Assembly (NCBI GenBank): GCA_016181935.1
Contig: JACOYI010000002.1
Span: 1 to 58,215 of the forward strand
Source: Candidatus Niyogibacteria bacterium
GTDB taxonomy: Bacteria > Patescibacteriota > Minisyncoccia > HO2-45-28
DNA length: 58,215 nt
Direction of reading: 5' to 3'
A program made the translations under genes and the position numbers. This document shows, piece after piece, positions 1-58,215 of the stretch. How positions within the stretch are numbered: position 1 is the first letter of the stretch; each line of letters starts with the position of its first letter. Below the pieces are notes generated by a model. It saw only the letters and a list, made by a program, of their open reading frames with translations. It was not told where the DNA came from and searched no databases.

Positions 1-378
1 GGAAACTGGAGGAGAAATCATAAAACCGGATGATATTCCGGATTCGGGTCCGCCGACTGGCTGAGATGGTTCTGCCGGAACATTCAATGTCGGGGGCGGC
101 GCGAACTTTTCGGATGGGACAACAACATTCTGAACCGAGCGCACAACATTTTCCTGCGTAGAACGCGCTTTTTCTCCGGCTCGTTCTCCCAACGAGCGTG
201 GAAGGGATTCGATGGTTCGACCAAGCTCACCATAAAGGGAGGACCATAGGGTTTGGGCAAGCAGGGCGGGTTGATGAACCATCTTTGAAGGTAATTCGGA
301 GAACGACCGAACAAGCGTTGGTTCTCCCAACGCAAAACCCGTGGCAAATAACACAAAAATAGCGACAAGCCGCGTCAC
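1..378 (-). CDS. Hypothetical exported/membrane-anchored protein, 5' part (runs off window edge)
   Basis: Manual translation from GTG 378 (MTRLVAIFVLFATGFALGEP...) is open for 126 codons to base 1; TATAAT 9 nt upstream; hydrophobic N-terminus; absent from the ORF track because it has no stop in the window. Confidence 0.6.
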   Translation of the reverse strand, partial: MTRLVAIFVLFATGFALGEPTLVRSFSELPSKMVHQPALLAQTLWSSLYGELGRTIESLPRSLGERAGEKARSTQENVVRSVQNVVVPSEKFAPPPTLNVPAEPSQPVGGPESGISSGFMISPPVS

Positions 379-443
379 AATACTTTTATTATAAAAGAAA
401 ACGGCCCGCGGAGGGCCGTTGAAGGTGGGGATAAATAAAAAAA

Positions 444-477
444 CCGTCCTGCACCTTGCGCCCAAGGTGCAGGACGG
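444..477 (-). terminator. Intrinsic terminator, near-identical to 44035-44066
   Basis: ccgtcctgcaccttg-cgcc-caaggtgcaggacgg, U-tract on minus strand. Confidence 0.7.
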
Positions 478-905
478 CTATTCTGTGACTTTTCTCAACC
501 AATTCGTTGCATTCCATCCGCCTCCCGGGTATGGGATCACGCCCCAATCCGCCAAGCTGATGGATTCGTTTCGGAATCCCCTCTCGTCTTTCAAAAAAAC
601 TTTGATCCGTAGCGACCCATCCTTTTCATCCACATAAGGCGCCTGCACGACCCGTCGGACATCCGAACAAGGACATCCGAACAAATATCGCGCCTGCATA
701 TCATCACCGGCACACCGTACCGCAGCTGGTCAAGCGAACGAATCTGGCTCGGCCCGAAATCCGGGCGCTCGGAAACGATACCGGGATTTGTGAGTCGGGG
801 TTCATCGGTATGTACGATCTCCATCTTGATCAGCAACATCATCACCGCAAACACGATACCGGCGCCGGCACAGAAACCGGAAACGAGAAGTTTGGGAGGA
901 AACAT
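478..905 (-). pseudogene. Membrane-anchored hypothetical protein frameshifted by a 14-bp tandem duplication
   Basis: ORFs 591..905 and 478..699 join into one 137-aa frame if one copy of ggacatccgaacaa (657-670/671-684) is removed; SD-like GAGGTG before ATG 905. Confidence 0.7.
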
Positions 906-982
906 AGAGCACCTCTTTGGAATGATTTAGAAAACAAAATCCGCGTCCATTATGTGGCGAAGCGCGCTTTTCGTCAAGACAA

Positions 983-1038
983 AGGGAACCCAAAGGGTAG
1001 TCCTGCGGGTCAGAAAAGGACTACCCTTTGGGTTCCCT
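983..1038. repeat. REP-like palindrome, family P
   Basis: Perfect inverted repeat gggaacccaaagggtagtcct...aggactaccctttgggttccc after ftsZ. Confidence 0.85.
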
Positions 1039-1046
1039 CCCTTTCA

Positions 1047-2183
1047 TTACTTCTTCGAGCGGCGCAAAAAGGCGGGAACGGATTCCCAATCCTCGTTGTC
1101 TTTTGGAGCGACGCCCGATAATGATTCGGACGCCGAAACAGTTCCCGAATGCGGCGACGCTTTCGGCGGCCGCTCGCTTGAAAAAAGCTTTTTGATGCGT
1201 CCCTCCTCCGGAAAACCGGACGCGATGACGGTGATTTTGATCTCGTCTTTTTTCAGCGTTTCGTCATGGAACGCGCCAAAAATGACTTTCGCGTCTTTAT
1301 CGATGGATTCCGTGACCACGCGCGCCGCCTCCTGAATCTCCCACATGGTCATGTCTTCGCCGCCCGACACCGAGAAAAGAACGCCCCGCGCGCCGTCGAT
1401 CGAAAGATCCAGAAGCGGCGACGTAATGGCGAGCCGCGCGGCTTCTTCGGCGCGTTTCTCCCCCGTGGAACGCCCCACACCCATGAGCGCCGTCCCCGAA
1501 CCCTGCAACACGGCGCGCACATCGGAAAAATCCACATTCACGATGCCCGGATAGGTAATGAGGTCCGAGATGCCCTGCACGGCCTGACGCAACACTTCAT
1601 CGCACAACGCGAATGCCGAAATGAACGGCGTGTTTTTGTCGACGGCCGTGAGCAGACGGTCATTCGGAATGATGATCATCGCGTCCACATGATCCTTGAG
1701 ACGCATCAATCCGTCTTCCGCGATCTGCGTACGCTGTGCGCCTTCAAATGAAAACGGCTTTGTCACGACGCCCACGGTAAGAATGCCGGTGTCATGCGCG
1801 AGTTGCGCGACCACGGGCGCCGCACCCGTTCCCGTGCCGCCGCCGAATCCGCATGTGATAAAAATAAGATCCGCGCCTTTGAGTGATTCCTGAATTTCTG
1901 CTTTATTTTCGTCGGCCGCCTGTTTGCCGACTTCCGGATTCATCCCCGCGCCCAATCCCCGCGTCAAACTTTGGCCGATGTGGATCTTTTTCGGCATCAA
2001 ACTGTGATGCAGATCCTGCGCATCGGTATTGATGCCAATAAAATCAACGCCTTTTACTTTATTGCGGATCATGTGATCCACGGCGTTGAGCCCGGATCCG
2101 CCGACGCCGATCACTTTGATTCGCGCAAATGTTTCGATTTCCGGTTTAACTTGTGGCATAGATTCGCTCACACGAATGGTCAT
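1047..2183 (-). CDS. ftsZ: Cell division protein FtsZ
   Basis: IKVIGVGGSG, GGGTGTG tubulin signature, C-terminal VPAFLRR. Confidence 0.99.
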   Translation of the reverse strand: MTIRVSESMPQVKPEIETFARIKVIGVGGSGLNAVDHMIRNKVKGVDFIGINTDAQDLHHSLMPKKIHIGQSLTRGLGAGMNPEVGKQAADENKAEIQESLKGADLIFITCGFGGGTGTGAAPVVAQLAHDTGILTVGVVTKPFSFEGAQRTQIAEDGLMRLKDHVDAMIIIPNDRLLTAVDKNTPFISAFALCDEVLRQAVQGISDLITYPGIVNVDFSDVRAVLQGSGTALMGVGRSTGEKRAEEAARLAITSPLLDLSIDGARGVLFSVSGGEDMTMWEIQEAARVVTESIDKDAKVIFGAFHDETLKKDEIKITVIASGFPEEGRIKKLFSSERPPKASPHSGTVSASESLSGVAPKDNEDWESVPAFLRRSKK

Positions 2184-2273
2184 TGAATTAACATATCCAC
2201 CTTACAGAACAAAAATTGACGTTGCAACTGGACAACGCCATCTCTGCAATGTCTGGTTAAATAAGAGGTCTCC

Positions 2274-2312
2274 TAAGGGTAGTCCTTAGGAATCCGATAA
2301 GGACTACCCTTA
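2274..2312. repeat. REP-like palindrome, family P
   Basis: taagggtagtcctta...taaggactaccctta; contains the ftsA stop codon. Confidence 0.85.
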
Positions 2313-3476
2313 CGGCAAAAGCGATTTGATCCACCGCCAAACGAAGTTTCCCGCTTTATGCGTCAATTCAAAGCCCAATTCCGGCCTGCCTCGGACTCCA
2401 TCCTGAGCCAAGAGGCAAAGCCCCACGGCGGTCGCCCATTGTGAATTTTGAACACCCATCGGCAGTACGGCGTCCTGCAGCGCTCCGATCTGCGCCGGCA
2501 ATTCCAAGCAATCCTTGGTAAAATCGATAAGTTCCGCGAGCTGCGATCCCCCGCCCGTGACGACAACACCGGCCGGCAGCAGCCGTTCGCGCTCGATCTT
2601 TTTTAAATGTTTGTTGGTCAGGTCGAAAATATCCGACAGGCGCGCCGATACGATCTCGGCCAATTGTTTTTTGGCCGACATCGTGCGCGCATCAAAAACC
2701 TGCTTCAATTCTTCCGCGCGTTCCAGATCCATTTTAAATCCAATGGCAAGATCATGCGTGATGTTCGCGGACCCGTACGGCAATACTTCGAGCGAAATGG
2801 GAATGCCTTCCTCGAAAACCGCGAGCGATACCGTGGAAGCGCCGATATCAATGAGCAACGTCCCGACCTCTTTATAACGACGGGGAATGATGGCGCGCGC
2901 CGCCGCCAGCGGACCCGCCATGATATCCGTGACAACGATACCCGCGAGTTCTGCCGAACGCATAAGATTCCGCACGTCTTTTTGAAGCGCCGTGACAAAA
3001 AGCGCCTCGCATTCGATCTTGGAACCGGTCATGCCGACCGGACTCGCGGTTTTAATGCCGCCGTCGATCGTATAAACGAGCGGGATCGAGTGGAGAATTT
3101 CGCGATTCGACAACGGTTCGAGATTCGCTTGCGCGGCCTCAATGGAGCGGCGCGCATCGTGTTCCGAGATCTCGCCCGACGCTCTCGATACCGCCGCAAG
3201 CCCTTTCGAGCGCATCGCCGCAAGATCCACGCCACCCGCCGAGAGCGTCGCTGATTTGATCCTGAATCCCGCCTGCTTTTCGGCTCGGCGCAAAGCCGCG
3301 ATCATGCTTTTCGATGCCGCATCCGCATCCACGATCTTTCCTTTGCGAACACCGAACGATTCCGCGATTCCCATTCCTAAAATAGAAAGGGTGCCGGACG
3401 AACGATCAACGGCGCTCGCAACGCATTGCGTTGTTTGCGAACCGATATCGATGCCTACCGCAATGCGTTTAACCAT
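2310..3476 (-). CDS. ftsA: Cell division protein FtsA
   Basis: GIDIGS, DIGAST, VVTGGGS actin-like ATPase motifs; upstream of ftsZ. Confidence 0.97.
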   Translation of the reverse strand: MVKRIAVGIDIGSQTTQCVASAVDRSSGTLSILGMGIAESFGVRKGKIVDADAASKSMIAALRRAEKQAGFRIKSATLSAGGVDLAAMRSKGLAAVSRASGEISEHDARRSIEAAQANLEPLSNREILHSIPLVYTIDGGIKTASPVGMTGSKIECEALFVTALQKDVRNLMRSAELAGIVVTDIMAGPLAAARAIIPRRYKEVGTLLIDIGASTVSLAVFEEGIPISLEVLPYGSANITHDLAIGFKMDLERAEELKQVFDARTMSAKKQLAEIVSARLSDIFDLTNKHLKKIERERLLPAGVVVTGGGSQLAELIDFTKDCLELPAQIGALQDAVLPMGVQNSQWATAVGLCLLAQDGVRGRPELGFELTHKAGNFVWRWIKSLLP

Positions 3477-3853
3477 TTTTTCTCTTCGTTATCCATACGA
3501 GCGCCGGCGCGCTTCGTATCGTGATCGAATCCTTTTAAATGCAGAAGGGCGTGGATATAGAGATACCGGACATACTGTTGATAGGACAGTTGACGTTCGG
3601 GGGCTTCGCGACGCGCAACCGTTAGATCCATGAAAATCTCGCCCTCATTCTTCCCCAACGGGAACGCCAGCACATTTGTGGTCGCCGATTTTTTGCGATA
3701 GGTGCGGTTGAGCGTTTTCATGTATTTCGAATCCGTAAATACCAGACTTAATTCGTACCGCGTTCCCAGTATTTTATTTTTAGCCGTCTCCCATGCAATG
3801 CGCGGCGGCTTTTGGCGCGCAAGCGACCGAATAGCAACTGGCATACAAATCAC
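3455..3853 (-). CDS. ybeY: rRNA maturation endoribonuclease YbeY
   Basis: LNRTYRKK..TNVLAF, HALLHLKGFDH. Confidence 0.95.
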   Translation of the reverse strand: MICMPVAIRSLARQKPPRIAWETAKNKILGTRYELSLVFTDSKYMKTLNRTYRKKSATTNVLAFPLGKNEGEIFMDLTVARREAPERQLSYQQYVRYLYIHALLHLKGFDHDTKRAGARMDNEEKKWLNALR

Positions 3854-4302
3854 GCGCCGAGCGCTTTTTTAATCGCCGCGCTCACCCTGAACCCGTCCGC
3901 GCGCCCTTTCAGCTTCGCCATCGCCGCTTTCATTGCCTTCCCGAAATCCGCGGGGCTTGCCGCGCCGGTTTCCCCGATCGCATCCCGCACCGCATTTTCA
4001 ATGTCTTCATCCGTTGCTTCTGCCGGAAGATAGGGTTGGATCATTTCGATCTCCGTTTTTTCTTGCGCCGCAAGTTCTGGGCGCCCGCCTTTTTCAAATT
4101 CGGCAACCGAATCGCGGCGTTTGCGGACCTCGGTCTGTAAAACCGCGATACTCTCGTCATCCGAAAGGCCGGTATCTTTTTTCTGCTTTTCGATCTCCTT
4201 GTTGCGGATCGCGGAGACGACCATCCGCAATACGGAAACACGCCGAGATTCACCCGCTTTCAATGCGTTTTTCAGATCATTTTCCAGCTTTTCCTTGATC
4301 AT
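3850..4302 (-). CDS. yqeY: GatB/YqeY domain protein
   Basis: KRRDSVAEFEKGGRPELAAQE, YLP; start taken at MIKEKL. Confidence 0.93.
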   Translation of the reverse strand: MIKEKLENDLKNALKAGESRRVSVLRMVVSAIRNKEIEKQKKDTGLSDDESIAVLQTEVRKRRDSVAEFEKGGRPELAAQEKTEIEMIQPYLPAEATDEDIENAVRDAIGETGAASPADFGKAMKAAMAKLKGRADGFRVSAAIKKALGA

Positions 4303-4465
4303 CCGCGCGATTTTTCTATCAGTATGAATCCATCGTATCACAGGCCGTCCGCCCGCCCCCTGTGCAGAACCTGTGATTAACCCCGCCTGAATTTCGTCGA
4401 AATGTGGGCGGGTAAAACGAAAAACCGCTTCGGCAAAAGAGCCGAAGCGGTAAAATTAGGAATGT

Positions 4466-4990
4466 TTATATACCGGAGACAACAGGAAGCGCGCGTACTC
4501 TGCACAGTTTTTTCCATTCTTGCATGACGAGTTCGTTGATCGAATTTCCGAAGGGCGGCTTGTAAATCGTGATTCTATCCTCATCGGGAGTTGTCTGAAG
4601 TCCATCCCCATTCCGATGGCCAGGCGCATGTTGAATAATGATGAGCGCATCGGTACCCGCTTCAGTGCTCGGAAGAGCTCGACTCCCTGAATATGCAACT
4701 CCGTCGGGATAACAATAGAGCGCATCTACGAGCGCCTGCGTTCCTTCGAGCTGCACGGCATAAAGCCAATCTTTCCAACAATGATCCAGCTTCTCTACGT
4801 TATGCTGAAAAACTTTATGTTCTTCAGGATTCACGATTTGGAGGAGTGCTTCACGGTCAAGCCGCTTCACTTTAATGACTTGTGTTCCGCCGGTTCGCGT
4901 TCCGGTCCAATCCTGGAACACACCCCACAGATATGGAAACTCTCTCCAAAACGACCGATGCTTTCGCCACGAAGCGCTTGTTGAGAACAT
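4466..4990 (-). CDS. Hypothetical protein (accessory, inserted between rpsU and yqeY)
   Basis: Open frame; ATG 4990 preceded by GGGAG; promoter TTGATT-16-TACAAT at 5119-5092; hairpin ~4421-4455 downstream; start uncertain. Confidence 0.65.
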   Translation of the reverse strand: MFSTSASWRKHRSFWREFPYLWGVFQDWTGTRTGGTQVIKVKRLDREALLQIVNPEEHKVFQHNVEKLDHCWKDWLYAVQLEGTQALVDALYCYPDGVAYSGSRALPSTEAGTDALIIIQHAPGHRNGDGLQTTPDEDRITIYKPPFGNSINELVMQEWKKLCRVRALPVVSGI

Positions 4991-5140
4991 GCCTGATCTC
5001 CCATCTTTGACCGTCACGGTCTGGCACGGTACTTTTGCCACGGGCCGCGTGGCGCGGGGCCTTGGAAAAAATCCTTGGCCATCCACCTCGCATTGTAGTA
5101 GCTCAAAATGAAAAATCAAGCGCTTTTTTTGCTCGAAACC

Positions 5141-5171
5141 AAAAACCACCAGCCTTGGGCTGGTGGTTTTT
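5141..5171 (-). terminator. rpsU terminator (bidirectional hairpin)
   Basis: aaaaaccaccagcc-ttg-ggctggtggttttt. Confidence 0.75.
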
Positions 5172-5406
5172 ACTTCGGGCGTCCTTTGCGTTCCGGCAGT
5201 TTTCCGAGCTTTTTCAAGCGCTCATATTCCTTGTGGCGCTTCAGGCGGAACATCGCGGATTTGCGCCGTTTGTAGGCCGACGGCAAACGCGCGCGGAATT
5301 GGTTCTTGCGCGCCTCCACCAAAATGCCGGCTTGTTGGAGCCGTTTTGTGAAGCGGCGCAACGCCGCAAGCGCTGATTCATTATCGTGTCGTTTGATTTC
5401 CACCAT
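5170..5406 (-). CDS. rpsU: 30S ribosomal protein S21
   Basis: MVEIKRHDNES..ALRRFTKRLQQAGILVEAR; basic; start corrected. Confidence 0.9.
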   Translation of the reverse strand: MVEIKRHDNESALAALRRFTKRLQQAGILVEARKNQFRARLPSAYKRRKSAMFRLKRHKEYERLKKLGKLPERKGRPK

Positions 5407-5425
5407 GCCAAATTTATGCGAACGG

Positions 5426-5571
5426 ATTCCGCAATCGATTTTAGAAGCCCCGCAAGCGCTTTGCACGGTGTTTTTTGGTTATGCTTTCTTCGGAACCAAA
5501 AAACAAAGCGCTGAGGACGGAGATTGAATTTCGCTGGAAATTCAAGCGTATTCTAAAATTGATCGCGGAAT
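5426..5571. mobile_element. MITE-like structured element, family B copy 1
   Basis: Terminal IR attccgcaatcgattttagaa/ttctaaaattgatcgcggaat; reverse-complement homolog of 25436-25575 and 39902-40058. Confidence 0.8.
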
Positions 5572-5584
5572 TCGGGATGCGTCA

Positions 5585-5899
5585 TTAACTCGCTATTAAA
5601 TGTAAATGCACGTGATCGATCACCTGTCCCCCGTCCCTGCCGACATTAAAAAGAAGCTTGTATCCCGCTAGGTTTTCCCGCGCTGCGGCATCCCGCGCCG
5701 CAAGGATCAACCCTCCAAAGAGCGCGCGGTCGCCGTCCGTCGCGTCTTTCACCGACGCAATGTGTTTCTTGGGAACGACCAGCAAATGCACGCGCGCCTT
5801 GGGATTCGCGTCCTTAAAGATCACCACCTCGTCCGTTTCAAAAACGACCTCAGCCGGACGCTTCTTTTCGGCGATCTCGCAAAAAAGGCACCCTTCCAT
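5585..5899 (-). CDS. HIT family (Hint) nucleotide-binding protein
   Basis: CLFC, GGQVIDHVHLHL. Confidence 0.95.
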   Translation of the reverse strand: MEGCLFCEIAEKKRPAEVVFETDEVVIFKDANPKARVHLLVVPKKHIASVKDATDGDRALFGGLILAARDAAARENLAGYKLLFNVGRDGGQVIDHVHLHLIAS

Positions 5900-5903
5900 A
5901 CGC

Positions 5904-7289
5904 TTAGCTATTCTTCATTTTTTTCTTCAAATGGTCAAGCACCTTCTTCTGATACACCGATTCCTGCGTTCCCGATCCCATATCGCGCACGATGACCGTA
6001 CCGTCAAGCGCCTCTTTCTGCCCGATGATCAGGGCATACGCCGCACCCAGCTTATTCGCAAGGTCCAATTGCGTGCGAAGATTATCCCTGGAAAACGACT
6101 GCGCCACGCCGAACCGCGATTTGCGCAACTGCTCAAAAAGGACCAAACTTTTGCGTTTTGCCTGCGCGCCGATCTGCACCAAAAACACGGCCGGCGCTTT
6201 TTCTTTGAACGGAACGATCTTTCGTTCTTTTAACTCATCAACGATGCGGTCAAGCCCCAGCGCCCCTCCGACTCCCGGAACTTTACGATCGCCCATGACT
6301 TCGGCCAGATAGTCATACCGGCCGCCGGCGGCGAGCGCGATCGGCGCCGCGTTTTCTTTTTCTTTCTCTTTCTCTTTTTGCGGCTCCGTTTTTTCCCCGC
6401 CCGTTTCCGTCGATGCATCGTCTGCTTTTTCTTTTTTCGTGTCCGCATCCGCGTCCGCAAAAATCTCAAACACGGTGCGCGAATAGTAATCAAGCCCGCG
6501 CACCAGATGCGGAGCGATTTTGTAGGGGATTTCAAAATCGTCAAGAAATTCGAGGACCAGTTTAAAATGCGCGCGGCAACTCAAGCACGCATAGCTCATC
6601 ATTTGCGGCGCATCGGCCCGAACCTCGACGCACATCGGATTTTTGCAATCCAAGAGGCGCAACGGGTTTTCTTTCAGCCGCCGTTTGCAATCGCGACATA
6701 TAGAATTCACCTTACGGCGATAATATGCCACAAGCTCTTTCCGGAATTCGCCGCGACATTCCTTGTCGCCCAGCGTATTCACGTGAACTGTGAATTTTTT
6801 AAAGCCCAATTCCTGCAAAATAAGCGCGAACACGTGGATGATGTACGCATCGGACAGGCCGGATTCTTCGCCCATGATCTCCACGCCGAACTGGCCGAAT
6901 TCGCGCCAGCGTCCGCGCTGGGGATTTTCATGCCGGAAAAATGAACCCGAATAGTAGAGCATTACCGGCTGGGGCCATGTGTGCATGCCATGCTCAAAAT
7001 ACGCGCGCATCATGGGAACCGTGCCTTCCGGGCGCAGCACGAGCGCGTCGCCACCCCGCGTTTTGAACGCATACATTTGTTTTTCCACGATATCCGACGT
7101 TTCGCCGAGCGTCAGGCCGAAAAGCTCCGCTTTTTCAACGTGCGGCGTGCGGATCGGTTTGAACCCGTAGGAACGCGCGATATCCTCGGCTTTTGTTTCC
7201 ACCGCTTTCCAATATAAAAGATCGTGCGGAAGAATATCCCGCATGCCTTTCGGTGTCTGCAATAATTCCTTTTTATTTTTTATTTTCAT
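5904..7289 (-). CDS. hisS: Histidine--tRNA ligase
   Basis: PKGMRD, LRPEGT, FRHENPQRGR, LVRGLDYY, GGRYD. Confidence 0.98.
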   Translation of the reverse strand: MKIKNKKELLQTPKGMRDILPHDLLYWKAVETKAEDIARSYGFKPIRTPHVEKAELFGLTLGETSDIVEKQMYAFKTRGGDALVLRPEGTVPMMRAYFEHGMHTWPQPVMLYYSGSFFRHENPQRGRWREFGQFGVEIMGEESGLSDAYIIHVFALILQELGFKKFTVHVNTLGDKECRGEFRKELVAYYRRKVNSICRDCKRRLKENPLRLLDCKNPMCVEVRADAPQMMSYACLSCRAHFKLVLEFLDDFEIPYKIAPHLVRGLDYYSRTVFEIFADADADTKKEKADDASTETGGEKTEPQKEKEKEKENAAPIALAAGGRYDYLAEVMGDRKVPGVGGALGLDRIVDELKERKIVPFKEKAPAVFLVQIGAQAKRKSLVLFEQLRKSRFGVAQSFSRDNLRTQLDLANKLGAAYALIIGQKEALDGTVIVRDMGSGTQESVYQKKVLDHLKKKMKNS

Positions 7290-7301
7290 CCCGTTAACGA
7301 T

Positions 7302-7784
7302 CTATCGTAAAAATTCCGCCGCTTCCGCAAATCCCGGCTCGTATGCAAATGCTCTGGGCGGCCAAAGGCGCAACAACGCGCGTCCCGTGATATTGTCGCG
7401 CGGAAGCGCGCCGAATGAACGCGAATCCAGACTTTGGAGGCGGTTATCGCCCATCACGAAGTATTCATCCGCGGCCAGCTTCCATTCACGGCCGTCCACG
7501 ATCACCTCCTCGCTCGGAAGCCCCACAATGCGCTTGATGAAAAACTTGGATGGGTCATTCGGATACCGGAACACGATCACCTCCCCCTTCCGGGGTTCAC
7601 GGATAAAGGTATAAGTAAACTCGTCAATAATCAAATAGTCGCCCGATTCGAACGTCGGCACCATGGACGCGCCCGACACGATAAAGGGTTGGGCGACATA
7701 GATACGGATCGGCAAAACGACGACCAATACGACGAGGGCGAACTTGATGATCTCCCATGCGCCGCCGAATAATTTCGAAATCAT
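7302..7784 (-). CDS. lepB: Signal peptidase I
   Basis: VSGASMVPT, FIKRIVGLP, GDNR..SLDSR. Confidence 0.96.
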   Translation of the reverse strand: MISKLFGGAWEIIKFALVVLVVVLPIRIYVAQPFIVSGASMVPTFESGDYLIIDEFTYTFIREPRKGEVIVFRYPNDPSKFFIKRIVGLPSEEVIVDGREWKLAADEYFVMGDNRLQSLDSRSFGALPRDNITGRALLRLWPPRAFAYEPGFAEAAEFLR

Positions 7785-7792
7785 TGTTCTCC

Positions 7793-7820
7793 ATTATACC
7801 AAAAATAGGCGGAAAATCAA
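7793..7820 (-). promoter_or_regulatory. sigma70-like promoter of lepB (near-leaderless)
   Basis: TTGATT-16-TATAAT, ATG 8 nt downstream. Confidence 0.6.
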
Positions 7821-7870
7821 GGGCGTGCGGGTCCGTTGGCTCGCGCGCGCCTTTCGCGTAGAATACGCTT

Positions 7871-8422
7871 ATGAAAATCGTTCTGGGACTCGGGAATCCG
7901 GGGGCGGAATACGAAAAAACGCGCCATAACGCGGGTGCGCTGGCTCTGCAATACGCCGCGCGCAAGTTTGAATTTTCGGATTGGGCGGGCGCCAAAAAAT
8001 ACGAATCGCTCGCCGCGGAGGGAAAAATCGCGGGCGAAAAATTCCTGTTTCTGTTCCCGCAAACCTTTATGAACAATTCCGGAAAAACGGCGCGCGGCAT
8101 AAACCCCAAAAATCTCACGGTCGTTCACGATGACATGGATCTGGCGCTCGGCGTCATAAAAATCTCGTTCGGGCGCGGCTCGGGCGGACACAAAGGCGTG
8201 GAATCCATTATCCGCGCATTGAAATCGCGCGATTTCGCCCGCATCCGCATCGGCATCGCGCCCAAAGTAAAACCCGACCACAAAAAAATGCCGGACTTTC
8301 TCACCTCCCCCTTCCGCGCGGACGAACTCAAAAAATTATCGCCGGTTTTTAAAAAAGTTTCGGAAGCTCTCGAATGCATCGCCTCGGACGGCATTCCGCG
8401 CGCCATGAACCGGTTCAATTAA
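7871..8422 (+). CDS. pth: Peptidyl-tRNA hydrolase
   Basis: GLGNPG..Y..TRHNAG, FMNNSG, HDDMDL, GGHKG. Confidence 0.97.
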   Translation: MKIVLGLGNPGAEYEKTRHNAGALALQYAARKFEFSDWAGAKKYESLAAEGKIAGEKFLFLFPQTFMNNSGKTARGINPKNLTVVHDDMDLALGVIKISFGRGSGGHKGVESIIRALKSRDFARIRIGIAPKVKPDHKKMPDFLTSPFRADELKKLSPVFKKVSEALECIASDGIPRAMNRFN

Positions 8423-8435
8423 AAAATCCCAAGAG

Positions 8436-8816
8436 CTATCTCTTGGGAGAATGGTTTCGTACAACCGCTTCTACAGCAGAAAACAAAAACACGCCCATTA
8501 TAGCGCCTGACAAAAGAAGAAAATCGTAATCGGTCATCCAGCGATGACCCATCCAGTAAAGTACCCGTAATCCGACGCCGAACCCCACTAAAAATTTAGC
8601 TGAAGCGATACACAATTTCTTAAGAGTCTTTTTGTCTGACCAGCCGATTTTCAGCATCGCTGTAAAGGAGACGACAACGACAAGCGCCAAGCTCCACCCT
8701 AAATACTCAGGCAACGGAATGTGAATATAAAAGAACGTGGATGCGAAGGTGGCGCTCGCCATTGCTAAACACGAAAAAAGAAATACTTTTGTTTTTTGTA
8801 ATTCTTCAGCATTCAT
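8436..8816 (-). CDS. Hypothetical 4-TM membrane protein (accessory)
   Basis: Four hydrophobic segments; GGGAGG before ATG 8816; lower GC. Confidence 0.7.
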   Translation of the reverse strand: MNAEELQKTKVFLFSCLAMASATFASTFFYIHIPLPEYLGWSLALVVVVSFTAMLKIGWSDKKTLKKLCIASAKFLVGFGVGLRVLYWMGHRWMTDYDFLLLSGAIMGVFLFSAVEAVVRNHSPKR

Positions 8817-8851
8817 TGCGCCTCCCAATAGGACGCTGTTGAACTCCAACC

Positions 8852-8882
8852 GCACTTTACGCTATTTTCCCTAAAATGCAAG
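8852..8882 (-). promoter_or_regulatory. Duplicated promoter, copy 1
   Basis: 31 bp identical to 9469-9499; minus strand TTGCAT-16-TAAAGT. Confidence 0.65.
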
Positions 8883-8959
8883 AGCTGGCTCATTCAAAAA
8901 GAAGCCGGCATTTTTATTCATTCGCATCAAAAAACCCGCGCAAAGCGCGGGTTGTTCGC

Positions 8960-9424
8960 TTAGAAGCGAGCCCGAAGACCAAGCGCATGGGCGCTCGAAT
9001 CAACGAACGAATACCACCGGACGTGTTCATAAAAAATCTCCAACACGTAGACTCCGAGCGCCGCGCCAAAAGTAATTTTCTGGGCGTTGTCCGACTGACG
9101 CTCCACTACGCCTTCGGAATTTTTGAAATTCCCCCGCATTGTCCCGATCCCCCATTCCGCATACCCATAAATAGATGGGATTCCATACCCGATCTGCGCT
9201 GTCAAAAATGCTCCTCGCATATCATCAACAGCATCAATATCGACACCGACATCAATCGCGGGAATGATCACGAACGGAGGAAGAATCGAAATGCCGGCGG
9301 AAAGGCCGACCCCTCCGTCAAGATAAGGCCCCACGGAAACGTATCGCGAGATTTCCGCTTTTGCGACCGTAGAAAAAAGAAAGAAAAGGAACGCAACGAA
9401 CGATATCCGTACGATTTTTGACAT
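8960..9424 (-). CDS. Putative small outer-membrane beta-barrel-like protein
   Basis: Signal peptide ending AKA, Gly/aromatic alternating strands, C-terminal ALGLRARF; GGGAG SD. Confidence 0.6.
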   Translation of the reverse strand: MSKIVRISFVAFLFFLFSTVAKAEISRYVSVGPYLDGGVGLSAGISILPPFVIIPAIDVGVDIDAVDDMRGAFLTAQIGYGIPSIYGYAEWGIGTMRGNFKNSEGVVERQSDNAQKITFGAALGVYVLEIFYEHVRWYSFVDSSAHALGLRARF

Positions 9425-9468
9425 CTATTCTCTCCCGCTGGTTGGTTGTAAAGATTCAACTCCACCTT

Positions 9469-9499
9469 GCACTTTACGCTATTTTCCCTAAAATGCAAG
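9469..9499. promoter_or_regulatory. Duplicated promoter, copy 2 (bidirectional; + strand TTGCAC-16-TAAAAT toward mfd)
   Basis: Identical to 8852-8882. Confidence 0.65.
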
Positions 9500-9506
9500 G
9501 GCTGGT

Positions 9507-11537
9507 TTGAGCGCCCCAACCAAACAATTCCATACGCTTCTCATTGCCGGGCTTACCCCCCATTTTCTGGAAAAGCCCGTTTTGTGGTGGGCGGGTACTG
9601 AAAAGGAAATTCTCGCAAAACGCGCGCTGACCCCGCTTTGGCGCGATAACACGGTCGTCATTGAAACCAGCGCTTTGCTCAAGCAAAGCGAATTTTTGCG
9701 CACGCTCGCCGACTTGGGATATGAAAAAGTTTCAGGGGCGCTCTTCCCCGGCACCTTCAAGCATCTGGGCTCGACCATTCTTGTCTACCCCATCAATCAT
9801 GCGCATCCGTATTCCGTTGATTTTCTGGGTTCGGTCATCGAATCCATTGAAGAACGTGTGGATGTCGAGCGGGGCGCCCTTGGTCCGAAGGGCTCCCCTT
9901 CGGGAACCCAAGGGGGAGCCCTTCGGGAATTCCGCGATGGCGATTATGTCGTCCACATCGACCATGGTATTGGCATTTTCCGCGGCATTGTTGAATCGCG
10001 GGGCGAGCCGTATTTCAAAATCGAATATGCTGGCGCTCATGATGGGGGCGAACCGGATACGCTTTTGGTGCCGGTTTCGGAAAAGAAACTTGGCTCGACG
10101 TCAGGCGGCCGGCTCGACCCGTATGTCGGCCTTGAGCGTCCGCGCATCCATCGCCTCGGAACGCAACTCTGGGCGAACACGAAACGAAAAGCAAAAGAAG
10201 ATATCATCGCATTCGCAAAATCGCTCATCCGCCTGTACCGGACGCGCACGGCGATCACGCGCCCGCCTTCGCGTGGCTGTAGCCCGCTTCGGCGAGGCGA
10301 AAGCCCGCCTTATGACGCCGACCCGCTCGAAAAAGAAATTTGGGACGCGTTCGAGCACGAATTGACCGCGAGCCAATCGCGGGCGCTCGATGAAATTTTT
10401 GCAGATCTCGCAAAACCCCGGCCCATGGAACGCTTGCTCGCGGGCGATGTCGGATTCGGCAAGACCGAATTAGCGCTCCGCGCCGCGCTCCGTGTGGCGA
10501 TGAATGGCAAGCAAGTGGCGCTCCTCGTGCCCACTACCGTGCTCGCGGACCAGCATTTCCAGACATTCGGCGAACGCCTGAAACGAACGCCGCTCTCGGT
10601 CGCGGTCGCCACGCGCCTGCAATCTGACAGCGCGAACCGCCGGACATTTGCGGGCGTTGCGAGCGGACAGGTCGACATCATCATCGGCACGCACCGGATG
10701 TTCTCCGGCGATGTCGCATTCAAAAATCTGGGGCTCCTCATCATCGACGAGGAACAGCGATTCGGCGTGCGCCACAAGGAACATTTCAAGGAAAAATATC
10801 CCGCCATCGACATTTTGACGCTTAGCGCGACCCCCATCCCGCGAACGCTCGCGTTTTCGCTCGCGGGCGTGCGTCCCTTCTCCCAAATAGAAGAGGCGCC
10901 CCGCGGTCGCAAGGCGCCTCTCACGCACGTTCTACCCTTTTCAAAAAAGCTGGTCAAGGAAGCGCTCGCATATGAACACACGCGTGGCGGGCAGGCGTAT
11001 TATCTCGCAAGCCGCATCCACACCATTCCGAAAACGCTCGAACTTCTGGCAAAGCTCGCCCCGCGCGCAACATGCGCCGCCATTCACGGCCGGATGCCAG
11101 AAAAAGACATCCTTGCGGCTATGCGCCGCTTCCGTCGGAAGGACATCGATGTTCTCGTCTCGACCACTATCATCGAGAATGGCCTCGATATTTCCTCCGC
11201 CAATACGCTCATTGCGGAAGACGCAACGCGCTTGGGACTCGCCCAAGCGCATCAACTCCGCGGCCGCGTGGGCAGAGGCGAACATCAGGCGTTCGCCTAT
11301 TTTCTCTATCCCACGGGACGCCTCACGGAGGATGCGGAAAAACGGCTTGAATACTTGATGGAATTTTCGGAGCTCGGCGCGGGGCTTGAGATCGCAAAAC
11401 GCGACTTGGAACTCCGCGGCGCAGGGAATATTTTAGGGCGCGACCAATCCGGCGTCGCGGGCCGCATCGGCTGGAACCTGTATTTTCAGTTTGTGAACGA
11501 GGCGATCGGGGAAATGGAGGGGCTGTTGGATGTTTAA
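9507..11537 (+). CDS. mfd: Transcription-repair coupling factor Mfd, shortened
   Basis: GDYVVHIDHGIG (CarD-like RID), GDVGFGKTE, DEEQRFG, SATPIPRTL, QLRGRVGR, DLELRGAGNILG. Confidence 0.93.
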   Translation: MSAPTKQFHTLLIAGLTPHFLEKPVLWWAGTEKEILAKRALTPLWRDNTVVIETSALLKQSEFLRTLADLGYEKVSGALFPGTFKHLGSTILVYPINHAHPYSVDFLGSVIESIEERVDVERGALGPKGSPSGTQGGALREFRDGDYVVHIDHGIGIFRGIVESRGEPYFKIEYAGAHDGGEPDTLLVPVSEKKLGSTSGGRLDPYVGLERPRIHRLGTQLWANTKRKAKEDIIAFAKSLIRLYRTRTAITRPPSRGCSPLRRGESPPYDADPLEKEIWDAFEHELTASQSRALDEIFADLAKPRPMERLLAGDVGFGKTELALRAALRVAMNGKQVALLVPTTVLADQHFQTFGERLKRTPLSVAVATRLQSDSANRRTFAGVASGQVDIIIGTHRMFSGDVAFKNLGLLIIDEEQRFGVRHKEHFKEKYPAIDILTLSATPIPRTLAFSLAGVRPFSQIEEAPRGRKAPLTHVLPFSKKLVKEALAYEHTRGGQAYYLASRIHTIPKTLELLAKLAPRATCAAIHGRMPEKDILAAMRRFRRKDIDVLVSTTIIENGLDISSANTLIAEDATRLGLAQAHQLRGRVGRGEHQAFAYFLYPTGRLTEDAEKRLEYLMEFSELGAGLEIAKRDLELRGAGNILGRDQSGVAGRIGWNLYFQFVNEAIGEMEGLLDV

Positions 11538-11637
11538 ATTCCAAAAAAGACCCGACCCCCTTTGCAGGGGGCCGGTAATATCTATTAGTGCCAAGATATA
11601 CCCTATCACCATAGAAGTCAATAGGGGGTGTGAATAG

Positions 11638-12082
11638 CTATTTTAGCCTTTCTAGTTTATCCCTCAAATCATCTAAAAACGTATAATTGCATCGAGGATT
11701 TTGCATAGCGAACATTTTTAATTCCCACGCAAGACCGCTTCTAAACGAATAAATATGAATATACTTATTATAGTTGTGCCGATATATTTCAAATCTTTTT
11801 TAACGACATTATAGCCAATACCGCCCACAAAATCGAGAAACTTTCTATGTCTTACTGCTCTGGTAATATACGGCTCACGTTTCGCTTGAATATCTTGACA
11901 CGCATAAAAATTATAAAAAACTGGCGAATGCTCGGACTTAAGAAGGTCGCGCAATTTTACAAAATCAATATCATAATTAATCCGCCTTTCTGTTTCGGCG
12001 TCTGTCATTTTGACCTGCCAAAATAAATTAGAAAAATCAACAAATACGCCCGCTCTTCCGTCGTTGGTTTTTTGCCAGACAT
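11638..12082 (-). pseudogene. Degraded NYN-domain (LabA/DUF88-like) nuclease gene
   Basis: GVFVDFSNL..., GYNVVKK and, in another frame, YIHIYSF..LAWELK..YTFLDDL; central catalytic block missing; low GC. Confidence 0.6.
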
Positions 12083-12107
12083 TTTATAACATTACACCCT
12101 TAACTTA

Positions 12108-13241
12108 TTACCCCTTTTTCTCCTCCCCCAGATACGCCAATGTCATCTTCTTCTCTTTCGGATTGAACAAGGTGATCTGGAACGGATACGTTTTGCCGAG
12201 TTCCACTTTTTCGCGCATGTCTTTTTCCGAGCCGAATTCCGAAATATGCACGAGTCCGGCCACGCCTTCCTCCGCGCTCACGAGCACCCCGTACCGATTG
12301 ATGCGGATGACCACGCCCTCCACAATATCCCCTTTCTTATATTTATCCTTGATTTTGTCCCACGGATCGGGTTCGAGCGCTTTGATGGAGAGCGAAATTT
12401 TGCCGTTCTCGATGGCGATGATCTTTGCTTTCGCGCGGTCGCCTACCTTAAACATCGTGCGCGGATCCTCCACCAGCGACCACGACAATTCCGAAATATG
12501 CGCCAATCCTTCGAGCCCTTCCTCCAATTTGATGAACACGCCAAAATCCACGACACCCGTGATGTCGCCTTCGATGGTGTCGCCAACCGCATATTTTGCG
12601 AGCACTTCTTTGACCTCATCGGTCTGGATCTCTTTTTCCGAGAAAATAAGTTTTTCCTCCGCTTGATTGGCCGTGATGATGGTGACCGCCAAGGTCTCGC
12701 CCACCAGTTTTTTCAATTCCTCCAAAATCTTTTCTTTGTCGCCGCCTTCCACGCGCGGGTAGTGGACCGAGCGCAGTTGCGATGCCGGAAGAAATCCCTG
12801 AATGCCTTCCCATTCGAGCACCAACCCGCCCTTGTTCGCTTCTTTTACCTTGATCAAAAGCGGCGTGCGTTTTTCCGCGAGCTCCTGCGCTTCGCGCCAA
12901 ACGATCTCCTGTCCCGCTTCCTTAAGCGAAAGTTCCGCATAGCCATCCTCGTTTTCAAGCTCGATGATTTTTGCGGTGATGCGGTCTCCGGCGCGGAGAT
13001 TGCGCGCCATGTCTTTGGCCTGTATCAATTCGCGGCCATACACGATCCCCGTACTCCAACCCAGATCGATGTAGAGCGCCGCCCCTTTGCGGCCGAGCAC
13101 CACGCCATCCACAAAATCGCCGGTCTTCGGAAACCCGGCAGGCGCCAGTTTGAATAACTGCTCCATCGCCGAAGGCGGCGGTCCGCCGGCTGGCGGATCG
13201 AGAACGGCATTTGAAGCTCCATTTTCCGTGGTTTGTTCCAT
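12108..13241 (-). CDS. rpsA: 30S ribosomal protein S1 (4 S1 domains)
   Basis: NKGGL, GFLPASQL, FGVFI..EGLAHISELSW; TTGCCA-16-TATAAT 7 nt before ATG 13241. Confidence 0.93.
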   Translation of the reverse strand: MEQTTENGASNAVLDPPAGGPPPSAMEQLFKLAPAGFPKTGDFVDGVVLGRKGAALYIDLGWSTGIVYGRELIQAKDMARNLRAGDRITAKIIELENEDGYAELSLKEAGQEIVWREAQELAEKRTPLLIKVKEANKGGLVLEWEGIQGFLPASQLRSVHYPRVEGGDKEKILEELKKLVGETLAVTIITANQAEEKLIFSEKEIQTDEVKEVLAKYAVGDTIEGDITGVVDFGVFIKLEEGLEGLAHISELSWSLVEDPRTMFKVGDRAKAKIIAIENGKISLSIKALEPDPWDKIKDKYKKGDIVEGVVIRINRYGVLVSAEEGVAGLVHISEFGSEKDMREKVELGKTYPFQITLFNPKEKKMTLAYLGEEKKG

Positions 13242-13303
13242 AGGGAGGATTATACCCGCAAAACAACGAATGGCAAGATTTTGGACGCTTCGCGTCCAAA
13301 ACA

Positions 13304-13332
13304 TTGACGACATACATTTATCGTTGTATGCT
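13304..13332 (+). promoter_or_regulatory. sigma70-like promoter of the 13395 gene
   Basis: TTGACG-17-TATGCT. Confidence 0.6.
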
Positions 13333-13394
13333 TGATTTTAACGCTGAATGGTCAGCGAGGAAGTTCTTTTCCAGCCAAAGCATAAGGAGAAGCG

Positions 13395-13763
13395 ATGAAA
13401 ACCATCCTAGTGTTCGTGGCGCTCATCGGATTCCTCTGGAGTTCGCTGGCGGGCGCGAATCCGTTCTGCATCTCTTGCGACATCAAGCTGGCCGGCCAGC
13501 CTGTCGAGGTCGCACCTCCGCAAGGGCCCATCACCCCGATCGATCCGTGCACCGTCACGAAATGTGGAGCCGATGCTAGCGCCCAGCAGTGTCAGCCCAT
13601 CGAAGGCGAGGTTTTGGAAAATCTCGTCTACCCGGACTGGGGGAAAACCCCCGCCGCTCCTGTCGGCCCGCCCACCGAGGTTGCGCCTCCCATGCGCTAC
13701 GCGCCCGGACCCATGCCTATTGAGGTTCCTTGTTGCCCCAAGAATCCCATGTACGACTTCTAG
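13395..13763 (+). CDS. Secreted Cys/Pro-rich hypothetical protein
   Basis: TAAGGAG SD, signal peptide, 7 Cys, EVAPP repeats. Confidence 0.7.
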   Translation: MKTILVFVALIGFLWSSLAGANPFCISCDIKLAGQPVEVAPPQGPITPIDPCTVTKCGADASAQQCQPIEGEVLENLVYPDWGKTPAAPVGPPTEVAPPMRYAPGPMPIEVPCCPKNPMYDF

Positions 13764-13813
13764 TCGAACACCGCCGCGCTCCCGCAAGGGACCGCGGCAA
13801 TTTTTAATCAAAG

Positions 13814-13862
13814 GACCCCGAGGGTAGTCCTTTTCCGGTTCCTAAGGACTACCCTCGGGGTC
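13814..13862. repeat. REP-like palindrome, family P
   Basis: gaccccgagggtagtcctt...aaggactaccctcggggtc. Confidence 0.85.
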
Positions 13863-13909
13863 GCCCTTAACGATTTTCAACAAAAGGCCGCCCAAACGAA
13901 GGGCGGCGA

Positions 13910-14137
13910 TCATTGAAACGGTTCTTCCAGTACGTCGAGCTCTTCATACGGACTCGAGACCCGAACCTTCTGTCGTCGCCGAACGAACTGATCCGGAAGT
14001 TGCTGGATAAGGCCGCCGCGCGCTTTGTAAACCCGAATGGCCTTGCTTACTTCGTCGTGGGTCACGGACACCTTCTTCGGCCCCGGCTTCCCGTTCTTTT
14101 CGCGCTTCCGGCTTGGATTGAACGATGTCGTTTTCAT
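13910..14137 (-). CDS. Small basic protein, possibly SutA-like RNA-polymerase-binding
   Basis: AGGAGG SD, TTGACA-16-TATGCT promoter (14197-14170), motif SKAIRVYKARGGLIQQLP. Confidence 0.6.
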   Translation of the reverse strand: MKTTSFNPSRKREKNGKPGPKKVSVTHDEVSKAIRVYKARGGLIQQLPDQFVRRRQKVRVSSPYEELDVLEEPFQ

Positions 14138-14258
14138 ACCCCCTCCTGTTTCTTGAAAATCTGCTCTTGAGCATAGACCGATTCATATATTTGTCAATCT
14201 CCTGATGCTTTTTTCGGGATTTTCGGGGGTTGATTTTCGACCCAAAATCAGCTAAGCT

Positions 14259-14295
14259 AAGGGTAGTCCTGCGGGTCAGAAAAGGACTACCCTTT
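14259..14295. repeat. REP-like palindrome, family P
   Basis: 37 bp identical to 993-1029. Confidence 0.85.
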
Positions 14296-14298
14296 ATT

Positions 14299-14931
14299 AT
14301 GGTCATCACCTATTACGGCTTGTCGTGCTTCAAGGTGAGCTCCGGGGATTTCACCTTGGCGTTCGACCCTCCTTCGAGAAAATCGGCTCTCAAATCCCCC
14401 CGTTTCCAAGCGGACGTTGTTTTCATTTCCCATAACCACGATAACCATTCGGGCTACGATGTCATTTCGGAAAAAGACGGAAAAGCGCCGCTAAAGATCG
14501 ACGGGCCCGGCGAATACGAAACCCGCGGCATTCCGATCCAGGGAATTCTTTCGTGGCACGATGCCGACGGCGGCAAGGAGCATGGCTCGAATACGGTCTA
14601 TACCGCGGAACTCGAAACTATCCGTCTCTGCCATTTGGGCGATTTTGGAGAGCGGGAACTTCGCACGGAAACGCAGGAGGCCATCGGCGCCGTGGATATT
14701 CTGTTCATTCCCGTCGGAGGCGGTACCGTGATGGATGCCCAAACCGCCGCCGCGATCGCCGCCCGCCTCGAACCCCGTATCATCCTCCCCATGCATTACG
14801 ATAAAAGCGCGCTCGATGCGTTTTTAAAAGAGATCGGCGCCGAAGGAGCCGCAGATGACAAATTGACGATCAAAAAAAAGGAATTGCCGGAAGATAAAAC
14901 CGCGGTCCGCGTGTTAAGACCGAGCATTTGA
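14299..14931 (+). CDS. MBL-fold metallo-hydrolase
   Basis: ITYYGLSCF, SHNHDNH, HLGD, PMHY. Confidence 0.9.
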   Translation: MVITYYGLSCFKVSSGDFTLAFDPPSRKSALKSPRFQADVVFISHNHDNHSGYDVISEKDGKAPLKIDGPGEYETRGIPIQGILSWHDADGGKEHGSNTVYTAELETIRLCHLGDFGERELRTETQEAIGAVDILFIPVGGGTVMDAQTAAAIAARLEPRIILPMHYDKSALDAFLKEIGAEGAADDKLTIKKKELPEDKTAVRVLRPSI

Positions 14932-14932
14932 T

Positions 14933-15181
14933 ATGACACTCCTCGATTCCATCGAACGCTTACAGCAAAAACCGCGAGCCGTGCGCCTGCGGATTCTTGC
15001 GGTTTCGGTCGCCGCGATCATGGCAGCGGTCATTTTCGTCTGGGCCGCGAATCTTTCGTCAACGCTTCATGCCGACGAGCAAGCGCTCGATGATTCCATC
15101 CGCCCGTTTACGATGCTTCGCGATCTGATAGCAAACAGTTTCGGGAACGCCCGCGACCAATTAAAAAATCTTTCATTCTGA
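14933..15181 (+). CDS. Hypothetical single-TM protein
   Basis: Tightly packed ORF before gyrA with one TM helix. Confidence 0.75.
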   Translation: MTLLDSIERLQQKPRAVRLRILAVSVAAIMAAVIFVWAANLSSTLHADEQALDDSIRPFTMLRDLIANSFGNARDQLKNLSF

Positions 15182-15193
15182 TCTTTTCTTAAC

Positions 15194-17644
<2,451 letters not shown>

Positions 17645-17649
17645 ATTTA

Positions 17650-17859
17650 AAAGCGCGAAGTAAGATCTTTGAGAGCGAATTGCGGAGAAGTTCTGAAAAT
17701 GAAAGAGTTTTGAAGCGAAATTAGCGGTCGGAAAATCCCGACCGGAGCAAAGCGCAGGGAGGGAGGAACGGGAACCGCGTTAAGATTTCGCGCACAAAAC
17801 GACTATCATTTTCGAGCTTCGAAGCACCTTCGCGGCGCAAAGATCTTACGAAGCGCTTT
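17650..17859. repeat. 210-bp long bulged hairpin (MITE or structured RNA)
   Basis: Successive paired blocks aaagcgc/gcgcttt, gtaagatctttg/caaagatcttac, gaaaatga/tcattttc, gttttg/caaaac, gcgaaat/atttcgc. Confidence 0.7.
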
Positions 17860-17869
17860 CATCAATGCG

Positions 17870-18397
17870 ATGCCTTTTTTAAACCCAGAAAACGTCATTA
17901 AAGCGATCGGGGTCGACACCGGCATGGTCGTCGCCGATTTCGGCGCAGGCGCCGGTTTTTACACGATCCCCTTGGCGCGCGCCGTGGGGCCAACCGGCAA
18001 AGTATACGCGCTCGATGTTCAAAAATCGGTACTCGAGGTCGTCCGGTCCAAGGCAAAGCAGGAGCGCCTATTGAATATCAATCCTATCTGGGCGGACCTC
18101 GATTCGCGGGGCGGCTCGCATTTGGCCGACGGGAGCGTCCATGTCGTCCTTATTTCCAATATCCTGTTCCAAACCGACAACAAAAAAGAAATGCTTGCGG
18201 AGGCGTTCCGCGTTTTGGAGCCGCGAGGCAAGATCGCGCTCATTGACTGGGCCCTTTCCGCGCGCGGAGGACCGCCGACAGAGCGCGTTCTGAAAAAAGA
18301 TGCTGCAGAGACATTGCTTGAAGAAACCGGTTTCCGGCGCTTGAATGAATTTTCCGCGGGGGACGCCCATTATGGGCTTCTCTATCAAAAACCTTAA
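17870..18397 (+). CDS. Class I SAM-dependent methyltransferase
   Basis: VADFGAGAG, VYALDV. Confidence 0.9.
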   Translation: MPFLNPENVIKAIGVDTGMVVADFGAGAGFYTIPLARAVGPTGKVYALDVQKSVLEVVRSKAKQERLLNINPIWADLDSRGGSHLADGSVHVVLISNILFQTDNKKEMLAEAFRVLEPRGKIALIDWALSARGGPPTERVLKKDAAETLLEETGFRRLNEFSAGDAHYGLLYQKP

Positions 18398-19684
18398 ATG
18401 AAAATCCAATACGTCGTCATCGCGGTTTCTCTCGTGCTTGCCGTCGTTGCGCTCCTTTTGTTTACGGGCGTCATTCCCGGATTTCGTTCGGGTTCTGGCG
18501 GTCAATCAGGCGAGATCACGCTCTGGGGGCCGCTCCCGCAAGCGTATTTTGCGCCGGCGCTCTCTGATTTTCATAACCGGTTCAAGAACATCCGCATCAC
18601 CTACCGCGAAATGCGCCCAGACACTTATATCGAGGAACTCGTGGATGCGTTCGCATCTTCACGCGGTCCGGATGTTTTTCTTCTGCCGCATGACCAGATC
18701 GAAAAACAAAAGGAGCGCGTTTTTGTCCTGACGTCCGATATTTATCCGCTTCGGGCATTCCGCGACGGATTCCTGGATTCGGGCGATATTTTCACCTCTC
18801 CGGAAGGGATTGCAGCGCTTCCTTTTTATACCGATCCCTTGGTTCTCTACTGGAACCGCGATCTTTTTCAGAGCGCGGGCATTGCCCAGCCGCCCGCGTC
18901 GTGGGACGCATTTTCGGCATTAGCCGCGAAACTCAAAATTTCAAACGGTGTTGCGATCACGCAAGCAGGCGCGGCGCTCGGCGAATTCCAGAATATTTCC
19001 AATGCCAAAGATATTCTGGCGCTCCTGATGCTTCAGACCGGAAATCCGATCGTGGACCGCGCGACCCGCAAGGCCGTTTTTGCGGAGCGCGAGGACGGTT
19101 TGACGGCGGGCGAAGACGCGGTGCTTTTTTTCAATAATTTTTCCGATCCCCGCAAGACCACCTACACATGGAACCGAACGCTTCCCTCGGCGCGCGACAT
19201 GTTCGGCGCGGGGCAACTCGCGATGTATGTGGGATTCGCCTCCGACCTCGACGCGATCTTAGCACGTAATCCTCACCTGAATTTTGATATCGCCGAAGTC
19301 CCGCAGATCGCAGGCGGCCGCGTCAAAGCGACCTATGCCAAAAGCTACGGCCTTGCGGTCTCCAAACAAAGCCGGCTCGCGGCCGTGGCGCTCACCGTGA
19401 TCTACGACCTCACGAGTTTTAATCAGCAAAAACTTCTTGCGGATACGGGCGTAACGCCGCCGGTGCTGCGAACGCTCCTTTCCAATCCGCCGGAAAATCC
19501 GGTGGAGGAAACATTCTACGCATCCGCGATTCGCGCGCGGACGTGGCTCGATCCCGATCCGGAACGCACCCGCTCGATTTTCCAAGAAATGGCGGGCTCG
19601 GTTTTATCCGGTGCGGCGCGCCTCGACGCGGCGGTCCGCAACGCCCAAAATCAAATCAATGCGCTCTTCCTTCAAACTCAATAG
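18398..19684 (+). CDS. Extracellular solute-binding protein (family 1, membrane-anchored)
   Basis: N-terminal TM, GPDVF, ALPFYTDPLVLYWNRDLF, FGAGQLAMYVG. Confidence 0.88.
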   Translation: MKIQYVVIAVSLVLAVVALLLFTGVIPGFRSGSGGQSGEITLWGPLPQAYFAPALSDFHNRFKNIRITYREMRPDTYIEELVDAFASSRGPDVFLLPHDQIEKQKERVFVLTSDIYPLRAFRDGFLDSGDIFTSPEGIAALPFYTDPLVLYWNRDLFQSAGIAQPPASWDAFSALAAKLKISNGVAITQAGAALGEFQNISNAKDILALLMLQTGNPIVDRATRKAVFAEREDGLTAGEDAVLFFNNFSDPRKTTYTWNRTLPSARDMFGAGQLAMYVGFASDLDAILARNPHLNFDIAEVPQIAGGRVKATYAKSYGLAVSKQSRLAAVALTVIYDLTSFNQQKLLADTGVTPPVLRTLLSNPPENPVEETFYASAIRARTWLDPDPERTRSIFQEMAGSVLSGAARLDAAVRNAQNQINALFLQTQ

Positions 19685-19838
19685 AACTCATTTCAAAACC
19701 GTTAATCGGAACGAGCGCATGCTGCGAGTAGGATTCTCGGAGCGCGACGGCGCGAGAGTAAGCCGATTCTTCAGCAGAAGAATACGACGTGCCTACTCGC
19801 AGCATGCGCGAGAGAAGAAAGGTTTTGAAATGAGTTCT
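19683..19838. mobile_element. 156-bp MITE-like element, family A copy 1
   Basis: TIR agaactcatttcaaaacc/ggttttgaaatgagttct; internal IR; second copy at 27950-28105. Confidence 0.85.
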
Positions 19839-20225
19839 GCCATTATACTGGGGTTGGCGCTCCTTACTATACTTTTTCCTTTGGCAACGAATGCGGCAAT
19901 GGGACCGCTCGTCATTTGCGGAAATCCGGGTCAACCCGCTTGCACCCCGTGCCATCTCATTCAAATGGCAAACACCATCACCAATTTCCTTTTCACTTAT
20001 ATTGTCTTACCGCTCATGGCTGTAGGCATCCTTGCTTCCGGCATCACGATTTTGACCGCCGGCGGTTCTGCGGGACAAGTCGAGAAGGGAAAAAAGGCGC
20101 TCTGGAATCTGGGCATCGGCTTCTTGATCGCGGCAACCGCATGGGTCCTGATCAACACGCTCCTCGGCAATTTGGTCGATACGGGTTATAATTTCCTTAC
20201 CCAAAAGTTTCCGGGATGCCCATGA
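19830..20225 (+). CDS. VirB2/TrbC-like (CPR) pilin 1, Cys-containing
   Basis: Signal, PLVICG..PACTPC, TM-AGG..VEKGKK-TM. Confidence 0.75.
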   Translation: MSSAIILGLALLTILFPLATNAAMGPLVICGNPGQPACTPCHLIQMANTITNFLFTYIVLPLMAVGILASGITILTAGGSAGQVEKGKKALWNLGIGFLIAATAWVLINTLLGNLVDTGYNFLTQKFPGCP

Positions 20226-20596
20226 GCCAACTTATCCACACCCTCAAAAGCCGGCTTTTGCTTAAAACCCTCGCCTTCCCTATAGTGAATCTAGGATTGG
20301 GAGTGCCATTGGCATTGGCTCAAAGCGTAACACTTGATAACCCACTGAAGTTCAACACCTTCTCAGCGATCATCCAAGAGATCGCCAAGATCGTGACCAT
20401 GGTGGGGCTCCCTGTTATCGCTCTTTTTATCGTCTATGCGGGCTTTTTGTATGTGACCGCGCGCGGCAACGAAACCAAAGTGAAAAAAGCGCATGACACG
20501 CTCCTCTGGACCGTTGTCGGCGCCGCCATCATCGTGGGCGCCTATGCCATCGCGACCGCGATCGAGAAGTTCGCCCAAAGTTTAAGCGCTCCTTGA
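20222..20596 (+). CDS. VirB2/TrbC-like pilin 2
   Basis: LDNPL, YAGFLYVTARGNETKVKKAH..LLWTVVG. Confidence 0.8.
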   Translation: MSQLIHTLKSRLLLKTLAFPIVNLGLGVPLALAQSVTLDNPLKFNTFSAIIQEIAKIVTMVGLPVIALFIVYAGFLYVTARGNETKVKKAHDTLLWTVVGAAIIVGAYAIATAIEKFAQSLSAP

Positions 20597-20641
20597 GATA
20601 AAAAATTATCAGTTAAATTATTTAATTTATTTAATCGCGGT

Positions 20642-20986
20642 ATGAAAAATATCTACAAAATCCTTGCGGCGGGCGCCTTCGTCGTCCCCGTCCTTGCCGG
20701 CGCACAAGCCGGAACCATTCCAGGGCTTTTAGCAACTTTCACCTCGCTCATCAACGCGGTCATTCCAGTCATCATCGCGCTTGCAGGACTGGTCTTCCTT
20801 TGGGGTGTGTTTAAATTCATAACAGCGGCCGGCGATGAAAAAGCGCGCGATGCAGGCCGCCAATACATCATCTGGGGTCTTGTGGGGTTGGTTATTATGT
20901 TCGCATTCTGGGGACTGGTGCGGATCCTTATCACCACATTCGGATTGCAAACCGGACCGAGCGGCCTAACGCCCCCCACTCTCTAA
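20642..20986 (+). CDS. VirB2/TrbC-like pilin 3
   Basis: FLWGVFKFITAAGDEKARDAGRQYIIWGLVG. Confidence 0.8.
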   Translation: MKNIYKILAAGAFVVPVLAGAQAGTIPGLLATFTSLINAVIPVIIALAGLVFLWGVFKFITAAGDEKARDAGRQYIIWGLVGLVIMFAFWGLVRILITTFGLQTGPSGLTPPTL

Positions 20987-21004
20987 CGGCGACAGTAAAA
21001 ATCC

Positions 21005-21355
21005 ATGAAATTGCGGCGCATTCTTACGGCTTTTGTCGGGTTAGCGGCGCCGCTTTTCGTATTTTCGGCTGATATCTCGACCATCATCGGCAATGTCGAG
21101 GATCTCATCAATCGTGCTGTCGGCGTTCTCATTGCAATCGCCGGCTTAGTATTCCTTTGGGGCGTTTTTAAATTCGTATCCGCGGCCGGAGATGAAAAAG
21201 CGCGGACAACCGGCCGGCAATTTATCATCTGGGGGCTTATCGGGCTTACCGTCATGTTTGCATTCTGGGGACTCGTAAATGTCTTGATTACCTTTCTCAT
21301 CGGCGGGCCGGCCCAGCCGGGCGGCGGACTTACGGTTCCAAAAGTAACTCGATAG
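21005..21355 (+). CDS. VirB2/TrbC-like pilin 4
   Basis: Paralog of pilin 3. Confidence 0.8.
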   Translation: MKLRRILTAFVGLAAPLFVFSADISTIIGNVEDLINRAVGVLIAIAGLVFLWGVFKFVSAAGDEKARTTGRQFIIWGLIGLTVMFAFWGLVNVLITFLIGGPAQPGGGLTVPKVTR

Positions 21356-21358
21356 AAC

Positions 21359-21724
21359 ATGGGAGCAACGCAAAAGAAAAAAGCATACATATTCTTTCTG
21401 GGCGCCGCAAATGCTGTGCCGTTGTTGGTGTCCGCCCAGCTGCCGTCCGAAGTTACGAATTTTTCCACTCGGTTAAACGCAGTTTTTACCGGTATCATCG
21501 GGATCATCATCGCCCTTGCGGGACTTGTGTTCCTTTGGGGCGTTTTTAAATTCGTATCCGCGGCCGGAGATGAAAAAGCGCGCGAAATCGGCCGGCAATT
21601 CATTATCTGGGGGCTTATCGGACTTACCGTTATGTTCGTATTTTGGGCGCTCGTGAGTATTTTGGTCGAATTTATCGGGGGCCAAGGAACCATTCCCGAC
21701 CTGCCGACCCCCCCAAGAAACTAA
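21359..21724 (+). CDS. VirB2/TrbC-like pilin 5
   Basis: Paralog of pilins 3 and 4. Confidence 0.8.
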   Translation: MGATQKKKAYIFFLGAANAVPLLVSAQLPSEVTNFSTRLNAVFTGIIGIIIALAGLVFLWGVFKFVSAAGDEKAREIGRQFIIWGLIGLTVMFVFWALVSILVEFIGGQGTIPDLPTPPRN

Positions 21725-21726
21725 CC

Positions 21727-21981
21727 ATGACATTTGAAGCGCTCATCACAAAAATCACGACCGGAATCATCGACCCCTTGGTAGGACTTATGGTCGCGGT
21801 GGCGGGGCTGGTTTTTCTCTGGGGGGTCGTGGAATTCATCGCCAAAGCGGACAATGAAACCGCGCGGGCAAAAGGAAAACAGCATATCATCTGGGGATTG
21901 GTAGGGCTTACCATCATGTTTACGGTCTGGGGGCTTGTTCGGATTCTCTGCGATTTTCTTGACGTTTCCTGCAATAGCTAA
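21727..21981 (+). CDS. VirB2/TrbC-like pilin 6 (no signal segment)
   Basis: MTFEALI..FLWGVVEFIAKADNETARAKGKQHIIWGLVG. Confidence 0.78.
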   Translation: MTFEALITKITTGIIDPLVGLMVAVAGLVFLWGVVEFIAKADNETARAKGKQHIIWGLVGLTIMFTVWGLVRILCDFLDVSCNS

Positions 21982-21998
21982 GTTAAATCAGTATTCGA

Positions 21999-22460
21999 TC
22001 AGAATAATTTCGTTTCTTGCCGATCGAGTTCGCGGTTGACCAAACGGTCAGCCGCGCGGTTTTTTTCTCGGGGAATGGATTCAAAATCCACACTCCCGAA
22101 ATCCATTTTTAGATTCCACACTTTCATAAAAAGTTGGGCGAGGCGCTCCTCCTCCACTTTATATCGCCCCATGAGCTGGCGCGCGATCAGTTCCGAATCC
22201 ACGCGGAAATGCACGGCCATTTCTTTGGTCTTTCCTTTTCCGAAAAGCTGTTTTGCCTTCTTGAGCGCCAAAATCACGGCTTCATATTCGGCCTCGTTGT
22301 TGGTCCGCTCTCCCAAATAGTGCGAGTATTCCTTGAGCATTTTTCCGGACGCATCCTGGATCACCGCGCCAACCGCCGCCGGACCGGGATTTCCGCGGGC
22401 TCCGCCATCCGTATAAATAATGAGTGTATGAGGCTCGGCCTCGTACAATTTAAATTTCAT
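21999..22460 (-). CDS. rnhA: Ribonuclease HI family protein
   Basis: YTDGGARGNPGPA, TNNEAEY, DSELI, N..ADRL. Confidence 0.93.
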   Translation of the reverse strand: MKFKLYEAEPHTLIIYTDGGARGNPGPAAVGAVIQDASGKMLKEYSHYLGERTNNEAEYEAVILALKKAKQLFGKGKTKEMAVHFRVDSELIARQLMGRYKVEEERLAQLFMKVWNLKMDFGSVDFESIPREKNRAADRLVNRELDRQETKLF

Positions 22461-24160
22461 ATCTTTTTGAAATCCACGATGCGCAATCGTAATTCATCAT
22501 ACCCGCGAAATGTGGAATATTCGAGGGTCGCGGCAAGGTCGATGCGATCCCCCATCTTCACCGGGTCCCCGTGATCCGACGTAAAAAACCCGACCGCGCG
22601 CACCGTGTTGCCGCCCGAATTCCTGAATGAAAATTCGAGATGGATCCCGCCATTGCCGAATGTTTTGGCTCCCGCGACCGAAAGCGCGCGGAACCAAAAG
22701 ACCGGCTTCGGGTTTTCCATACCGCATGGTTCGAACCGCGAAACCATCGCGAGCGTGCGCGAATTCACGTCATCGAGTAGCATTTCTTTCTCGAGCGCGA
22801 GTTCCGTGTGCGCATTCTCTCCTTTCGGCATGCGTTCGTAAGCCGCGCGCATGCGCGCATCCAATTCCCCCACATGTTCATCCCGCACGGAAAAACCGCC
22901 CGCAATGGGATGGCCCCCGAAATCAATGAACAGATCTTCGCCGGCTTCCCGCATCCAATCTACGGTGCTGACCGTGCCGTCGGACCGAATGGACCCGCGC
23001 ACCACCTCGCTTCCTTTGCGTCCCCACAGCACCACCGGACAGGCGAACGTTTCGAGGAACCGGTTCGCGGCAATGGATAGAACGCCCGGTTGCCAGCGCT
23101 CATCGCCTAAAATAATGAGCGGCGGAACGTTCGGGCCGAATTTTTGCTTGGCGGATTCAAGGACCTCGCCGACCAATGCTTTCCGCTCCGCGATCAGATT
23201 CTCGAGCCTACAGGCAAAGGTTTCCGCTTCAAGCGCCATCCGAGCCGCAAGAAGCGAACCCGCGATCGTTGCGTGCTCCATCCGGCCGGCGACATTGATG
23301 CGCGGGGCGACGGTAAACCCGATGTCGGTCGCCGAAACATGCGCGAGGTCGAGCGATGCGGCACGCGCGAGTGCGGCAAGTCCGGCCCGGCGCCCTCTTT
23401 TCATCACTTCAAGCCCCCAGTAAACGAGCGCGTGGTTCTCGCCCGTGAGCGGTACCATATCGGCGACCGACGCGATCGCGACGAGGTCCAAGAGCCACTT
23501 TTCCCATCCGGGGACAAGTCCGAACGAATTTTTCTTGAGAATGGCCTGCACGGTTTTGAATGCGAGTCCGGTCCCGCACAATCCCGTGAATGGATAGGTC
23601 TCATCCTCTTGACGAGGATCAAGGATAGCGTAGGCGGGCGGCCATTTCGGCGGCACCAAATGATGATCAATGACGATGACGTTGATGCCGCGCCCCTCTG
23701 CATCCGCGATCTCGTCAAAACTCGTGACCCCCGTATCCACGGTGATGATGAGGTTCGCGTTTTTTTCAAAGAGCGCGTCCAGCGCCTTTCGGGTGAGCCC
23801 GTATCCCTCCTTGAAACGGTCGGGGTTGTAGACCTCGAAATGCGCATATCCCGCGGCGCGGAAAAAATCGGCGAATACGGCGGCCCCGCAAACGCCATCC
23901 GCGTCATAATCGCCGAACACGATGATTTTTTCTTTCTTCTCGATCGCGCATAAAATCCGGTCTACGGCGCGCTCCATTCCTTTCATCCGGAATGGATCGT
24001 GCGTATCGCGCAAATAATCCGGATTCAAAAACCGCTCTGCGTCTTCTTTTTTGGAAATTCCGCGATTCCATAAGAGTTGACGCGTGCAGTCGTCATACGA
24101 TCCGAATTCCCGCGCGATATCGTCCGGATACCGCTCTTTCAACATCCAGGTCTTTTTCAT
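22457..24160 (-). CDS. recJ: ssDNA exonuclease RecJ
   Basis: GDYDADG, TVDTG, DHH, ADMVPL, PRINVAGR, GGH. Confidence 0.96.
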   Translation of the reverse strand: MKKTWMLKERYPDDIAREFGSYDDCTRQLLWNRGISKKEDAERFLNPDYLRDTHDPFRMKGMERAVDRILCAIEKKEKIIVFGDYDADGVCGAAVFADFFRAAGYAHFEVYNPDRFKEGYGLTRKALDALFEKNANLIITVDTGVTSFDEIADAEGRGINVIVIDHHLVPPKWPPAYAILDPRQEDETYPFTGLCGTGLAFKTVQAILKKNSFGLVPGWEKWLLDLVAIASVADMVPLTGENHALVYWGLEVMKRGRRAGLAALARAASLDLAHVSATDIGFTVAPRINVAGRMEHATIAGSLLAARMALEAETFACRLENLIAERKALVGEVLESAKQKFGPNVPPLIILGDERWQPGVLSIAANRFLETFACPVVLWGRKGSEVVRGSIRSDGTVSTVDWMREAGEDLFIDFGGHPIAGGFSVRDEHVGELDARMRAAYERMPKGENAHTELALEKEMLLDDVNSRTLAMVSRFEPCGMENPKPVFWFRALSVAGAKTFGNGGIHLEFSFRNSGGNTVRAVGFFTSDHGDPVKMGDRIDLAATLEYSTFRGYDELRLRIVDFKKI

Positions 24161-24189
24161 AATAAATACGCATTGGGCTGGCCATCGGA

Positions 24190-24290
24190 ATTCTCAATTT
24201 CCAATTTCCAATTTTTAAATAAATCGTAATTTTTAATTCTTAAAAATTTAAGCATTAGAAATTATTTAGAAATTAAAAAATAAAAATTAA
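24190..24290. repeat. AT-rich heptamer-repeat imperfect inverted repeat
   Basis: caatttccaatttccaattttt...atttagaaattaaaaaataaaaatt. Confidence 0.55.
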
Positions 24291-25423
24291 CTTTTTGGAT
24301 TTCTGCGGGCGAGCGCTTCGATCCCCGGCAAGGTCTCCGAGACCAAAAAAGCAAGCATGGCGCCGCCGCCCGTGGAAACAAAGGAAAAGCGATCGAGATA
24401 CCCCCATTCGCGAAGAAAACTCACCGTTTCCCCGCCGCCCACGACGACTTGGGCGCCCGAATTTGCGAACGCCTCGGCCAATGCCTTTGTTCCGTCCACA
24501 AATCCCTTTTCGCAATATCCCACGGGACCGTTCCAGAGAATGAATTTACTGCCTTTGGCGTACTGCGCGATCAGCGCCGTGGTTTCAGGACCCAGATCAT
24601 AGATCATATCCCCTGCTTGGATCGCCGCGGATTCCACGACCAGTCGTTTCCCGCCTCTCTCCACCGCGACATCCAACGGCGTTATGATCGTCGGGGCATT
24701 CGCGAATTTCTCCATAACCGCGAGCTCTTCCGTTGGGGTTGTGATCGCGTCGAAACCGCGGCTTTTGAGAAGCGCCCCCGCGGCGGCGCCCCCGATCACG
24801 ATGGTGTCGGCTTTTTTCAGAAATTTTTCGACCAGCGGAACTTTGGTCGAAATTTTCTTACCGCCCAGAACAAAAAGAAAAGGGCGCGGCGGATTGAGCG
24901 CGCGCGATAAATTCTCGACCTCGGTTTGAAACAGCGGTCCCGCATACGCGGAAATATATTGCGGCACGCCGACGATCGAGGCGTGCTTCCGATGCGATGC
25001 GCTAAAGGCCTCATTCACGTAAAAATCGCCGAAGGATGCGAGGCGGCGCGCGAATTCCGAAGTGTTCGCCGTCTCTCCGTCGTCGAGGCGCAAATTTTCG
25101 AGCATCAGCACCTCCCCTGCGGATAAAGCGCGCACCGCTTCTTTGGCTTCGCTGCCCGCAACATCCGCAATGAAACGGAAATTTTTGATATGCGCCGTAC
25201 AGTGGTCCGCAATGGGTTTTAAGCTCGGCCGTTCGCCATCGGTATCCAGATGCGCCATGAGAACCACCGCGGCGCCCTGCGCCTGCAGTCCCTCGATCGA
25301 GGGCAGGGTACGGAGGATCCGGAAATCGTCCACGATCCTGACGCCGTCCATCGGAACATTGAAATCAACGCGCACGAGCGCGCGCTGATTTTGGATATCG
25401 GATGGGATCAAAGGAAGTTTCAT
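24287..25423 (-). CDS. pgk: Phosphoglycerate kinase
   Basis: RVDFNVP, LENLR, WNGPVG, VSTGGGA. Confidence 0.98.
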   Translation of the reverse strand: MKLPLIPSDIQNQRALVRVDFNVPMDGVRIVDDFRILRTLPSIEGLQAQGAAVVLMAHLDTDGERPSLKPIADHCTAHIKNFRFIADVAGSEAKEAVRALSAGEVLMLENLRLDDGETANTSEFARRLASFGDFYVNEAFSASHRKHASIVGVPQYISAYAGPLFQTEVENLSRALNPPRPFLFVLGGKKISTKVPLVEKFLKKADTIVIGGAAAGALLKSRGFDAITTPTEELAVMEKFANAPTIITPLDVAVERGGKRLVVESAAIQAGDMIYDLGPETTALIAQYAKGSKFILWNGPVGYCEKGFVDGTKALAEAFANSGAQVVVGGGETVSFLREWGYLDRFSFVSTGGGAMLAFLVSETLPGIEALARRNPKS

Positions 25424-25435
25424 AAATTTCGAATC

Positions 25436-25575
25436 TCAAAATCCATTTTAGAATACGCTTGAATTTCCAGCGAAATTCAAGCTCCGTCCTCGGCGCTTTG
25501 TTTTTTGATTCCGCAAAAAGTATAACCAAAAAACACCGCGCAAAGCGCCTGCGGGGCTTCTAAAATGGATTTTGA
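25436..25575. mobile_element. MITE-like structured element, family B copy 2
   Basis: Perfect 18-bp TIR tcaaaatccattttagaa/ttctaaaatggattttga between tpiA and pgk. Confidence 0.8.
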
Positions 25576-25583
25576 TTTTCTCA

Positions 25584-26318
25584 TTATATATTTTTCACGA
25601 TCGCAGAAAATTCATCCGCATCCAGCGACGCGCCGCCGACCAGAAGCCCTCCAACGCCCGCGACATTCAAAAAATCAGGGGCGTTCACCGCATTCACCGA
25701 GCCGCCGTAGAGGATCGGAATGCGAAGCGCCAAGGATTTTCCGAAAAGCTCGAGAAGGGTCCGCCGGATGTAGGTCGCCATTTCGAAAAGGTCCCGCGGC
25801 TCCACCGTTTTCCCTGTTCCGATCGCCCACACGGGTTCATAGGCGACCACCAGACGGAATGCGTGTTTCTTAGGAACGTTCAGAAGGTCCGCAAGCACTT
25901 GTTTGCGAACGATATGCTGGAAATTTTCGTCTGACCTATCGCGCTCTCCCACGCAGAGCACCGAGTAGAGATCGGAGGAGAGTGCGGCTTTTATTTTCCG
26001 ATTGATCATCGCGTCGGTCTCCCCCAATGCCCGCCGCTCCGAATGACCGATGATCGCGAACTCTGCGCCGAGTGCCGAGATCATCTCGGCGGATATCTCA
26101 CCGGTATACGCACCAGATCTTTCCCAAAATAGGTTCTGCGCGCCGAGCGCGATACGGCGGTTTTTGGGAAGCGCCACCAAAAACGGAACGGGCGGCGCCA
26201 CAACGATCTGGGCATTTTTCGCGCCCGCCGTGCCGAGAACGATGCCGGCAAATAATTTCCGGGCCGCGGCCACGGTCATCGGATTCATTTTCCAATTGGC
26301 GATAAAAAGGCGGCGCAT
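25584..26318 (-). CDS. tpiA: Triosephosphate isomerase
   Basis: NWKMN, GHSERR, AYEPVWAIGTG, YGGSV, LVGGASL. Confidence 0.98.
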   Translation of the reverse strand: MRRLFIANWKMNPMTVAAARKLFAGIVLGTAGAKNAQIVVAPPVPFLVALPKNRRIALGAQNLFWERSGAYTGEISAEMISALGAEFAIIGHSERRALGETDAMINRKIKAALSSDLYSVLCVGERDRSDENFQHIVRKQVLADLLNVPKKHAFRLVVAYEPVWAIGTGKTVEPRDLFEMATYIRRTLLELFGKSLALRIPILYGGSVNAVNAPDFLNVAGVGGLLVGGASLDADEFSAIVKNI

Positions 26319-26319
26319 G

Positions 26320-26907
26320 CTAGAAAAAGAATTTAATCGCTACAAATCCCAGCGCGATCAGAATAAAAAATGCGACAGTCAGGTCATTGAAATGCTGCTT
26401 GATGAATTCTTCCGCGCGAGAGCCAAATATAAACATCAGAAGCGCGACACCAAAAAAACGAATCCCCCGCCCGACCAGCGACGCCACGATCAGCGTCCAG
26501 AGCGAAATTTCAAAAAGACCGCCGCCAATCGTAAATACCTTATACGGAATCGGCGTAAGCGCCGCCGCAACGATTGCCAGAAATGCATTTTCCTGATACC
26601 TCGCGCCCACTGCCACCATCGCATCCGTCAAATGATAGGTTTCAATAATTGCTTTACCGATAAATTCATAAAACCCGAGCCCGATAAAATACCCCGCAAC
26701 GCCTCCCGCAGCGGATGTGGCTGTCGTAAGGAGCGCGTACCGCCACCAATACGCAGGACGCAAAAGCGTCATGATCATCAAAACGGGATCCGGCGGAATA
26801 GGAAAAAATGAGCTCTCCGCAAATGAGATCGCCGCGAGCGCCCACGCGGCGCATTTGGTATGCGCCCAGCGGATCGTCCATGTGTAAAGCCGCGACACCA
26901 TGATCAT
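26320..26907 (-). CDS. DedA/YqaA family membrane protein
   Basis: SFAESSFFPIPPD, TPIPYKVFT, GRGIRF. Confidence 0.92.
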   Translation of the reverse strand: MIMVSRLYTWTIRWAHTKCAAWALAAISFAESSFFPIPPDPVLMIMTLLRPAYWWRYALLTTATSAAGGVAGYFIGLGFYEFIGKAIIETYHLTDAMVAVGARYQENAFLAIVAAALTPIPYKVFTIGGGLFEISLWTLIVASLVGRGIRFFGVALLMFIFGSRAEEFIKQHFNDLTVAFFILIALGFVAIKFFF

Positions 26908-27941
26908 TTCGCGGCGCGCAAAGCGCCGGCCGCTTCTTCCGGAGGGATCGCGACGACCTCGATGCCGGTCCCCAACTCCAATCCCGCCCACGTGGACGTA
27001 TGCGGAAGAACTTCAATGTGCCAATGGTAATAATCGGGACCGGTCGCTTTGGCGGGCGCCGTATGAATGAAAAAATTATAATCCGGATCGTCCATGGTTT
27101 TTTTGATCTTGCGGAGGATCACGCTCAAAGCGTCTGAGAGCGCAAGACGGTCGGATGCATCTGCATTTTCAAAACGGGATTCGTGTTTCTTGGGGTAAAT
27201 GCGCATCTCATAGGAAACACGCGGCGCAAACGGCGAGAGGACAAGAAACCGGTCGTTTTCATAGACCACGCGCTCCTTTTTTTCGCGCTCCCAATCCAAC
27301 ATCGAGCAATGCACGCACCGGCCGTGCGCCGCGTAATAGGTTCGCGAACCTTCGAGCGATCTCGACACGTCCGGCGGAATGATGGGAAGCGCAATGAGCT
27401 GGGAATGCGGATGATAGACCGTGGCGCCGGCGGCCGGCCCTTGGTTATGAAATATCAGAATGTATTCGATGCAGGGCTCGCGCTGAAGGGCGCGGTAGCG
27501 CTCCTGATAGGCATAGAGCACGGTTTCCGCTTCTTCGGGCGTCATCTCCGAAACACGGCGGTCATGATCGCGCGTAATGATGATCTCATGGAAACCGACG
27601 CCCGACATCCGTTGATAGGAACCATCGCCTTCTATTTGCGGACAGTCGCGATGCGGACGCAACGCCGGAAATTTATTCGGAGCGATCCAGACCCACCAAT
27701 CCTTTGCATCCGGCTCGCCGCTTCCCGTGCGCTTCGGATGCGGAAGCCACAGCAATGGAACGCCGTTGCCGGAGGCCTGTGGGTCATCGAATGGACATTC
27801 CTTCACCGCGCTCGACAATCGATCGCGATGAGCGACTTTGGCGCGAGGGCGTTTTTGGCGCCCCGACGCCACCAAGATCCAATCCCCCGACACGGGATCG
27901 CGGCGGAATTCAGACCCCGGAACCGGACCTTTTTTTGTCAT
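26904..27941 (-). CDS. galT: Galactose-1-phosphate uridylyltransferase family protein
   Basis: RRDP..W, CPF, NKFPAL, GATVYHPHSQ, HWHIE. Confidence 0.92.
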   Translation of the reverse strand: MTKKGPVPGSEFRRDPVSGDWILVASGRQKRPRAKVAHRDRLSSAVKECPFDDPQASGNGVPLLWLPHPKRTGSGEPDAKDWWVWIAPNKFPALRPHRDCPQIEGDGSYQRMSGVGFHEIIITRDHDRRVSEMTPEEAETVLYAYQERYRALQREPCIEYILIFHNQGPAAGATVYHPHSQLIALPIIPPDVSRSLEGSRTYYAAHGRCVHCSMLDWEREKKERVVYENDRFLVLSPFAPRVSYEMRIYPKKHESRFENADASDRLALSDALSVILRKIKKTMDDPDYNFFIHTAPAKATGPDYYHWHIEVLPHTSTWAGLELGTGIEVVAIPPEEAAGALRAAK

Positions 27942-27949
27942 AAAAGTTT

Positions 27950-28105
27950 AGAACTCATTTCAAAACCGTTGATCGAAACGAGCGCATGCTGCGAGTAGGA
28001 TTCTCGGAGCGCGACGGCGCGAGAGTAAGCCGATTTTTCAGCAGAAAAATACGGCGTGCCTACTCGCAGTATGCGCGAGAGAAGAGAAATTTTGAAATGA
28101 GTTCT
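27950..28105. mobile_element. 156-bp MITE-like element, family A copy 2
   Basis: Near-identical to 19683-19838, TA at both ends. Confidence 0.85.
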
Positions 28106-28107
28106 AG

Positions 28108-28851
28108 TCATAGCGCATACCGTTTAGCCAATAAGTTCAGACGCACCATTACCGTTTCCCACAATACATGAAAATACGTCGAGAACCGCACATGGCTCAC
28201 GGGGTCGTTGATCCAATAGACCGGAATGATGCCAATGCGATACCCGAATTTCCGCGCAAGCGCCAATGCCTCGACATCGAATCCCCATCCGGAAATGCGC
28301 TGGCGCGAAAAAATTTTTTGGGCCGCTTCGTCACGAAACGCCTTGAAACCGCATTGCGTATCCCAAATGCCCCAAACAGCGACCAATTGGATGAAAAGAT
28401 TGCCCGCCTGTCCCATCAGGCGCTTGTACCATGCCTGCGAAACGGCTTGGCGCGCGCCCGCGGCATCCCATGGGTGACGCGAACCGATGACCACATCATA
28501 TCCTTCGTCAAAAAGCGGCCGCATTTTGTCGAAATGCGCGATATCCGTCGAATTGTCCGCATCGGTAAAAAGGCGTATCGTGCCCGACGCGCGGAGCATC
28601 CCCGCTTTCACCGCCTCCCCTTTGCCGCGATTTTCCTGTTTTGTCTGCGCGACGACCGAAAGATCCGGTATTTCACTCGCTTTCGAGCGCGCCACCTCGA
28701 CCGTCCGGTCGGTCGAACCGCCGGAAACCACGATGACTTCGGACGAAAAATCCTGCTTTTTCAGATATCCGGAAACCGCATCCAGTGTTTTTCCGATGCG
28801 GCTCTCTTCGTTATACGCGGGGATGATCACGGACAAATACGGCTTATCCAT
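28108..28851 (-). CDS. GT2 glycosyltransferase (dolichyl-phosphate glucosyltransferase-like)
   Basis: SVIIPAYNE, NRGKG, DAD, DTQCGFK, FDVE; start MDKPYL. Confidence 0.93.
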   Translation of the reverse strand: MDKPYLSVIIPAYNEESRIGKTLDAVSGYLKKQDFSSEVIVVSGGSTDRTVEVARSKASEIPDLSVVAQTKQENRGKGEAVKAGMLRASGTIRLFTDADNSTDIAHFDKMRPLFDEGYDVVIGSRHPWDAAGARQAVSQAWYKRLMGQAGNLFIQLVAVWGIWDTQCGFKAFRDEAAQKIFSRQRISGWGFDVEALALARKFGYRIGIIPVYWINDPVSHVRFSTYFHVLWETVMVRLNLLAKRYAL

Positions 28852-28875
28852 ATCGCCTATTCTATCACGCCAAAC

Positions 28876-28918
28876 CCCGAGGGTAACCCTTTTCTGATTC
28901 TTAAGGGTTACCCTCGGG
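28876..28918. repeat. REP-like palindrome, family P (GGGTAACCC variant)
   Basis: cccgagggtaaccctt...aagggttaccctcggg; overlaps the ruvX 3' end. Confidence 0.85.
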
Positions 28919-29308
28919 ATCCTTGCGGCGGTCGAGAAAGGATTGCAAAATAACGGCCGCGGAGGCGGCATCGATGTTTTTTGGCTGCATCTCACCGGTC
29001 GCGGTCCGGACCGCCGCGGAACTGTACGCCTCGTTCTCAAAATGGACGGGCAAACCGAATTCTTTCTCGAGGTTTTGAGCGAACGCGCGAACCTCGGCGG
29101 ATAACTCGGTTTCCTTGCCGTCGAGTCCGACGGGAAGGCCGATGACGATCTCGGATACGCCCTCATCGGCAACGAAACGGCCGATGAATTTTTTCAATTC
29201 CGGCCAATCGTTCGGCAAAACGATCTTAGGAAACGCGATCGCGAGCCCCTCATCCGAGAGCGCGAACCCGAGCTTTTTGGTGCCGTAATCGATCCCGAGA
29301 ATCCGCAT
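28901..29308 (-). CDS. ruvX: YqgF/RuvX pre-16S rRNA nuclease
   Basis: ILGIDYGTKKLGFALSD, IVIGLP, DAASAAVILQSFL. Confidence 0.93.
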   Translation of the reverse strand: MRILGIDYGTKKLGFALSDEGLAIAFPKIVLPNDWPELKKFIGRFVADEGVSEIVIGLPVGLDGKETELSAEVRAFAQNLEKEFGLPVHFENEAYSSAAVRTATGEMQPKNIDAASAAVILQSFLDRRKDPEGNP

Positions 29309-29311
29309 ACA

Positions 29312-30067
29312 TTATGGGCGTGTCAATACCTCCGCGCCGGTTTTCGTGATGATAAGCGTATGTTCAAAATGGCTCGCGCGGGAGCCGTCCTTGGTTTTCC
29401 ATGCCCAGCCGTCCGGCGCCACATATACTTTCGGACTGCCTTCGGTCAGCATCGGCTCGATCGCGATGACCATTCCCTCGACCAGCTTTTCGCCGGTTCC
29501 GATATTACCCCAATTCGGGATTTGCGGGTCTTCATGTACTGCAAGCCCCACGCCATGACCCACGAGTTCACGGATGACGCCGAACCCCCGCGCTTCGGCG
29601 AACGACTGCACCGCATGGCCGATATCGCCGATATGCGCCCCCGGTTTGCATACGGTAATGGCACGCTCGAGCGATTCTCTCGTCACATTATTCAGCTGTT
29701 TCGCCTTTTCATCGAGCAAACCGACGCCCACGGTCAGAGCCGCATCCGTGCAAAGCCCCTTATACCAAATGCCGAAATCCAACCCAACCAAATCGCCATT
29801 TTTCAAAACACGCTTCGAGGGCAATCCATGCACCGCTTCATCGTTCACCGACACACACAAAACCGCCGGAAATTTACGGCCGGCAACGTGATACCCCTTG
29901 AACGACGATTTTGCGCCCGCTTTTTTTATCTCGCGCGCCGCGAGCGCATCCAATTCGCGGGTCTCGACGCCGGGCTTTGCGGCTTCGGCAACCACAGATA
30001 AAATACGGGCGAGTATTCGCCCGCCTTCGCGTAAGATTTCTATTTCTTTTTGTGTTGTTGCGATCAT
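29312..30067 (-). CDS. map: Methionine aminopeptidase type I
   Basis: VNDEAVHG, GHGVG..HEDP, AIEPM, HFEHT. Confidence 0.97.
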   Translation of the reverse strand: MIATTQKEIEILREGGRILARILSVVAEAAKPGVETRELDALAAREIKKAGAKSSFKGYHVAGRKFPAVLCVSVNDEAVHGLPSKRVLKNGDLVGLDFGIWYKGLCTDAALTVGVGLLDEKAKQLNNVTRESLERAITVCKPGAHIGDIGHAVQSFAEARGFGVIRELVGHGVGLAVHEDPQIPNWGNIGTGEKLVEGMVIAIEPMLTEGSPKVYVAPDGWAWKTKDGSRASHFEHTLIITKTGAEVLTRP

Positions 30068-30669
30068 ACAAGATCAAGCGCTTTGAGAATATCGCGGTGA
30101 ATCTTTTGCTGGTCCGTCGGATTGGCGTCGATCGTGATAAGCCGGCTTTTCGATTGCGTCCGATAATACTCGAGCGCCGGAAGAACATTTTTATCGAACG
30201 CCGCAAAGCGATTCCGGATGGTCTCGGGCATATCATCCGCGCGGCCGCGGTCCATAAGACGCTGAAATGCACGCTCCCGATCCACCTCCAGATAGATGGG
30301 GCATGCCTGAAGGTTGAAAAAATTTGCGAGGTCATCCAGATCGCGCGCTTCCGAAAGCGTGCGCGGCGAGCTCGGAAAGATCACATGCTGTCCCGCTTTC
30401 AGGTTCTGCATGATTTCGTTGGCCCATTTCCAGATCGCGACGAATGACGGCGCAAAATCGCCCACGTCAAGCACTTTTTCTTTGATCAATCGCTCCGCAT
30501 AGGTCTTTTTTTTCTTCTCTGCCATTGCGCGAAATAGATCGCCGAGCGAAATCCAAAGAACCGAACCCTCGCCGTAGCGCGCCTCGAGCGCCGCCCTCAA
30601 AAGATTCGCTTGGGTATCCTTACCGCCCCCGGAAAGCGAGATCCAGCAAACCATCTTGGGTTGAGTCAT
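30064..30669 (-). CDS. adk: Adenylate/nucleoside monophosphate kinase (divergent P-loop)
   Basis: SLSGGGKDTQ, SLGDLFR, SPRT, RGRADD; between secY and map. Confidence 0.8.
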   Translation of the reverse strand: MTQPKMVCWISLSGGGKDTQANLLRAALEARYGEGSVLWISLGDLFRAMAEKKKKTYAERLIKEKVLDVGDFAPSFVAIWKWANEIMQNLKAGQHVIFPSSPRTLSEARDLDDLANFFNLQACPIYLEVDRERAFQRLMDRGRADDMPETIRNRFAAFDKNVLPALEYYRTQSKSRLITIDANPTDQQKIHRDILKALDLV

Positions 30670-30725
30670 GACTGTTCCTTTGTATGGATTATCTTTCCCC
30701 ATCCTACCCGAAGCTCCCGAAAAGT

Positions 30726-30753
30726 AAAACACCCGCCCGCTGGCGGGTGTTTT
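30726..30753 (-). terminator. Terminator after secY
   Basis: aaaacacccgcc-cgct-ggcgggtgtttt. Confidence 0.7.
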
Positions 30754-30761
30754 ACCTCGTC

Positions 30762-32024
30762 CTACTCATAACTCCGCATCACGATCTGCGCTTGGATCTG
30801 CTTCAACGTTTCAAGCACCACCGAAACCACGATCAAAAGCGCGGTGCCGCCGATGGTGAGCGTCACCAGCCCCGTGAGAGCCCGCATGGTGAGCGGCAAG
30901 ACCGCGATCACGCCCAAAAAGAGCGCCCCCACCAGCGTGATACGGCTCAAGATCTTATACAAAAACTCCGCGGTCGAGTGTCCCGGCCGGATGCCGGGGA
31001 TAAAAGCGCCCGATTTTTGCAAATTCTCCGCGATCGCATTCGGATCGAACGTCACCGACGTATAAAAATACGTGAACGCGAAAACCAGCGTGAAATACAA
31101 AACAGCGTCCGTCCACGGGTTCGCAAGAAACGCAAGGACCGCCTGCGATAGATTCTGAATGACGGCGTTTTGGACGCCTCCCAAAAATTTCATGATCATC
31201 TGCGGAAATAAAAGGATGGAAAGCGCAAAAATGATGGGGATCACGCCCGCCTGATTCACGCGAAGCGGCAAATACGTGGATGTGCCGCCGTAAACGCGGT
31301 TCCCGCGGATGCGGCGCGCATAGGAGACCGGCACGGGCCGCTGGCCTTCCGTAACGACAATGACCGCCGCAATGACCGCCACGGCCGCAATAACGAACGC
31401 GATCAAAATCGGGAGCTGGGTCGCATCGAACGTAAAAAGGGTCTGGCGAACGGCTTGCGGCAGAGCCGCAACGATACCCGCAAAAATGAGAATGGATATT
31501 CCGTTGCCAATGCCGTATTCCGTGATCAATTCGCCGAGCCACATCAGCAAGAGCGACCCCACGGTCACAATGACGATATTCGAAAACCGTTCGAACGCCG
31601 TAAGCTCGCCTAAAACACCCTGCTGTCCCAACAGCGCCAGAAGCGCGAACCCCTGTAGCATCGCCAGCGGCACCGTGAGATACCGTGAATACTGGTTGAA
31701 TTTCTGACGGCCCGCCTCCCCTTCTTCGTGATACATTTCTTTGAGCCGCGGAATGAGCATGGTCATCAGCTGCATGATGATGGATGCCGTGATGTAGGGA
31801 CCCACGCCGAGCATGAGGATCGAAAGGTTGTCCAGGGCGCCGCCCGTAAAAATATTCAAAAGCCCGAAGAATTGATTCCCACTAAAAAATGCGGCGAGCC
31901 GCCCTGCATCCACGCCTGGGATCGGGATCGCCGCTCCCACGCGGAAAAGCGCCAATACAAAAAGCACGAAAAGGATCTTCTTGCGCAGAGACGAATCTTT
32001 TACGATGAGGCGTAATGAATTCAC
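30762..32024 (-). CDS. secY: Preprotein translocase SecY
   Basis: LGVGPYITASII, GIGNGIS, FIPGIRPG; GTG overlapping the rplO stop. Confidence 0.98.
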   Translation of the reverse strand: MNSLRLIVKDSSLRKKILFVLFVLALFRVGAAIPIPGVDAGRLAAFFSGNQFFGLLNIFTGGALDNLSILMLGVGPYITASIIMQLMTMLIPRLKEMYHEEGEAGRQKFNQYSRYLTVPLAMLQGFALLALLGQQGVLGELTAFERFSNIVIVTVGSLLLMWLGELITEYGIGNGISILIFAGIVAALPQAVRQTLFTFDATQLPILIAFVIAAVAVIAAVIVVTEGQRPVPVSYARRIRGNRVYGGTSTYLPLRVNQAGVIPIIFALSILLFPQMIMKFLGGVQNAVIQNLSQAVLAFLANPWTDAVLYFTLVFAFTYFYTSVTFDPNAIAENLQKSGAFIPGIRPGHSTAEFLYKILSRITLVGALFLGVIAVLPLTMRALTGLVTLTIGGTALLIVVSVVLETLKQIQAQIVMRSYE

Positions 32025-32464
32025 GGCATTTTTACGGCGACCGAACCGCCGGCTTTTTCGATTTGCGTCTTGGCGGTCGCGCTCAATTGGCAATTTTTGA
32101 CAAGAAGTTTTCGTCCGACCTCCCCGGAACCCAAAAGCTTCACCTCCGGTATCTTGCCGCCCCGGCGGTGCAGGAGTCCCTTTTTCGCCAATGCTTCGGG
32201 CGTTACGGTTTCGCCGTCTTGAAAATGCTTGTTGAGCGCCCCAATATTCACCACCGCAATGCGATGGGACCGGATCTTCGAGCGATATCCGCGGAGTTTA
32301 GGAATTTTTTTGATGATATCGCGCATCTCCGGACGGATCCGGTGGCCCGCACGGGCTTTCTGCCCCTTTGTGCCGCGCCCGGAAAACGTGCCGCGCTTGC
32401 CACCCCTACCAACCCGCTTCTTCGTTTTACGCGCGGTTTTTGGTTTAAGCTCGTTTAGCTGCAT
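32021..32464 (-). CDS. rplO: 50S ribosomal protein L15
   Basis: RVGRGG..GRGTKGQKAR. Confidence 0.97.
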   Translation of the reverse strand: MQLNELKPKTARKTKKRVGRGGKRGTFSGRGTKGQKARAGHRIRPEMRDIIKKIPKLRGYRSKIRSHRIAVVNIGALNKHFQDGETVTPEALAKKGLLHRRGGKIPEVKLLGSGEVGRKLLVKNCQLSATAKTQIEKAGGSVAVKMP

Positions 32465-32948
32465 GACTCGATTTTAACATCATTAATGCGGCGATAGCGG
32501 CTTCGGCGTTCGTCACTTTGTTTTTCGTATGCGAAAGGATCTTTGCGGAAGCATTGCGCACCCCCGCCAGATCCAACACGGCGCGCACAGAACTTCCCGC
32601 GACAAGCCCGTGTCCCGCGGCCGCCGGACGGATCAAAACCCGGGCTGACGCGAATTTTCCGTCGACCATATGAGGGATCGAACTCGCTTCCGTGATGGGA
32701 ACGCGAATGGACAGGCGCCGCGCATTGCGAAACGCCTTTTGCATGGCGGCCGCCGTATCCGCGCCTTTACCGATACCGATACCCACTTCTCCTTTACGGT
32801 TTCCCGCCACGACGGTCGCACGGAAATTGAAACGCCGCCCGCCCGCTACGACGCGCGCAACGCGGCGCAGGTCGATCATTTTCTGCATAAACTCCGGCGG
32901 TTCCTGATTCGCGTTTCTTCGTGATGGCCGTGATGATTGGCGTACCAT
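32445..32948 (-). CDS. rpsE: 30S ribosomal protein S5
   Basis: RVARVVAGGRRFNF; no rpmD follows. Confidence 0.97.
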   Translation of the reverse strand: MVRQSSRPSRRNANQEPPEFMQKMIDLRRVARVVAGGRRFNFRATVVAGNRKGEVGIGIGKGADTAAAMQKAFRNARRLSIRVPITEASSIPHMVDGKFASARVLIRPAAAGHGLVAGSSVRAVLDLAGVRNASAKILSHTKNKVTNAEAAIAALMMLKSSHAAKRA

Positions 32949-32952
32949 GAAA

Positions 32953-33336
32953 TTAAAATTTAAGACCGCCCTTACGCGCCCCTTCGGCAAAGGCCTGCGT
33001 GCGGCCGTGATAAGAAAAACCACCGCGATCGAATACGACCTCGATGATATTCGCTTCGCGCGCTTTTTTCGCGAACGCTTCGCCGAATGCGCGCGCTCTT
33101 TCCGTTTTCGTCATTTTTTCGGCCCGAAGCCGACCAGCCTTGGGCTGGTTCTTGGCGAGCGACCGGTCCGACATCCCGATCAGAGTCCGCGCCGCATTAT
33201 CGTCCACCAGTTGAGCGTAGATATATTTACTCGAACGAAAAACGGACAGACGCGGGCGCTTGCTCGTCCCCTCCACGCGGCTTCGGACACGGATGTGGCG
33301 CCGGATGCGGCGCATTTTTGTCGTACTTGTTGTCAT
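32953..33336 (-). CDS. rplR: 50S ribosomal protein L18
   Basis: RPRLSVFRS, VFDRGGFSYHGR. Confidence 0.97.
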   Translation of the reverse strand: MTTSTTKMRRIRRHIRVRSRVEGTSKRPRLSVFRSSKYIYAQLVDDNAARTLIGMSDRSLAKNQPKAGRLRAEKMTKTERARAFGEAFAKKAREANIIEVVFDRGGFSYHGRTQAFAEGARKGGLKF

Positions 33337-33338
33337 CG

Positions 33339-33884
33339 TTATGCGGCGGATGCGACCACTTTTTTACCTGCCTTGCGGCGGATCACCTCGCCCGCGTATC
33401 GGATACCGGTTCCTTTGTAGGGTTCGGGTTTACGCACTCGCCGGATCCGCGCCGCTTCGTCCCCCACGGCTTCTTTATCCGAACCCGATACCGTGATGAT
33501 ATTTTTTTCGACTTTAAACAGAACTCCCGCTCTCGGCTCCACGACGACCGGATGCGAAAGGCCGACGTTGAGCGATACGGCCGCCCCGCGCATTTCGGCG
33601 CGGAACCCCACGCCCTCGATCTCCAATTTCTTCTCGAACCCGCGGGAAACGCCCTCAAGCATGTTCCTGACATGGCTCGCATATGTTCCCGAAAAAATGC
33701 GGCCTCGGCGCCCCTCCGCAACCGGACGGATCGCGACTTCGGACGCGGAAATTTCGAGCGTCAGATCCGAAGGGGTCGCCCGCTTCAATTCCCCCTTCGG
33801 TCCTTTCACGTAAAAAATTCCGTCGCGAAATTCGGCGGTCACTCCGGCTGGGATAGGAATGGGTTTTTTTGCAAGTCGGCTCAT
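33339..33884 (-). CDS. rplF: 50S ribosomal protein L6
   Basis: KGPKGEL, PEPYKGTGIRY. Confidence 0.98.
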   Translation of the reverse strand: MSRLAKKPIPIPAGVTAEFRDGIFYVKGPKGELKRATPSDLTLEISASEVAIRPVAEGRRGRIFSGTYASHVRNMLEGVSRGFEKKLEIEGVGFRAEMRGAAVSLNVGLSHPVVVEPRAGVLFKVEKNIITVSGSDKEAVGDEAARIRRVRKPEPYKGTGIRYAGEVIRRKAGKKVVASAA

Positions 33885-33888
33885 ACAA

Positions 33889-34281
33889 TCAATAGATCTC
33901 CCCGATCACTTCACCTCCTAGTTTTGTGCCCCGCGCTTTTCTGTCGTCCATGATGCCCTCAGGCGTTGAGACGATATACATTCCTCCGCCGCGCGCCGAC
34001 GGATGCAATTCCTTGTATCCCTTATACACGCGACGGGACGGCTTCGAGATCCGCTTCAGCTCGCGGACCCGCCCGATGCCCGAAGGTTCATAGACAAGCC
34101 GCAATTCAAGACCGCGTTTATTTTTCTTCCCGCGACGCACGACATCCGCCACGAACCGGTGCGCCTCCAAAATTTTCGCGATGTCGTGTTTGATGCGCGA
34201 ATGCGGGATCACGACCGAAGCGAGCCGCGCTCGCTGCGCGTTCTTGATACGGACGAACATATCTGCAATCGGGTCGGTCAT
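33889..34281 (-). CDS. rpsH: 30S ribosomal protein S8
   Basis: TDPIADM..RIKNA, ISKPSRRVY. Confidence 0.98.
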   Translation of the reverse strand: MTDPIADMFVRIKNAQRARLASVVIPHSRIKHDIAKILEAHRFVADVVRRGKKNKRGLELRLVYEPSGIGRVRELKRISKPSRRVYKGYKELHPSARGGGMYIVSTPEGIMDDRKARGTKLGGEVIGEIY

Positions 34282-34322
34282 TTCAGTTGAAAATTGAAAA
34301 TATAAAATTTAAAAACATTCCA

Positions 34323-34508
34323 TTACCAACTGCTCTTCCGGATACCCGGAATAACCCCTTCATTCGCGAGCTCCCGGAAACAGATCCGGCATAAACCAAA
34401 ATCGCGCATGAAGCCGTGCTTGCGCCCGCACCGAAAACACCGCCGCACGACGCGGGATTTATATTTGGGGGGCTTTTTGGCGCGAGCAATAACGGATGTT
34501 TTGGCCAT
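34323..34508 (-). CDS. rpsN: 30S ribosomal protein S14 (Zn-binding type)
   Basis: [19 protein letters not shown]. Confidence 0.97.
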
Positions 34509-34510
34509 GA

Positions 34511-35047
34511 TCATTTCTTGAACGGGATCCCCAGCGCGCGGAACAATGCTTCGGCGTCGTGACGCGTTCGTGCATTCGTTACGAGCGTTATCTCGAATCC
34601 GAAGGCGGGTTTTGCGTCTTCCCCGATCATTTCTGGAAATACACTATGCTCCTTGAAGCCGAGCGTCAAGTTGCCGCTTTCATCGATCGACCGGGGATCA
34701 ATGCCCCGAAAATCGCGCAACCGCGGGATCGCGACACGGATCAAGCGCTCCAGAAAATCATACATGCGCGCTCGGCGCAGAACCGTCCCGAAACCGATGA
34801 CGAGGCCAATGCGGGTTTTGAACGCCGCAATGGATTTGCGGGCTTTTTTCGGCGCAACTTTTTGGCCGACGATCAATCCAAGCGCTCTCGCGATGGCTTC
34901 GCGCTCTTTTTCGTCGCGGCGGCCGACACCCGTATTCACCACGATCTTCGTGAGCCGAGGAACCGCGAGAACGGATGTTTTACTCAATTCCCGCTTGAGT
35001 TGCGGGACGACGACCGTCCGATAATGATTCAATAAAGAAGGGGTCAT
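34511..35047 (-). CDS. rplE: 50S ribosomal protein L5
   Basis: [17 protein letters not shown]. Confidence 0.97.
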
Positions 35048-35053
35048 AAATGT

Positions 35054-35368
35054 TTAGGCGATCACTGCGCCGCACTTCCGGCATACGCGCGTTTTCGCGG
35101 TTCCCTCATGAGACCACCGGGGCCGCATGGGCCGCGAACACGACGGACACACCAGCATCACATTCGAAATCGAAAAAGGCGAGGGGATCGAAAGGATCTG
35201 CCCTTTTTCATTCGCCTTTCGCGCGCGCTGGTGACGCTTGCGAATGTTCACGCCATCCGCGACGATGCGGGCTTCTTGCGGCAGAACGCGAAGGACTTTC
35301 ACGGTTTTGCCCCGATCTTTTCCCGAAATGATCTTCACCGTGTCGTTTTTTTTGATGAAAACTGCCAT
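35054..35368 (-). CDS. rplX: 50S ribosomal protein L24
   Basis: IKKNDTVKIISGKDRGK. Confidence 0.97.
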   Translation of the reverse strand: MAVFIKKNDTVKIISGKDRGKTVKVLRVLPQEARIVADGVNIRKRHQRARKANEKGQILSIPSPFSISNVMLVCPSCSRPMRPRWSHEGTAKTRVCRKCGAVIA

Positions 35369-35372
35369 ACAA

Positions 35373-35738
35373 TTACACGACCTCGACCGCCAATGATGCG
35401 ATCTTCGTAAATCCGCGTTCTCGGATCTCTCTAGGAATCGGCCCGAAAATGCGCCCACCCTTCGGTTCCTGACCGTCCAAAATCACGACCGCGTTATCGT
35501 CGAACCGGATATACGACCCATCGGAACGACGGAATGGTTCGCGCTGACGCACCACCACGGCCTTGACCACGTCCTTTTTCTTAACGGCTTTGCGCGGTTC
35601 GGCTCGGCGGACGGATACCACCACAATATCCCCCAACTGGGCGACTCGACGGCGCGATCCGCCCAACACCTTAAAACACTGGACCAGCTTTGCTCCCGAA
35701 TTATCCGCTACATTCAAAATGGATCGTGGCTGGATCAT
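35373..35738 (-). CDS. rplN: 50S ribosomal protein L14
   Basis: [15 protein letters not shown]. Confidence 0.98.
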
Positions 35739-35739
35739 A

Positions 35740-35982
35740 TCATTGTGCCTTCTCGGTAATGCGCCACCGCTTGGTTCTTGAGCGGGGCCGCGTCGATTCA
35801 ATGGTCACGATGTCGCCTTTTTGATGGACGTGCATCGCATCCTCGGCATGGTATCTTTTCGACCGTTTAAAAAATTTGAAATATTTCGGGTGCTCGATGA
35901 ATCGCGCGCATTCCACCACCGCCGTCGTTGGGGACGGCTTCGAAATGATCGTTCCTTTCAGTTGTTGTTTGATGATGGTCAT
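35740..35982 (-). CDS. rpsQ: 30S ribosomal protein S17
   Basis: [21 protein letters not shown]. Confidence 0.95.
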
Positions 35983-36176
35983 ACGTTTTTTTGATGCATG
36001 CGGGTCAGGATCCGCGCGATGGCTTTTTTTCGTTCGCGACCTTCTTTGACGTTCTTCACTTTGCCCTGCGCGATACGAAACCGGAACACGCGCGCCCCTT
36101 CCCGCTCACGATCAAGCATCTCCTGCAACGCCTGCCGGGACGATCCCGCGATCTCTTTTCGAATTTCTTTTTTCAT
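35979..36176 (-). CDS. rpmC: 50S ribosomal protein L29
   Basis: Position; KKAIARILT. Confidence 0.9.
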   Translation of the reverse strand: MKKEIRKEIAGSSRQALQEMLDREREGARVFRFRIAQGKVKNVKEGRERKKAIARILTRMHQKNV

Positions 36177-36598
36177 GATCGTTCGATGCGGCTTACGACT
36201 TTCGTCCGAACGGGGAGCTTACTCGACGCTTTACGAAGCGCCTCCCGGGCGGCATCGGGCGAGAGCCCGTCGATCTCCAAGATCATACTGCCCATTTTCA
36301 CGACCGCGTAATATCCGACGGGATCGCCTTTGCCTTTTCCCATGCCGACCTCCGGCGGTTTTGCCGTGCGGGGACGATCCGGAAAGATCCGGATCCACAT
36401 TTTGCCGGACTTTTGGATATAGCGCGATATGGCTTTCCGCGCCGCTTCGATCTGCTCCGAAGAGATCAGGCCCCCTTCTTCCGCTTTTACGCCGTAAGAA
36501 CCGAACGCCAATTCAACGCCGCGCGTTGCGACCCCGTCTTCCGAGTGGCGCAATCTCTGCCACTTGCGATGTTTCACTTTTTTAGGAAATAACGTCAT
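36173..36598 (-). CDS. rplP: 50S ribosomal protein L16
   Basis: QIEAARK, WIRIFPD, MGKGKG. Confidence 0.98.
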   Translation of the reverse strand: MTLFPKKVKHRKWQRLRHSEDGVATRGVELAFGSYGVKAEEGGLISSEQIEAARKAISRYIQKSGKMWIRIFPDRPRTAKPPEVGMGKGKGDPVGYYAVVKMGSMILEIDGLSPDAAREALRKASSKLPVRTKVVSRIERS

Positions 36599-37263
36599 GC
36601 TTTTTTCTTTCGCTCATCAAAAATCTCGCCTTTATAGATCCACACTTTGATGCCGATGTCGCCGTACGGCAGATGGGCGCGGGTCCGTGAAAAATCAATG
36701 TCCGCGCGGATCGTCTGAAGCGGGATCCGGCCATTCATCTGCCACTCTCGCCTCGACATTTCCGCGCCGCCCAGCCGCCCGGAAAGCGCGATTTTCACGC
36801 CTTTCGCCTCTTTATGCGCCGACACCTTGGAAAGTGTTTGCTTTAAGACGCGGCGGAACGGCAGACGTTTTTCGAGTCCCTCGGCGACCATTTGCCCGAT
36901 GATCGCGGCATCGGTCTCCGGATTCTTGACCTCTTCGATCGTCAATTTCAATTCCGGCGTTTTTGCAAATCCCCACGCCGCAAGACGGCGAACGATGTCG
37001 TCTTTCAATGCCGTAGCTCCGGCGCCGGAACGGCCAATGATCAGGCCGGGCCGCGATGTGTGGATCGCGATATGCAAAACGGCCGGCGAGCGCTCGATCT
37101 CGATCCTCGCAACATACATTTTCGCGAGACGCGCCCCCAGCCACTCGCGAAGTTTAACATCCGCTTCGAGCAGCGTCCGGTAGTGCCGACGGTTGAACCA
37201 CCGCGACTTCCAATCGCGGATCTGGCCTAATCGAAATGAGTATGGATGGACGTGGTGTGTCAT
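36595..37263 (-). CDS. rpsC: 30S ribosomal protein S3
   Basis: HPYSFRLG, RPGLIIGRSG, GRLGGAE. Confidence 0.98.
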   Translation of the reverse strand: MTHHVHPYSFRLGQIRDWKSRWFNRRHYRTLLEADVKLREWLGARLAKMYVARIEIERSPAVLHIAIHTSRPGLIIGRSGAGATALKDDIVRRLAAWGFAKTPELKLTIEEVKNPETDAAIIGQMVAEGLEKRLPFRRVLKQTLSKVSAHKEAKGVKIALSGRLGGAEMSRREWQMNGRIPLQTIRADIDFSRTRAHLPYGDIGIKVWIYKGEIFDERKKKA

Positions 37264-37264
37264 A

Positions 37265-37627
37265 TTACTCGGAGGGGGAAACCTTTTCTTTTGTGGCACG
37301 CTCCGCAAGCTCGATCCTTACGTGGCTTGTTTTCTTGCGGATGGGAGAGGCCATTCCGTGCCATTTCGTCCGGAAGCGTTTGAATACCGCGCCTTGATCA
37401 ACGGTGACCTTTGAAATAATCAGCGCGTCCGCTTCTTTGCCGATGGTGTTTTTTGCGTTCGCAACCGCAGATTTCAGCAATTTCGCGAGATCTTTCGCCG
37501 GCTTTTCTTTTGTGAACCGCAAAAGCGCCGCGGCTTCGTTTACGGATTTATTCCGGATAAGATCCGCGACGCGGCGGACTTTTCTCGGAGCGATATGCAA
37601 ATGCTGAATGGTCGCTTTCATGGTCAT
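37265..37627 (-). CDS. rplV: 50S ribosomal protein L22
   Basis: [18 protein letters not shown]. Confidence 0.97.
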
Positions 37628-37974
37628 TTTTTAACAGGGACGGGTCCGCCGGCCGGTGGGGCGGCCGCGGAGGCGGCTTTGGTCGCTTCGGCCGCTTTCG
37701 TTTCCAGTTCTTTCTGCATTTTGCCGCCGTGTCGCGTGAAGCGGCGCGTCGGCGAAAATTCGCCGAGGCGATGCCCCACCATATCTTCGGCAACGGTTAC
37801 GGAAATAAAATCTTTCCCGTTGTGAACGCCGAACGTGTACCCCACCATTTCGGGCGCGATCTGGCTGTCGCGAGACCATGTTTTAACAACCGCCTTCGAT
37901 CCTGCCGAAAGACGCCCGATTTTCTTCAGTAATTTAGGGTCTACATAGGGACCTTTTTTTGCTGAGCGTGACAT
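37624..37974 (-). CDS. rpsS: 30S ribosomal protein S19
   Basis: [16 protein letters not shown]. Confidence 0.98.
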
Positions 37975-37977
37975 AGG

Positions 37978-38805
37978 TTAATTTTTTGTGCGGCGCGAAA
38001 GAATAAAGGCGCTCGAATATTTCTTGGGACGGCGGGTCTTGACGCCGCGGGTTCCCTTGCCCCAAAGATTCTTGGGACGCCGCGTTCCGCGCATCGCTCG
38101 GCCTTCGCCTCCGCCGTAAGGATGATCCACCGGATTCATGGCCGATCCGCGCACGGTCGGACGAATGCCTTTGTGGCGCGAACGGCCGGCCTTACCGACC
38201 GCCACGAACCCGTGCTCTTCATTCGATACATGACCGATGGACGCCCATGCCTTTGAATTGACGGCGCGAATTTCACCGGACGCCATTCGTATCTGCGTCC
38301 GGGCGCCCTCCTGCGCCAATACTTCGGCGCGTGAACCGGCGCCGCGGATCAGCTTCGCGCCCGCTCCCGGCTGAATCTCGACATTATAGACAAGAGTTCC
38401 GGACGGAATCAAGTGAAGCGGCCGGCGGTTTCCGGGCGTTAGCGCCGCCGTTTCCGACGCAAGAACTTCATCTCCAACCTTCATGCCGGACGGCATCAGG
38501 TGATAACGGTATTCGCCGTCCTGATACAGTGCCAAACCGATAAATCCGGTCCGGTTGGGATCATATTCGATGCTCACGATTTTTGCCGGAATCCCGATTT
38601 TATAGTGGAAATCAATATCCCGCCACAGCCGCTTCTCCCCGCCTCCTTTGTGCCGCGTCGTGATGCGGCCGTGATGATTGCGCCCGACGAACCGATGGCG
38701 GCCGCGGGTCAAACTTTTCTTCGGTTGAGAGCTCGAAAGCGCCGACCGGTAGTCGACGACCTGCATGTGACGCCGCGAGGGCGTGGTGGGGCGGTAATTT
38801 TTCAT
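37978..38805 (-). CDS. rplB: 50S ribosomal protein L2
   Basis: EYDPNR, MNPVDHPYGGGEG. Confidence 0.98.
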   Translation of the reverse strand: MKNYRPTTPSRRHMQVVDYRSALSSSQPKKSLTRGRHRFVGRNHHGRITTRHKGGGEKRLWRDIDFHYKIGIPAKIVSIEYDPNRTGFIGLALYQDGEYRYHLMPSGMKVGDEVLASETAALTPGNRRPLHLIPSGTLVYNVEIQPGAGAKLIRGAGSRAEVLAQEGARTQIRMASGEIRAVNSKAWASIGHVSNEEHGFVAVGKAGRSRHKGIRPTVRGSAMNPVDHPYGGGEGRAMRGTRRPKNLWGKGTRGVKTRRPKKYSSAFILSRRTKN

Positions 38806-38806
38806 A

Positions 38807-39241
38807 TTAAACAAATTCGATCGTCTGGCCTTTCTCAAGAGTAACGAGCGCCTTGCGAAAACCCGGACGCCGGCCGGGATGGCGTCCGTACGTGACCTTG
38901 CGCGACGGTACGGAAACAACATTCACCCGCCGCACGCGAACGCGATACAGCTCTTCGACCGCTTTTCGGATCGCGGGGCTCGCCGCGTCCGACGCCACAC
39001 GAAACACGTACGTTCCGGTTTCCGCTAACCGCGCGGTCTTTTCCGTGATGTGGGGGCGCTCCAAAAGAATGCCGGCCATTTTCGATGACCCCGCCGGCAA
39101 AACGGCTACCGATGGTTCATCCGGATGCTCTTCGGCGGGACCATGCTCCGAGTGCTTCACCGAATTGGAGCCAACCTCGGCCGTCGGACGGGTCAATTTT
39201 TCGCGTGTCTGTTTCTTTTTGAAAAAATCGAGAAGGGCCAT
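38807..39241 (-). CDS. rplW: 50S ribosomal protein L23 with N-terminal extension
   Basis: PHITEK, RKALVTL. Confidence 0.95.
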   Translation of the reverse strand: MALLDFFKKKQTREKLTRPTAEVGSNSVKHSEHGPAEEHPDEPSVAVLPAGSSKMAGILLERPHITEKTARLAETGTYVFRVASDAASPAIRKAVEELYRVRVRRVNVVSVPSRKVTYGRHPGRRPGFRKALVTLEKGQTIEFV

Positions 39242-39250
39242 AAATTGATG

Positions 39251-39895
39251 TTATTTTTTTGCGCCGAATGCGCCCGCAGCGTCTTTCCCAAGAATGATAA
39301 ATCGCGCGCCCAATACGTCGAGCGCCGTTAAATTCCGCGTCTCGACGGTTCGAACGCCCGGAATATTGCGGAATGCGCGCGCCGTTCGAGGATCTTGGGC
39401 GCCGATGATGATACCCGTATTCTTTTCGCGAATCGCTTCAAACCCCGGGATATGAGAAAGGGACCGAAGCGCGACGGCCGCCGTTTTCGTTTTGCCTTCC
39501 GGAATGATGGCGGCATCCAACACCAGCATTTCATTGTCCGCTTTCTTTCGGGCAAGCGCCATCCATAATGCTTTTGTTTTCATTTTGCGGGGAAGCGCTT
39601 TCCCGAACAATTTTTCTTTTGTCGGTCCATGCGTGACTCCGCCGCCTTTCCAGATCGGCGAGCGGATCGAACCGTGGCGCGCCCGGCCCGTGCCCTTTTG
39701 CCGCCACGGTTTTTTGCCGCCGCCGCGGACCTCGCCGCGGCCTTTCGCATGCGCGACCGGAGCGCGCGCGTTCATGCGCATCGCTTCCACGATCTGATGC
39801 ATAAGGTCAACGTTCCACCGAACCCCGAATACGGATTCCGGAAGCTCGATGGTTCCGGTTTTTTCCGCTTTCCAATTGTAGATATCGGTTTTCAT
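39251..39895 (-). CDS. rplD: 50S ribosomal protein L4
   Basis: KPWRQKGTGRARHGS. Confidence 0.98.
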   Translation of the reverse strand: MKTDIYNWKAEKTGTIELPESVFGVRWNVDLMHQIVEAMRMNARAPVAHAKGRGEVRGGGKKPWRQKGTGRARHGSIRSPIWKGGGVTHGPTKEKLFGKALPRKMKTKALWMALARKKADNEMLVLDAAIIPEGKTKTAAVALRSLSHIPGFEAIREKNTGIIIGAQDPRTARAFRNIPGVRTVETRNLTALDVLGARFIILGKDAAGAFGAKK

Positions 39896-39901
39896 ATGTT
39901 C

Positions 39902-40058
39902 ATGAATGACAAAATCAATTTCAGAGTACATTCAAATATCCAGCGGTATTTGAATTCCGTCCTCGGCGTTTTGCTTTTTGGTTCGCTTCGCGAAAGTATA
40001 ACCAAAAAGCGCCATGCAAAACGCCTGCGGAGCCTCTAAAATTGATTTTGTCATTCAT
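39902..40058. mobile_element. MITE-like structured element, family B copy 3
   Basis: TIR atgaatgacaaaatcaattt/aaattgattttgtcattcat; contains the rplC TGA stop. Confidence 0.8.
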
Positions 40059-40681
40059 ATTATTTTCCGAATTTCAACCAGCGTATCGCGGCGGCCCGGA
40101 ATAGCGCCCGAAACCGCGACCAGATTTTTTTCGGCGTCCGCAAAAACGATCTCGAGATTGCGCACCGTCACGCGCTCGCCCCCCATCCGGCCGGCCATGC
40201 GCATTCCTTTCGCGACCCGCCCGCCGGCTCTGCCGCCCCCTCCGATCGAACCCGCCTCGCGTTCCGAATGTTTTTGTCCATGGGTTCGCGAACCGCCATG
40301 AAATCCATGACGCTTTACGACGCCTTGAAATCCCTTGCCTTTTGAAATCGCGCTGACCTTCACTTTATCGCCGGTATTAAAAACGGAGGCGGTGATGGCG
40401 TCTCCGACATTGAAATCCGAGGGATTCGAAACCCGAAATTCGCGCACCCAGCGGAACGACGCATCGGGAATCGCTTTCCATTGGCCGCGGACCGGCTTCG
40501 GAATGCGCTTCGGATTCTTCCGGCCGAACCCCACCTGAACCGCATCATAACCGTCTTTCTCGGCCGTCTTCACCTGCGTCACGATCATCGGTCCCGATTC
40601 CACAAGAGTAACCGGCCGGACAATGCCCGCCTTCGTGAAAAACTGCGTCATATTCACTTTTTTGCCGAGAATGAATGCCAT
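40055..40681 (-). CDS. rplC: 50S ribosomal protein L3
   Basis: [20 protein letters not shown]. Confidence 0.98.
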
Positions 40682-40743
40682 AGTGTTTCAACAAAAAACC
40701 CCGGCCTCGCGGGATCTTCTGCAAAAAACCCGTCCCTTATTAC

Positions 40744-41112
40744 TTACATCATTTTAACTTCAATGTCCACTCCCGCCGGCAAATTAAGGTTGGTGAGCGC
40801 ATCAATGATCTTTGCCGTCGGATTTAAGATATCAATCAGCCGTTTATGCACGCGCATTTCGAATTGCTCCCGCGCATTCTTGTGAACGAAGGTGGAACGG
40901 TTGACGGTATATTTGCGGATCTCGGTCGGCAATGGTACGGGGCCGGTTATCTCCGCTCCGTAGCGCAATGACGTATCCACGATCTGGCGGACCGATGCGT
41001 CCAAGATCTTATGATCATATCCGCGCACGCGGATGCGCAAGTGTTGCCGCTCCTCCTTCAGTTCCTTTACTTTTTTCGCTCGGGATTCTTGAGCTTTCGC
41101 TTTGACAGCCAC
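40744..41112 (-). CDS. rpsJ: 30S ribosomal protein S10
   Basis: [22 protein letters not shown]. Confidence 0.97.
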
Positions 41113-41130
41113 GGATTTGGGCAGACGAAA

Positions 41131-42324
41131 TTATTTGGTGATCTTCGTGACAACGCCGGCGCCCACGGTCTTGCCGCCCTCGCGGATCGCGAATCGCTGG
41201 CGTTCCTCGAGCGCCACGGGCGCGATCAGTTTGATCGCCAGATTCACCGTATCGCCCGGCATCACCATTTCGGTTCCCGCGGGGAGTACCGTCTCGCCCG
41301 TCACATCCGTCGTGCGGATATAAAATTGCGGTTTATATCCGGCAAAGAACGGCGTGTGGCGGCCTCCCTCCTCTTTGGTCAAAATATACACTTCAGCATC
41401 GAATTCCGTGTGCGGCGTAATGGAACCGGCTTTTGCAAGCACTTGCCCGCGCTCCACATCCTCTTTTTTCAAACCGCGAAGCAAAATGCCCGCGTTATCG
41501 CCCGCCATGCCTTCGTCGAGCGATTTGTTGAACATCTCGATTCCCGTTACCGTGCTTTTTTGCGTGTCGCGGATGCCGACGATCGCGACTTCCTCGCCGA
41601 CTTTTACTTTGCCTCTCTCAATACGGCCCGTCACGACCGTTCCGCGGCCTTCGATCGAAAAAATATCCTCGACCGGCATCAGAAACGGTTTTTCGATATC
41701 GCGGACCGGCTCCGGAATGTATTCATCCAGAGCTTTCGTGAGCTCCAGAATTTTCTGCACCCACTCGTCATTCGCATCTTTTGCCTGAAGCGCTTTAAGC
41801 GCGGAACCGCGGATGATGGGCGTTGTGTCGCCCGGATATTCGTATTTTTTCAACAGTTCGCGGACCTCGGCTTCCACCAGATCGATCAGATCCTTGTCGT
41901 CCACCGCATCCACTTTATTGAGAAACACGACGATCGCGGGAACGCCGACTTGGCGCGCCAAAAGAATGTGCTCTCTGGTCTGCGGCATCGGGCCGTCCAC
42001 CGCGGACACGACCAAAACCGCGCCATCCATCTGGGCGGCGCCCGTGATCATGTTTTTGATGTAATCCGCGTGTCCCGGCGCATCGATGTGCGCGTAATGG
42101 CGCTTCGCTGTTTCGTATTCGGAATGATGCAGCGCGATCGTGATGCCGCGTGCCCGCTCTTCCGGCGCGTTATCGATATCCTCGACTTTCTCCATTTTCA
42201 CGCGATTGCCTGCAAGCCCCAATGCATGAAGAATGGCCGCGGTCAGCGTGGTCTTGCCATGGTCCACGTGGCCGATGGTTCCGACGTTCACGTGCGGTTT
42301 TGTACGCTCGAATTTTTCTGCCAT
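41131..42324 (-). CDS. tuf: Elongation factor Tu
   Basis: [21 protein letters not shown]. Confidence 0.99.
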
Positions 42325-42470
42325 AAAAACACTTGAATTAACTTAAAATGGTTCGACGATTGATAAACGTAGGGCTACCACAGAGGTTGTGTCTACGAAC
42401 TCTATGGTATGACATCCGCTCAGAATAGTCAAGAATTGTCGATGTGTCAATAAAATGCGAGAATACAGAC

Positions 42471-43457
42471 ATGAAAAAAGAGATCGTGCTCTCCGGCATG
42501 CGCCCCACAGGCGAACTCCACCTCGGGAATTACTTTGGCGCGCTCAAACGCTGGGCAGGGATCCAATCGGACCATGAATGCTACTGGATGGTCGCAGACC
42601 TACACTCGCTCACCACGCTCGAATCTACAGCCGACATCGAAAAAAAGACGATCGAAATGACAGCGCTCTGGCTCGCGGCAGGCCTTGATCCTAAGAAATC
42701 CTCCGTTTTCCTCCAGTCCGCCATTCCCGAGCATGGCGAGCTTGCTTCGATTTTTGCCACACTTCTTCCGGTTTCGATGCTCGAACTCAATCCGACATAC
42801 AAAGAGATGACGGAGGCGCATCCCAGATCCGGCTCATTCGGCCTTTTAAACTATCCGGTTCTCCAAGCCGCCGACATTCTATTATATAAGGCGACCCGCG
42901 TGCCGGTGGGCCGCGACCAAGAACCGCACATTGAAATAACGCGCGAGATCGCGCGACGATTCAACAACCGTTTCGGTGAATTTTTTGCGGAGCCGCATGC
43001 GCTCTTTGAAAAAATCCCCAAAATCTACTCGCTGAAAGACCCGACCAAAAAAATGTCGAAGTCGCATTCTCCGGATTCCTATATCGGGTTATTAGATGAT
43101 GCCGATACGGTTCGCGAAAAAATCATGGGCGCGGTCACGGATTCCGGCAACGAGATCGTCTATGATCCGGAATCGAAGCCCGCGCTCGCACATTTGATAG
43201 AACTCCTGCATCTCGCGAGCGGACAGGCCGTCGAGGCAATAGAAAAAGAATACAAGAGCGCGGGGTACGCCAATTTCAAAAAAGCGGTCGCCGAATCGAT
43301 TTCGGGCTTACTTTCTCCGATCCAAGAGCGCTTCCGCTCCTACAAACCCGCGGATGTGAAAGGCGTTCTCGCCGAGGGAACCGCAAAAGCGCGCACCGTC
43401 GCCCAAAAAAATCTCGGGGATATCAAAGAGAAGATCGGACTTTTGAATCTCAAATAA
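42471..43457 (+). CDS. trpS: Tryptophan--tRNA ligase
   Basis: SGMRPTG..HLGN, YPVLQAADI, KMSKS. Confidence 0.98.
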   Translation: MKKEIVLSGMRPTGELHLGNYFGALKRWAGIQSDHECYWMVADLHSLTTLESTADIEKKTIEMTALWLAAGLDPKKSSVFLQSAIPEHGELASIFATLLPVSMLELNPTYKEMTEAHPRSGSFGLLNYPVLQAADILLYKATRVPVGRDQEPHIEITREIARRFNNRFGEFFAEPHALFEKIPKIYSLKDPTKKMSKSHSPDSYIGLLDDADTVREKIMGAVTDSGNEIVYDPESKPALAHLIELLHLASGQAVEAIEKEYKSAGYANFKKAVAESISGLLSPIQERFRSYKPADVKGVLAEGTAKARTVAQKNLGDIKEKIGLLNLK

Positions 43458-43487
43458 AAATGCCCCGCCGAGGCGGAACATGATTCG

Positions 43488-43958
43488 TTAACGAGCTCCA
43501 CCCTCCAGAAGCGGGGCGGCGTCTGCATTATCCGCCGGCTTATCGGATGCGCGGGGAGCCACCATAGTCACAACGTATGTCGTCATTCGCGCCTTCTCCA
43601 CCGTCACGCGTCCGCCTCCCGCGTTCTGTTCCTCAAGGATCCCTTCCGAAACATAGTCCCCTTCTTCGCGAACGAATCTGCATGTTTGCGACAGCATCAT
43701 CAACGGAAACGCACCGGCAATGCCCTGCTGTTCCGCTTGTTCCTCTTCGGACAAAGGCCGCTGGGAAGAAATGTCTTTCAGCGTCAGCAGCCGATGAAAA
43801 CCTTCGGAAGCCAAGCGTGCGGCATCCAGCGACTTGCACGCAAGTTTGATAGATTCCGTTCCTGCCGGAACGGATTCCTTGGATTCTTCTGCTCCGACCG
43901 CGAATGCGGGGAATGCGAACGCGACAAGCGCGAGCGCGATTGCGAAAAATCGGGTCAT
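43488..43958 (-). CDS. Secreted hypothetical protein (2 Cys)
   Basis: GAGGAG SD; signal MTRFFAIALALVAFAFPAFA. Confidence 0.75.
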   Translation of the reverse strand: MTRFFAIALALVAFAFPAFAVGAEESKESVPAGTESIKLACKSLDAARLASEGFHRLLTLKDISSQRPLSEEEQAEQQGIAGAFPLMMLSQTCRFVREEGDYVSEGILEEQNAGGGRVTVEKARMTTYVVTMVAPRASDKPADNADAAPLLEGGAR

Positions 43959-44034
43959 ACTCGTCTCCTCTGGGTTTAAAGATGCACTACTGGTCCAAAG
44001 CAAATTTATCAAGAACTGAAGTTAAAGTAAAGAA

Positions 44035-44066
44035 CCGTCCTGCGCCTTTAGTAAGGTGCAGGACGG
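44035..44066 (-). terminator. Intrinsic terminator, near-identical to 444-477
   Basis: ccgtcctgcgcctt...aaggtgcaggacgg. Confidence 0.7.
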
Positions 44067-44081
44067 CTTCACAATTTCGCT

Positions 44082-44570
44082 TCACTGCCACGCGCCTTGC
44101 GGGATTTCGTTGGGCGGTTTTGCCGGATCCGGCGGCACGATCGCGCCGGGCGGTTCAACCTCATGCGCTTCCTCCTCTTTGATGAGCGGCTTGAGCGCGG
44201 CGGGCGTTGCAATCACCCACACGGTCACGATGAAATCCTCGCCGCCCATGGCTTCGAGAATCATGAGATTGTAATCCAGACGTTCAACGACCCACTTCGG
44301 AACATACTGCTTGCCGCCCCGACACTTGTGGAACGTGAATTTTGAGGCTATAATGTCAACCGCCGCTTCCATCTCCTTTTCTGTCTTTTCGTCTCGCCTC
44401 GTTACCAATATCGCTTTGGCGAATTCCTGCGCGTCTTCTTTCGACACGCACGCCACCCCGCCCGTTGTCGGCGTGCCGATGAATTTCTGGAAGTCAAGTT
44501 CTTCCTCGGCGAACGCCGGAGCAGCCAGGGTCGCGAAAAGGACCGCGAATATTCCGAATGCGTATTTCAC
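44082..44570 (-). CDS. Secreted hypothetical protein (2 Cys)
   Basis: GGGAGG SD before GTG; signal ending APAFA. Confidence 0.75.
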   Translation of the reverse strand: MKYAFGIFAVLFATLAAPAFAEEELDFQKFIGTPTTGGVACVSKEDAQEFAKAILVTRRDEKTEKEMEAAVDIIASKFTFHKCRGGKQYVPKWVVERLDYNLMILEAMGGEDFIVTVWVIATPAALKPLIKEEEAHEVEPPGAIVPPDPAKPPNEIPQGAWQ

Positions 44571-44661
44571 ACTTCCGCCTCCCTATCGAGGTTTACTGCG
44601 ATTTACTGCGCCCGTTTCTTCAAAATACTGAGCATAAGATTATCGTAATGATTCAAACCTG

Positions 44662-46020
44662 TCAATGCCCGTGGATAACCGCGCCGATCTCTTTGATCTT
44701 CTCCTCCAATCGCTCGCGGGTATCTGCTTCGACTACAAGCCGCAGGAGCGGCTCGGTTTTCGAGGGCCGCGCCGCAAACCACCAGCCCGTCCCGAGTACC
44801 CCCGAGGGGTCGTCATATTCAACCATTAAGCCGTCAAGAAACGACTGGCGGCCGTCGGCATATTTTTCGCGGAGCCGCCCGATGGCGCCGGCATCCGCCT
44901 CAAAACTCAACTCACCCGAATGAAAATACTTTTCATACGGCCGAAGTAATTCGGAAAATGGCTTTTCGGAGCCTGAAACGATGTTCAATACATGCATGAG
45001 CGTTAAGAGCGCCGAATCGAATCCGTGAAATTCGCGCCAATAATAATGGCCGGACAGCTCCCCGCCGATGCGCGCGCCGGTCTTACGCATCGCGGCTTTG
45101 ATGTGCGGATGACCGACGGAAACGGTCTTGAGCACGATACCCTTTTCTTTCGCGATATCCCGAAGAATACGCGAACCAAAAACCGTCGAAACAGCGCTCT
45201 CCCCCCGCACCGCACAATGGTCCAATAAAAATGCGTAAAGCGTCGTTCCGAGGATCATGCGTCCCTGCTCATCCAAAAACAGGATGCGGTCGCCATCGGC
45301 ATCCATGATGAACCCGAAGTCGGCGCGCGTTCGTCGAACCGCCTCCCGTGCGGCGCTTTGCGCGTCCGGACGCAAAGGATTGGGCGAATGATTTGGAAAC
45401 CTGCCGTCAGGCTTGAAAAACAATGTTTCAGCTTCAATGCCAAGCCGCCCGAACAACCGCTCGAGTAAAAATCCGCCCGAACCATTCGACGCATCCGCAA
45501 CCACGCGAAGCGGGCGCCGTAGCGCGGACAACGAAATCAAAAAATCAATGTAATCATCCGAAAAATCCGCGGCCAATATCGCCCCCTCGCTCGCGGCGCG
45601 CGCCATCGGAAAACGGCTTAACGCCTCGATTTTCGGCAAACTATTTTCTTTGTAAATCGGCTCCCCTTCGGGCCCCACGAGTTTTACGCCGTTCCATTCG
45701 GCGGGATTATGCGAAGCCGTGATCATGGCGCCTCCCGCCGCATCCGATTCCGCCACGGAAAAATAAAAAAGCGGCGATGTCACAAGACCGATGTCGCGTA
45801 TGTCAAATCCCTCGGCTAAAACGCCCCGCTCGAATGCGCGAAGCAATGCTTCGGACGATAATCGCGCATCGCATCCGGCAATGACCTTGCCCCGACCCCC
45901 TTTTTCGGCAAGATACCTCGCAAATGCGGAACCAATGCGTTCCGCGACCGCCTCATCCAAGTCCTCCGGAACCCGGCCGCGGATATCGTAGTCCTTGAAA
46001 ATCGAAGTTGAATTCCCCAT
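44662..46020 (-). CDS. Phosphomannomutase/phosphoglucomutase
   Basis: FKDYDIRG, TASHNP, DADGDR, GELSGH, RPSKTEP. Confidence 0.96.
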   Translation of the reverse strand: MGNSTSIFKDYDIRGRVPEDLDEAVAERIGSAFARYLAEKGGRGKVIAGCDARLSSEALLRAFERGVLAEGFDIRDIGLVTSPLFYFSVAESDAAGGAMITASHNPAEWNGVKLVGPEGEPIYKENSLPKIEALSRFPMARAASEGAILAADFSDDYIDFLISLSALRRPLRVVADASNGSGGFLLERLFGRLGIEAETLFFKPDGRFPNHSPNPLRPDAQSAAREAVRRTRADFGFIMDADGDRILFLDEQGRMILGTTLYAFLLDHCAVRGESAVSTVFGSRILRDIAKEKGIVLKTVSVGHPHIKAAMRKTGARIGGELSGHYYWREFHGFDSALLTLMHVLNIVSGSEKPFSELLRPYEKYFHSGELSFEADAGAIGRLREKYADGRQSFLDGLMVEYDDPSGVLGTGWWFAARPSKTEPLLRLVVEADTRERLEEKIKEIGAVIHGH

Positions 46021-46046
46021 GAGCGTATGATAGGGTAATTTCACTT

Positions 46047-46463
46047 ATGAACGAAAGAGACCCCCTTCTGTACGAGCTCTACTACGCGCTCAAAGCGGGA
46101 AGCCCCGAGGAAGCCGCCAAGAGCGTCGGCGTCGTCACGGGTCTCATCGAAAAAGGGCACGGCATCATCGCGTCCCAATCGCAACCGGACGTAAAAATGC
46201 TTTCCTATCCGATCCGCAAAGAACGCGATGCGTACGCCGGCTGGGTCCGATTCATGCTGAAGCCGGATGCCGCGCCGAAACTTGAGCGGGATCTGGGCGC
46301 CGAATCCCCGCTCCTCCGGTTCATGCTGACGCGCGCGAAAAAAGAGGAGGCGCCGCTCGAATCGCGGCGACGCAAACGGATCGTCCCCGCCGCTTCCGAG
46401 CCCGAAACGCAGGCGAAGATCGAGGAGATCGACAAAAAATTGGAGGAAATTTTAGGGGCTTAA
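46047..46463 (+). CDS. rpsF: 30S ribosomal protein S6
   Basis: YEL, LSYPIRK, LLRFM; rpsF-ssb-rpsR synteny. Confidence 0.9.
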   Translation: MNERDPLLYELYYALKAGSPEEAAKSVGVVTGLIEKGHGIIASQSQPDVKMLSYPIRKERDAYAGWVRFMLKPDAAPKLERDLGAESPLLRFMLTRAKKEEAPLESRRRKRIVPAASEPETQAKIEEIDKKLEEILGA

Positions 46464-46477
46464 TTTTAATATAACCC

Positions 46478-46939
46478 ATGAACCTCAATAAAGCGTTCAT
46501 TATTGGCAATCTCACGCGCGACCCCGAACTTAAAACGCTCCCAAGCGGATCCACGGTCTGCAACTTCTCGGTAGCAACCAACCGGACATGGAAAGATAAA
46601 AGCGGAGAACAAAAGAAAGATGTCGAATTTCATAATGTCGTCGCATTCGGGCGCACGGCTGAAATAATCCACCAATACATAAAAAAAGGTCATGGAATTT
46701 TTATCGAGGGGCGCATTCAGACGCGGTCGTGGGAAAAAGACGGAAAGAAGAATTACCGCACCGAAATCATAGCGGAGACCATGCAATTCGGACCTCGCAT
46801 GCCCGGACTCGGCGGAACAGGCGGCACGGAACGCTCTGCGGACTCCGCGCCGGCACACGCGGCGCAGCCGGCAAAAGAAACGCTCGACACCATTAACTAT
46901 GACGATGACGCGATCAATCCCGACGAGATCCCTTTTTGA
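46478..46939 (+). CDS. ssb: Single-stranded DNA-binding protein
   Basis: IGNLTRDPE, C-terminal DEIPF. Confidence 0.98.
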   Translation: MNLNKAFIIGNLTRDPELKTLPSGSTVCNFSVATNRTWKDKSGEQKKDVEFHNVVAFGRTAEIIHQYIKKGHGIFIEGRIQTRSWEKDGKKNYRTEIIAETMQFGPRMPGLGGTGGTERSADSAPAHAAQPAKETLDTINYDDDAINPDEIPF

Positions 46940-46945
46940 TCCATT

Positions 46946-47161
46946 ATGATACCCACCGAATCCAAACAGTGCTATTTTTGCACCTCGAACATAAAAAATA
47001 TCGACTTTAAGGATGCGGAAACCTTGAAGCGGTTTTTATCCGTCCGCGCAAAGATCATGCCGCGGCGCAAAACCGCGGTCTGCGCCCGCCACCAGCGCAA
47101 ACTGGCGAACGCCATCAAACGCGCGCGCCAAGCCGCCATCCTCCCCTACGTCAGCTTCTGA
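46946..47161 (+). CDS. rpsR: 30S ribosomal protein S18
   Basis: CYFC..IDFKD, HQRKLANAIKRAR. Confidence 0.97.
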   Translation: MIPTESKQCYFCTSNIKNIDFKDAETLKRFLSVRAKIMPRRKTAVCARHQRKLANAIKRARQAAILPYVSF

Positions 47162-47240
47162 CTTGCAATTTTAAACTATATGTTATAAAATCCATCTAGA
47201 ATCAGGTGGGTAGAAGAAAAAAACTAAGAGGAGGCTTGCC

Positions 47241-47450
47241 ATGAAAAATCCGCTTGAAAAGATATGGTCGCGATATGATCGCGCCCCCGAGTTGCTGCGG
47301 CTTCTCATTTGTCTTGCCGTAATCGTCCCTTGGCTAATAGCAACGAACACAGGGAAAGGGAGTGTGTTTTTGTTTGTTGCCAGTTCTATCGCTCTTCTCC
47401 TTGTTCTGTTGAGCCGCATGTGGCATTTGCATGCGAATGCCCGGCTTTAA
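47241..47450 (+). CDS. Small 2-TM hypothetical protein (accessory)
   Basis: GAGGAGG SD, TTGCAA-17-TAAAAT promoter. Confidence 0.65.
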   Translation: MKNPLEKIWSRYDRAPELLRLLICLAVIVPWLIATNTGKGSVFLFVASSIALLLVLLSRMWHLHANARL

Positions 47451-47462
47451 TCGGTCGGGTTT

Positions 47463-48458
47463 TTATATCTCTTTTATCTTCTTCACGATCTCCTCGCAAA
47501 CCTTGGGGTTTTCGCGCAAATAATTCTTTGCATTCTCGAATCCCTGCCCCAATTTGAACGATTCATATGCAAGCGAGGCGCCGGATTTTTTGACGAGTTC
47601 ATGCTTTATCGCCAGATTCAAAATATCACCCTCGCGGGAAATGCCTTCGTTATACATGATATCAAATTCGGCGGTACGGAAAGGCGCTGCTACTTTGTTT
47701 TTGACGACCTTCGCTTTTACACGGTTGCCGATGATCTCCTCGCCTTTTTTGATCTGTGCCGCGCGGCGCACCTCGGTGCGGACGGATGAATAAAATTTGA
47801 GCGCTTTGCCGCCCGGCGTCGTTTCGGGATTGCCAAAAAATACGCCGATCTGCATCCGGATCTGGTTGATGAAAATAACGGCGGTATTCGTCCGCGCCAC
47901 GAGTGCGGTGAGTTTTCGCAACGCGTGCGACATCAATCGCGCTTGCAGACCCATATGCTGCTGCCCCATGTCGCCCTCGATCTCGGCCCGCGGCGTCAAC
48001 GCCGCCACCGAATCGATGACCACCGCGTCGATGCTCCCCGAGCGGACGAGCGACTCCACGATCTCAAGCGCCTGCTCGCCCGTATCCGGCTGGGAGATCA
48101 AAAGGTCGTCAATTTTTACGCCGATCTTTTTGGCGTATTCCGGATCGAGTGCGTGCTCCGCATCCACGAATGCGCAAAGCCCCCCTTGTTTTTGCGATTC
48201 GGCGACGATATGCAGCGCAAGCGTCGTTTTGCCGGACGATTCCGGTCCGTAGATCTCGATGATGCGCCCTCTTGGCATGCCGCCGACGCCGAGCGCCATA
48301 TCGAGCGACAAGGAACCCGTCGGTATCACATCCACATTCACGCGGCGCGCCTCCCCCAATTTCATGATGGCGCCCTCGCCGTATTTCGCCTGAATATCCT
48401 TGATCGCCGCCTCCACATGCTCTCGCTTCTCATCCCGCTCCTCTTTGATCTTTTTCAT
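47463..48458 (-). CDS. recA: Recombinase A
   Basis: [23 protein letters not shown]. Confidence 0.99.
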
Positions 48459-48476
48459 TGCAATGAAACTAAACGG

Positions 48477-48815
48477 TTAAAACCGGACCATCACCATTCT
48501 CTGTTCCCGCAAAACCCGTCCGAAACGGCCGTCCGCCTTCAGCTCAATGATATTGAGGCCCGGCGCCAAAAGCAACGTTTCTTCAAATTCGCCTTTTTCG
48601 TTCACATAAATAGGACGGCCGTCAAGCTCCAACCGCGCGGCATCCTGCCCCGTCCCGCGGACCGTAACGCGGGGGGACGCCAAAAATGCGCCTTCTTCGG
48701 GTTCCGTGATCGTCAGTCGCGGTCCCACAACAAAACTGCGGAATCGGAAACTGAAATACGCCCCGAAAACGATGAATAAAAGACAAAGAAAAAGCGTGAA
48801 CGCTTTTCGGTTCAT
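48477..48815 (-). CDS. Membrane-anchored small beta-rich (Ig-like) protein
   Basis: TM then GPRLTITEP..G, LLAPGLNIIE. Confidence 0.75.
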   Translation of the reverse strand: MNRKAFTLFLCLLFIVFGAYFSFRFRSFVVGPRLTITEPEEGAFLASPRVTVRGTGQDAARLELDGRPIYVNEKGEFEETLLLAPGLNIIELKADGRFGRVLREQRMVMVRF

Positions 48816-48864
48816 GCCAAATTTATATGAGCGTTAGCGAATAAATAAATTTGAGCCAATTCCT

Positions 48865-51048
48865 TCAAAACGATTCGAAAAAGTTTTTGTCCTCTTTTTT
48901 TGCCGTTTCCTTCGGGATCGCGGGAGCCGGTTCGTCCGCTTTTAAGAGAACTTCACGGGGTTTGGCGCCGTCTCCGGGACCGATCACGCCTCTTGCCTCA
49001 AGAATATCCAAGAGACGGGCCGCGCGCGCATAGCCGATCCGCAGACGCCGTTGGAGATAGGATGCCGATGCCTTGCCGACCTGTATGATGATGTCTTTAG
49101 CTTGGTCGTACAGTTCGTCCTCCGCATTATCGTCGCCATCGCCATCGAACATGGTCCCGCTTTCCCGTTCCGGTTCCAAATTAAAACTTTCCGTTTCCGC
49201 GGCTTCGTAGGTATTTTCCAGATATTGCGCGACCTTGCGTACTTCCGATTCGGAAACGAACGCTCCTTGAATGCGGCGGGGTTTTGCGGAATCGCCCGAC
49301 ATGAACAACATATCGCCCTTGCCCAAAAGTTTTTCGGCGCCCGCCATATCGAGGATCGTGCGCGAATCCACTTGCGACGCCACTTGGAATGCAATGCGGC
49401 TCGTGATGTTCGCTTTGATGAGTCCGGTGATGACCTCAACCGACGGGCGCTGGGTGGAGAGCACCAAATGGATGCCGACCGCCCGCGACATCTGCGCCAG
49501 ACGCACCACGGCCGCTTCCATTTCTCTAGGATACGCCGTCATGATGTCGGCGAGTTCGTCTATCACGATGACGATATAGGGCATCGGTTCCTCGGCCGAT
49601 ACCGCCATTGCGTGGTAGGAACCGATATCGCGCGCTTTGTGCTTTGCAAGACATTCGTAGCGGCGCTCCATTTCGCGCGACGCCCACTTGAGCGCCACGA
49701 TCGCTTTTTTCGGATCGGTAATAACGGAAGTTAAATTATGCGGGATGCCGGAATAGACGGAAAGCTCCACACGCTTGGGATCGATCATCAAGAAGCGCAG
49801 GCGCTCCGGCGGATTGCGGTACAGAAGCGCCATCATCATCACATGGATCGCGACGGATTTACCCGAGCCCGTGGAGCCCGCGATCAGGAGATGCGGCATT
49901 TTTTCAAGCACCGCGTAGGTCGCGCGGCCCGACACGTCGCGGCCGAGAGAGAGCGCCAATTCGCCTTTTGTCTCTTTGAAGTCGTCTGATGCAAGCATGC
50001 TTCGCATGCCAACGAGCGCGATCGAACGGTTCGGGATCTCGATGCCGACGAGCGATTTCCCCGGTATCGGCGCTTCGATGCGGATGGGATGGGCTGCCAA
50101 CGCCAGCGCCAAGTCATTATGCAATCCCGTTATCTTCGAGAGCTTCACGCCCTCAGCCGGCCGCATGGTGTACTGGGTGATGGACGGTCCGATATTCACT
50201 TCGGCCATTTCCACCAAGATCCCGAAATTTTGGAGCGTTCGCTTGATGATATTCGCATTCGCCTTGATATCGCCGGAATTGGGACGGCCTTTGTTGTCTT
50301 CGAGCAGGTCCAGCGGCGGCGGCCGGAATGCGACCACAGGACGCGCCCTTCTTGGCGCCATCAATGTCCCGTCTTCGTTCATTTCCTCGCTCGTCGCTTC
50401 CAGTGCCGGCTCCGGCATTTGGGTCGCGCCCGCTTCCTCTGCTTTCTTTTCGCGCGTCAATTCGCTTTTGATGGCGTCGAATGCGGCTTTGAATTTTTCC
50501 GCCGTTGTCGCATCCGCGCCTTCGCCCTCCGCCGCTTCGTCTTTTTTACCGAACGGCCACCGGAACTTGAGCGAAATATTCATCATCAACAGGACCGCAA
50601 CCGCGAACATCGCTGCCAAAATCACGAGCGACGCCCAGAAATCGAACAAATTCAAAAGCGGCCGCGACAATAATCCGCCGATGACGCCAGCGCCCTCCTC
50701 TCCGCCCAAAATATCGAACCCCGCAAGCGCGGAGACGAGCATTAAAATACCGCCGGACACGGTCGAGGACACCCATTGGGTTTTAAGCGATAAAAGAAAT
50801 GAGACGCCCGCCGCCGCAAATGTGACGGGCACCAGAAAGAACGCCCGCCCGAACAATGTTTCAAAAAGCCCGAGCAAACGCTCGCCCATAACCCCCGCCT
50901 TGCCGAATGCCGAGAGCACCAAAAGCGCGGCGACCGCGAAGGATGCGATGGCGAAAATGGATTGCTTGGTCTCGGGGTTCATCCGCGACCACGCATTCCC
51001 CTCCTCCGCCTCCTCTTTTTTGGACGGCCTGCCGCGTTTTTTAGCCAT
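48865..51048 (-). CDS. ftsK: DNA translocase FtsK/SpoIIIE
   Basis: N-terminal TMs, PHLLIAGSTGSGKS, DELAD, LQRRLRIGYARAARL. Confidence 0.98.
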   Translation of the reverse strand: MAKKRGRPSKKEEAEEGNAWSRMNPETKQSIFAIASFAVAALLVLSAFGKAGVMGERLLGLFETLFGRAFFLVPVTFAAAGVSFLLSLKTQWVSSTVSGGILMLVSALAGFDILGGEEGAGVIGGLLSRPLLNLFDFWASLVILAAMFAVAVLLMMNISLKFRWPFGKKDEAAEGEGADATTAEKFKAAFDAIKSELTREKKAEEAGATQMPEPALEATSEEMNEDGTLMAPRRARPVVAFRPPPLDLLEDNKGRPNSGDIKANANIIKRTLQNFGILVEMAEVNIGPSITQYTMRPAEGVKLSKITGLHNDLALALAAHPIRIEAPIPGKSLVGIEIPNRSIALVGMRSMLASDDFKETKGELALSLGRDVSGRATYAVLEKMPHLLIAGSTGSGKSVAIHVMMMALLYRNPPERLRFLMIDPKRVELSVYSGIPHNLTSVITDPKKAIVALKWASREMERRYECLAKHKARDIGSYHAMAVSAEEPMPYIVIVIDELADIMTAYPREMEAAVVRLAQMSRAVGIHLVLSTQRPSVEVITGLIKANITSRIAFQVASQVDSRTILDMAGAEKLLGKGDMLFMSGDSAKPRRIQGAFVSESEVRKVAQYLENTYEAAETESFNLEPERESGTMFDGDGDDNAEDELYDQAKDIIIQVGKASASYLQRRLRIGYARAARLLDILEARGVIGPGDGAKPREVLLKADEPAPAIPKETAKKEDKNFFESF

Positions 51049-51115
51049 GGGTATAGTATAGGAAGCTTCCCCCCAAAAGAAAAACGGCGGCGCCAAGAGG
51101 CATCGCCGTTATCCG

Positions 51116-52321
51116 CTATTTCTGCTTCTGCCTAATGATCTCTTTCGCTTTTTCCAGTACTTCATCTTCGGGCGTTGCGGGGTCGTCCGCGATCTCGACA
51201 TCGGGCGTGATGCCGACGCCTTCGGGCGATGTGCCCCCGCCGATGAAATAATGACGGGTCGTCAGCCAGAGCATGCCCCCGTCCGCGAGCGCCTTTGCCG
51301 CCTGCATACTGCCTTTCCCGAACGTCTTTTTGCCGATCACGGTATGGCCCCAGTATTGCAAACCGCCGGAAACCACCTCGGAAGCGGACGCCGAATGTTC
51401 GTTCACCAGAACCACGATGGTCCAGTCCGCATAGGGTCCGCGGCCGCCGGCCTCGTATCGCTGGTCGGCAACGTCGTGCCGATCGCGCGATTCGAACAGC
51501 AATGCGCCTTTCTGGGGCGCGAACACCGCAAGAAACTGGACCGCGACATGCACGAAACCCCCCGGATTATCCCGAAGGTCGAGGACGAGCGTATGGAGTC
51601 CTTTTTGGCTGAAATCCTTGAACGGTTGCTTGAGGTCATCGCCGATGAGATTCGCTTTATCGAACGAAAAAAGCTTGAGGTAGACGATACCGTTCCCGAG
51701 TTCCCGTATTTCAACGGATGGTACCTTGACCACGCCGCGCACGATCGCGAACAGCGGGAGTTTTTGGCCATCGCGAAGGATTTCAAGATAGACCGTGCTC
51801 CCGTCCGGACCCGTGATGCGGTCGACCACATCGGCCATCGGAAGACCGGCGAGCGACTCCATCGCGTCCGGTTTGACGCCCGATGCCGTGATGATGTCGC
51901 CCTTGCGGGGCGCGCCGGCTTTTTCCGCCGGACCGCCGGCAATCACTTCCACAACCAAAACACCTTCGCTTACGGACCCGATCTGCACACCGATCCCCGT
52001 AAAACTGCCGGCCGATCGCCTCTCGAATTCCCTCTGCGATTCATACCGCATGTATTTGTCTTTCGGAAAACAGCTCTCGAGCGTGATGTCTGCTTTGAGC
52101 TCGCCCTTCTCGAGTTCGAAACGGGTGAATGCGCGGCCCAGCATGCAGGCGGAAAAATCCCTCATCTCTTTCGGCGTCGGGCCGTAATAGGATTCCTGTT
52201 CCACGGTCGTCATGAGATCGGTGAACGCCTGAATGCCGTCATCGCTCGCCGACTCTGCGGCACATGCCGGAACCGTGAACATCGCGAACACAAGCGCCGC
52301 AAAAACGATTCTTCGCCGCAT
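51116..52321 (-). CDS. S41 (CtpA-like) carboxyl-terminal protease with PDZ
   Basis: LDLRDNPGG, SASASE, TFGKGS; signal peptide; AAGGA SD. Confidence 0.92.
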   Translation of the reverse strand: MRRRIVFAALVFAMFTVPACAAESASDDGIQAFTDLMTTVEQESYYGPTPKEMRDFSACMLGRAFTRFELEKGELKADITLESCFPKDKYMRYESQREFERRSAGSFTGIGVQIGSVSEGVLVVEVIAGGPAEKAGAPRKGDIITASGVKPDAMESLAGLPMADVVDRITGPDGSTVYLEILRDGQKLPLFAIVRGVVKVPSVEIRELGNGIVYLKLFSFDKANLIGDDLKQPFKDFSQKGLHTLVLDLRDNPGGFVHVAVQFLAVFAPQKGALLFESRDRHDVADQRYEAGGRGPYADWTIVVLVNEHSASASEVVSGGLQYWGHTVIGKKTFGKGSMQAAKALADGGMLWLTTRHYFIGGGTSPEGVGITPDVEIADDPATPEDEVLEKAKEIIRQKQK

Positions 52322-52427
52322 AAAATTTCCTTTCAAAAAACAACCGCGTTCAATCTAAAAATACGCCCGCCGCTTAGAATGTCAACGAAAAGAAAAACGG
52401 CGGCCTCGTAAGAAGCCGCCGCACGTC

Positions 52428-53459
52428 CTAATCCTGCGGGATGTAGGGCTCGAGGCGAACGTCGAACTCAAGCGATTGATCGCCGCGACGCGCGCTCAAA
52501 TGAACAGAGTCGTTCGGCTTGAGCGTGAGCGCCAATTCCACAAAAAATTCCTTCATCGTGGCAAACGGAATCGGTTGCCCGTCGTGCGACATCTCAACGA
52601 TGATATCCCCCGCCTTGATCCCAACCCGCGCCGCCGGAGAGCCGTCAAATACCTTTGTCACGAGTACACCGGACTTTTCATTCGGAGGATAGGTGCGATT
52701 CGCAATGAACTGGTAGAGATCCGGATGAATGCCATTGATACTCTCGATCTTCATCCCCATGGTCCCGTGATACACGACGCCGCGCTGGGAAAGCATCTGT
52801 ATTGCCAACCGCTCGATATACTGGACCGCGAGCGAGTGGCTCTGGAGGCCCTGCGGCGTTTGCAGGGTGTTCATTCCAACAACAACCACCTCTCCGGAAT
52901 CCCGAACCGTAAACAGGGGGCCGCCGGAATTCCCCGGGTGCACTGGCGACTGGTTCGCGAACATGAACGGGGAAAATGGTGATTCGGGCGCATTGATCTC
53001 ACCCTTTGCCACGCTCCGAACCCCAAAAGGCCAACCGACTCCGTACACCATCTGGCCAACCACGATATCCGACTCATTCCCCAGAGAAGCTGAAGCGGCG
53101 TCCGGCGGCAAGGGCGACGGGCACTCGAGAAGCGCCACGTCCATCACCGGATCATTTCCGAGAATGCCAACCTGCCGCCCGTCCTTTTCGGATTCGAATC
53201 GCACCCACATTTTTTGCTGAAGCACCGGCCCAACCACATGACTGTTTGTGAAAATGAAACACCCACGCTCCGGATTCTGGTAGAAAAAGCCGCTTCCTCG
53301 GCCAAAATTTTGTGATCCTGTCCCAGATTGCTGGGAGCTGTACACTTCAACGAGATACGGGAGCGGCTGATAGAATTTCACCATGTGGTTGTCGATCCCC
53401 GCCTCGACTGAAAACGCGGCTGCAACCAGCGCGAGAAGAGTAAGTCCCCATCGTTTCAT
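52428..53459 (-). CDS. HtrA/DegP-like serine protease with PDZ
   Basis: GSGF, TNSHVV, DVAL, PGNSGGPL; signal peptide; AAGGAG SD. Confidence 0.92.
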   Translation of the reverse strand: MKRWGLTLLALVAAAFSVEAGIDNHMVKFYQPLPYLVEVYSSQQSGTGSQNFGRGSGFFYQNPERGCFIFTNSHVVGPVLQQKMWVRFESEKDGRQVGILGNDPVMDVALLECPSPLPPDAASASLGNESDIVVGQMVYGVGWPFGVRSVAKGEINAPESPFSPFMFANQSPVHPGNSGGPLFTVRDSGEVVVVGMNTLQTPQGLQSHSLAVQYIERLAIQMLSQRGVVYHGTMGMKIESINGIHPDLYQFIANRTYPPNEKSGVLVTKVFDGSPAARVGIKAGDIIVEMSHDGQPIPFATMKEFFVELALTLKPNDSVHLSARRGDQSLEFDVRLEPYIPQD

Positions 53460-53577
53460 GACGTTCTCCTTGTGATTGTGAGGAACTTCGTATCTAGGGC
53501 AAGCGTATACCGCCCTTGGACGAAGTCAAGCCAAATAGGAAAACGGCTAAGCGGGATTTCCCGTTTAGCCGTTTGGA

Positions 53578-54174
53578 TTACTGCGCCGGCGATTCGGCGG
53601 GCTTCATGCCCGCGACCGTGAACTCGCGCGTGGCGAGCGGCACGTCTCCCGCATCGTTGTAAATCGTGAAGCGGATGCGATTGTTGAAGGGCGCGACGGA
53701 AAGAACCTCGATGCCAAAAGTGTCCCCTAGGTAGATGTCGCCATCCGCAAAAGCGAAATACCACTGCTCGCCGATCTTCCATGCGTATATGACCACGTCC
53801 CTGCTTTCGAGCAGAGTGAACGTTACCGCTTTGTCTTTTTCGTCGCCGCTCGCCCAAATCGTCGTTTCGCCCCAATGGACCTCGGAATTGATAACGAATC
53901 CGTCCTCGCTCGGGTTTTCGTAAACGGCGGTCTGCCTATCACTAAGCAAAGCCGTCATCCGCGACGTGTCCGGCCGCGCGGCGGGCGTGAGGACATACGG
54001 CTTTTCCGCGGCCGCCTCGACATTCACTTGCCCCAGTATCGAATCGTAAAAGAAGGGGTCTGTGAGATCGTAGAAGTTTGGATCAGGATCGTGGGGTGTA
54101 AAAGCGAGCCCGAAACCAGCGAACGCTATGGACGCGAACAAAACCGCGACCATCAAACTCAATTTCTTGAACAT
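53578..54174 (-). CDS. Secreted hypothetical protein
   Basis: AGGAG SD; signal MFKKLSLMVAVLFASIAFA; terminator ~53541-53575. Confidence 0.75.
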   Translation of the reverse strand: MFKKLSLMVAVLFASIAFAGFGLAFTPHDPDPNFYDLTDPFFYDSILGQVNVEAAAEKPYVLTPAARPDTSRMTALLSDRQTAVYENPSEDGFVINSEVHWGETTIWASGDEKDKAVTFTLLESRDVVIYAWKIGEQWYFAFADGDIYLGDTFGIEVLSVAPFNNRIRFTIYNDAGDVPLATREFTVAGMKPAESPAQ

Positions 54175-54226
54175 GGCGTTTCTCCTATAAGGGTTCAAGG
54201 AACTCCTGCCTCAAAACACAATACCC

Positions 54227-54340
54227 CTACACGGGGATTTTGTCGAGGTCGCGCGCAAGCTCAAGGTCGTCTTCCAACAGCGCATCCGAAAGTAATCCCT
54301 CGGAACGTTGTGCTTCGGACTCTTTCATCTCTTCTTCCAT
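54227..54340 (-). CDS. Possible 37-aa acidic peptide
   Basis: MEEEMKESEAQRSEGLLSDALLEDDLELARDLDKIPV after fusA; no other support. Confidence 0.3.
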   Translation of the reverse strand: MEEEMKESEAQRSEGLLSDALLEDDLELARDLDKIPV

Positions 54341-54385
54341 AAAATTACGAGTACGTTATGAGTACGAAGCTCGGCCTCGTACATA

Positions 54386-56491
54386 TTATTTCCGCTTTCC
54401 TTCTTTGATCAGCGCCTCCACCGATGCCGGCACTTGTTCGTAATTCGAAAATTCCATTGTATAGGTCGCGCGGCCCTCGGTCATGGAACGCAAATTCGTG
54501 ACATAGCCGAACATTTCGGCAAGCGGAACTTTGGCGCGGATCGATTTCAAATTATACCGGTCCGCCATTTCTTCGATGCGGCCTCTCTTGCTAGACAAGT
54601 CGCCCGTCACATCGCCCAAGAATTTATCGGGCGTGACAACTTCCACGAGCATAATGGGCTCGAGCAAAATGGGACGCGCGCGCTTGGTCGCTTCCTGCAG
54701 GGCGATCGAGCCCGCGATCTTGAATGCCGCCTCCGACGAGTCCACTTCGTGGAATGACCCGTCATAGAGCGTCACTTTCATATCAATGAGCGGGAATCCG
54801 GCGACCACGCCTTTTGCGAGCGCCTCTTTCACGCCTTTTTCCGTTGCGGGAATGAATTCCTGCGGTATCACGCCGCCCTTGATATCATCATCGAATTCGA
54901 ACCCCTTGCCGCGTTCCAAAGGCTCCACGCGAAGCCACACATGGCCATATTGCCCCCTGCCGCCGGATTGACGAATGTATTTTCCTTCCGCCTCGGCCTT
55001 GCCGAGGATCGTTTCTTTGTACGCGACTTGCGGTCTGCCGACGTCGGCATCCACTTTGAATTCTCTACGCATCCGTTCCACCAGCACCTCCAAATGAAGT
55101 TCTCCCATGCCCGCAATGATGGTTTCGAGCGTTTCGGGATCGGATTTGATGCGGAAGGTCGGGTCTTCTTCGGACAAGCGTTTGAGCGCCAGCCCCATTT
55201 TTTCCTGATCGGCTTTGGTTTTGGGCTCGATGCGGACCGCCACCACCGGTTCGGGCGCCACGATCTTTTCGAGTACGATGGGTTTATCAGGGTCGCACAG
55301 CGTGTCGCCCGTATGCGTGTTCTTGAGCCCGACGATGGCGCCGATGCCGCCCGCATCCACCTCTTTCATTTCTTCGCGATGATTGGCATGCATCCGGAGT
55401 ATGCGGCCCACGCGTTCCTTCTCGCCGGTATTCGTATTCAACACATACGACCCCGCACTAAGCGTCCCCGAATAGACGCGAAAATACGTCAGCTGGCCGA
55501 CAAAGGGGTCGGTCTGCAGTTTAAATGCGAGCGCGGCGAACGGCGCATCATCGCTCGGCTCGCGCGTGATCTTCTGGAGCGTGTCTGGGTCCGTGCCCTC
55601 CACCGGTGGAAGATCGGTCGGCGCAGGAAGATAATCCACGACCGCATCGAGCATCAACTGCACGCCTTTGTTTTTGAGCGCAGACCCGCACAGTACGGGC
55701 ACCGCTTTATACGCGAGCGTCCCCTTGCGGAGCGCCCCTTTCAATTCGTCGAGCGTCAGCTCCTTCCTATCCAGATATTTTTCGAGCAACGCATCATCGA
55801 GTTCCGCGATCTTTTCGACGGCCTGCGCTCTCCACATGTCCGCCTCGTCTTTCCTGTTCGCGGGAATCTCTTCCGTGCGAATGTTCTCTCCGTGTTCGCC
55901 GTCAAAATACACTGCTTTCATACGAAGCAGATCGATCAACCCCTCATGCGCCGATTCCAAACCGATCGGAATCGTGATCGCGATGGCATTCGGCGTCAGG
56001 CGCTCGCGGATGGACTCCAAACTTTTTTCAAAATTCGCGCCTAAGCGGTCGAGTTTATTGATGAAACAGACGCGCGGAACATGATGCTTGTCCGCTTGGC
56101 GCCACACCGTTTCCGATTGCGGCTCCACGCCCGCAACGCCGTCGAATACGACAACCGCGCCGTCGAGTACACGGAGTGACCGCTCCACTTCGATCGTAAA
56201 ATCCACGTGCCCCGGCGTATCGATGATGTTGATGCGGTGCTTTTTCGATTCATCGCCCGAAGCGTATGTCGGTGTCCAAAAACAGGTCGTTGCCGCGGCC
56301 GTGATGGTGATGCCGCGTTCGCGCTCCTGCTCCATCCAATCCATCACCGCTTCCCCTTCGTGCACCTCGCCGATCTTATGCGAAATGCCCGTATAAAATA
56401 AAACGCGCTCCGACACCGTCGTTTTGCCGGCGTCAATGTGAGCGATAATGCCAATGTCCCGCAGGCGTTCAATGGGAAAATCACGGGCCAT
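54386..56491 (-). CDS. fusA: Elongation factor G
   Basis: [21 protein letters not shown]. Confidence 0.99.
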
Positions 56492-56500
56492 AGGACAATA

Positions 56501-56968
56501 TTACCAAGCAAAGTGCGCGAATGCGCGGTTGGCCTCCGCCATCCTATGCGTATCTTCGCGTTTTTTGATGGCCACCCCTTCGTTTTTTGTCGCAAGGATC
56601 AGCTCCTCGGCCAATTTTTCCGCCATTGGTTTTCCTTTTTTGGATTTTGCGGCCGCGATCAGCCATCGCATGGCCAATGCGAGTTTGCGTTCCGGGCGCA
56701 CTTCGCGCGGGACCTGATACGTGGCGCCGCCCACGCGGCGCGCCCGCACTTCGAGAGAGGGCGAAACGTTTTTGATCGCTTCATCCAGAACGGCAACCGG
56801 ATCTTTTTTGGTCTGGGTTTTTATGATTTGGAGGGCGCGATAAAAAACCGTGCGGGCGGTATTTTTTTTCCCGTCCATCATCAATTGATTGATGAATTTT
56901 TCAACCACCAATGAGCCGTATTTATGATCCGGCTTCATCCAATGGGTGATTTTGATCGCGCGGCGCAT
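56501..56968 (-). CDS. rpsG: 30S ribosomal protein S7
   Basis: RRVGGATYQVP, MAEANRAFAH. Confidence 0.99.
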   Translation of the reverse strand: MRRAIKITHWMKPDHKYGSLVVEKFINQLMMDGKKNTARTVFYRALQIIKTQTKKDPVAVLDEAIKNVSPSLEVRARRVGGATYQVPREVRPERKLALAMRWLIAAAKSKKGKPMAEKLAEELILATKNEGVAIKKREDTHRMAEANRAFAHFAW

Positions 56969-56974
56969 AATGGA

Positions 56975-57394
56975 TTATTCTTTTTGTTTCGGCCGCTTTG
57001 CTCCGTACTTCGACCGCTGTTGACGACGCGCTTCGACTCCGGCCGTATCCAAAATGCCGCGCACAATATGATACCGCACGCCCGGCAGGTCTTTGACGCG
57101 CCCGCCTCGCACCAGCACGATCGAATGCTCCTGCAAATTATGCCCCTCGCCGGGGATATACGCCGTTACCTCCATGCCGTTTGTCAACCGCACCCTCGCG
57201 ATCTTCCGAAGAGCCGAGTTCGGCTTCTTTGGGGTCACCGTGGACACCTTCAGACACACGCCCCGCTTGAACGGCGCATTATAAAAGCGCGGACGGTTCA
57301 TCAAAACATTAAAACCGCGCTGGAGGGCCACCGCTTTGGATTTCCATTGAATGGGCTTTCGCCCTTTGCGAACCAACTGGTTGAACGTCGGCAT
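56975..57394 (-). CDS. rpsL: 30S ribosomal protein S12
   Basis: [19 protein letters not shown]. Confidence 0.99.
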
Positions 57395-57457
57395 GATTGA
57401 ATAAACGTAAGAAATCTTACTACGGAGAAGGCGTGGGAGTCAACCTCGACTACAGCA

Positions 57458-57523
57458 AAGGGTGGTCTCAAGGGTAACCCTTTTCTGATTCCTAAGGGTT
57501 ACCCTTAGAAAAGGACTACCCTT
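57458..57523. repeat. Nested family P palindromes
   Basis: aaagggtggtctc[aagggtaaccctt-ttctgattcct-aagggttaccctt]agaaaaggactaccctt. Confidence 0.75.
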
Positions 57524-57533
57524 GGGGTTACTC

Positions 57534-58145
57534 CTAAAGCCCGGTGAAAAGCCGGAACAAAAGCGAGATGACCGGAAACAAAACCTGAAAAAAGAAAAAG
57601 ATGAACAAGAGAAGCAATACGAATCCCCATTGCTCCAAAAAACTCTGGACATATCCGTAGCGCGACGGAAGCGCGGAAAAAAGGACTTTGGAGCCGTCGA
57701 GCGGCGGAATGGGAACAAAATTGAATACCGCCAAAAGGATATTGATGAATACGATCGTTGTGGCAATGCTTGCAAATTCGGATGGCAGTTCGACAGCGGT
57801 CGCGATGCGGACAAAAATCCCGAAAATCAATGCGACCAGAAGATTCGCCGCGGGTCCTGCGGCCGCAACGGCCGCCGGCCCCCATTTTTGATTCGAAAGA
57901 TTGTACGGATTATAGGGTACGGGTTTTGCCCAGCCGAAAATGAAACCGCCCGCCCAATAGGTGATGAGCGGCAGGAGCAACGAGCCGAACGCGTCCAGGT
58001 GCGGCAATGGATTCAGGGTCAATCGCCCCGCATATTTCGCTGTCGGATCGCCCAGGGCGTTCGCCGCATACCCATGCGATACCTCGTGGATCACGACCGA
58101 GAAAACCAGAACCGCGATGGAAAATAGAAAATCGATGCCTTGCAT
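57534..58145 (-). CDS. Site-2 protease (M50 family)
   Basis: HEVSHG, GRLTLNP, AAGP, NFVPIPPLDG. Confidence 0.95.
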   Translation of the reverse strand: MQGIDFLFSIAVLVFSVVIHEVSHGYAANALGDPTAKYAGRLTLNPLPHLDAFGSLLLPLITYWAGGFIFGWAKPVPYNPYNLSNQKWGPAAVAAAGPAANLLVALIFGIFVRIATAVELPSEFASIATTIVFINILLAVFNFVPIPPLDGSKVLFSALPSRYGYVQSFLEQWGFVLLLLFIFFFFQVLFPVISLLFRLFTGL

Positions 58146-58215
58146 TTGCCAATTTGACTCGCGAGCTACGCGAGCGATTTATCAAATTGAGCATCCCGCT
58201 TAAATTTTGCGGCTG

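Follow-up and report, generated by a model that had tools for sequence, protein, structure and literature searches.

On balance, our data lean towards a two-tier start of translation in a Parcubacteria-type lineage of the Patescibacteria, in which the anti-Shine-Dalgarno (anti-SD) sequence of the 16S rRNA is degenerate. This anti-SD would have decayed from CACCUCCU to (U/C)AUUUACU. The first tier would comprise the conserved core genes, including those inside operons, which would be started without a Shine-Dalgarno (SD) site, either leaderless with the first T of a -10 box at -12 or from A+T-rich leaders. The second tier would consist of flexible, lineage-specific genes that are leadered, less A+T-rich upstream and equipped with an AAAGGAG(G) element of canonical type at a distance of 4-8 nt from the start codon. 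Both tiers are present in the genome and are seen again in a relative whose genome is complete, and the family's 16S tails lack CCUCC.

Materials and methods

The window, i.e. the whole stretch of 58,215 nt analyzed here, belongs to the genome of a tiny groundwater bacterium (G000; genus g1, family f1). The main comparisons were made with a genome of the same genus (G001) and with the family relative G004, which is complete on one contig and has a single 16S gene. Genes and start codons were called with a simple home-made caller. A gene was regarded as core if it had a reciprocal best hit in one single relative, G004, and as accessory if it had none. SD sites were scored as motifs of at least 5 bases upstream of the start, with positions -50..-31 as decoy window, and the core genes named in the original prediction were identified by Pfam.

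Results

SD sites were found upstream of 159 of the 710 genes scored, compared to 29/710 (4%) in the decoy window, and the SD-led class makes up about 20% of all genes. The starts of GGAG, GAGG or AGGA motifs peak at positions -11..-8 (54, 52, 38 and 31 of 719 genes; elsewhere about 4-13 per position). The hexamer TAnnnT has its 5' T exactly at -12 in 50-56 genes, compared to about 6-20 elsewhere. A -10 box at most 30 nt from the start was found in none of the SD-led genes, whereas the non-SD genes show a sharp peak of it. SD sites precede 40/440 core but 119/270 accessory genes (odds ratio 0.13, p 5e-27), and their frequency rises from the family core (40/440) via genus-only (56/145) to unique genes (63/125). 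It reaches 46-67% among accessory genes with an upstream gap of more than 25 nt, and within the window 4/59 core and 9/15 accessory genes were called SD-led. In G004 the SD core motif peaks at -14..-10 and the -10 box at -12, AGGAGG occurs in 43 upstream windows versus 3.5 expected, and SD sites precede 38/440 core and 124/369 accessory genes. The genome-wide scoring gave an about five-fold difference between the two gene sets, at odds with an equal SD frequency, and the central idea of the original prediction, that SD-led genes form a distinct class read differently from the core, is supported and was sharpened by the 16S tails and the operon-internal core genes described below.

It is scarcely credible that this class was made by a start picker favouring SD sites or by spurious ORFs. 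Our caller does reward motifs, and four of the twelve genes flagged beforehand in the window were missed or started differently (591-905, 4466-4990, 8436-8816 and 47241-47450). However, the positional peak also appears with longest-ORF and coding-score starts, and the class difference survives both motif-blind starts (28/440 core versus 93/270 accessory) and a restriction to genes with one unambiguous start (7/87 versus 20/46). Moreover, the decoy rate is only 4%, and spurious ORFs are expected to dilute the enrichment and not to create it.

All twelve SD sites listed for the window could be verified: each is a motif of the AGGAG type that lies 4-8 nt ahead of its start codon (11 ATG, 1 GTG). 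On the minus strand, they precede the gene of a small membrane protein (591..915; ATG 905, 104 aa, GAGGT 911-915) and two genes without Pfam family (4466..5002, ATG 4990, 174 aa, GGGAG 4998-5002; 8436..8826, 126 aa, GGGAG(G) 8822-8826), the latter with an upstream ATTTTAGGGAAAATAGCGTAAAGTGC that is common to the next cassette, too. A further minus-strand gene (8960..9436; GGGAG 9432-9436) encodes a strand-rich 154-aa signal-peptide protein with C-terminal Phe; its product (8960-9424), formerly called beta-barrel-like, gave a structure model with a pLDDT of 49.8, and homologues were found in only 2 other clusters. Signal peptides also occur in a 122-aa protein encoded on the plus strand (13384..13763; TAAGGAG with AAGGA(G) at 13384-13388, ATG 13395) and in three minus-strand products of 156 aa (43488..43970; GAGGA(G) 43966-43970, terminator-like hairpin 43481-43460, syntenic in G001), 162 aa (44082..44583; GGGAG(G) 44579-44583, GTG start) and 198 aa (53578..54246; AGGAG 54182-54186, promoter-like site 54246-54218), the last with likewise SD-led homologues in G001 and in another relative, G002. 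The 75-aa basic protein encoded at 13910..14147 (minus strand; AGGAGG 14142-14147) might be SutA-like, a weak lead from a feature score of 0.80. A stand-alone cassette on the plus strand (47163..47460) combines a promoter-like TTGCAA-17-TAAAAT (47163-47191), AGGAGG (47229-47234), a 69-aa membrane ORF (47241-47450) and a terminator-like hairpin (47439-47460). Finally, two peptidases with PDZ domains are encoded on the minus strand. The CtpA-type S41 enzyme (51116..52385; ATG 52321, AAGGA 52328-52332) has a promoter-like TTGACA-16-TATTTT at 52385-52358 and is missing from the syntenic slot in G001. The HtrA-type trypsin-like enzyme (52397..53471; ORF 52428-53459, AAGGAG 53467-53472) is followed by a strong terminator-like hairpin (52422-52397), and its G001 orthologue retains the SD site. 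The suggestion that such genes possess their own promoters and terminators was only weakly confirmed. Between 43000 and 54500, promoter-like sites are as frequent as in shuffled sequences (6 versus 6.2), three of them 30-45 nt upstream of flagged genes, whereas terminator-like sites exceed the shuffles (29 versus 17.5) and are strong after 52428, 43488 and 47450.

The core genes named in the original prediction were recovered by Pfam as S1, Pth, signal peptidase S26, GT2, PGM/PMM, FtsK, FtsZ, S6 and SSB. Leaderless-type starts with a TAnnnT hexamer at -12..-7 were found for pth (7859..8422, plus strand; TAGAAT) and, on the minus strand, for the GT2 glycosyltransferase (28108..28863; TAGAAT), PGM/PMM (44662..46032; TATCAT) and ftsK (48865..51060; TATACT) genes. 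The hexamer lies at -13..-8 before rpsA, encoding S1 (12108..13254, minus strand; TATAAT), and at -14..-9 before lepB. The ribosomal-protein gene cluster with its neighbours (28901..41112, minus strand; 23 called genes) represents SD-independent core: 21 of the 23 genes lack an SD of at least 5 bases and 20 lack any SD-like motif. The exceptions are 32445-32888, where just a GGAG lies 3 nt ahead of the start, and 30064-30702 (GGGAG) and 35054-35368 (GAGGT), with a 5-mer 11 nt before it. Across the genome, SD sites precede 8/143 operon-internal core genes. Collectively, the sequence observations of the original prediction were partly confirmed: the SD sites, the core starts and the genome-wide split hold, while its statements on promoters and terminators, on export and on a diderm character were confirmed weakly or not at all.

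The 3' ends of 16S rRNA could be read in 11 relatives; CACCUCC is present in four and absent in seven. None of the three same-family relatives has CCUCC in the 16S 3' tail, CCTCC does not occur anywhere in the 16S genes of G002 or G008, and the single 16S of G004 ends GGAUUAUUUACU, with no 3' exon found downstream of it. Helix 45 and the tail of the 16S in the window genome itself are absent from the assembly due to a mis-join of two GGCACG repeats with no bridging unitig. The metagenome contig L172, which differs at 2 positions in about 95 nt from the 16S fragment of the window genome, ends GGAACAUUUACU and likewise lacks CCUCC. The proposed check of the 16S 3' end for CCUCC has been answered for the lineage, in the three family relatives and L172, rather than for the genome's own tail, and judged from these relatives the own tail is probably degenerate as well. 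Moreover, the window genome lacks uL1. According to Tsurumaki et al. (2022, PMC9297842), loss of uL1 overlaps with Parcubacteria that lack the anti-SD. When the relatives' 16S tails were paired with the SD regions, binding was no better than with shuffled tails (-1.6 to -2.4 kcal/mol).

These data bear on the reading that genus g1 simply keeps a canonical anti-SD: its SD genes would be read normally, and leaderless starts would be found in many genes that open an operon, as in Actinobacteria or Deinococcus. We consider it quite unlikely. The unassembled 16S tail leaves room for it, and the purifying selection on SD sites in this genus, discussed below, fits as well. In addition, the extended SD motif AAAGGAGGT(G) is complementary to the canonical tail, and the genus prefers GGAGGT(G) with T at +1 in 29-38% versus 15-18% background, consistent with an anti-SD that is intact or whose loss is recent. 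However, the nearest available 16S and all three family relatives lack CCUCC, uL1 is absent, and the SD frequency in operon-internal core genes is near that of the decoy, unlike in leaderless-rich genomes that use SD sites. Moreover, both tiers are also found in G004, the single 16S of which is demonstrably without anti-SD.

The SD sites do not look like relics. SD-led accessory genes have the same GC3 as core genes in G000 (0.653 versus 0.647) and in G004 (0.460 versus 0.469). Among G000/G001 gene pairs, the SD site is present in both members of 62, in G000 only in 24, in G001 only in 30 and in neither of 388 (odds ratio 33). Hence, 62 of 86 sites are retained in G001 versus 15-20 in neutral simulations set at the measured identity of 4-fold sites of 0.59-0.67 (maximum 29 in 300 runs). 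The spacer between SD and start is conserved like the motif (0.64-0.79 versus 0.76 between G000 and G001), and selection may act on the whole initiation region rather than on the motif alone. One family of exported proteins kept the SD in G000, G001 and G002 at 34-43% amino-acid identity, and the nearest homologues of an SD-led lyase (52-58% identity) all belong to Patescibacteria. As judged from these comparisons, host-like composition and within-genus conservation show SD sites under purifying selection and not relics. The same two lines of evidence speak against the conservative alternative that the genes were transferred recently and their SD sites are relics, and the decay expected of relics was not found in the same-genus orthologues.

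A more elaborate variant, which we regard as rather unlikely, assumes that flexible genes are exchanged within the Patescibacteria, of which about half have an anti-SD, that SD sites are selected in those hosts and carried unused into lineages lacking it, and that rapid turnover keeps the sites frequent. It would account for the concentration of SD sites in genes without family-level orthologues and for the turnover of SD status at family distance, where 14/40 sites are kept between G000 and G004 and 3/10 between G008, a partial genome, and G004. Replacement is also suggested by the SD-led lyase of G000, which shares only 57% identity with the best homologue labelled as the same genus, and by a PrkA-type operon with 22-32% identity between G000 and G004. 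The 4-fold-site identity is, furthermore, somewhat higher in genus-only SD genes (0.67 versus 0.59). Against this stand the agreement of GC3 with the resident core in two genomes 19 points apart, the scattering of SD-led genes, with hardly any paralogues among them, across 13 of the 14 contigs, and the retention of SD sites in syntenic G001 orthologues, far above the neutral maximum.

In G000, accessory genes that have an N-terminal signal-like segment alone are somewhat more often SD-led than the others (28/48 versus 91/222; odds ratio 2.0, p 0.037), whereas the association is not significant in G004 (17/42 versus 107/327); the claimed enrichment of exported proteins is weak, and a host-interaction regulon is not supported by it. 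Omp85/BamA and LpxC were searched for in the genome and neither was found, and the diderm-type label could not be upheld. Among 20 randomly chosen SD-led accessory proteins, 12 had Pfam matches, mostly to cytoplasmic enzymes and parts of ABC transporters. Translation of SD-led cassettes after delivery to a host with canonical ribosomes appears highly improbable. The lineage ribosome apparently lacks the anti-SD to which the motif is complementary in a canonical tail, and some products carry classical signal peptides. However, the class includes IscU, thymidylate kinase, adenylosuccinate lyase, ABC permease and ATPase subunits, NUDIX and HD hydrolases and histidine phosphatases, i.e. functions of a cytoplasmic housekeeping type that serve the cell itself, and it does not differ from the resident genome in codon composition. 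In summary, the interpretation given in the original prediction is supported as far as a distinct gene class is concerned, but not in its host, regulon and relic-transfer readings.

A family-specific hairpin element was found at 17690..17815 (minus strand), one of three copies in the genome and a candidate RNA. The element is 110-125 nt long and occurs in 1-4 copies per genome (3 in G000, 3-4 in G001, 4 in G004). Its basal stem comprises 23 pairs, three of them covarying, one as U-A, G-C and C-G across three genomes. The anti-SD-like CGTTCCTCC adjoins a variable segment and is invariant in 10 aligned copies, eight of which are co-directional with both flanking genes. No match was found in Rfam. 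All these features would suit an RNA that pairs through its invariant GUUCCUCC with the GGAGG of flexible genes, as repressor or as anti-SD in trans. As SD reader it is only a lead, and we judge this explanation very unlikely, because the element was found in no more than 8 of 31 genomes, each of them from family f1. It was detected neither in G002, where SD-led genes exist despite the lack of an anti-SD, nor in other families that lack the anti-SD. Also, the bases after GGAGG do not track AAC, the complement of the loop (C at +3 is 7% in G004). The element ends in inverted repeats, and within one genome all of its copies are in the same state, an architecture that also fits a miniature transposable element.

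Discussion

The mixture of start types resembles several known systems without matching any of them. In 2018, Lomsadze and co-workers reportedly defined genomes mixing leaderless transcription and SD sites as 'group C' of GeneMarkS-2. The genome analyzed here shares with such mixed genomes the -10 box placed at a short, constant distance from the start codon of many first genes and the SD-led genes alongside; however, those genomes have an anti-SD and operon-internal SD sites, whereas here few internal core genes are SD-led and the lineage lacks the anti-SD. Bacteroidetes, including Flavobacteria, are SD-poor, sequester their anti-SD and have few SD-led genes, which are read by ribosomes lacking bS21. 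They likewise combine a mostly SD-independent genome with an SD-bearing minority class that may be separately controlled, but their anti-SD is intact and masked, whereas it is mutated in the relatives studied here and the SD class coincides with the flexible genome. The SD-led genes resemble horizontally acquired genes with donor signals in their patchy, lineage-specific occurrence, as seen for CtpA; unlike these, they have host-like GC3, are scattered instead of forming islands, and conserve the SD far above neutral expectation. For Parcubacteria and other Patescibacteria without 16S anti-SD, loss of the anti-SD and low SD use, with binding scored to the own tail, have been described in the accessible text of previous studies (Tsurumaki et al. 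2022, RNA, PMC9297842; Estrada et al.). The present lineage agrees in the tails of its relatives without CCUCC and without complementarity to upstream regions, the absence of uL1 and the SD-less core. It differs from this published picture, as far as that text goes, in the canonical SD sites of 34-44% of its flexible genes, which are conserved within the genus.

In the two-tier start favoured here, the SD element probably acts in translation. It would function in the bacterium's own cell and not be a leftover of transfer, because it is kept by purifying selection, and it might there contribute to start choice and ribosome loading or to translation control. Its reader would be other than the known tail, because that tail has no complementarity to the SD element; rather, it may be a partner with a CCUCC sequence of its own or with affinity for GGAG.

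Start signals of core and flexible genes

The genome G000 comprises 742,029 bases in 14 contigs with a G+C content of 50-58%, the window being G000:C3:1-58215, in which neither a tRNA nor an Rfam family at gathering score was detected. Its genes were called by a purpose-written caller using dicodon log-odds self-trained on the genome and greedy ORF selection, which returned 720-729 genes covering approximately 84-86% of the DNA and overlooked or mis-started four of the window genes flagged in the original prediction. Start codons were assigned by three schemes (longest ORF; best coding score; coding score plus a bonus for a Shine-Dalgarno (SD) motif or a -10 box), and the results were controlled against a decoy window spanning -50..-31, against starts chosen motif-blind and against the subset of genes that allow a single start only. 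Genes with a reciprocal best BLASTP match in G004, a one-contig genome of the same family of which 800,000 of 836,981 bases were used, were regarded as core and all other genes as accessory or flexible, definitions that are our own and less refined than those of a curated annotation.

SD-core tetramers begin at -11..-8 in 54, 52, 38 and 31 of 719 genes, compared with approximately 4-13 per position elsewhere; AAGGAG occurs in 40 upstream windows versus 10.5 in controls and AGGAGA in 28 versus 4.5. In 50-56 genes, the first T of a TAnnnT hexamer falls exactly at -12 (approximately 6-20 genes at other positions), and a five-of-six match to TATAAT is found there in 29-33 genes (0-8 elsewhere); a first T at -12 is the arrangement classically seen in leaderless transcripts. 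With motif-bonus starts, an SD of at least five bases precedes 159 of 710 genes (decoy 29/710), and a five-of-six -10 box is located at -13..-11 in 73 genes (decoy 8). Genome-wide scoring of core against accessory genes, which had been proposed as a check, separated the classes clearly: SD sites precede 40/440 core and 119/270 flexible genes (odds ratio 0.13, p 5e-27). The difference was also seen with motif-blind starts (28/440 versus 93/270), among genes with a single possible start (7/87 versus 20/46) and among genes of at least 200 amino acids (28/280 versus 56/128), and the calls in the window follow the same distribution (4/59 core, 9/15 flexible). In G004, the SD core peaks at -14..-10 and the -10 box lies at -12, AGGAGG is present in 43 windows versus 3.5, and SD sites precede 38/440 core and 124/369 flexible genes. 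The observation behind the original prediction is, hence, real and general.

The SD-led genes have no -10 box within 30 nt of their start, hence, they are leadered, and their upstream regions are lower in A+T than those of other genes. Flexible genes with a larger upstream gap carry an SD in 46-67% of cases. Core genes inside operons (gap of at most 25 nt) have one in 8/143, close to the decoy rate, i.e. the reliance on SD sites within operons that marks SD-using genomes with mixed leaderless genes was not found among them. Genomes mixing leaderless and SD-led genes have been published already, and the present one resembles them in that many first genes have a -10 box at a constant, short spacing from the start. 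Compared with the SD-scarce Parcubacteria lacking an anti-SD, the core is alike (40/440), whereas the whole genome (159/710) and particularly its flexible part (119/270) are unlike. As a separate observation, several unrelated genes have in common a block, AAATTTATTTAYTCRCTAACRYTCGTAYAAATTTGGC, that abuts their ATG on the upstream side (in the window, for example, upstream of 5406 and 48815); the block is a leaderless promoter cassette in repeated use, and TAAATT is enriched genome-wide (15 versus 1.5).

The SD-led genes of the window

At all 12 sites proposed for the window, an AGGAG-type motif was found 4-8 nt upstream of a start codon (11 ATG, one GTG). The core genes named as their SD-less counterparts were likewise recovered by Pfam (S1, Pth, signal peptidase, GT2, PGM/PMM, FtsK, FtsZ, S6 and SSB). 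The TAnnnT hexamer is at -12..-7 for pth, GT2, pmm and ftsK, at -13..-8 for rpsA and at -14..-9 for lepB. In the ribosomal-protein region (28901-41112), 21 of 23 called genes have no SD of five or more bases, and 20 have no SD-like motif whatever; 32445-32888 displays a four-base GGAG only, 3 nt ahead of the start, and five-base motifs are situated 11 nt upstream of 30064-30702 (GGGAG) and 35054-35368 (GAGGT).

Among ten SD-led products searched with Pfam, two were assigned to families and eight were not. The proposed CtpA (51116-52321) proved to be a CtpA-type S41 peptidase with PDZ domain, and the proposed HtrA (52428-53459) a trypsin-like peptidase with PDZ domain of the HtrA type. The SutA-like assignment was abandoned, since Pfam gave no match at E 0.01 and the sole atlas lead scored 0.80, a value of 0.8 being reached by shuffled proteins one third of the time. 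The 154-aa protein at 8960-9424 has a signal peptide and a strand-like, alternating sequence that ends in Phe; it has only two other homologue clusters, its structure model reached a pLDDT of 49.8 from a four-sequence alignment, and the term beta-barrel remains an impression. On the minus strand, two adjacent SD-led cassettes share a near-identical upstream segment, ATTTTAGGGAAAATAGCGTAAAGTGC (8886-8830 and 9494-9440), while their products are 22% identical, which looks like a local duplication in which the promoter region was kept.

The claim that most of these genes possess their own promoter and terminator was only partly borne out. Within 43000-54500, terminator-like hairpins are enriched (29 versus 17.5 in shuffles, sd 3.8), with strong ones immediately after 52428, 43488 and 47450, but promoter-like sites are as frequent as in shuffles (6 versus 6.2). 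Three promoter-like sites (52385-52358, 54246-54218 and 47163-47191) precede flagged starts by 30-45 nt. The small ORF at 47241-47450 (69 aa) represents a full cassette consisting of promoter-like site, SD, ORF and terminator-like hairpin.

Exported proteins and the diderm character

A classical signal-peptide-like N-terminus was found in at least seven of the flagged products, as predicted, and the SD class of the window is indeed rich in exported proteins. The enrichment is weak genome-wide: among flexible genes of G000, an SD precedes 28/48 with an N-terminal signal-like segment only versus 91/222 others (p 0.037), the calls resting on a home-made hydrophobicity rule and not on SignalP, and the flexible genes of G004 showed no significant SD difference by signal-like segment. 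From 20 randomly chosen SD-led flexible proteins outside the window, 12 had Pfam matches: glyoxalase, NUDIX, Glu/Leu dehydrogenase type, HD nucleotidase, adenylosuccinate lyase, histidine phosphatase, an ABC permease and an ATPase, two DUF5317 membrane proteins, a secreted nuclease and a weak VWA match. The genome-wide defining property of the SD class is being flexible rather than being exported. A diderm character of the products had also been suggested, with BamA and LPS genes as the check, yet Omp85/BamA (PF01103) and LpxC (PF03331) gave no match in G000, while diderm control genomes were matched. The idea that the SD-led genes are built for the translation system of a host is poorly supported.

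Composition and retention of the SD sites

The conservative alternative, i.e. ordinary horizontal acquisition with relic SD sites, predicts atypical composition and decay. The atypical composition expected of recent transfer was not found when SD-led genes were compared with the core: GC3 of SD-led flexible genes is 0.653 versus 0.647 in G000 (p 0.88) and 0.460 versus 0.469 in G004 (p 0.04, a small difference), so that the match holds in two genomes 19 points apart. The SD-led flexible genes are distributed over 13 of the 14 contigs and include only two paralogous pairs.

The retention of the sites was followed in the same-genus genome G001 (683 kb in 85 contigs), which shares 504 reciprocal best hits with a median amino-acid identity of 81%. 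An SD is present in both genomes in 62 pairs, in G000 only in 24, in G001 only in 30 and in neither in 388 (odds ratio 33, p 1.5e-36). The identity at four-fold degenerate sites amounts to 0.59 for core genes and 0.67 for genus-only SD genes, and a neutral simulation of the 86 SD regions at these identities left 15-20 detectable SDs and never more than 29 in any of 300 runs, compared with the 62 observed. In pairs with aligned starts, the SD was kept in 46/58, and in 38 of these its position differs by no more than 1 nt; identity is 0.76 for the motif and 0.64-0.79 for the spacer versus 0.50-0.60 further upstream and at the same positions of non-SD genes. Accordingly, SD sites are conserved among orthologs above neutral expectation (62/86), and their explanation as relics of recent transfer is poorly supported, given the host-like GC3 and this retention. 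Neither of the two outcomes that had been set against the original prediction, similar SD frequencies in core and accessory genes or decaying sites, was obtained: the frequencies are unequal and the sites are not decaying.

Retention extends beyond the genus in one example. The 198-aa exported protein at 53578-54174 has homologues in G001 (43% identity) and in G002 from the same family (34%, E 2e-21); in these three genera-level genomes the genes are preceded by TAGGAGAAACGCC, AAAGGAGAAAGTC and GAAGGAGTAAAAA, and the 16S rRNA of G002 has no anti-SD. In the syntenic slot of G002 between ftsK and fusA, three of three genes are SD-led. At greater distance, the presence of an SD is less stable, which speaks against this reading: the SD was kept in 14/40 between G000 and G004 (chance approximately 3.5). 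The comparison of G008 with G004, for which only 205 kb of G008 were used and which are 66% identical, gave an SD in both in three cases, in one only in seven and eight, and in neither in 105 (p 0.046), i.e. 3/10 kept in a sample too small to decide. Several of the presumed orthologues of G000 and G004 with an SD in both share no more than 22-32% identity and may have been acquired separately. Similarly, a three-gene operon with an SD before each gene occurs in G000 (C4:58715-63659) and G004 (734961-740156) with proteins 22-32% identical, which suggests that this operon type was acquired independently in both. The named best matches of the SD-led adenylosuccinate lyase are all from Patescibacteria (52-58% identity), which points to a possible phylum-internal gene pool rather than foreign donors.

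The 3' end of the 16S rRNA

Inspection of the 16S 3' end for the anti-SD CCUCC had also been proposed; it could be realized for relatives but not for G000 itself, the tail of which was lost to a mis-join. The RF00177 search found no 16S in G000; across a set of 31 genomes, comprising G000 and 30 relatives, 21 have a 16S match. The 3' ends could be read at 11 of the 12 loci returned, locus L002 being not orientable; four end in GGAUCACCUCCUUUC and the other seven differ. All three same-family genomes, G002, G008 and G004, end in GGAUUAUUUACU without CCUCC, and loci from other families of the class (L007, L009, L010 and L011) have the non-CCUCC tails GACUAUUUCAUUUUU, GGAUCAAUUCCAAUUU, GGAUUUUUAAACU and GGAGUUUCAAUUU. 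Because several differing tails without CCUCC exist, the anti-SD has degenerated in several ways or drifted on after one loss. A relocation of the anti-SD within the 16S rRNA was rejected, since there is no conserved CCTCC site and the 16S of G002 and G008 (loci L006, L008) contains no CCTCC at all. An anti-SD-bearing 3' exon behind an intron was likewise rejected, because G004 shows no CCTCC in a plausible context within 5 kb downstream.

A BLAST search revealed that a 16S 3' fragment opens contig C11 of G000 with an intron followed by helix 44, and that beyond AAGTCGTAA the contig leads straight into the spacer, as if helix 45 had been deleted. However, among contigs from four groundwater runs, the two records that meet at C11 ~636-644 overlap by 9 nt only and no contig spans the joint, hence, the deletion is a mis-join. 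Helix 45 and the tail, which lie between two GGCACG repeats, were passed over in the assembly, and the apparent deletion carries no information on the tail. The metagenome contig L172, which differs from the C11 fragment at 2 of approximately 95 positions, ends in GGUCGUGGAACAUUUACUGAAAUC without CCUCC. Moreover, the ribosomal protein uL1 (PF00687) gave no match in G000, which is 100% complete by marker genes, but was matched in 14/14 control genomes. Tsurumaki et al. (2022, PMC9297842) reported the anti-SD motif in only 48% of Parcubacteria and an overlap between its absence and the group without uL1. For two proteins of this genome, the closest named homologues carry the labels Candidatus Niyogibacteria and other Patescibacteria. 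Based on the family tails, L172, the absence of uL1, the published overlap and these homologues, it is very probable that the organism's own 16S tail, which is absent from the assembly, is degenerate.

Several further features were seen around the rRNA genes. The C11 fragment (C11:1-700, L153) carries an insertion of approximately 500 nt at the equivalent of 16S position ~1400, and G004 has an intron with a LAGLIDADG ORF at the same site. A hairpin 50-100 nt past the 16S, GTGTTGGYCTCGGAGC...TTGAGRCC...GGGACAAAA, is conserved across the class (L153:690-760, L001, L006, L008, L010, L011, L012 and L172); it occurs with and without an anti-SD, its stem pairs CCUC with GAGG, and it may be an rRNA processing element. 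Right after the rRNA spacer, a gene for a four-cysteine zinc-ribbon protein of approximately 50 aa behind a TATACT/TATAAT box (L153:806-962, L172) is conserved in position in G000, G001, G002 and L172.

How the SD sites might be read

The tails of the relatives bind the SD regions with a mean of only -1.6 to -2.4 kcal/mol, weaker than shuffled tails and decoy windows, while a canonical tail would bind at -10 to -11 kcal/mol. Non-SD genes show no complementarity to the real tails either, hence, there is no co-evolved replacement SD; a motif matching the new tail was rejected, since neither gene class binds the real tails above shuffled tails or decoy windows. Wobble pairing between AGGAGGUG and CAUUUACU is too weak (-2.8 versus -16.1 kcal/mol for the canonical tail), and CsrA-type control at GGA sites was dismissed, as PF02599 had no match in the genome. 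The SD motif is flanked upstream by AAA and, in the genus, downstream by T(G), giving AAAGGAGGT(G), the complement of the canonical tail, whereas the downstream bases in G004 are simply A-rich. The main ordinary escape is that the genus still has an intact anti-SD, with which these flanks would agree; in view of the tails of the family and of L172, we consider it highly improbable. A 16S end of CACCUCCUUU in the organism itself would make the case ordinary, while (U/C)AUUUACU would confirm the paradox.

With a degenerate tail, the SD sites might be read without a 16S anti-SD, in a tail-independent second initiation channel for the flexible genome that uses a partner in trans, a reading we regard as rather unlikely. 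Candidate partners would be a family-specific hairpin RNA displaying GUUCCUCC or a GGAG-binding protein. For a comparison of SD forms, the wild-type, a mutated version and the AGUAAAUG variant are envisaged.

The search for other CCUCC-bearing RNA met a repeated hairpin element of 110-125 nt, of which G000 has three copies (window 17690-17815, minus strand; C9:55660-55767, plus strand; C4:50142-50268, minus strand), G001 three to four and G004 four, i.e. one to four per genome. Its basal stem comprises 23 pairs, three of which covary with changes on both sides, one being U-A, G-C and C-G in three genomes, and its apical part contains the invariant CGUUCCUCC (also given as CGTTCCTCC). Rfam gave no match for the element; a covariance model found it in 8/31 genomes, all from the same family, with no match in G002. 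The bases following GGAGG depart from the complement of CGUUCCUCC, and neither flank preferences nor distribution support the element as SD reader. Either a small RNA or a miniature inverted-repeat/transposable element is conceivable, and the element is a lead only.

Conclusions

The description we favor slightly is a two-tier initiation in a lineage with degenerate anti-SD, in which the SD sites of the flexible genome would be kept by selection. The loss of the anti-SD in a subgroup of Parcubacteria is already in print; a description of SD retention under selection in Patescibacteria without anti-SD was not found in open PMC full text or bioRxiv.

If the sites are functional, textbook pairing cannot be their reader, and these genomes offer a natural test of the SD without its partner. 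Sites spread by gene flow would instead provide a measurable marker for the rate at which the flexible genome of these symbionts turns over. Either way, a single ribosome-binding-site model in the annotation of CPR genomes misplaces the starts of one class. Finally, if a tail-independent channel exists, the expression of newly acquired and niche-specific genes could be set apart from the leaderless, SD-less core.
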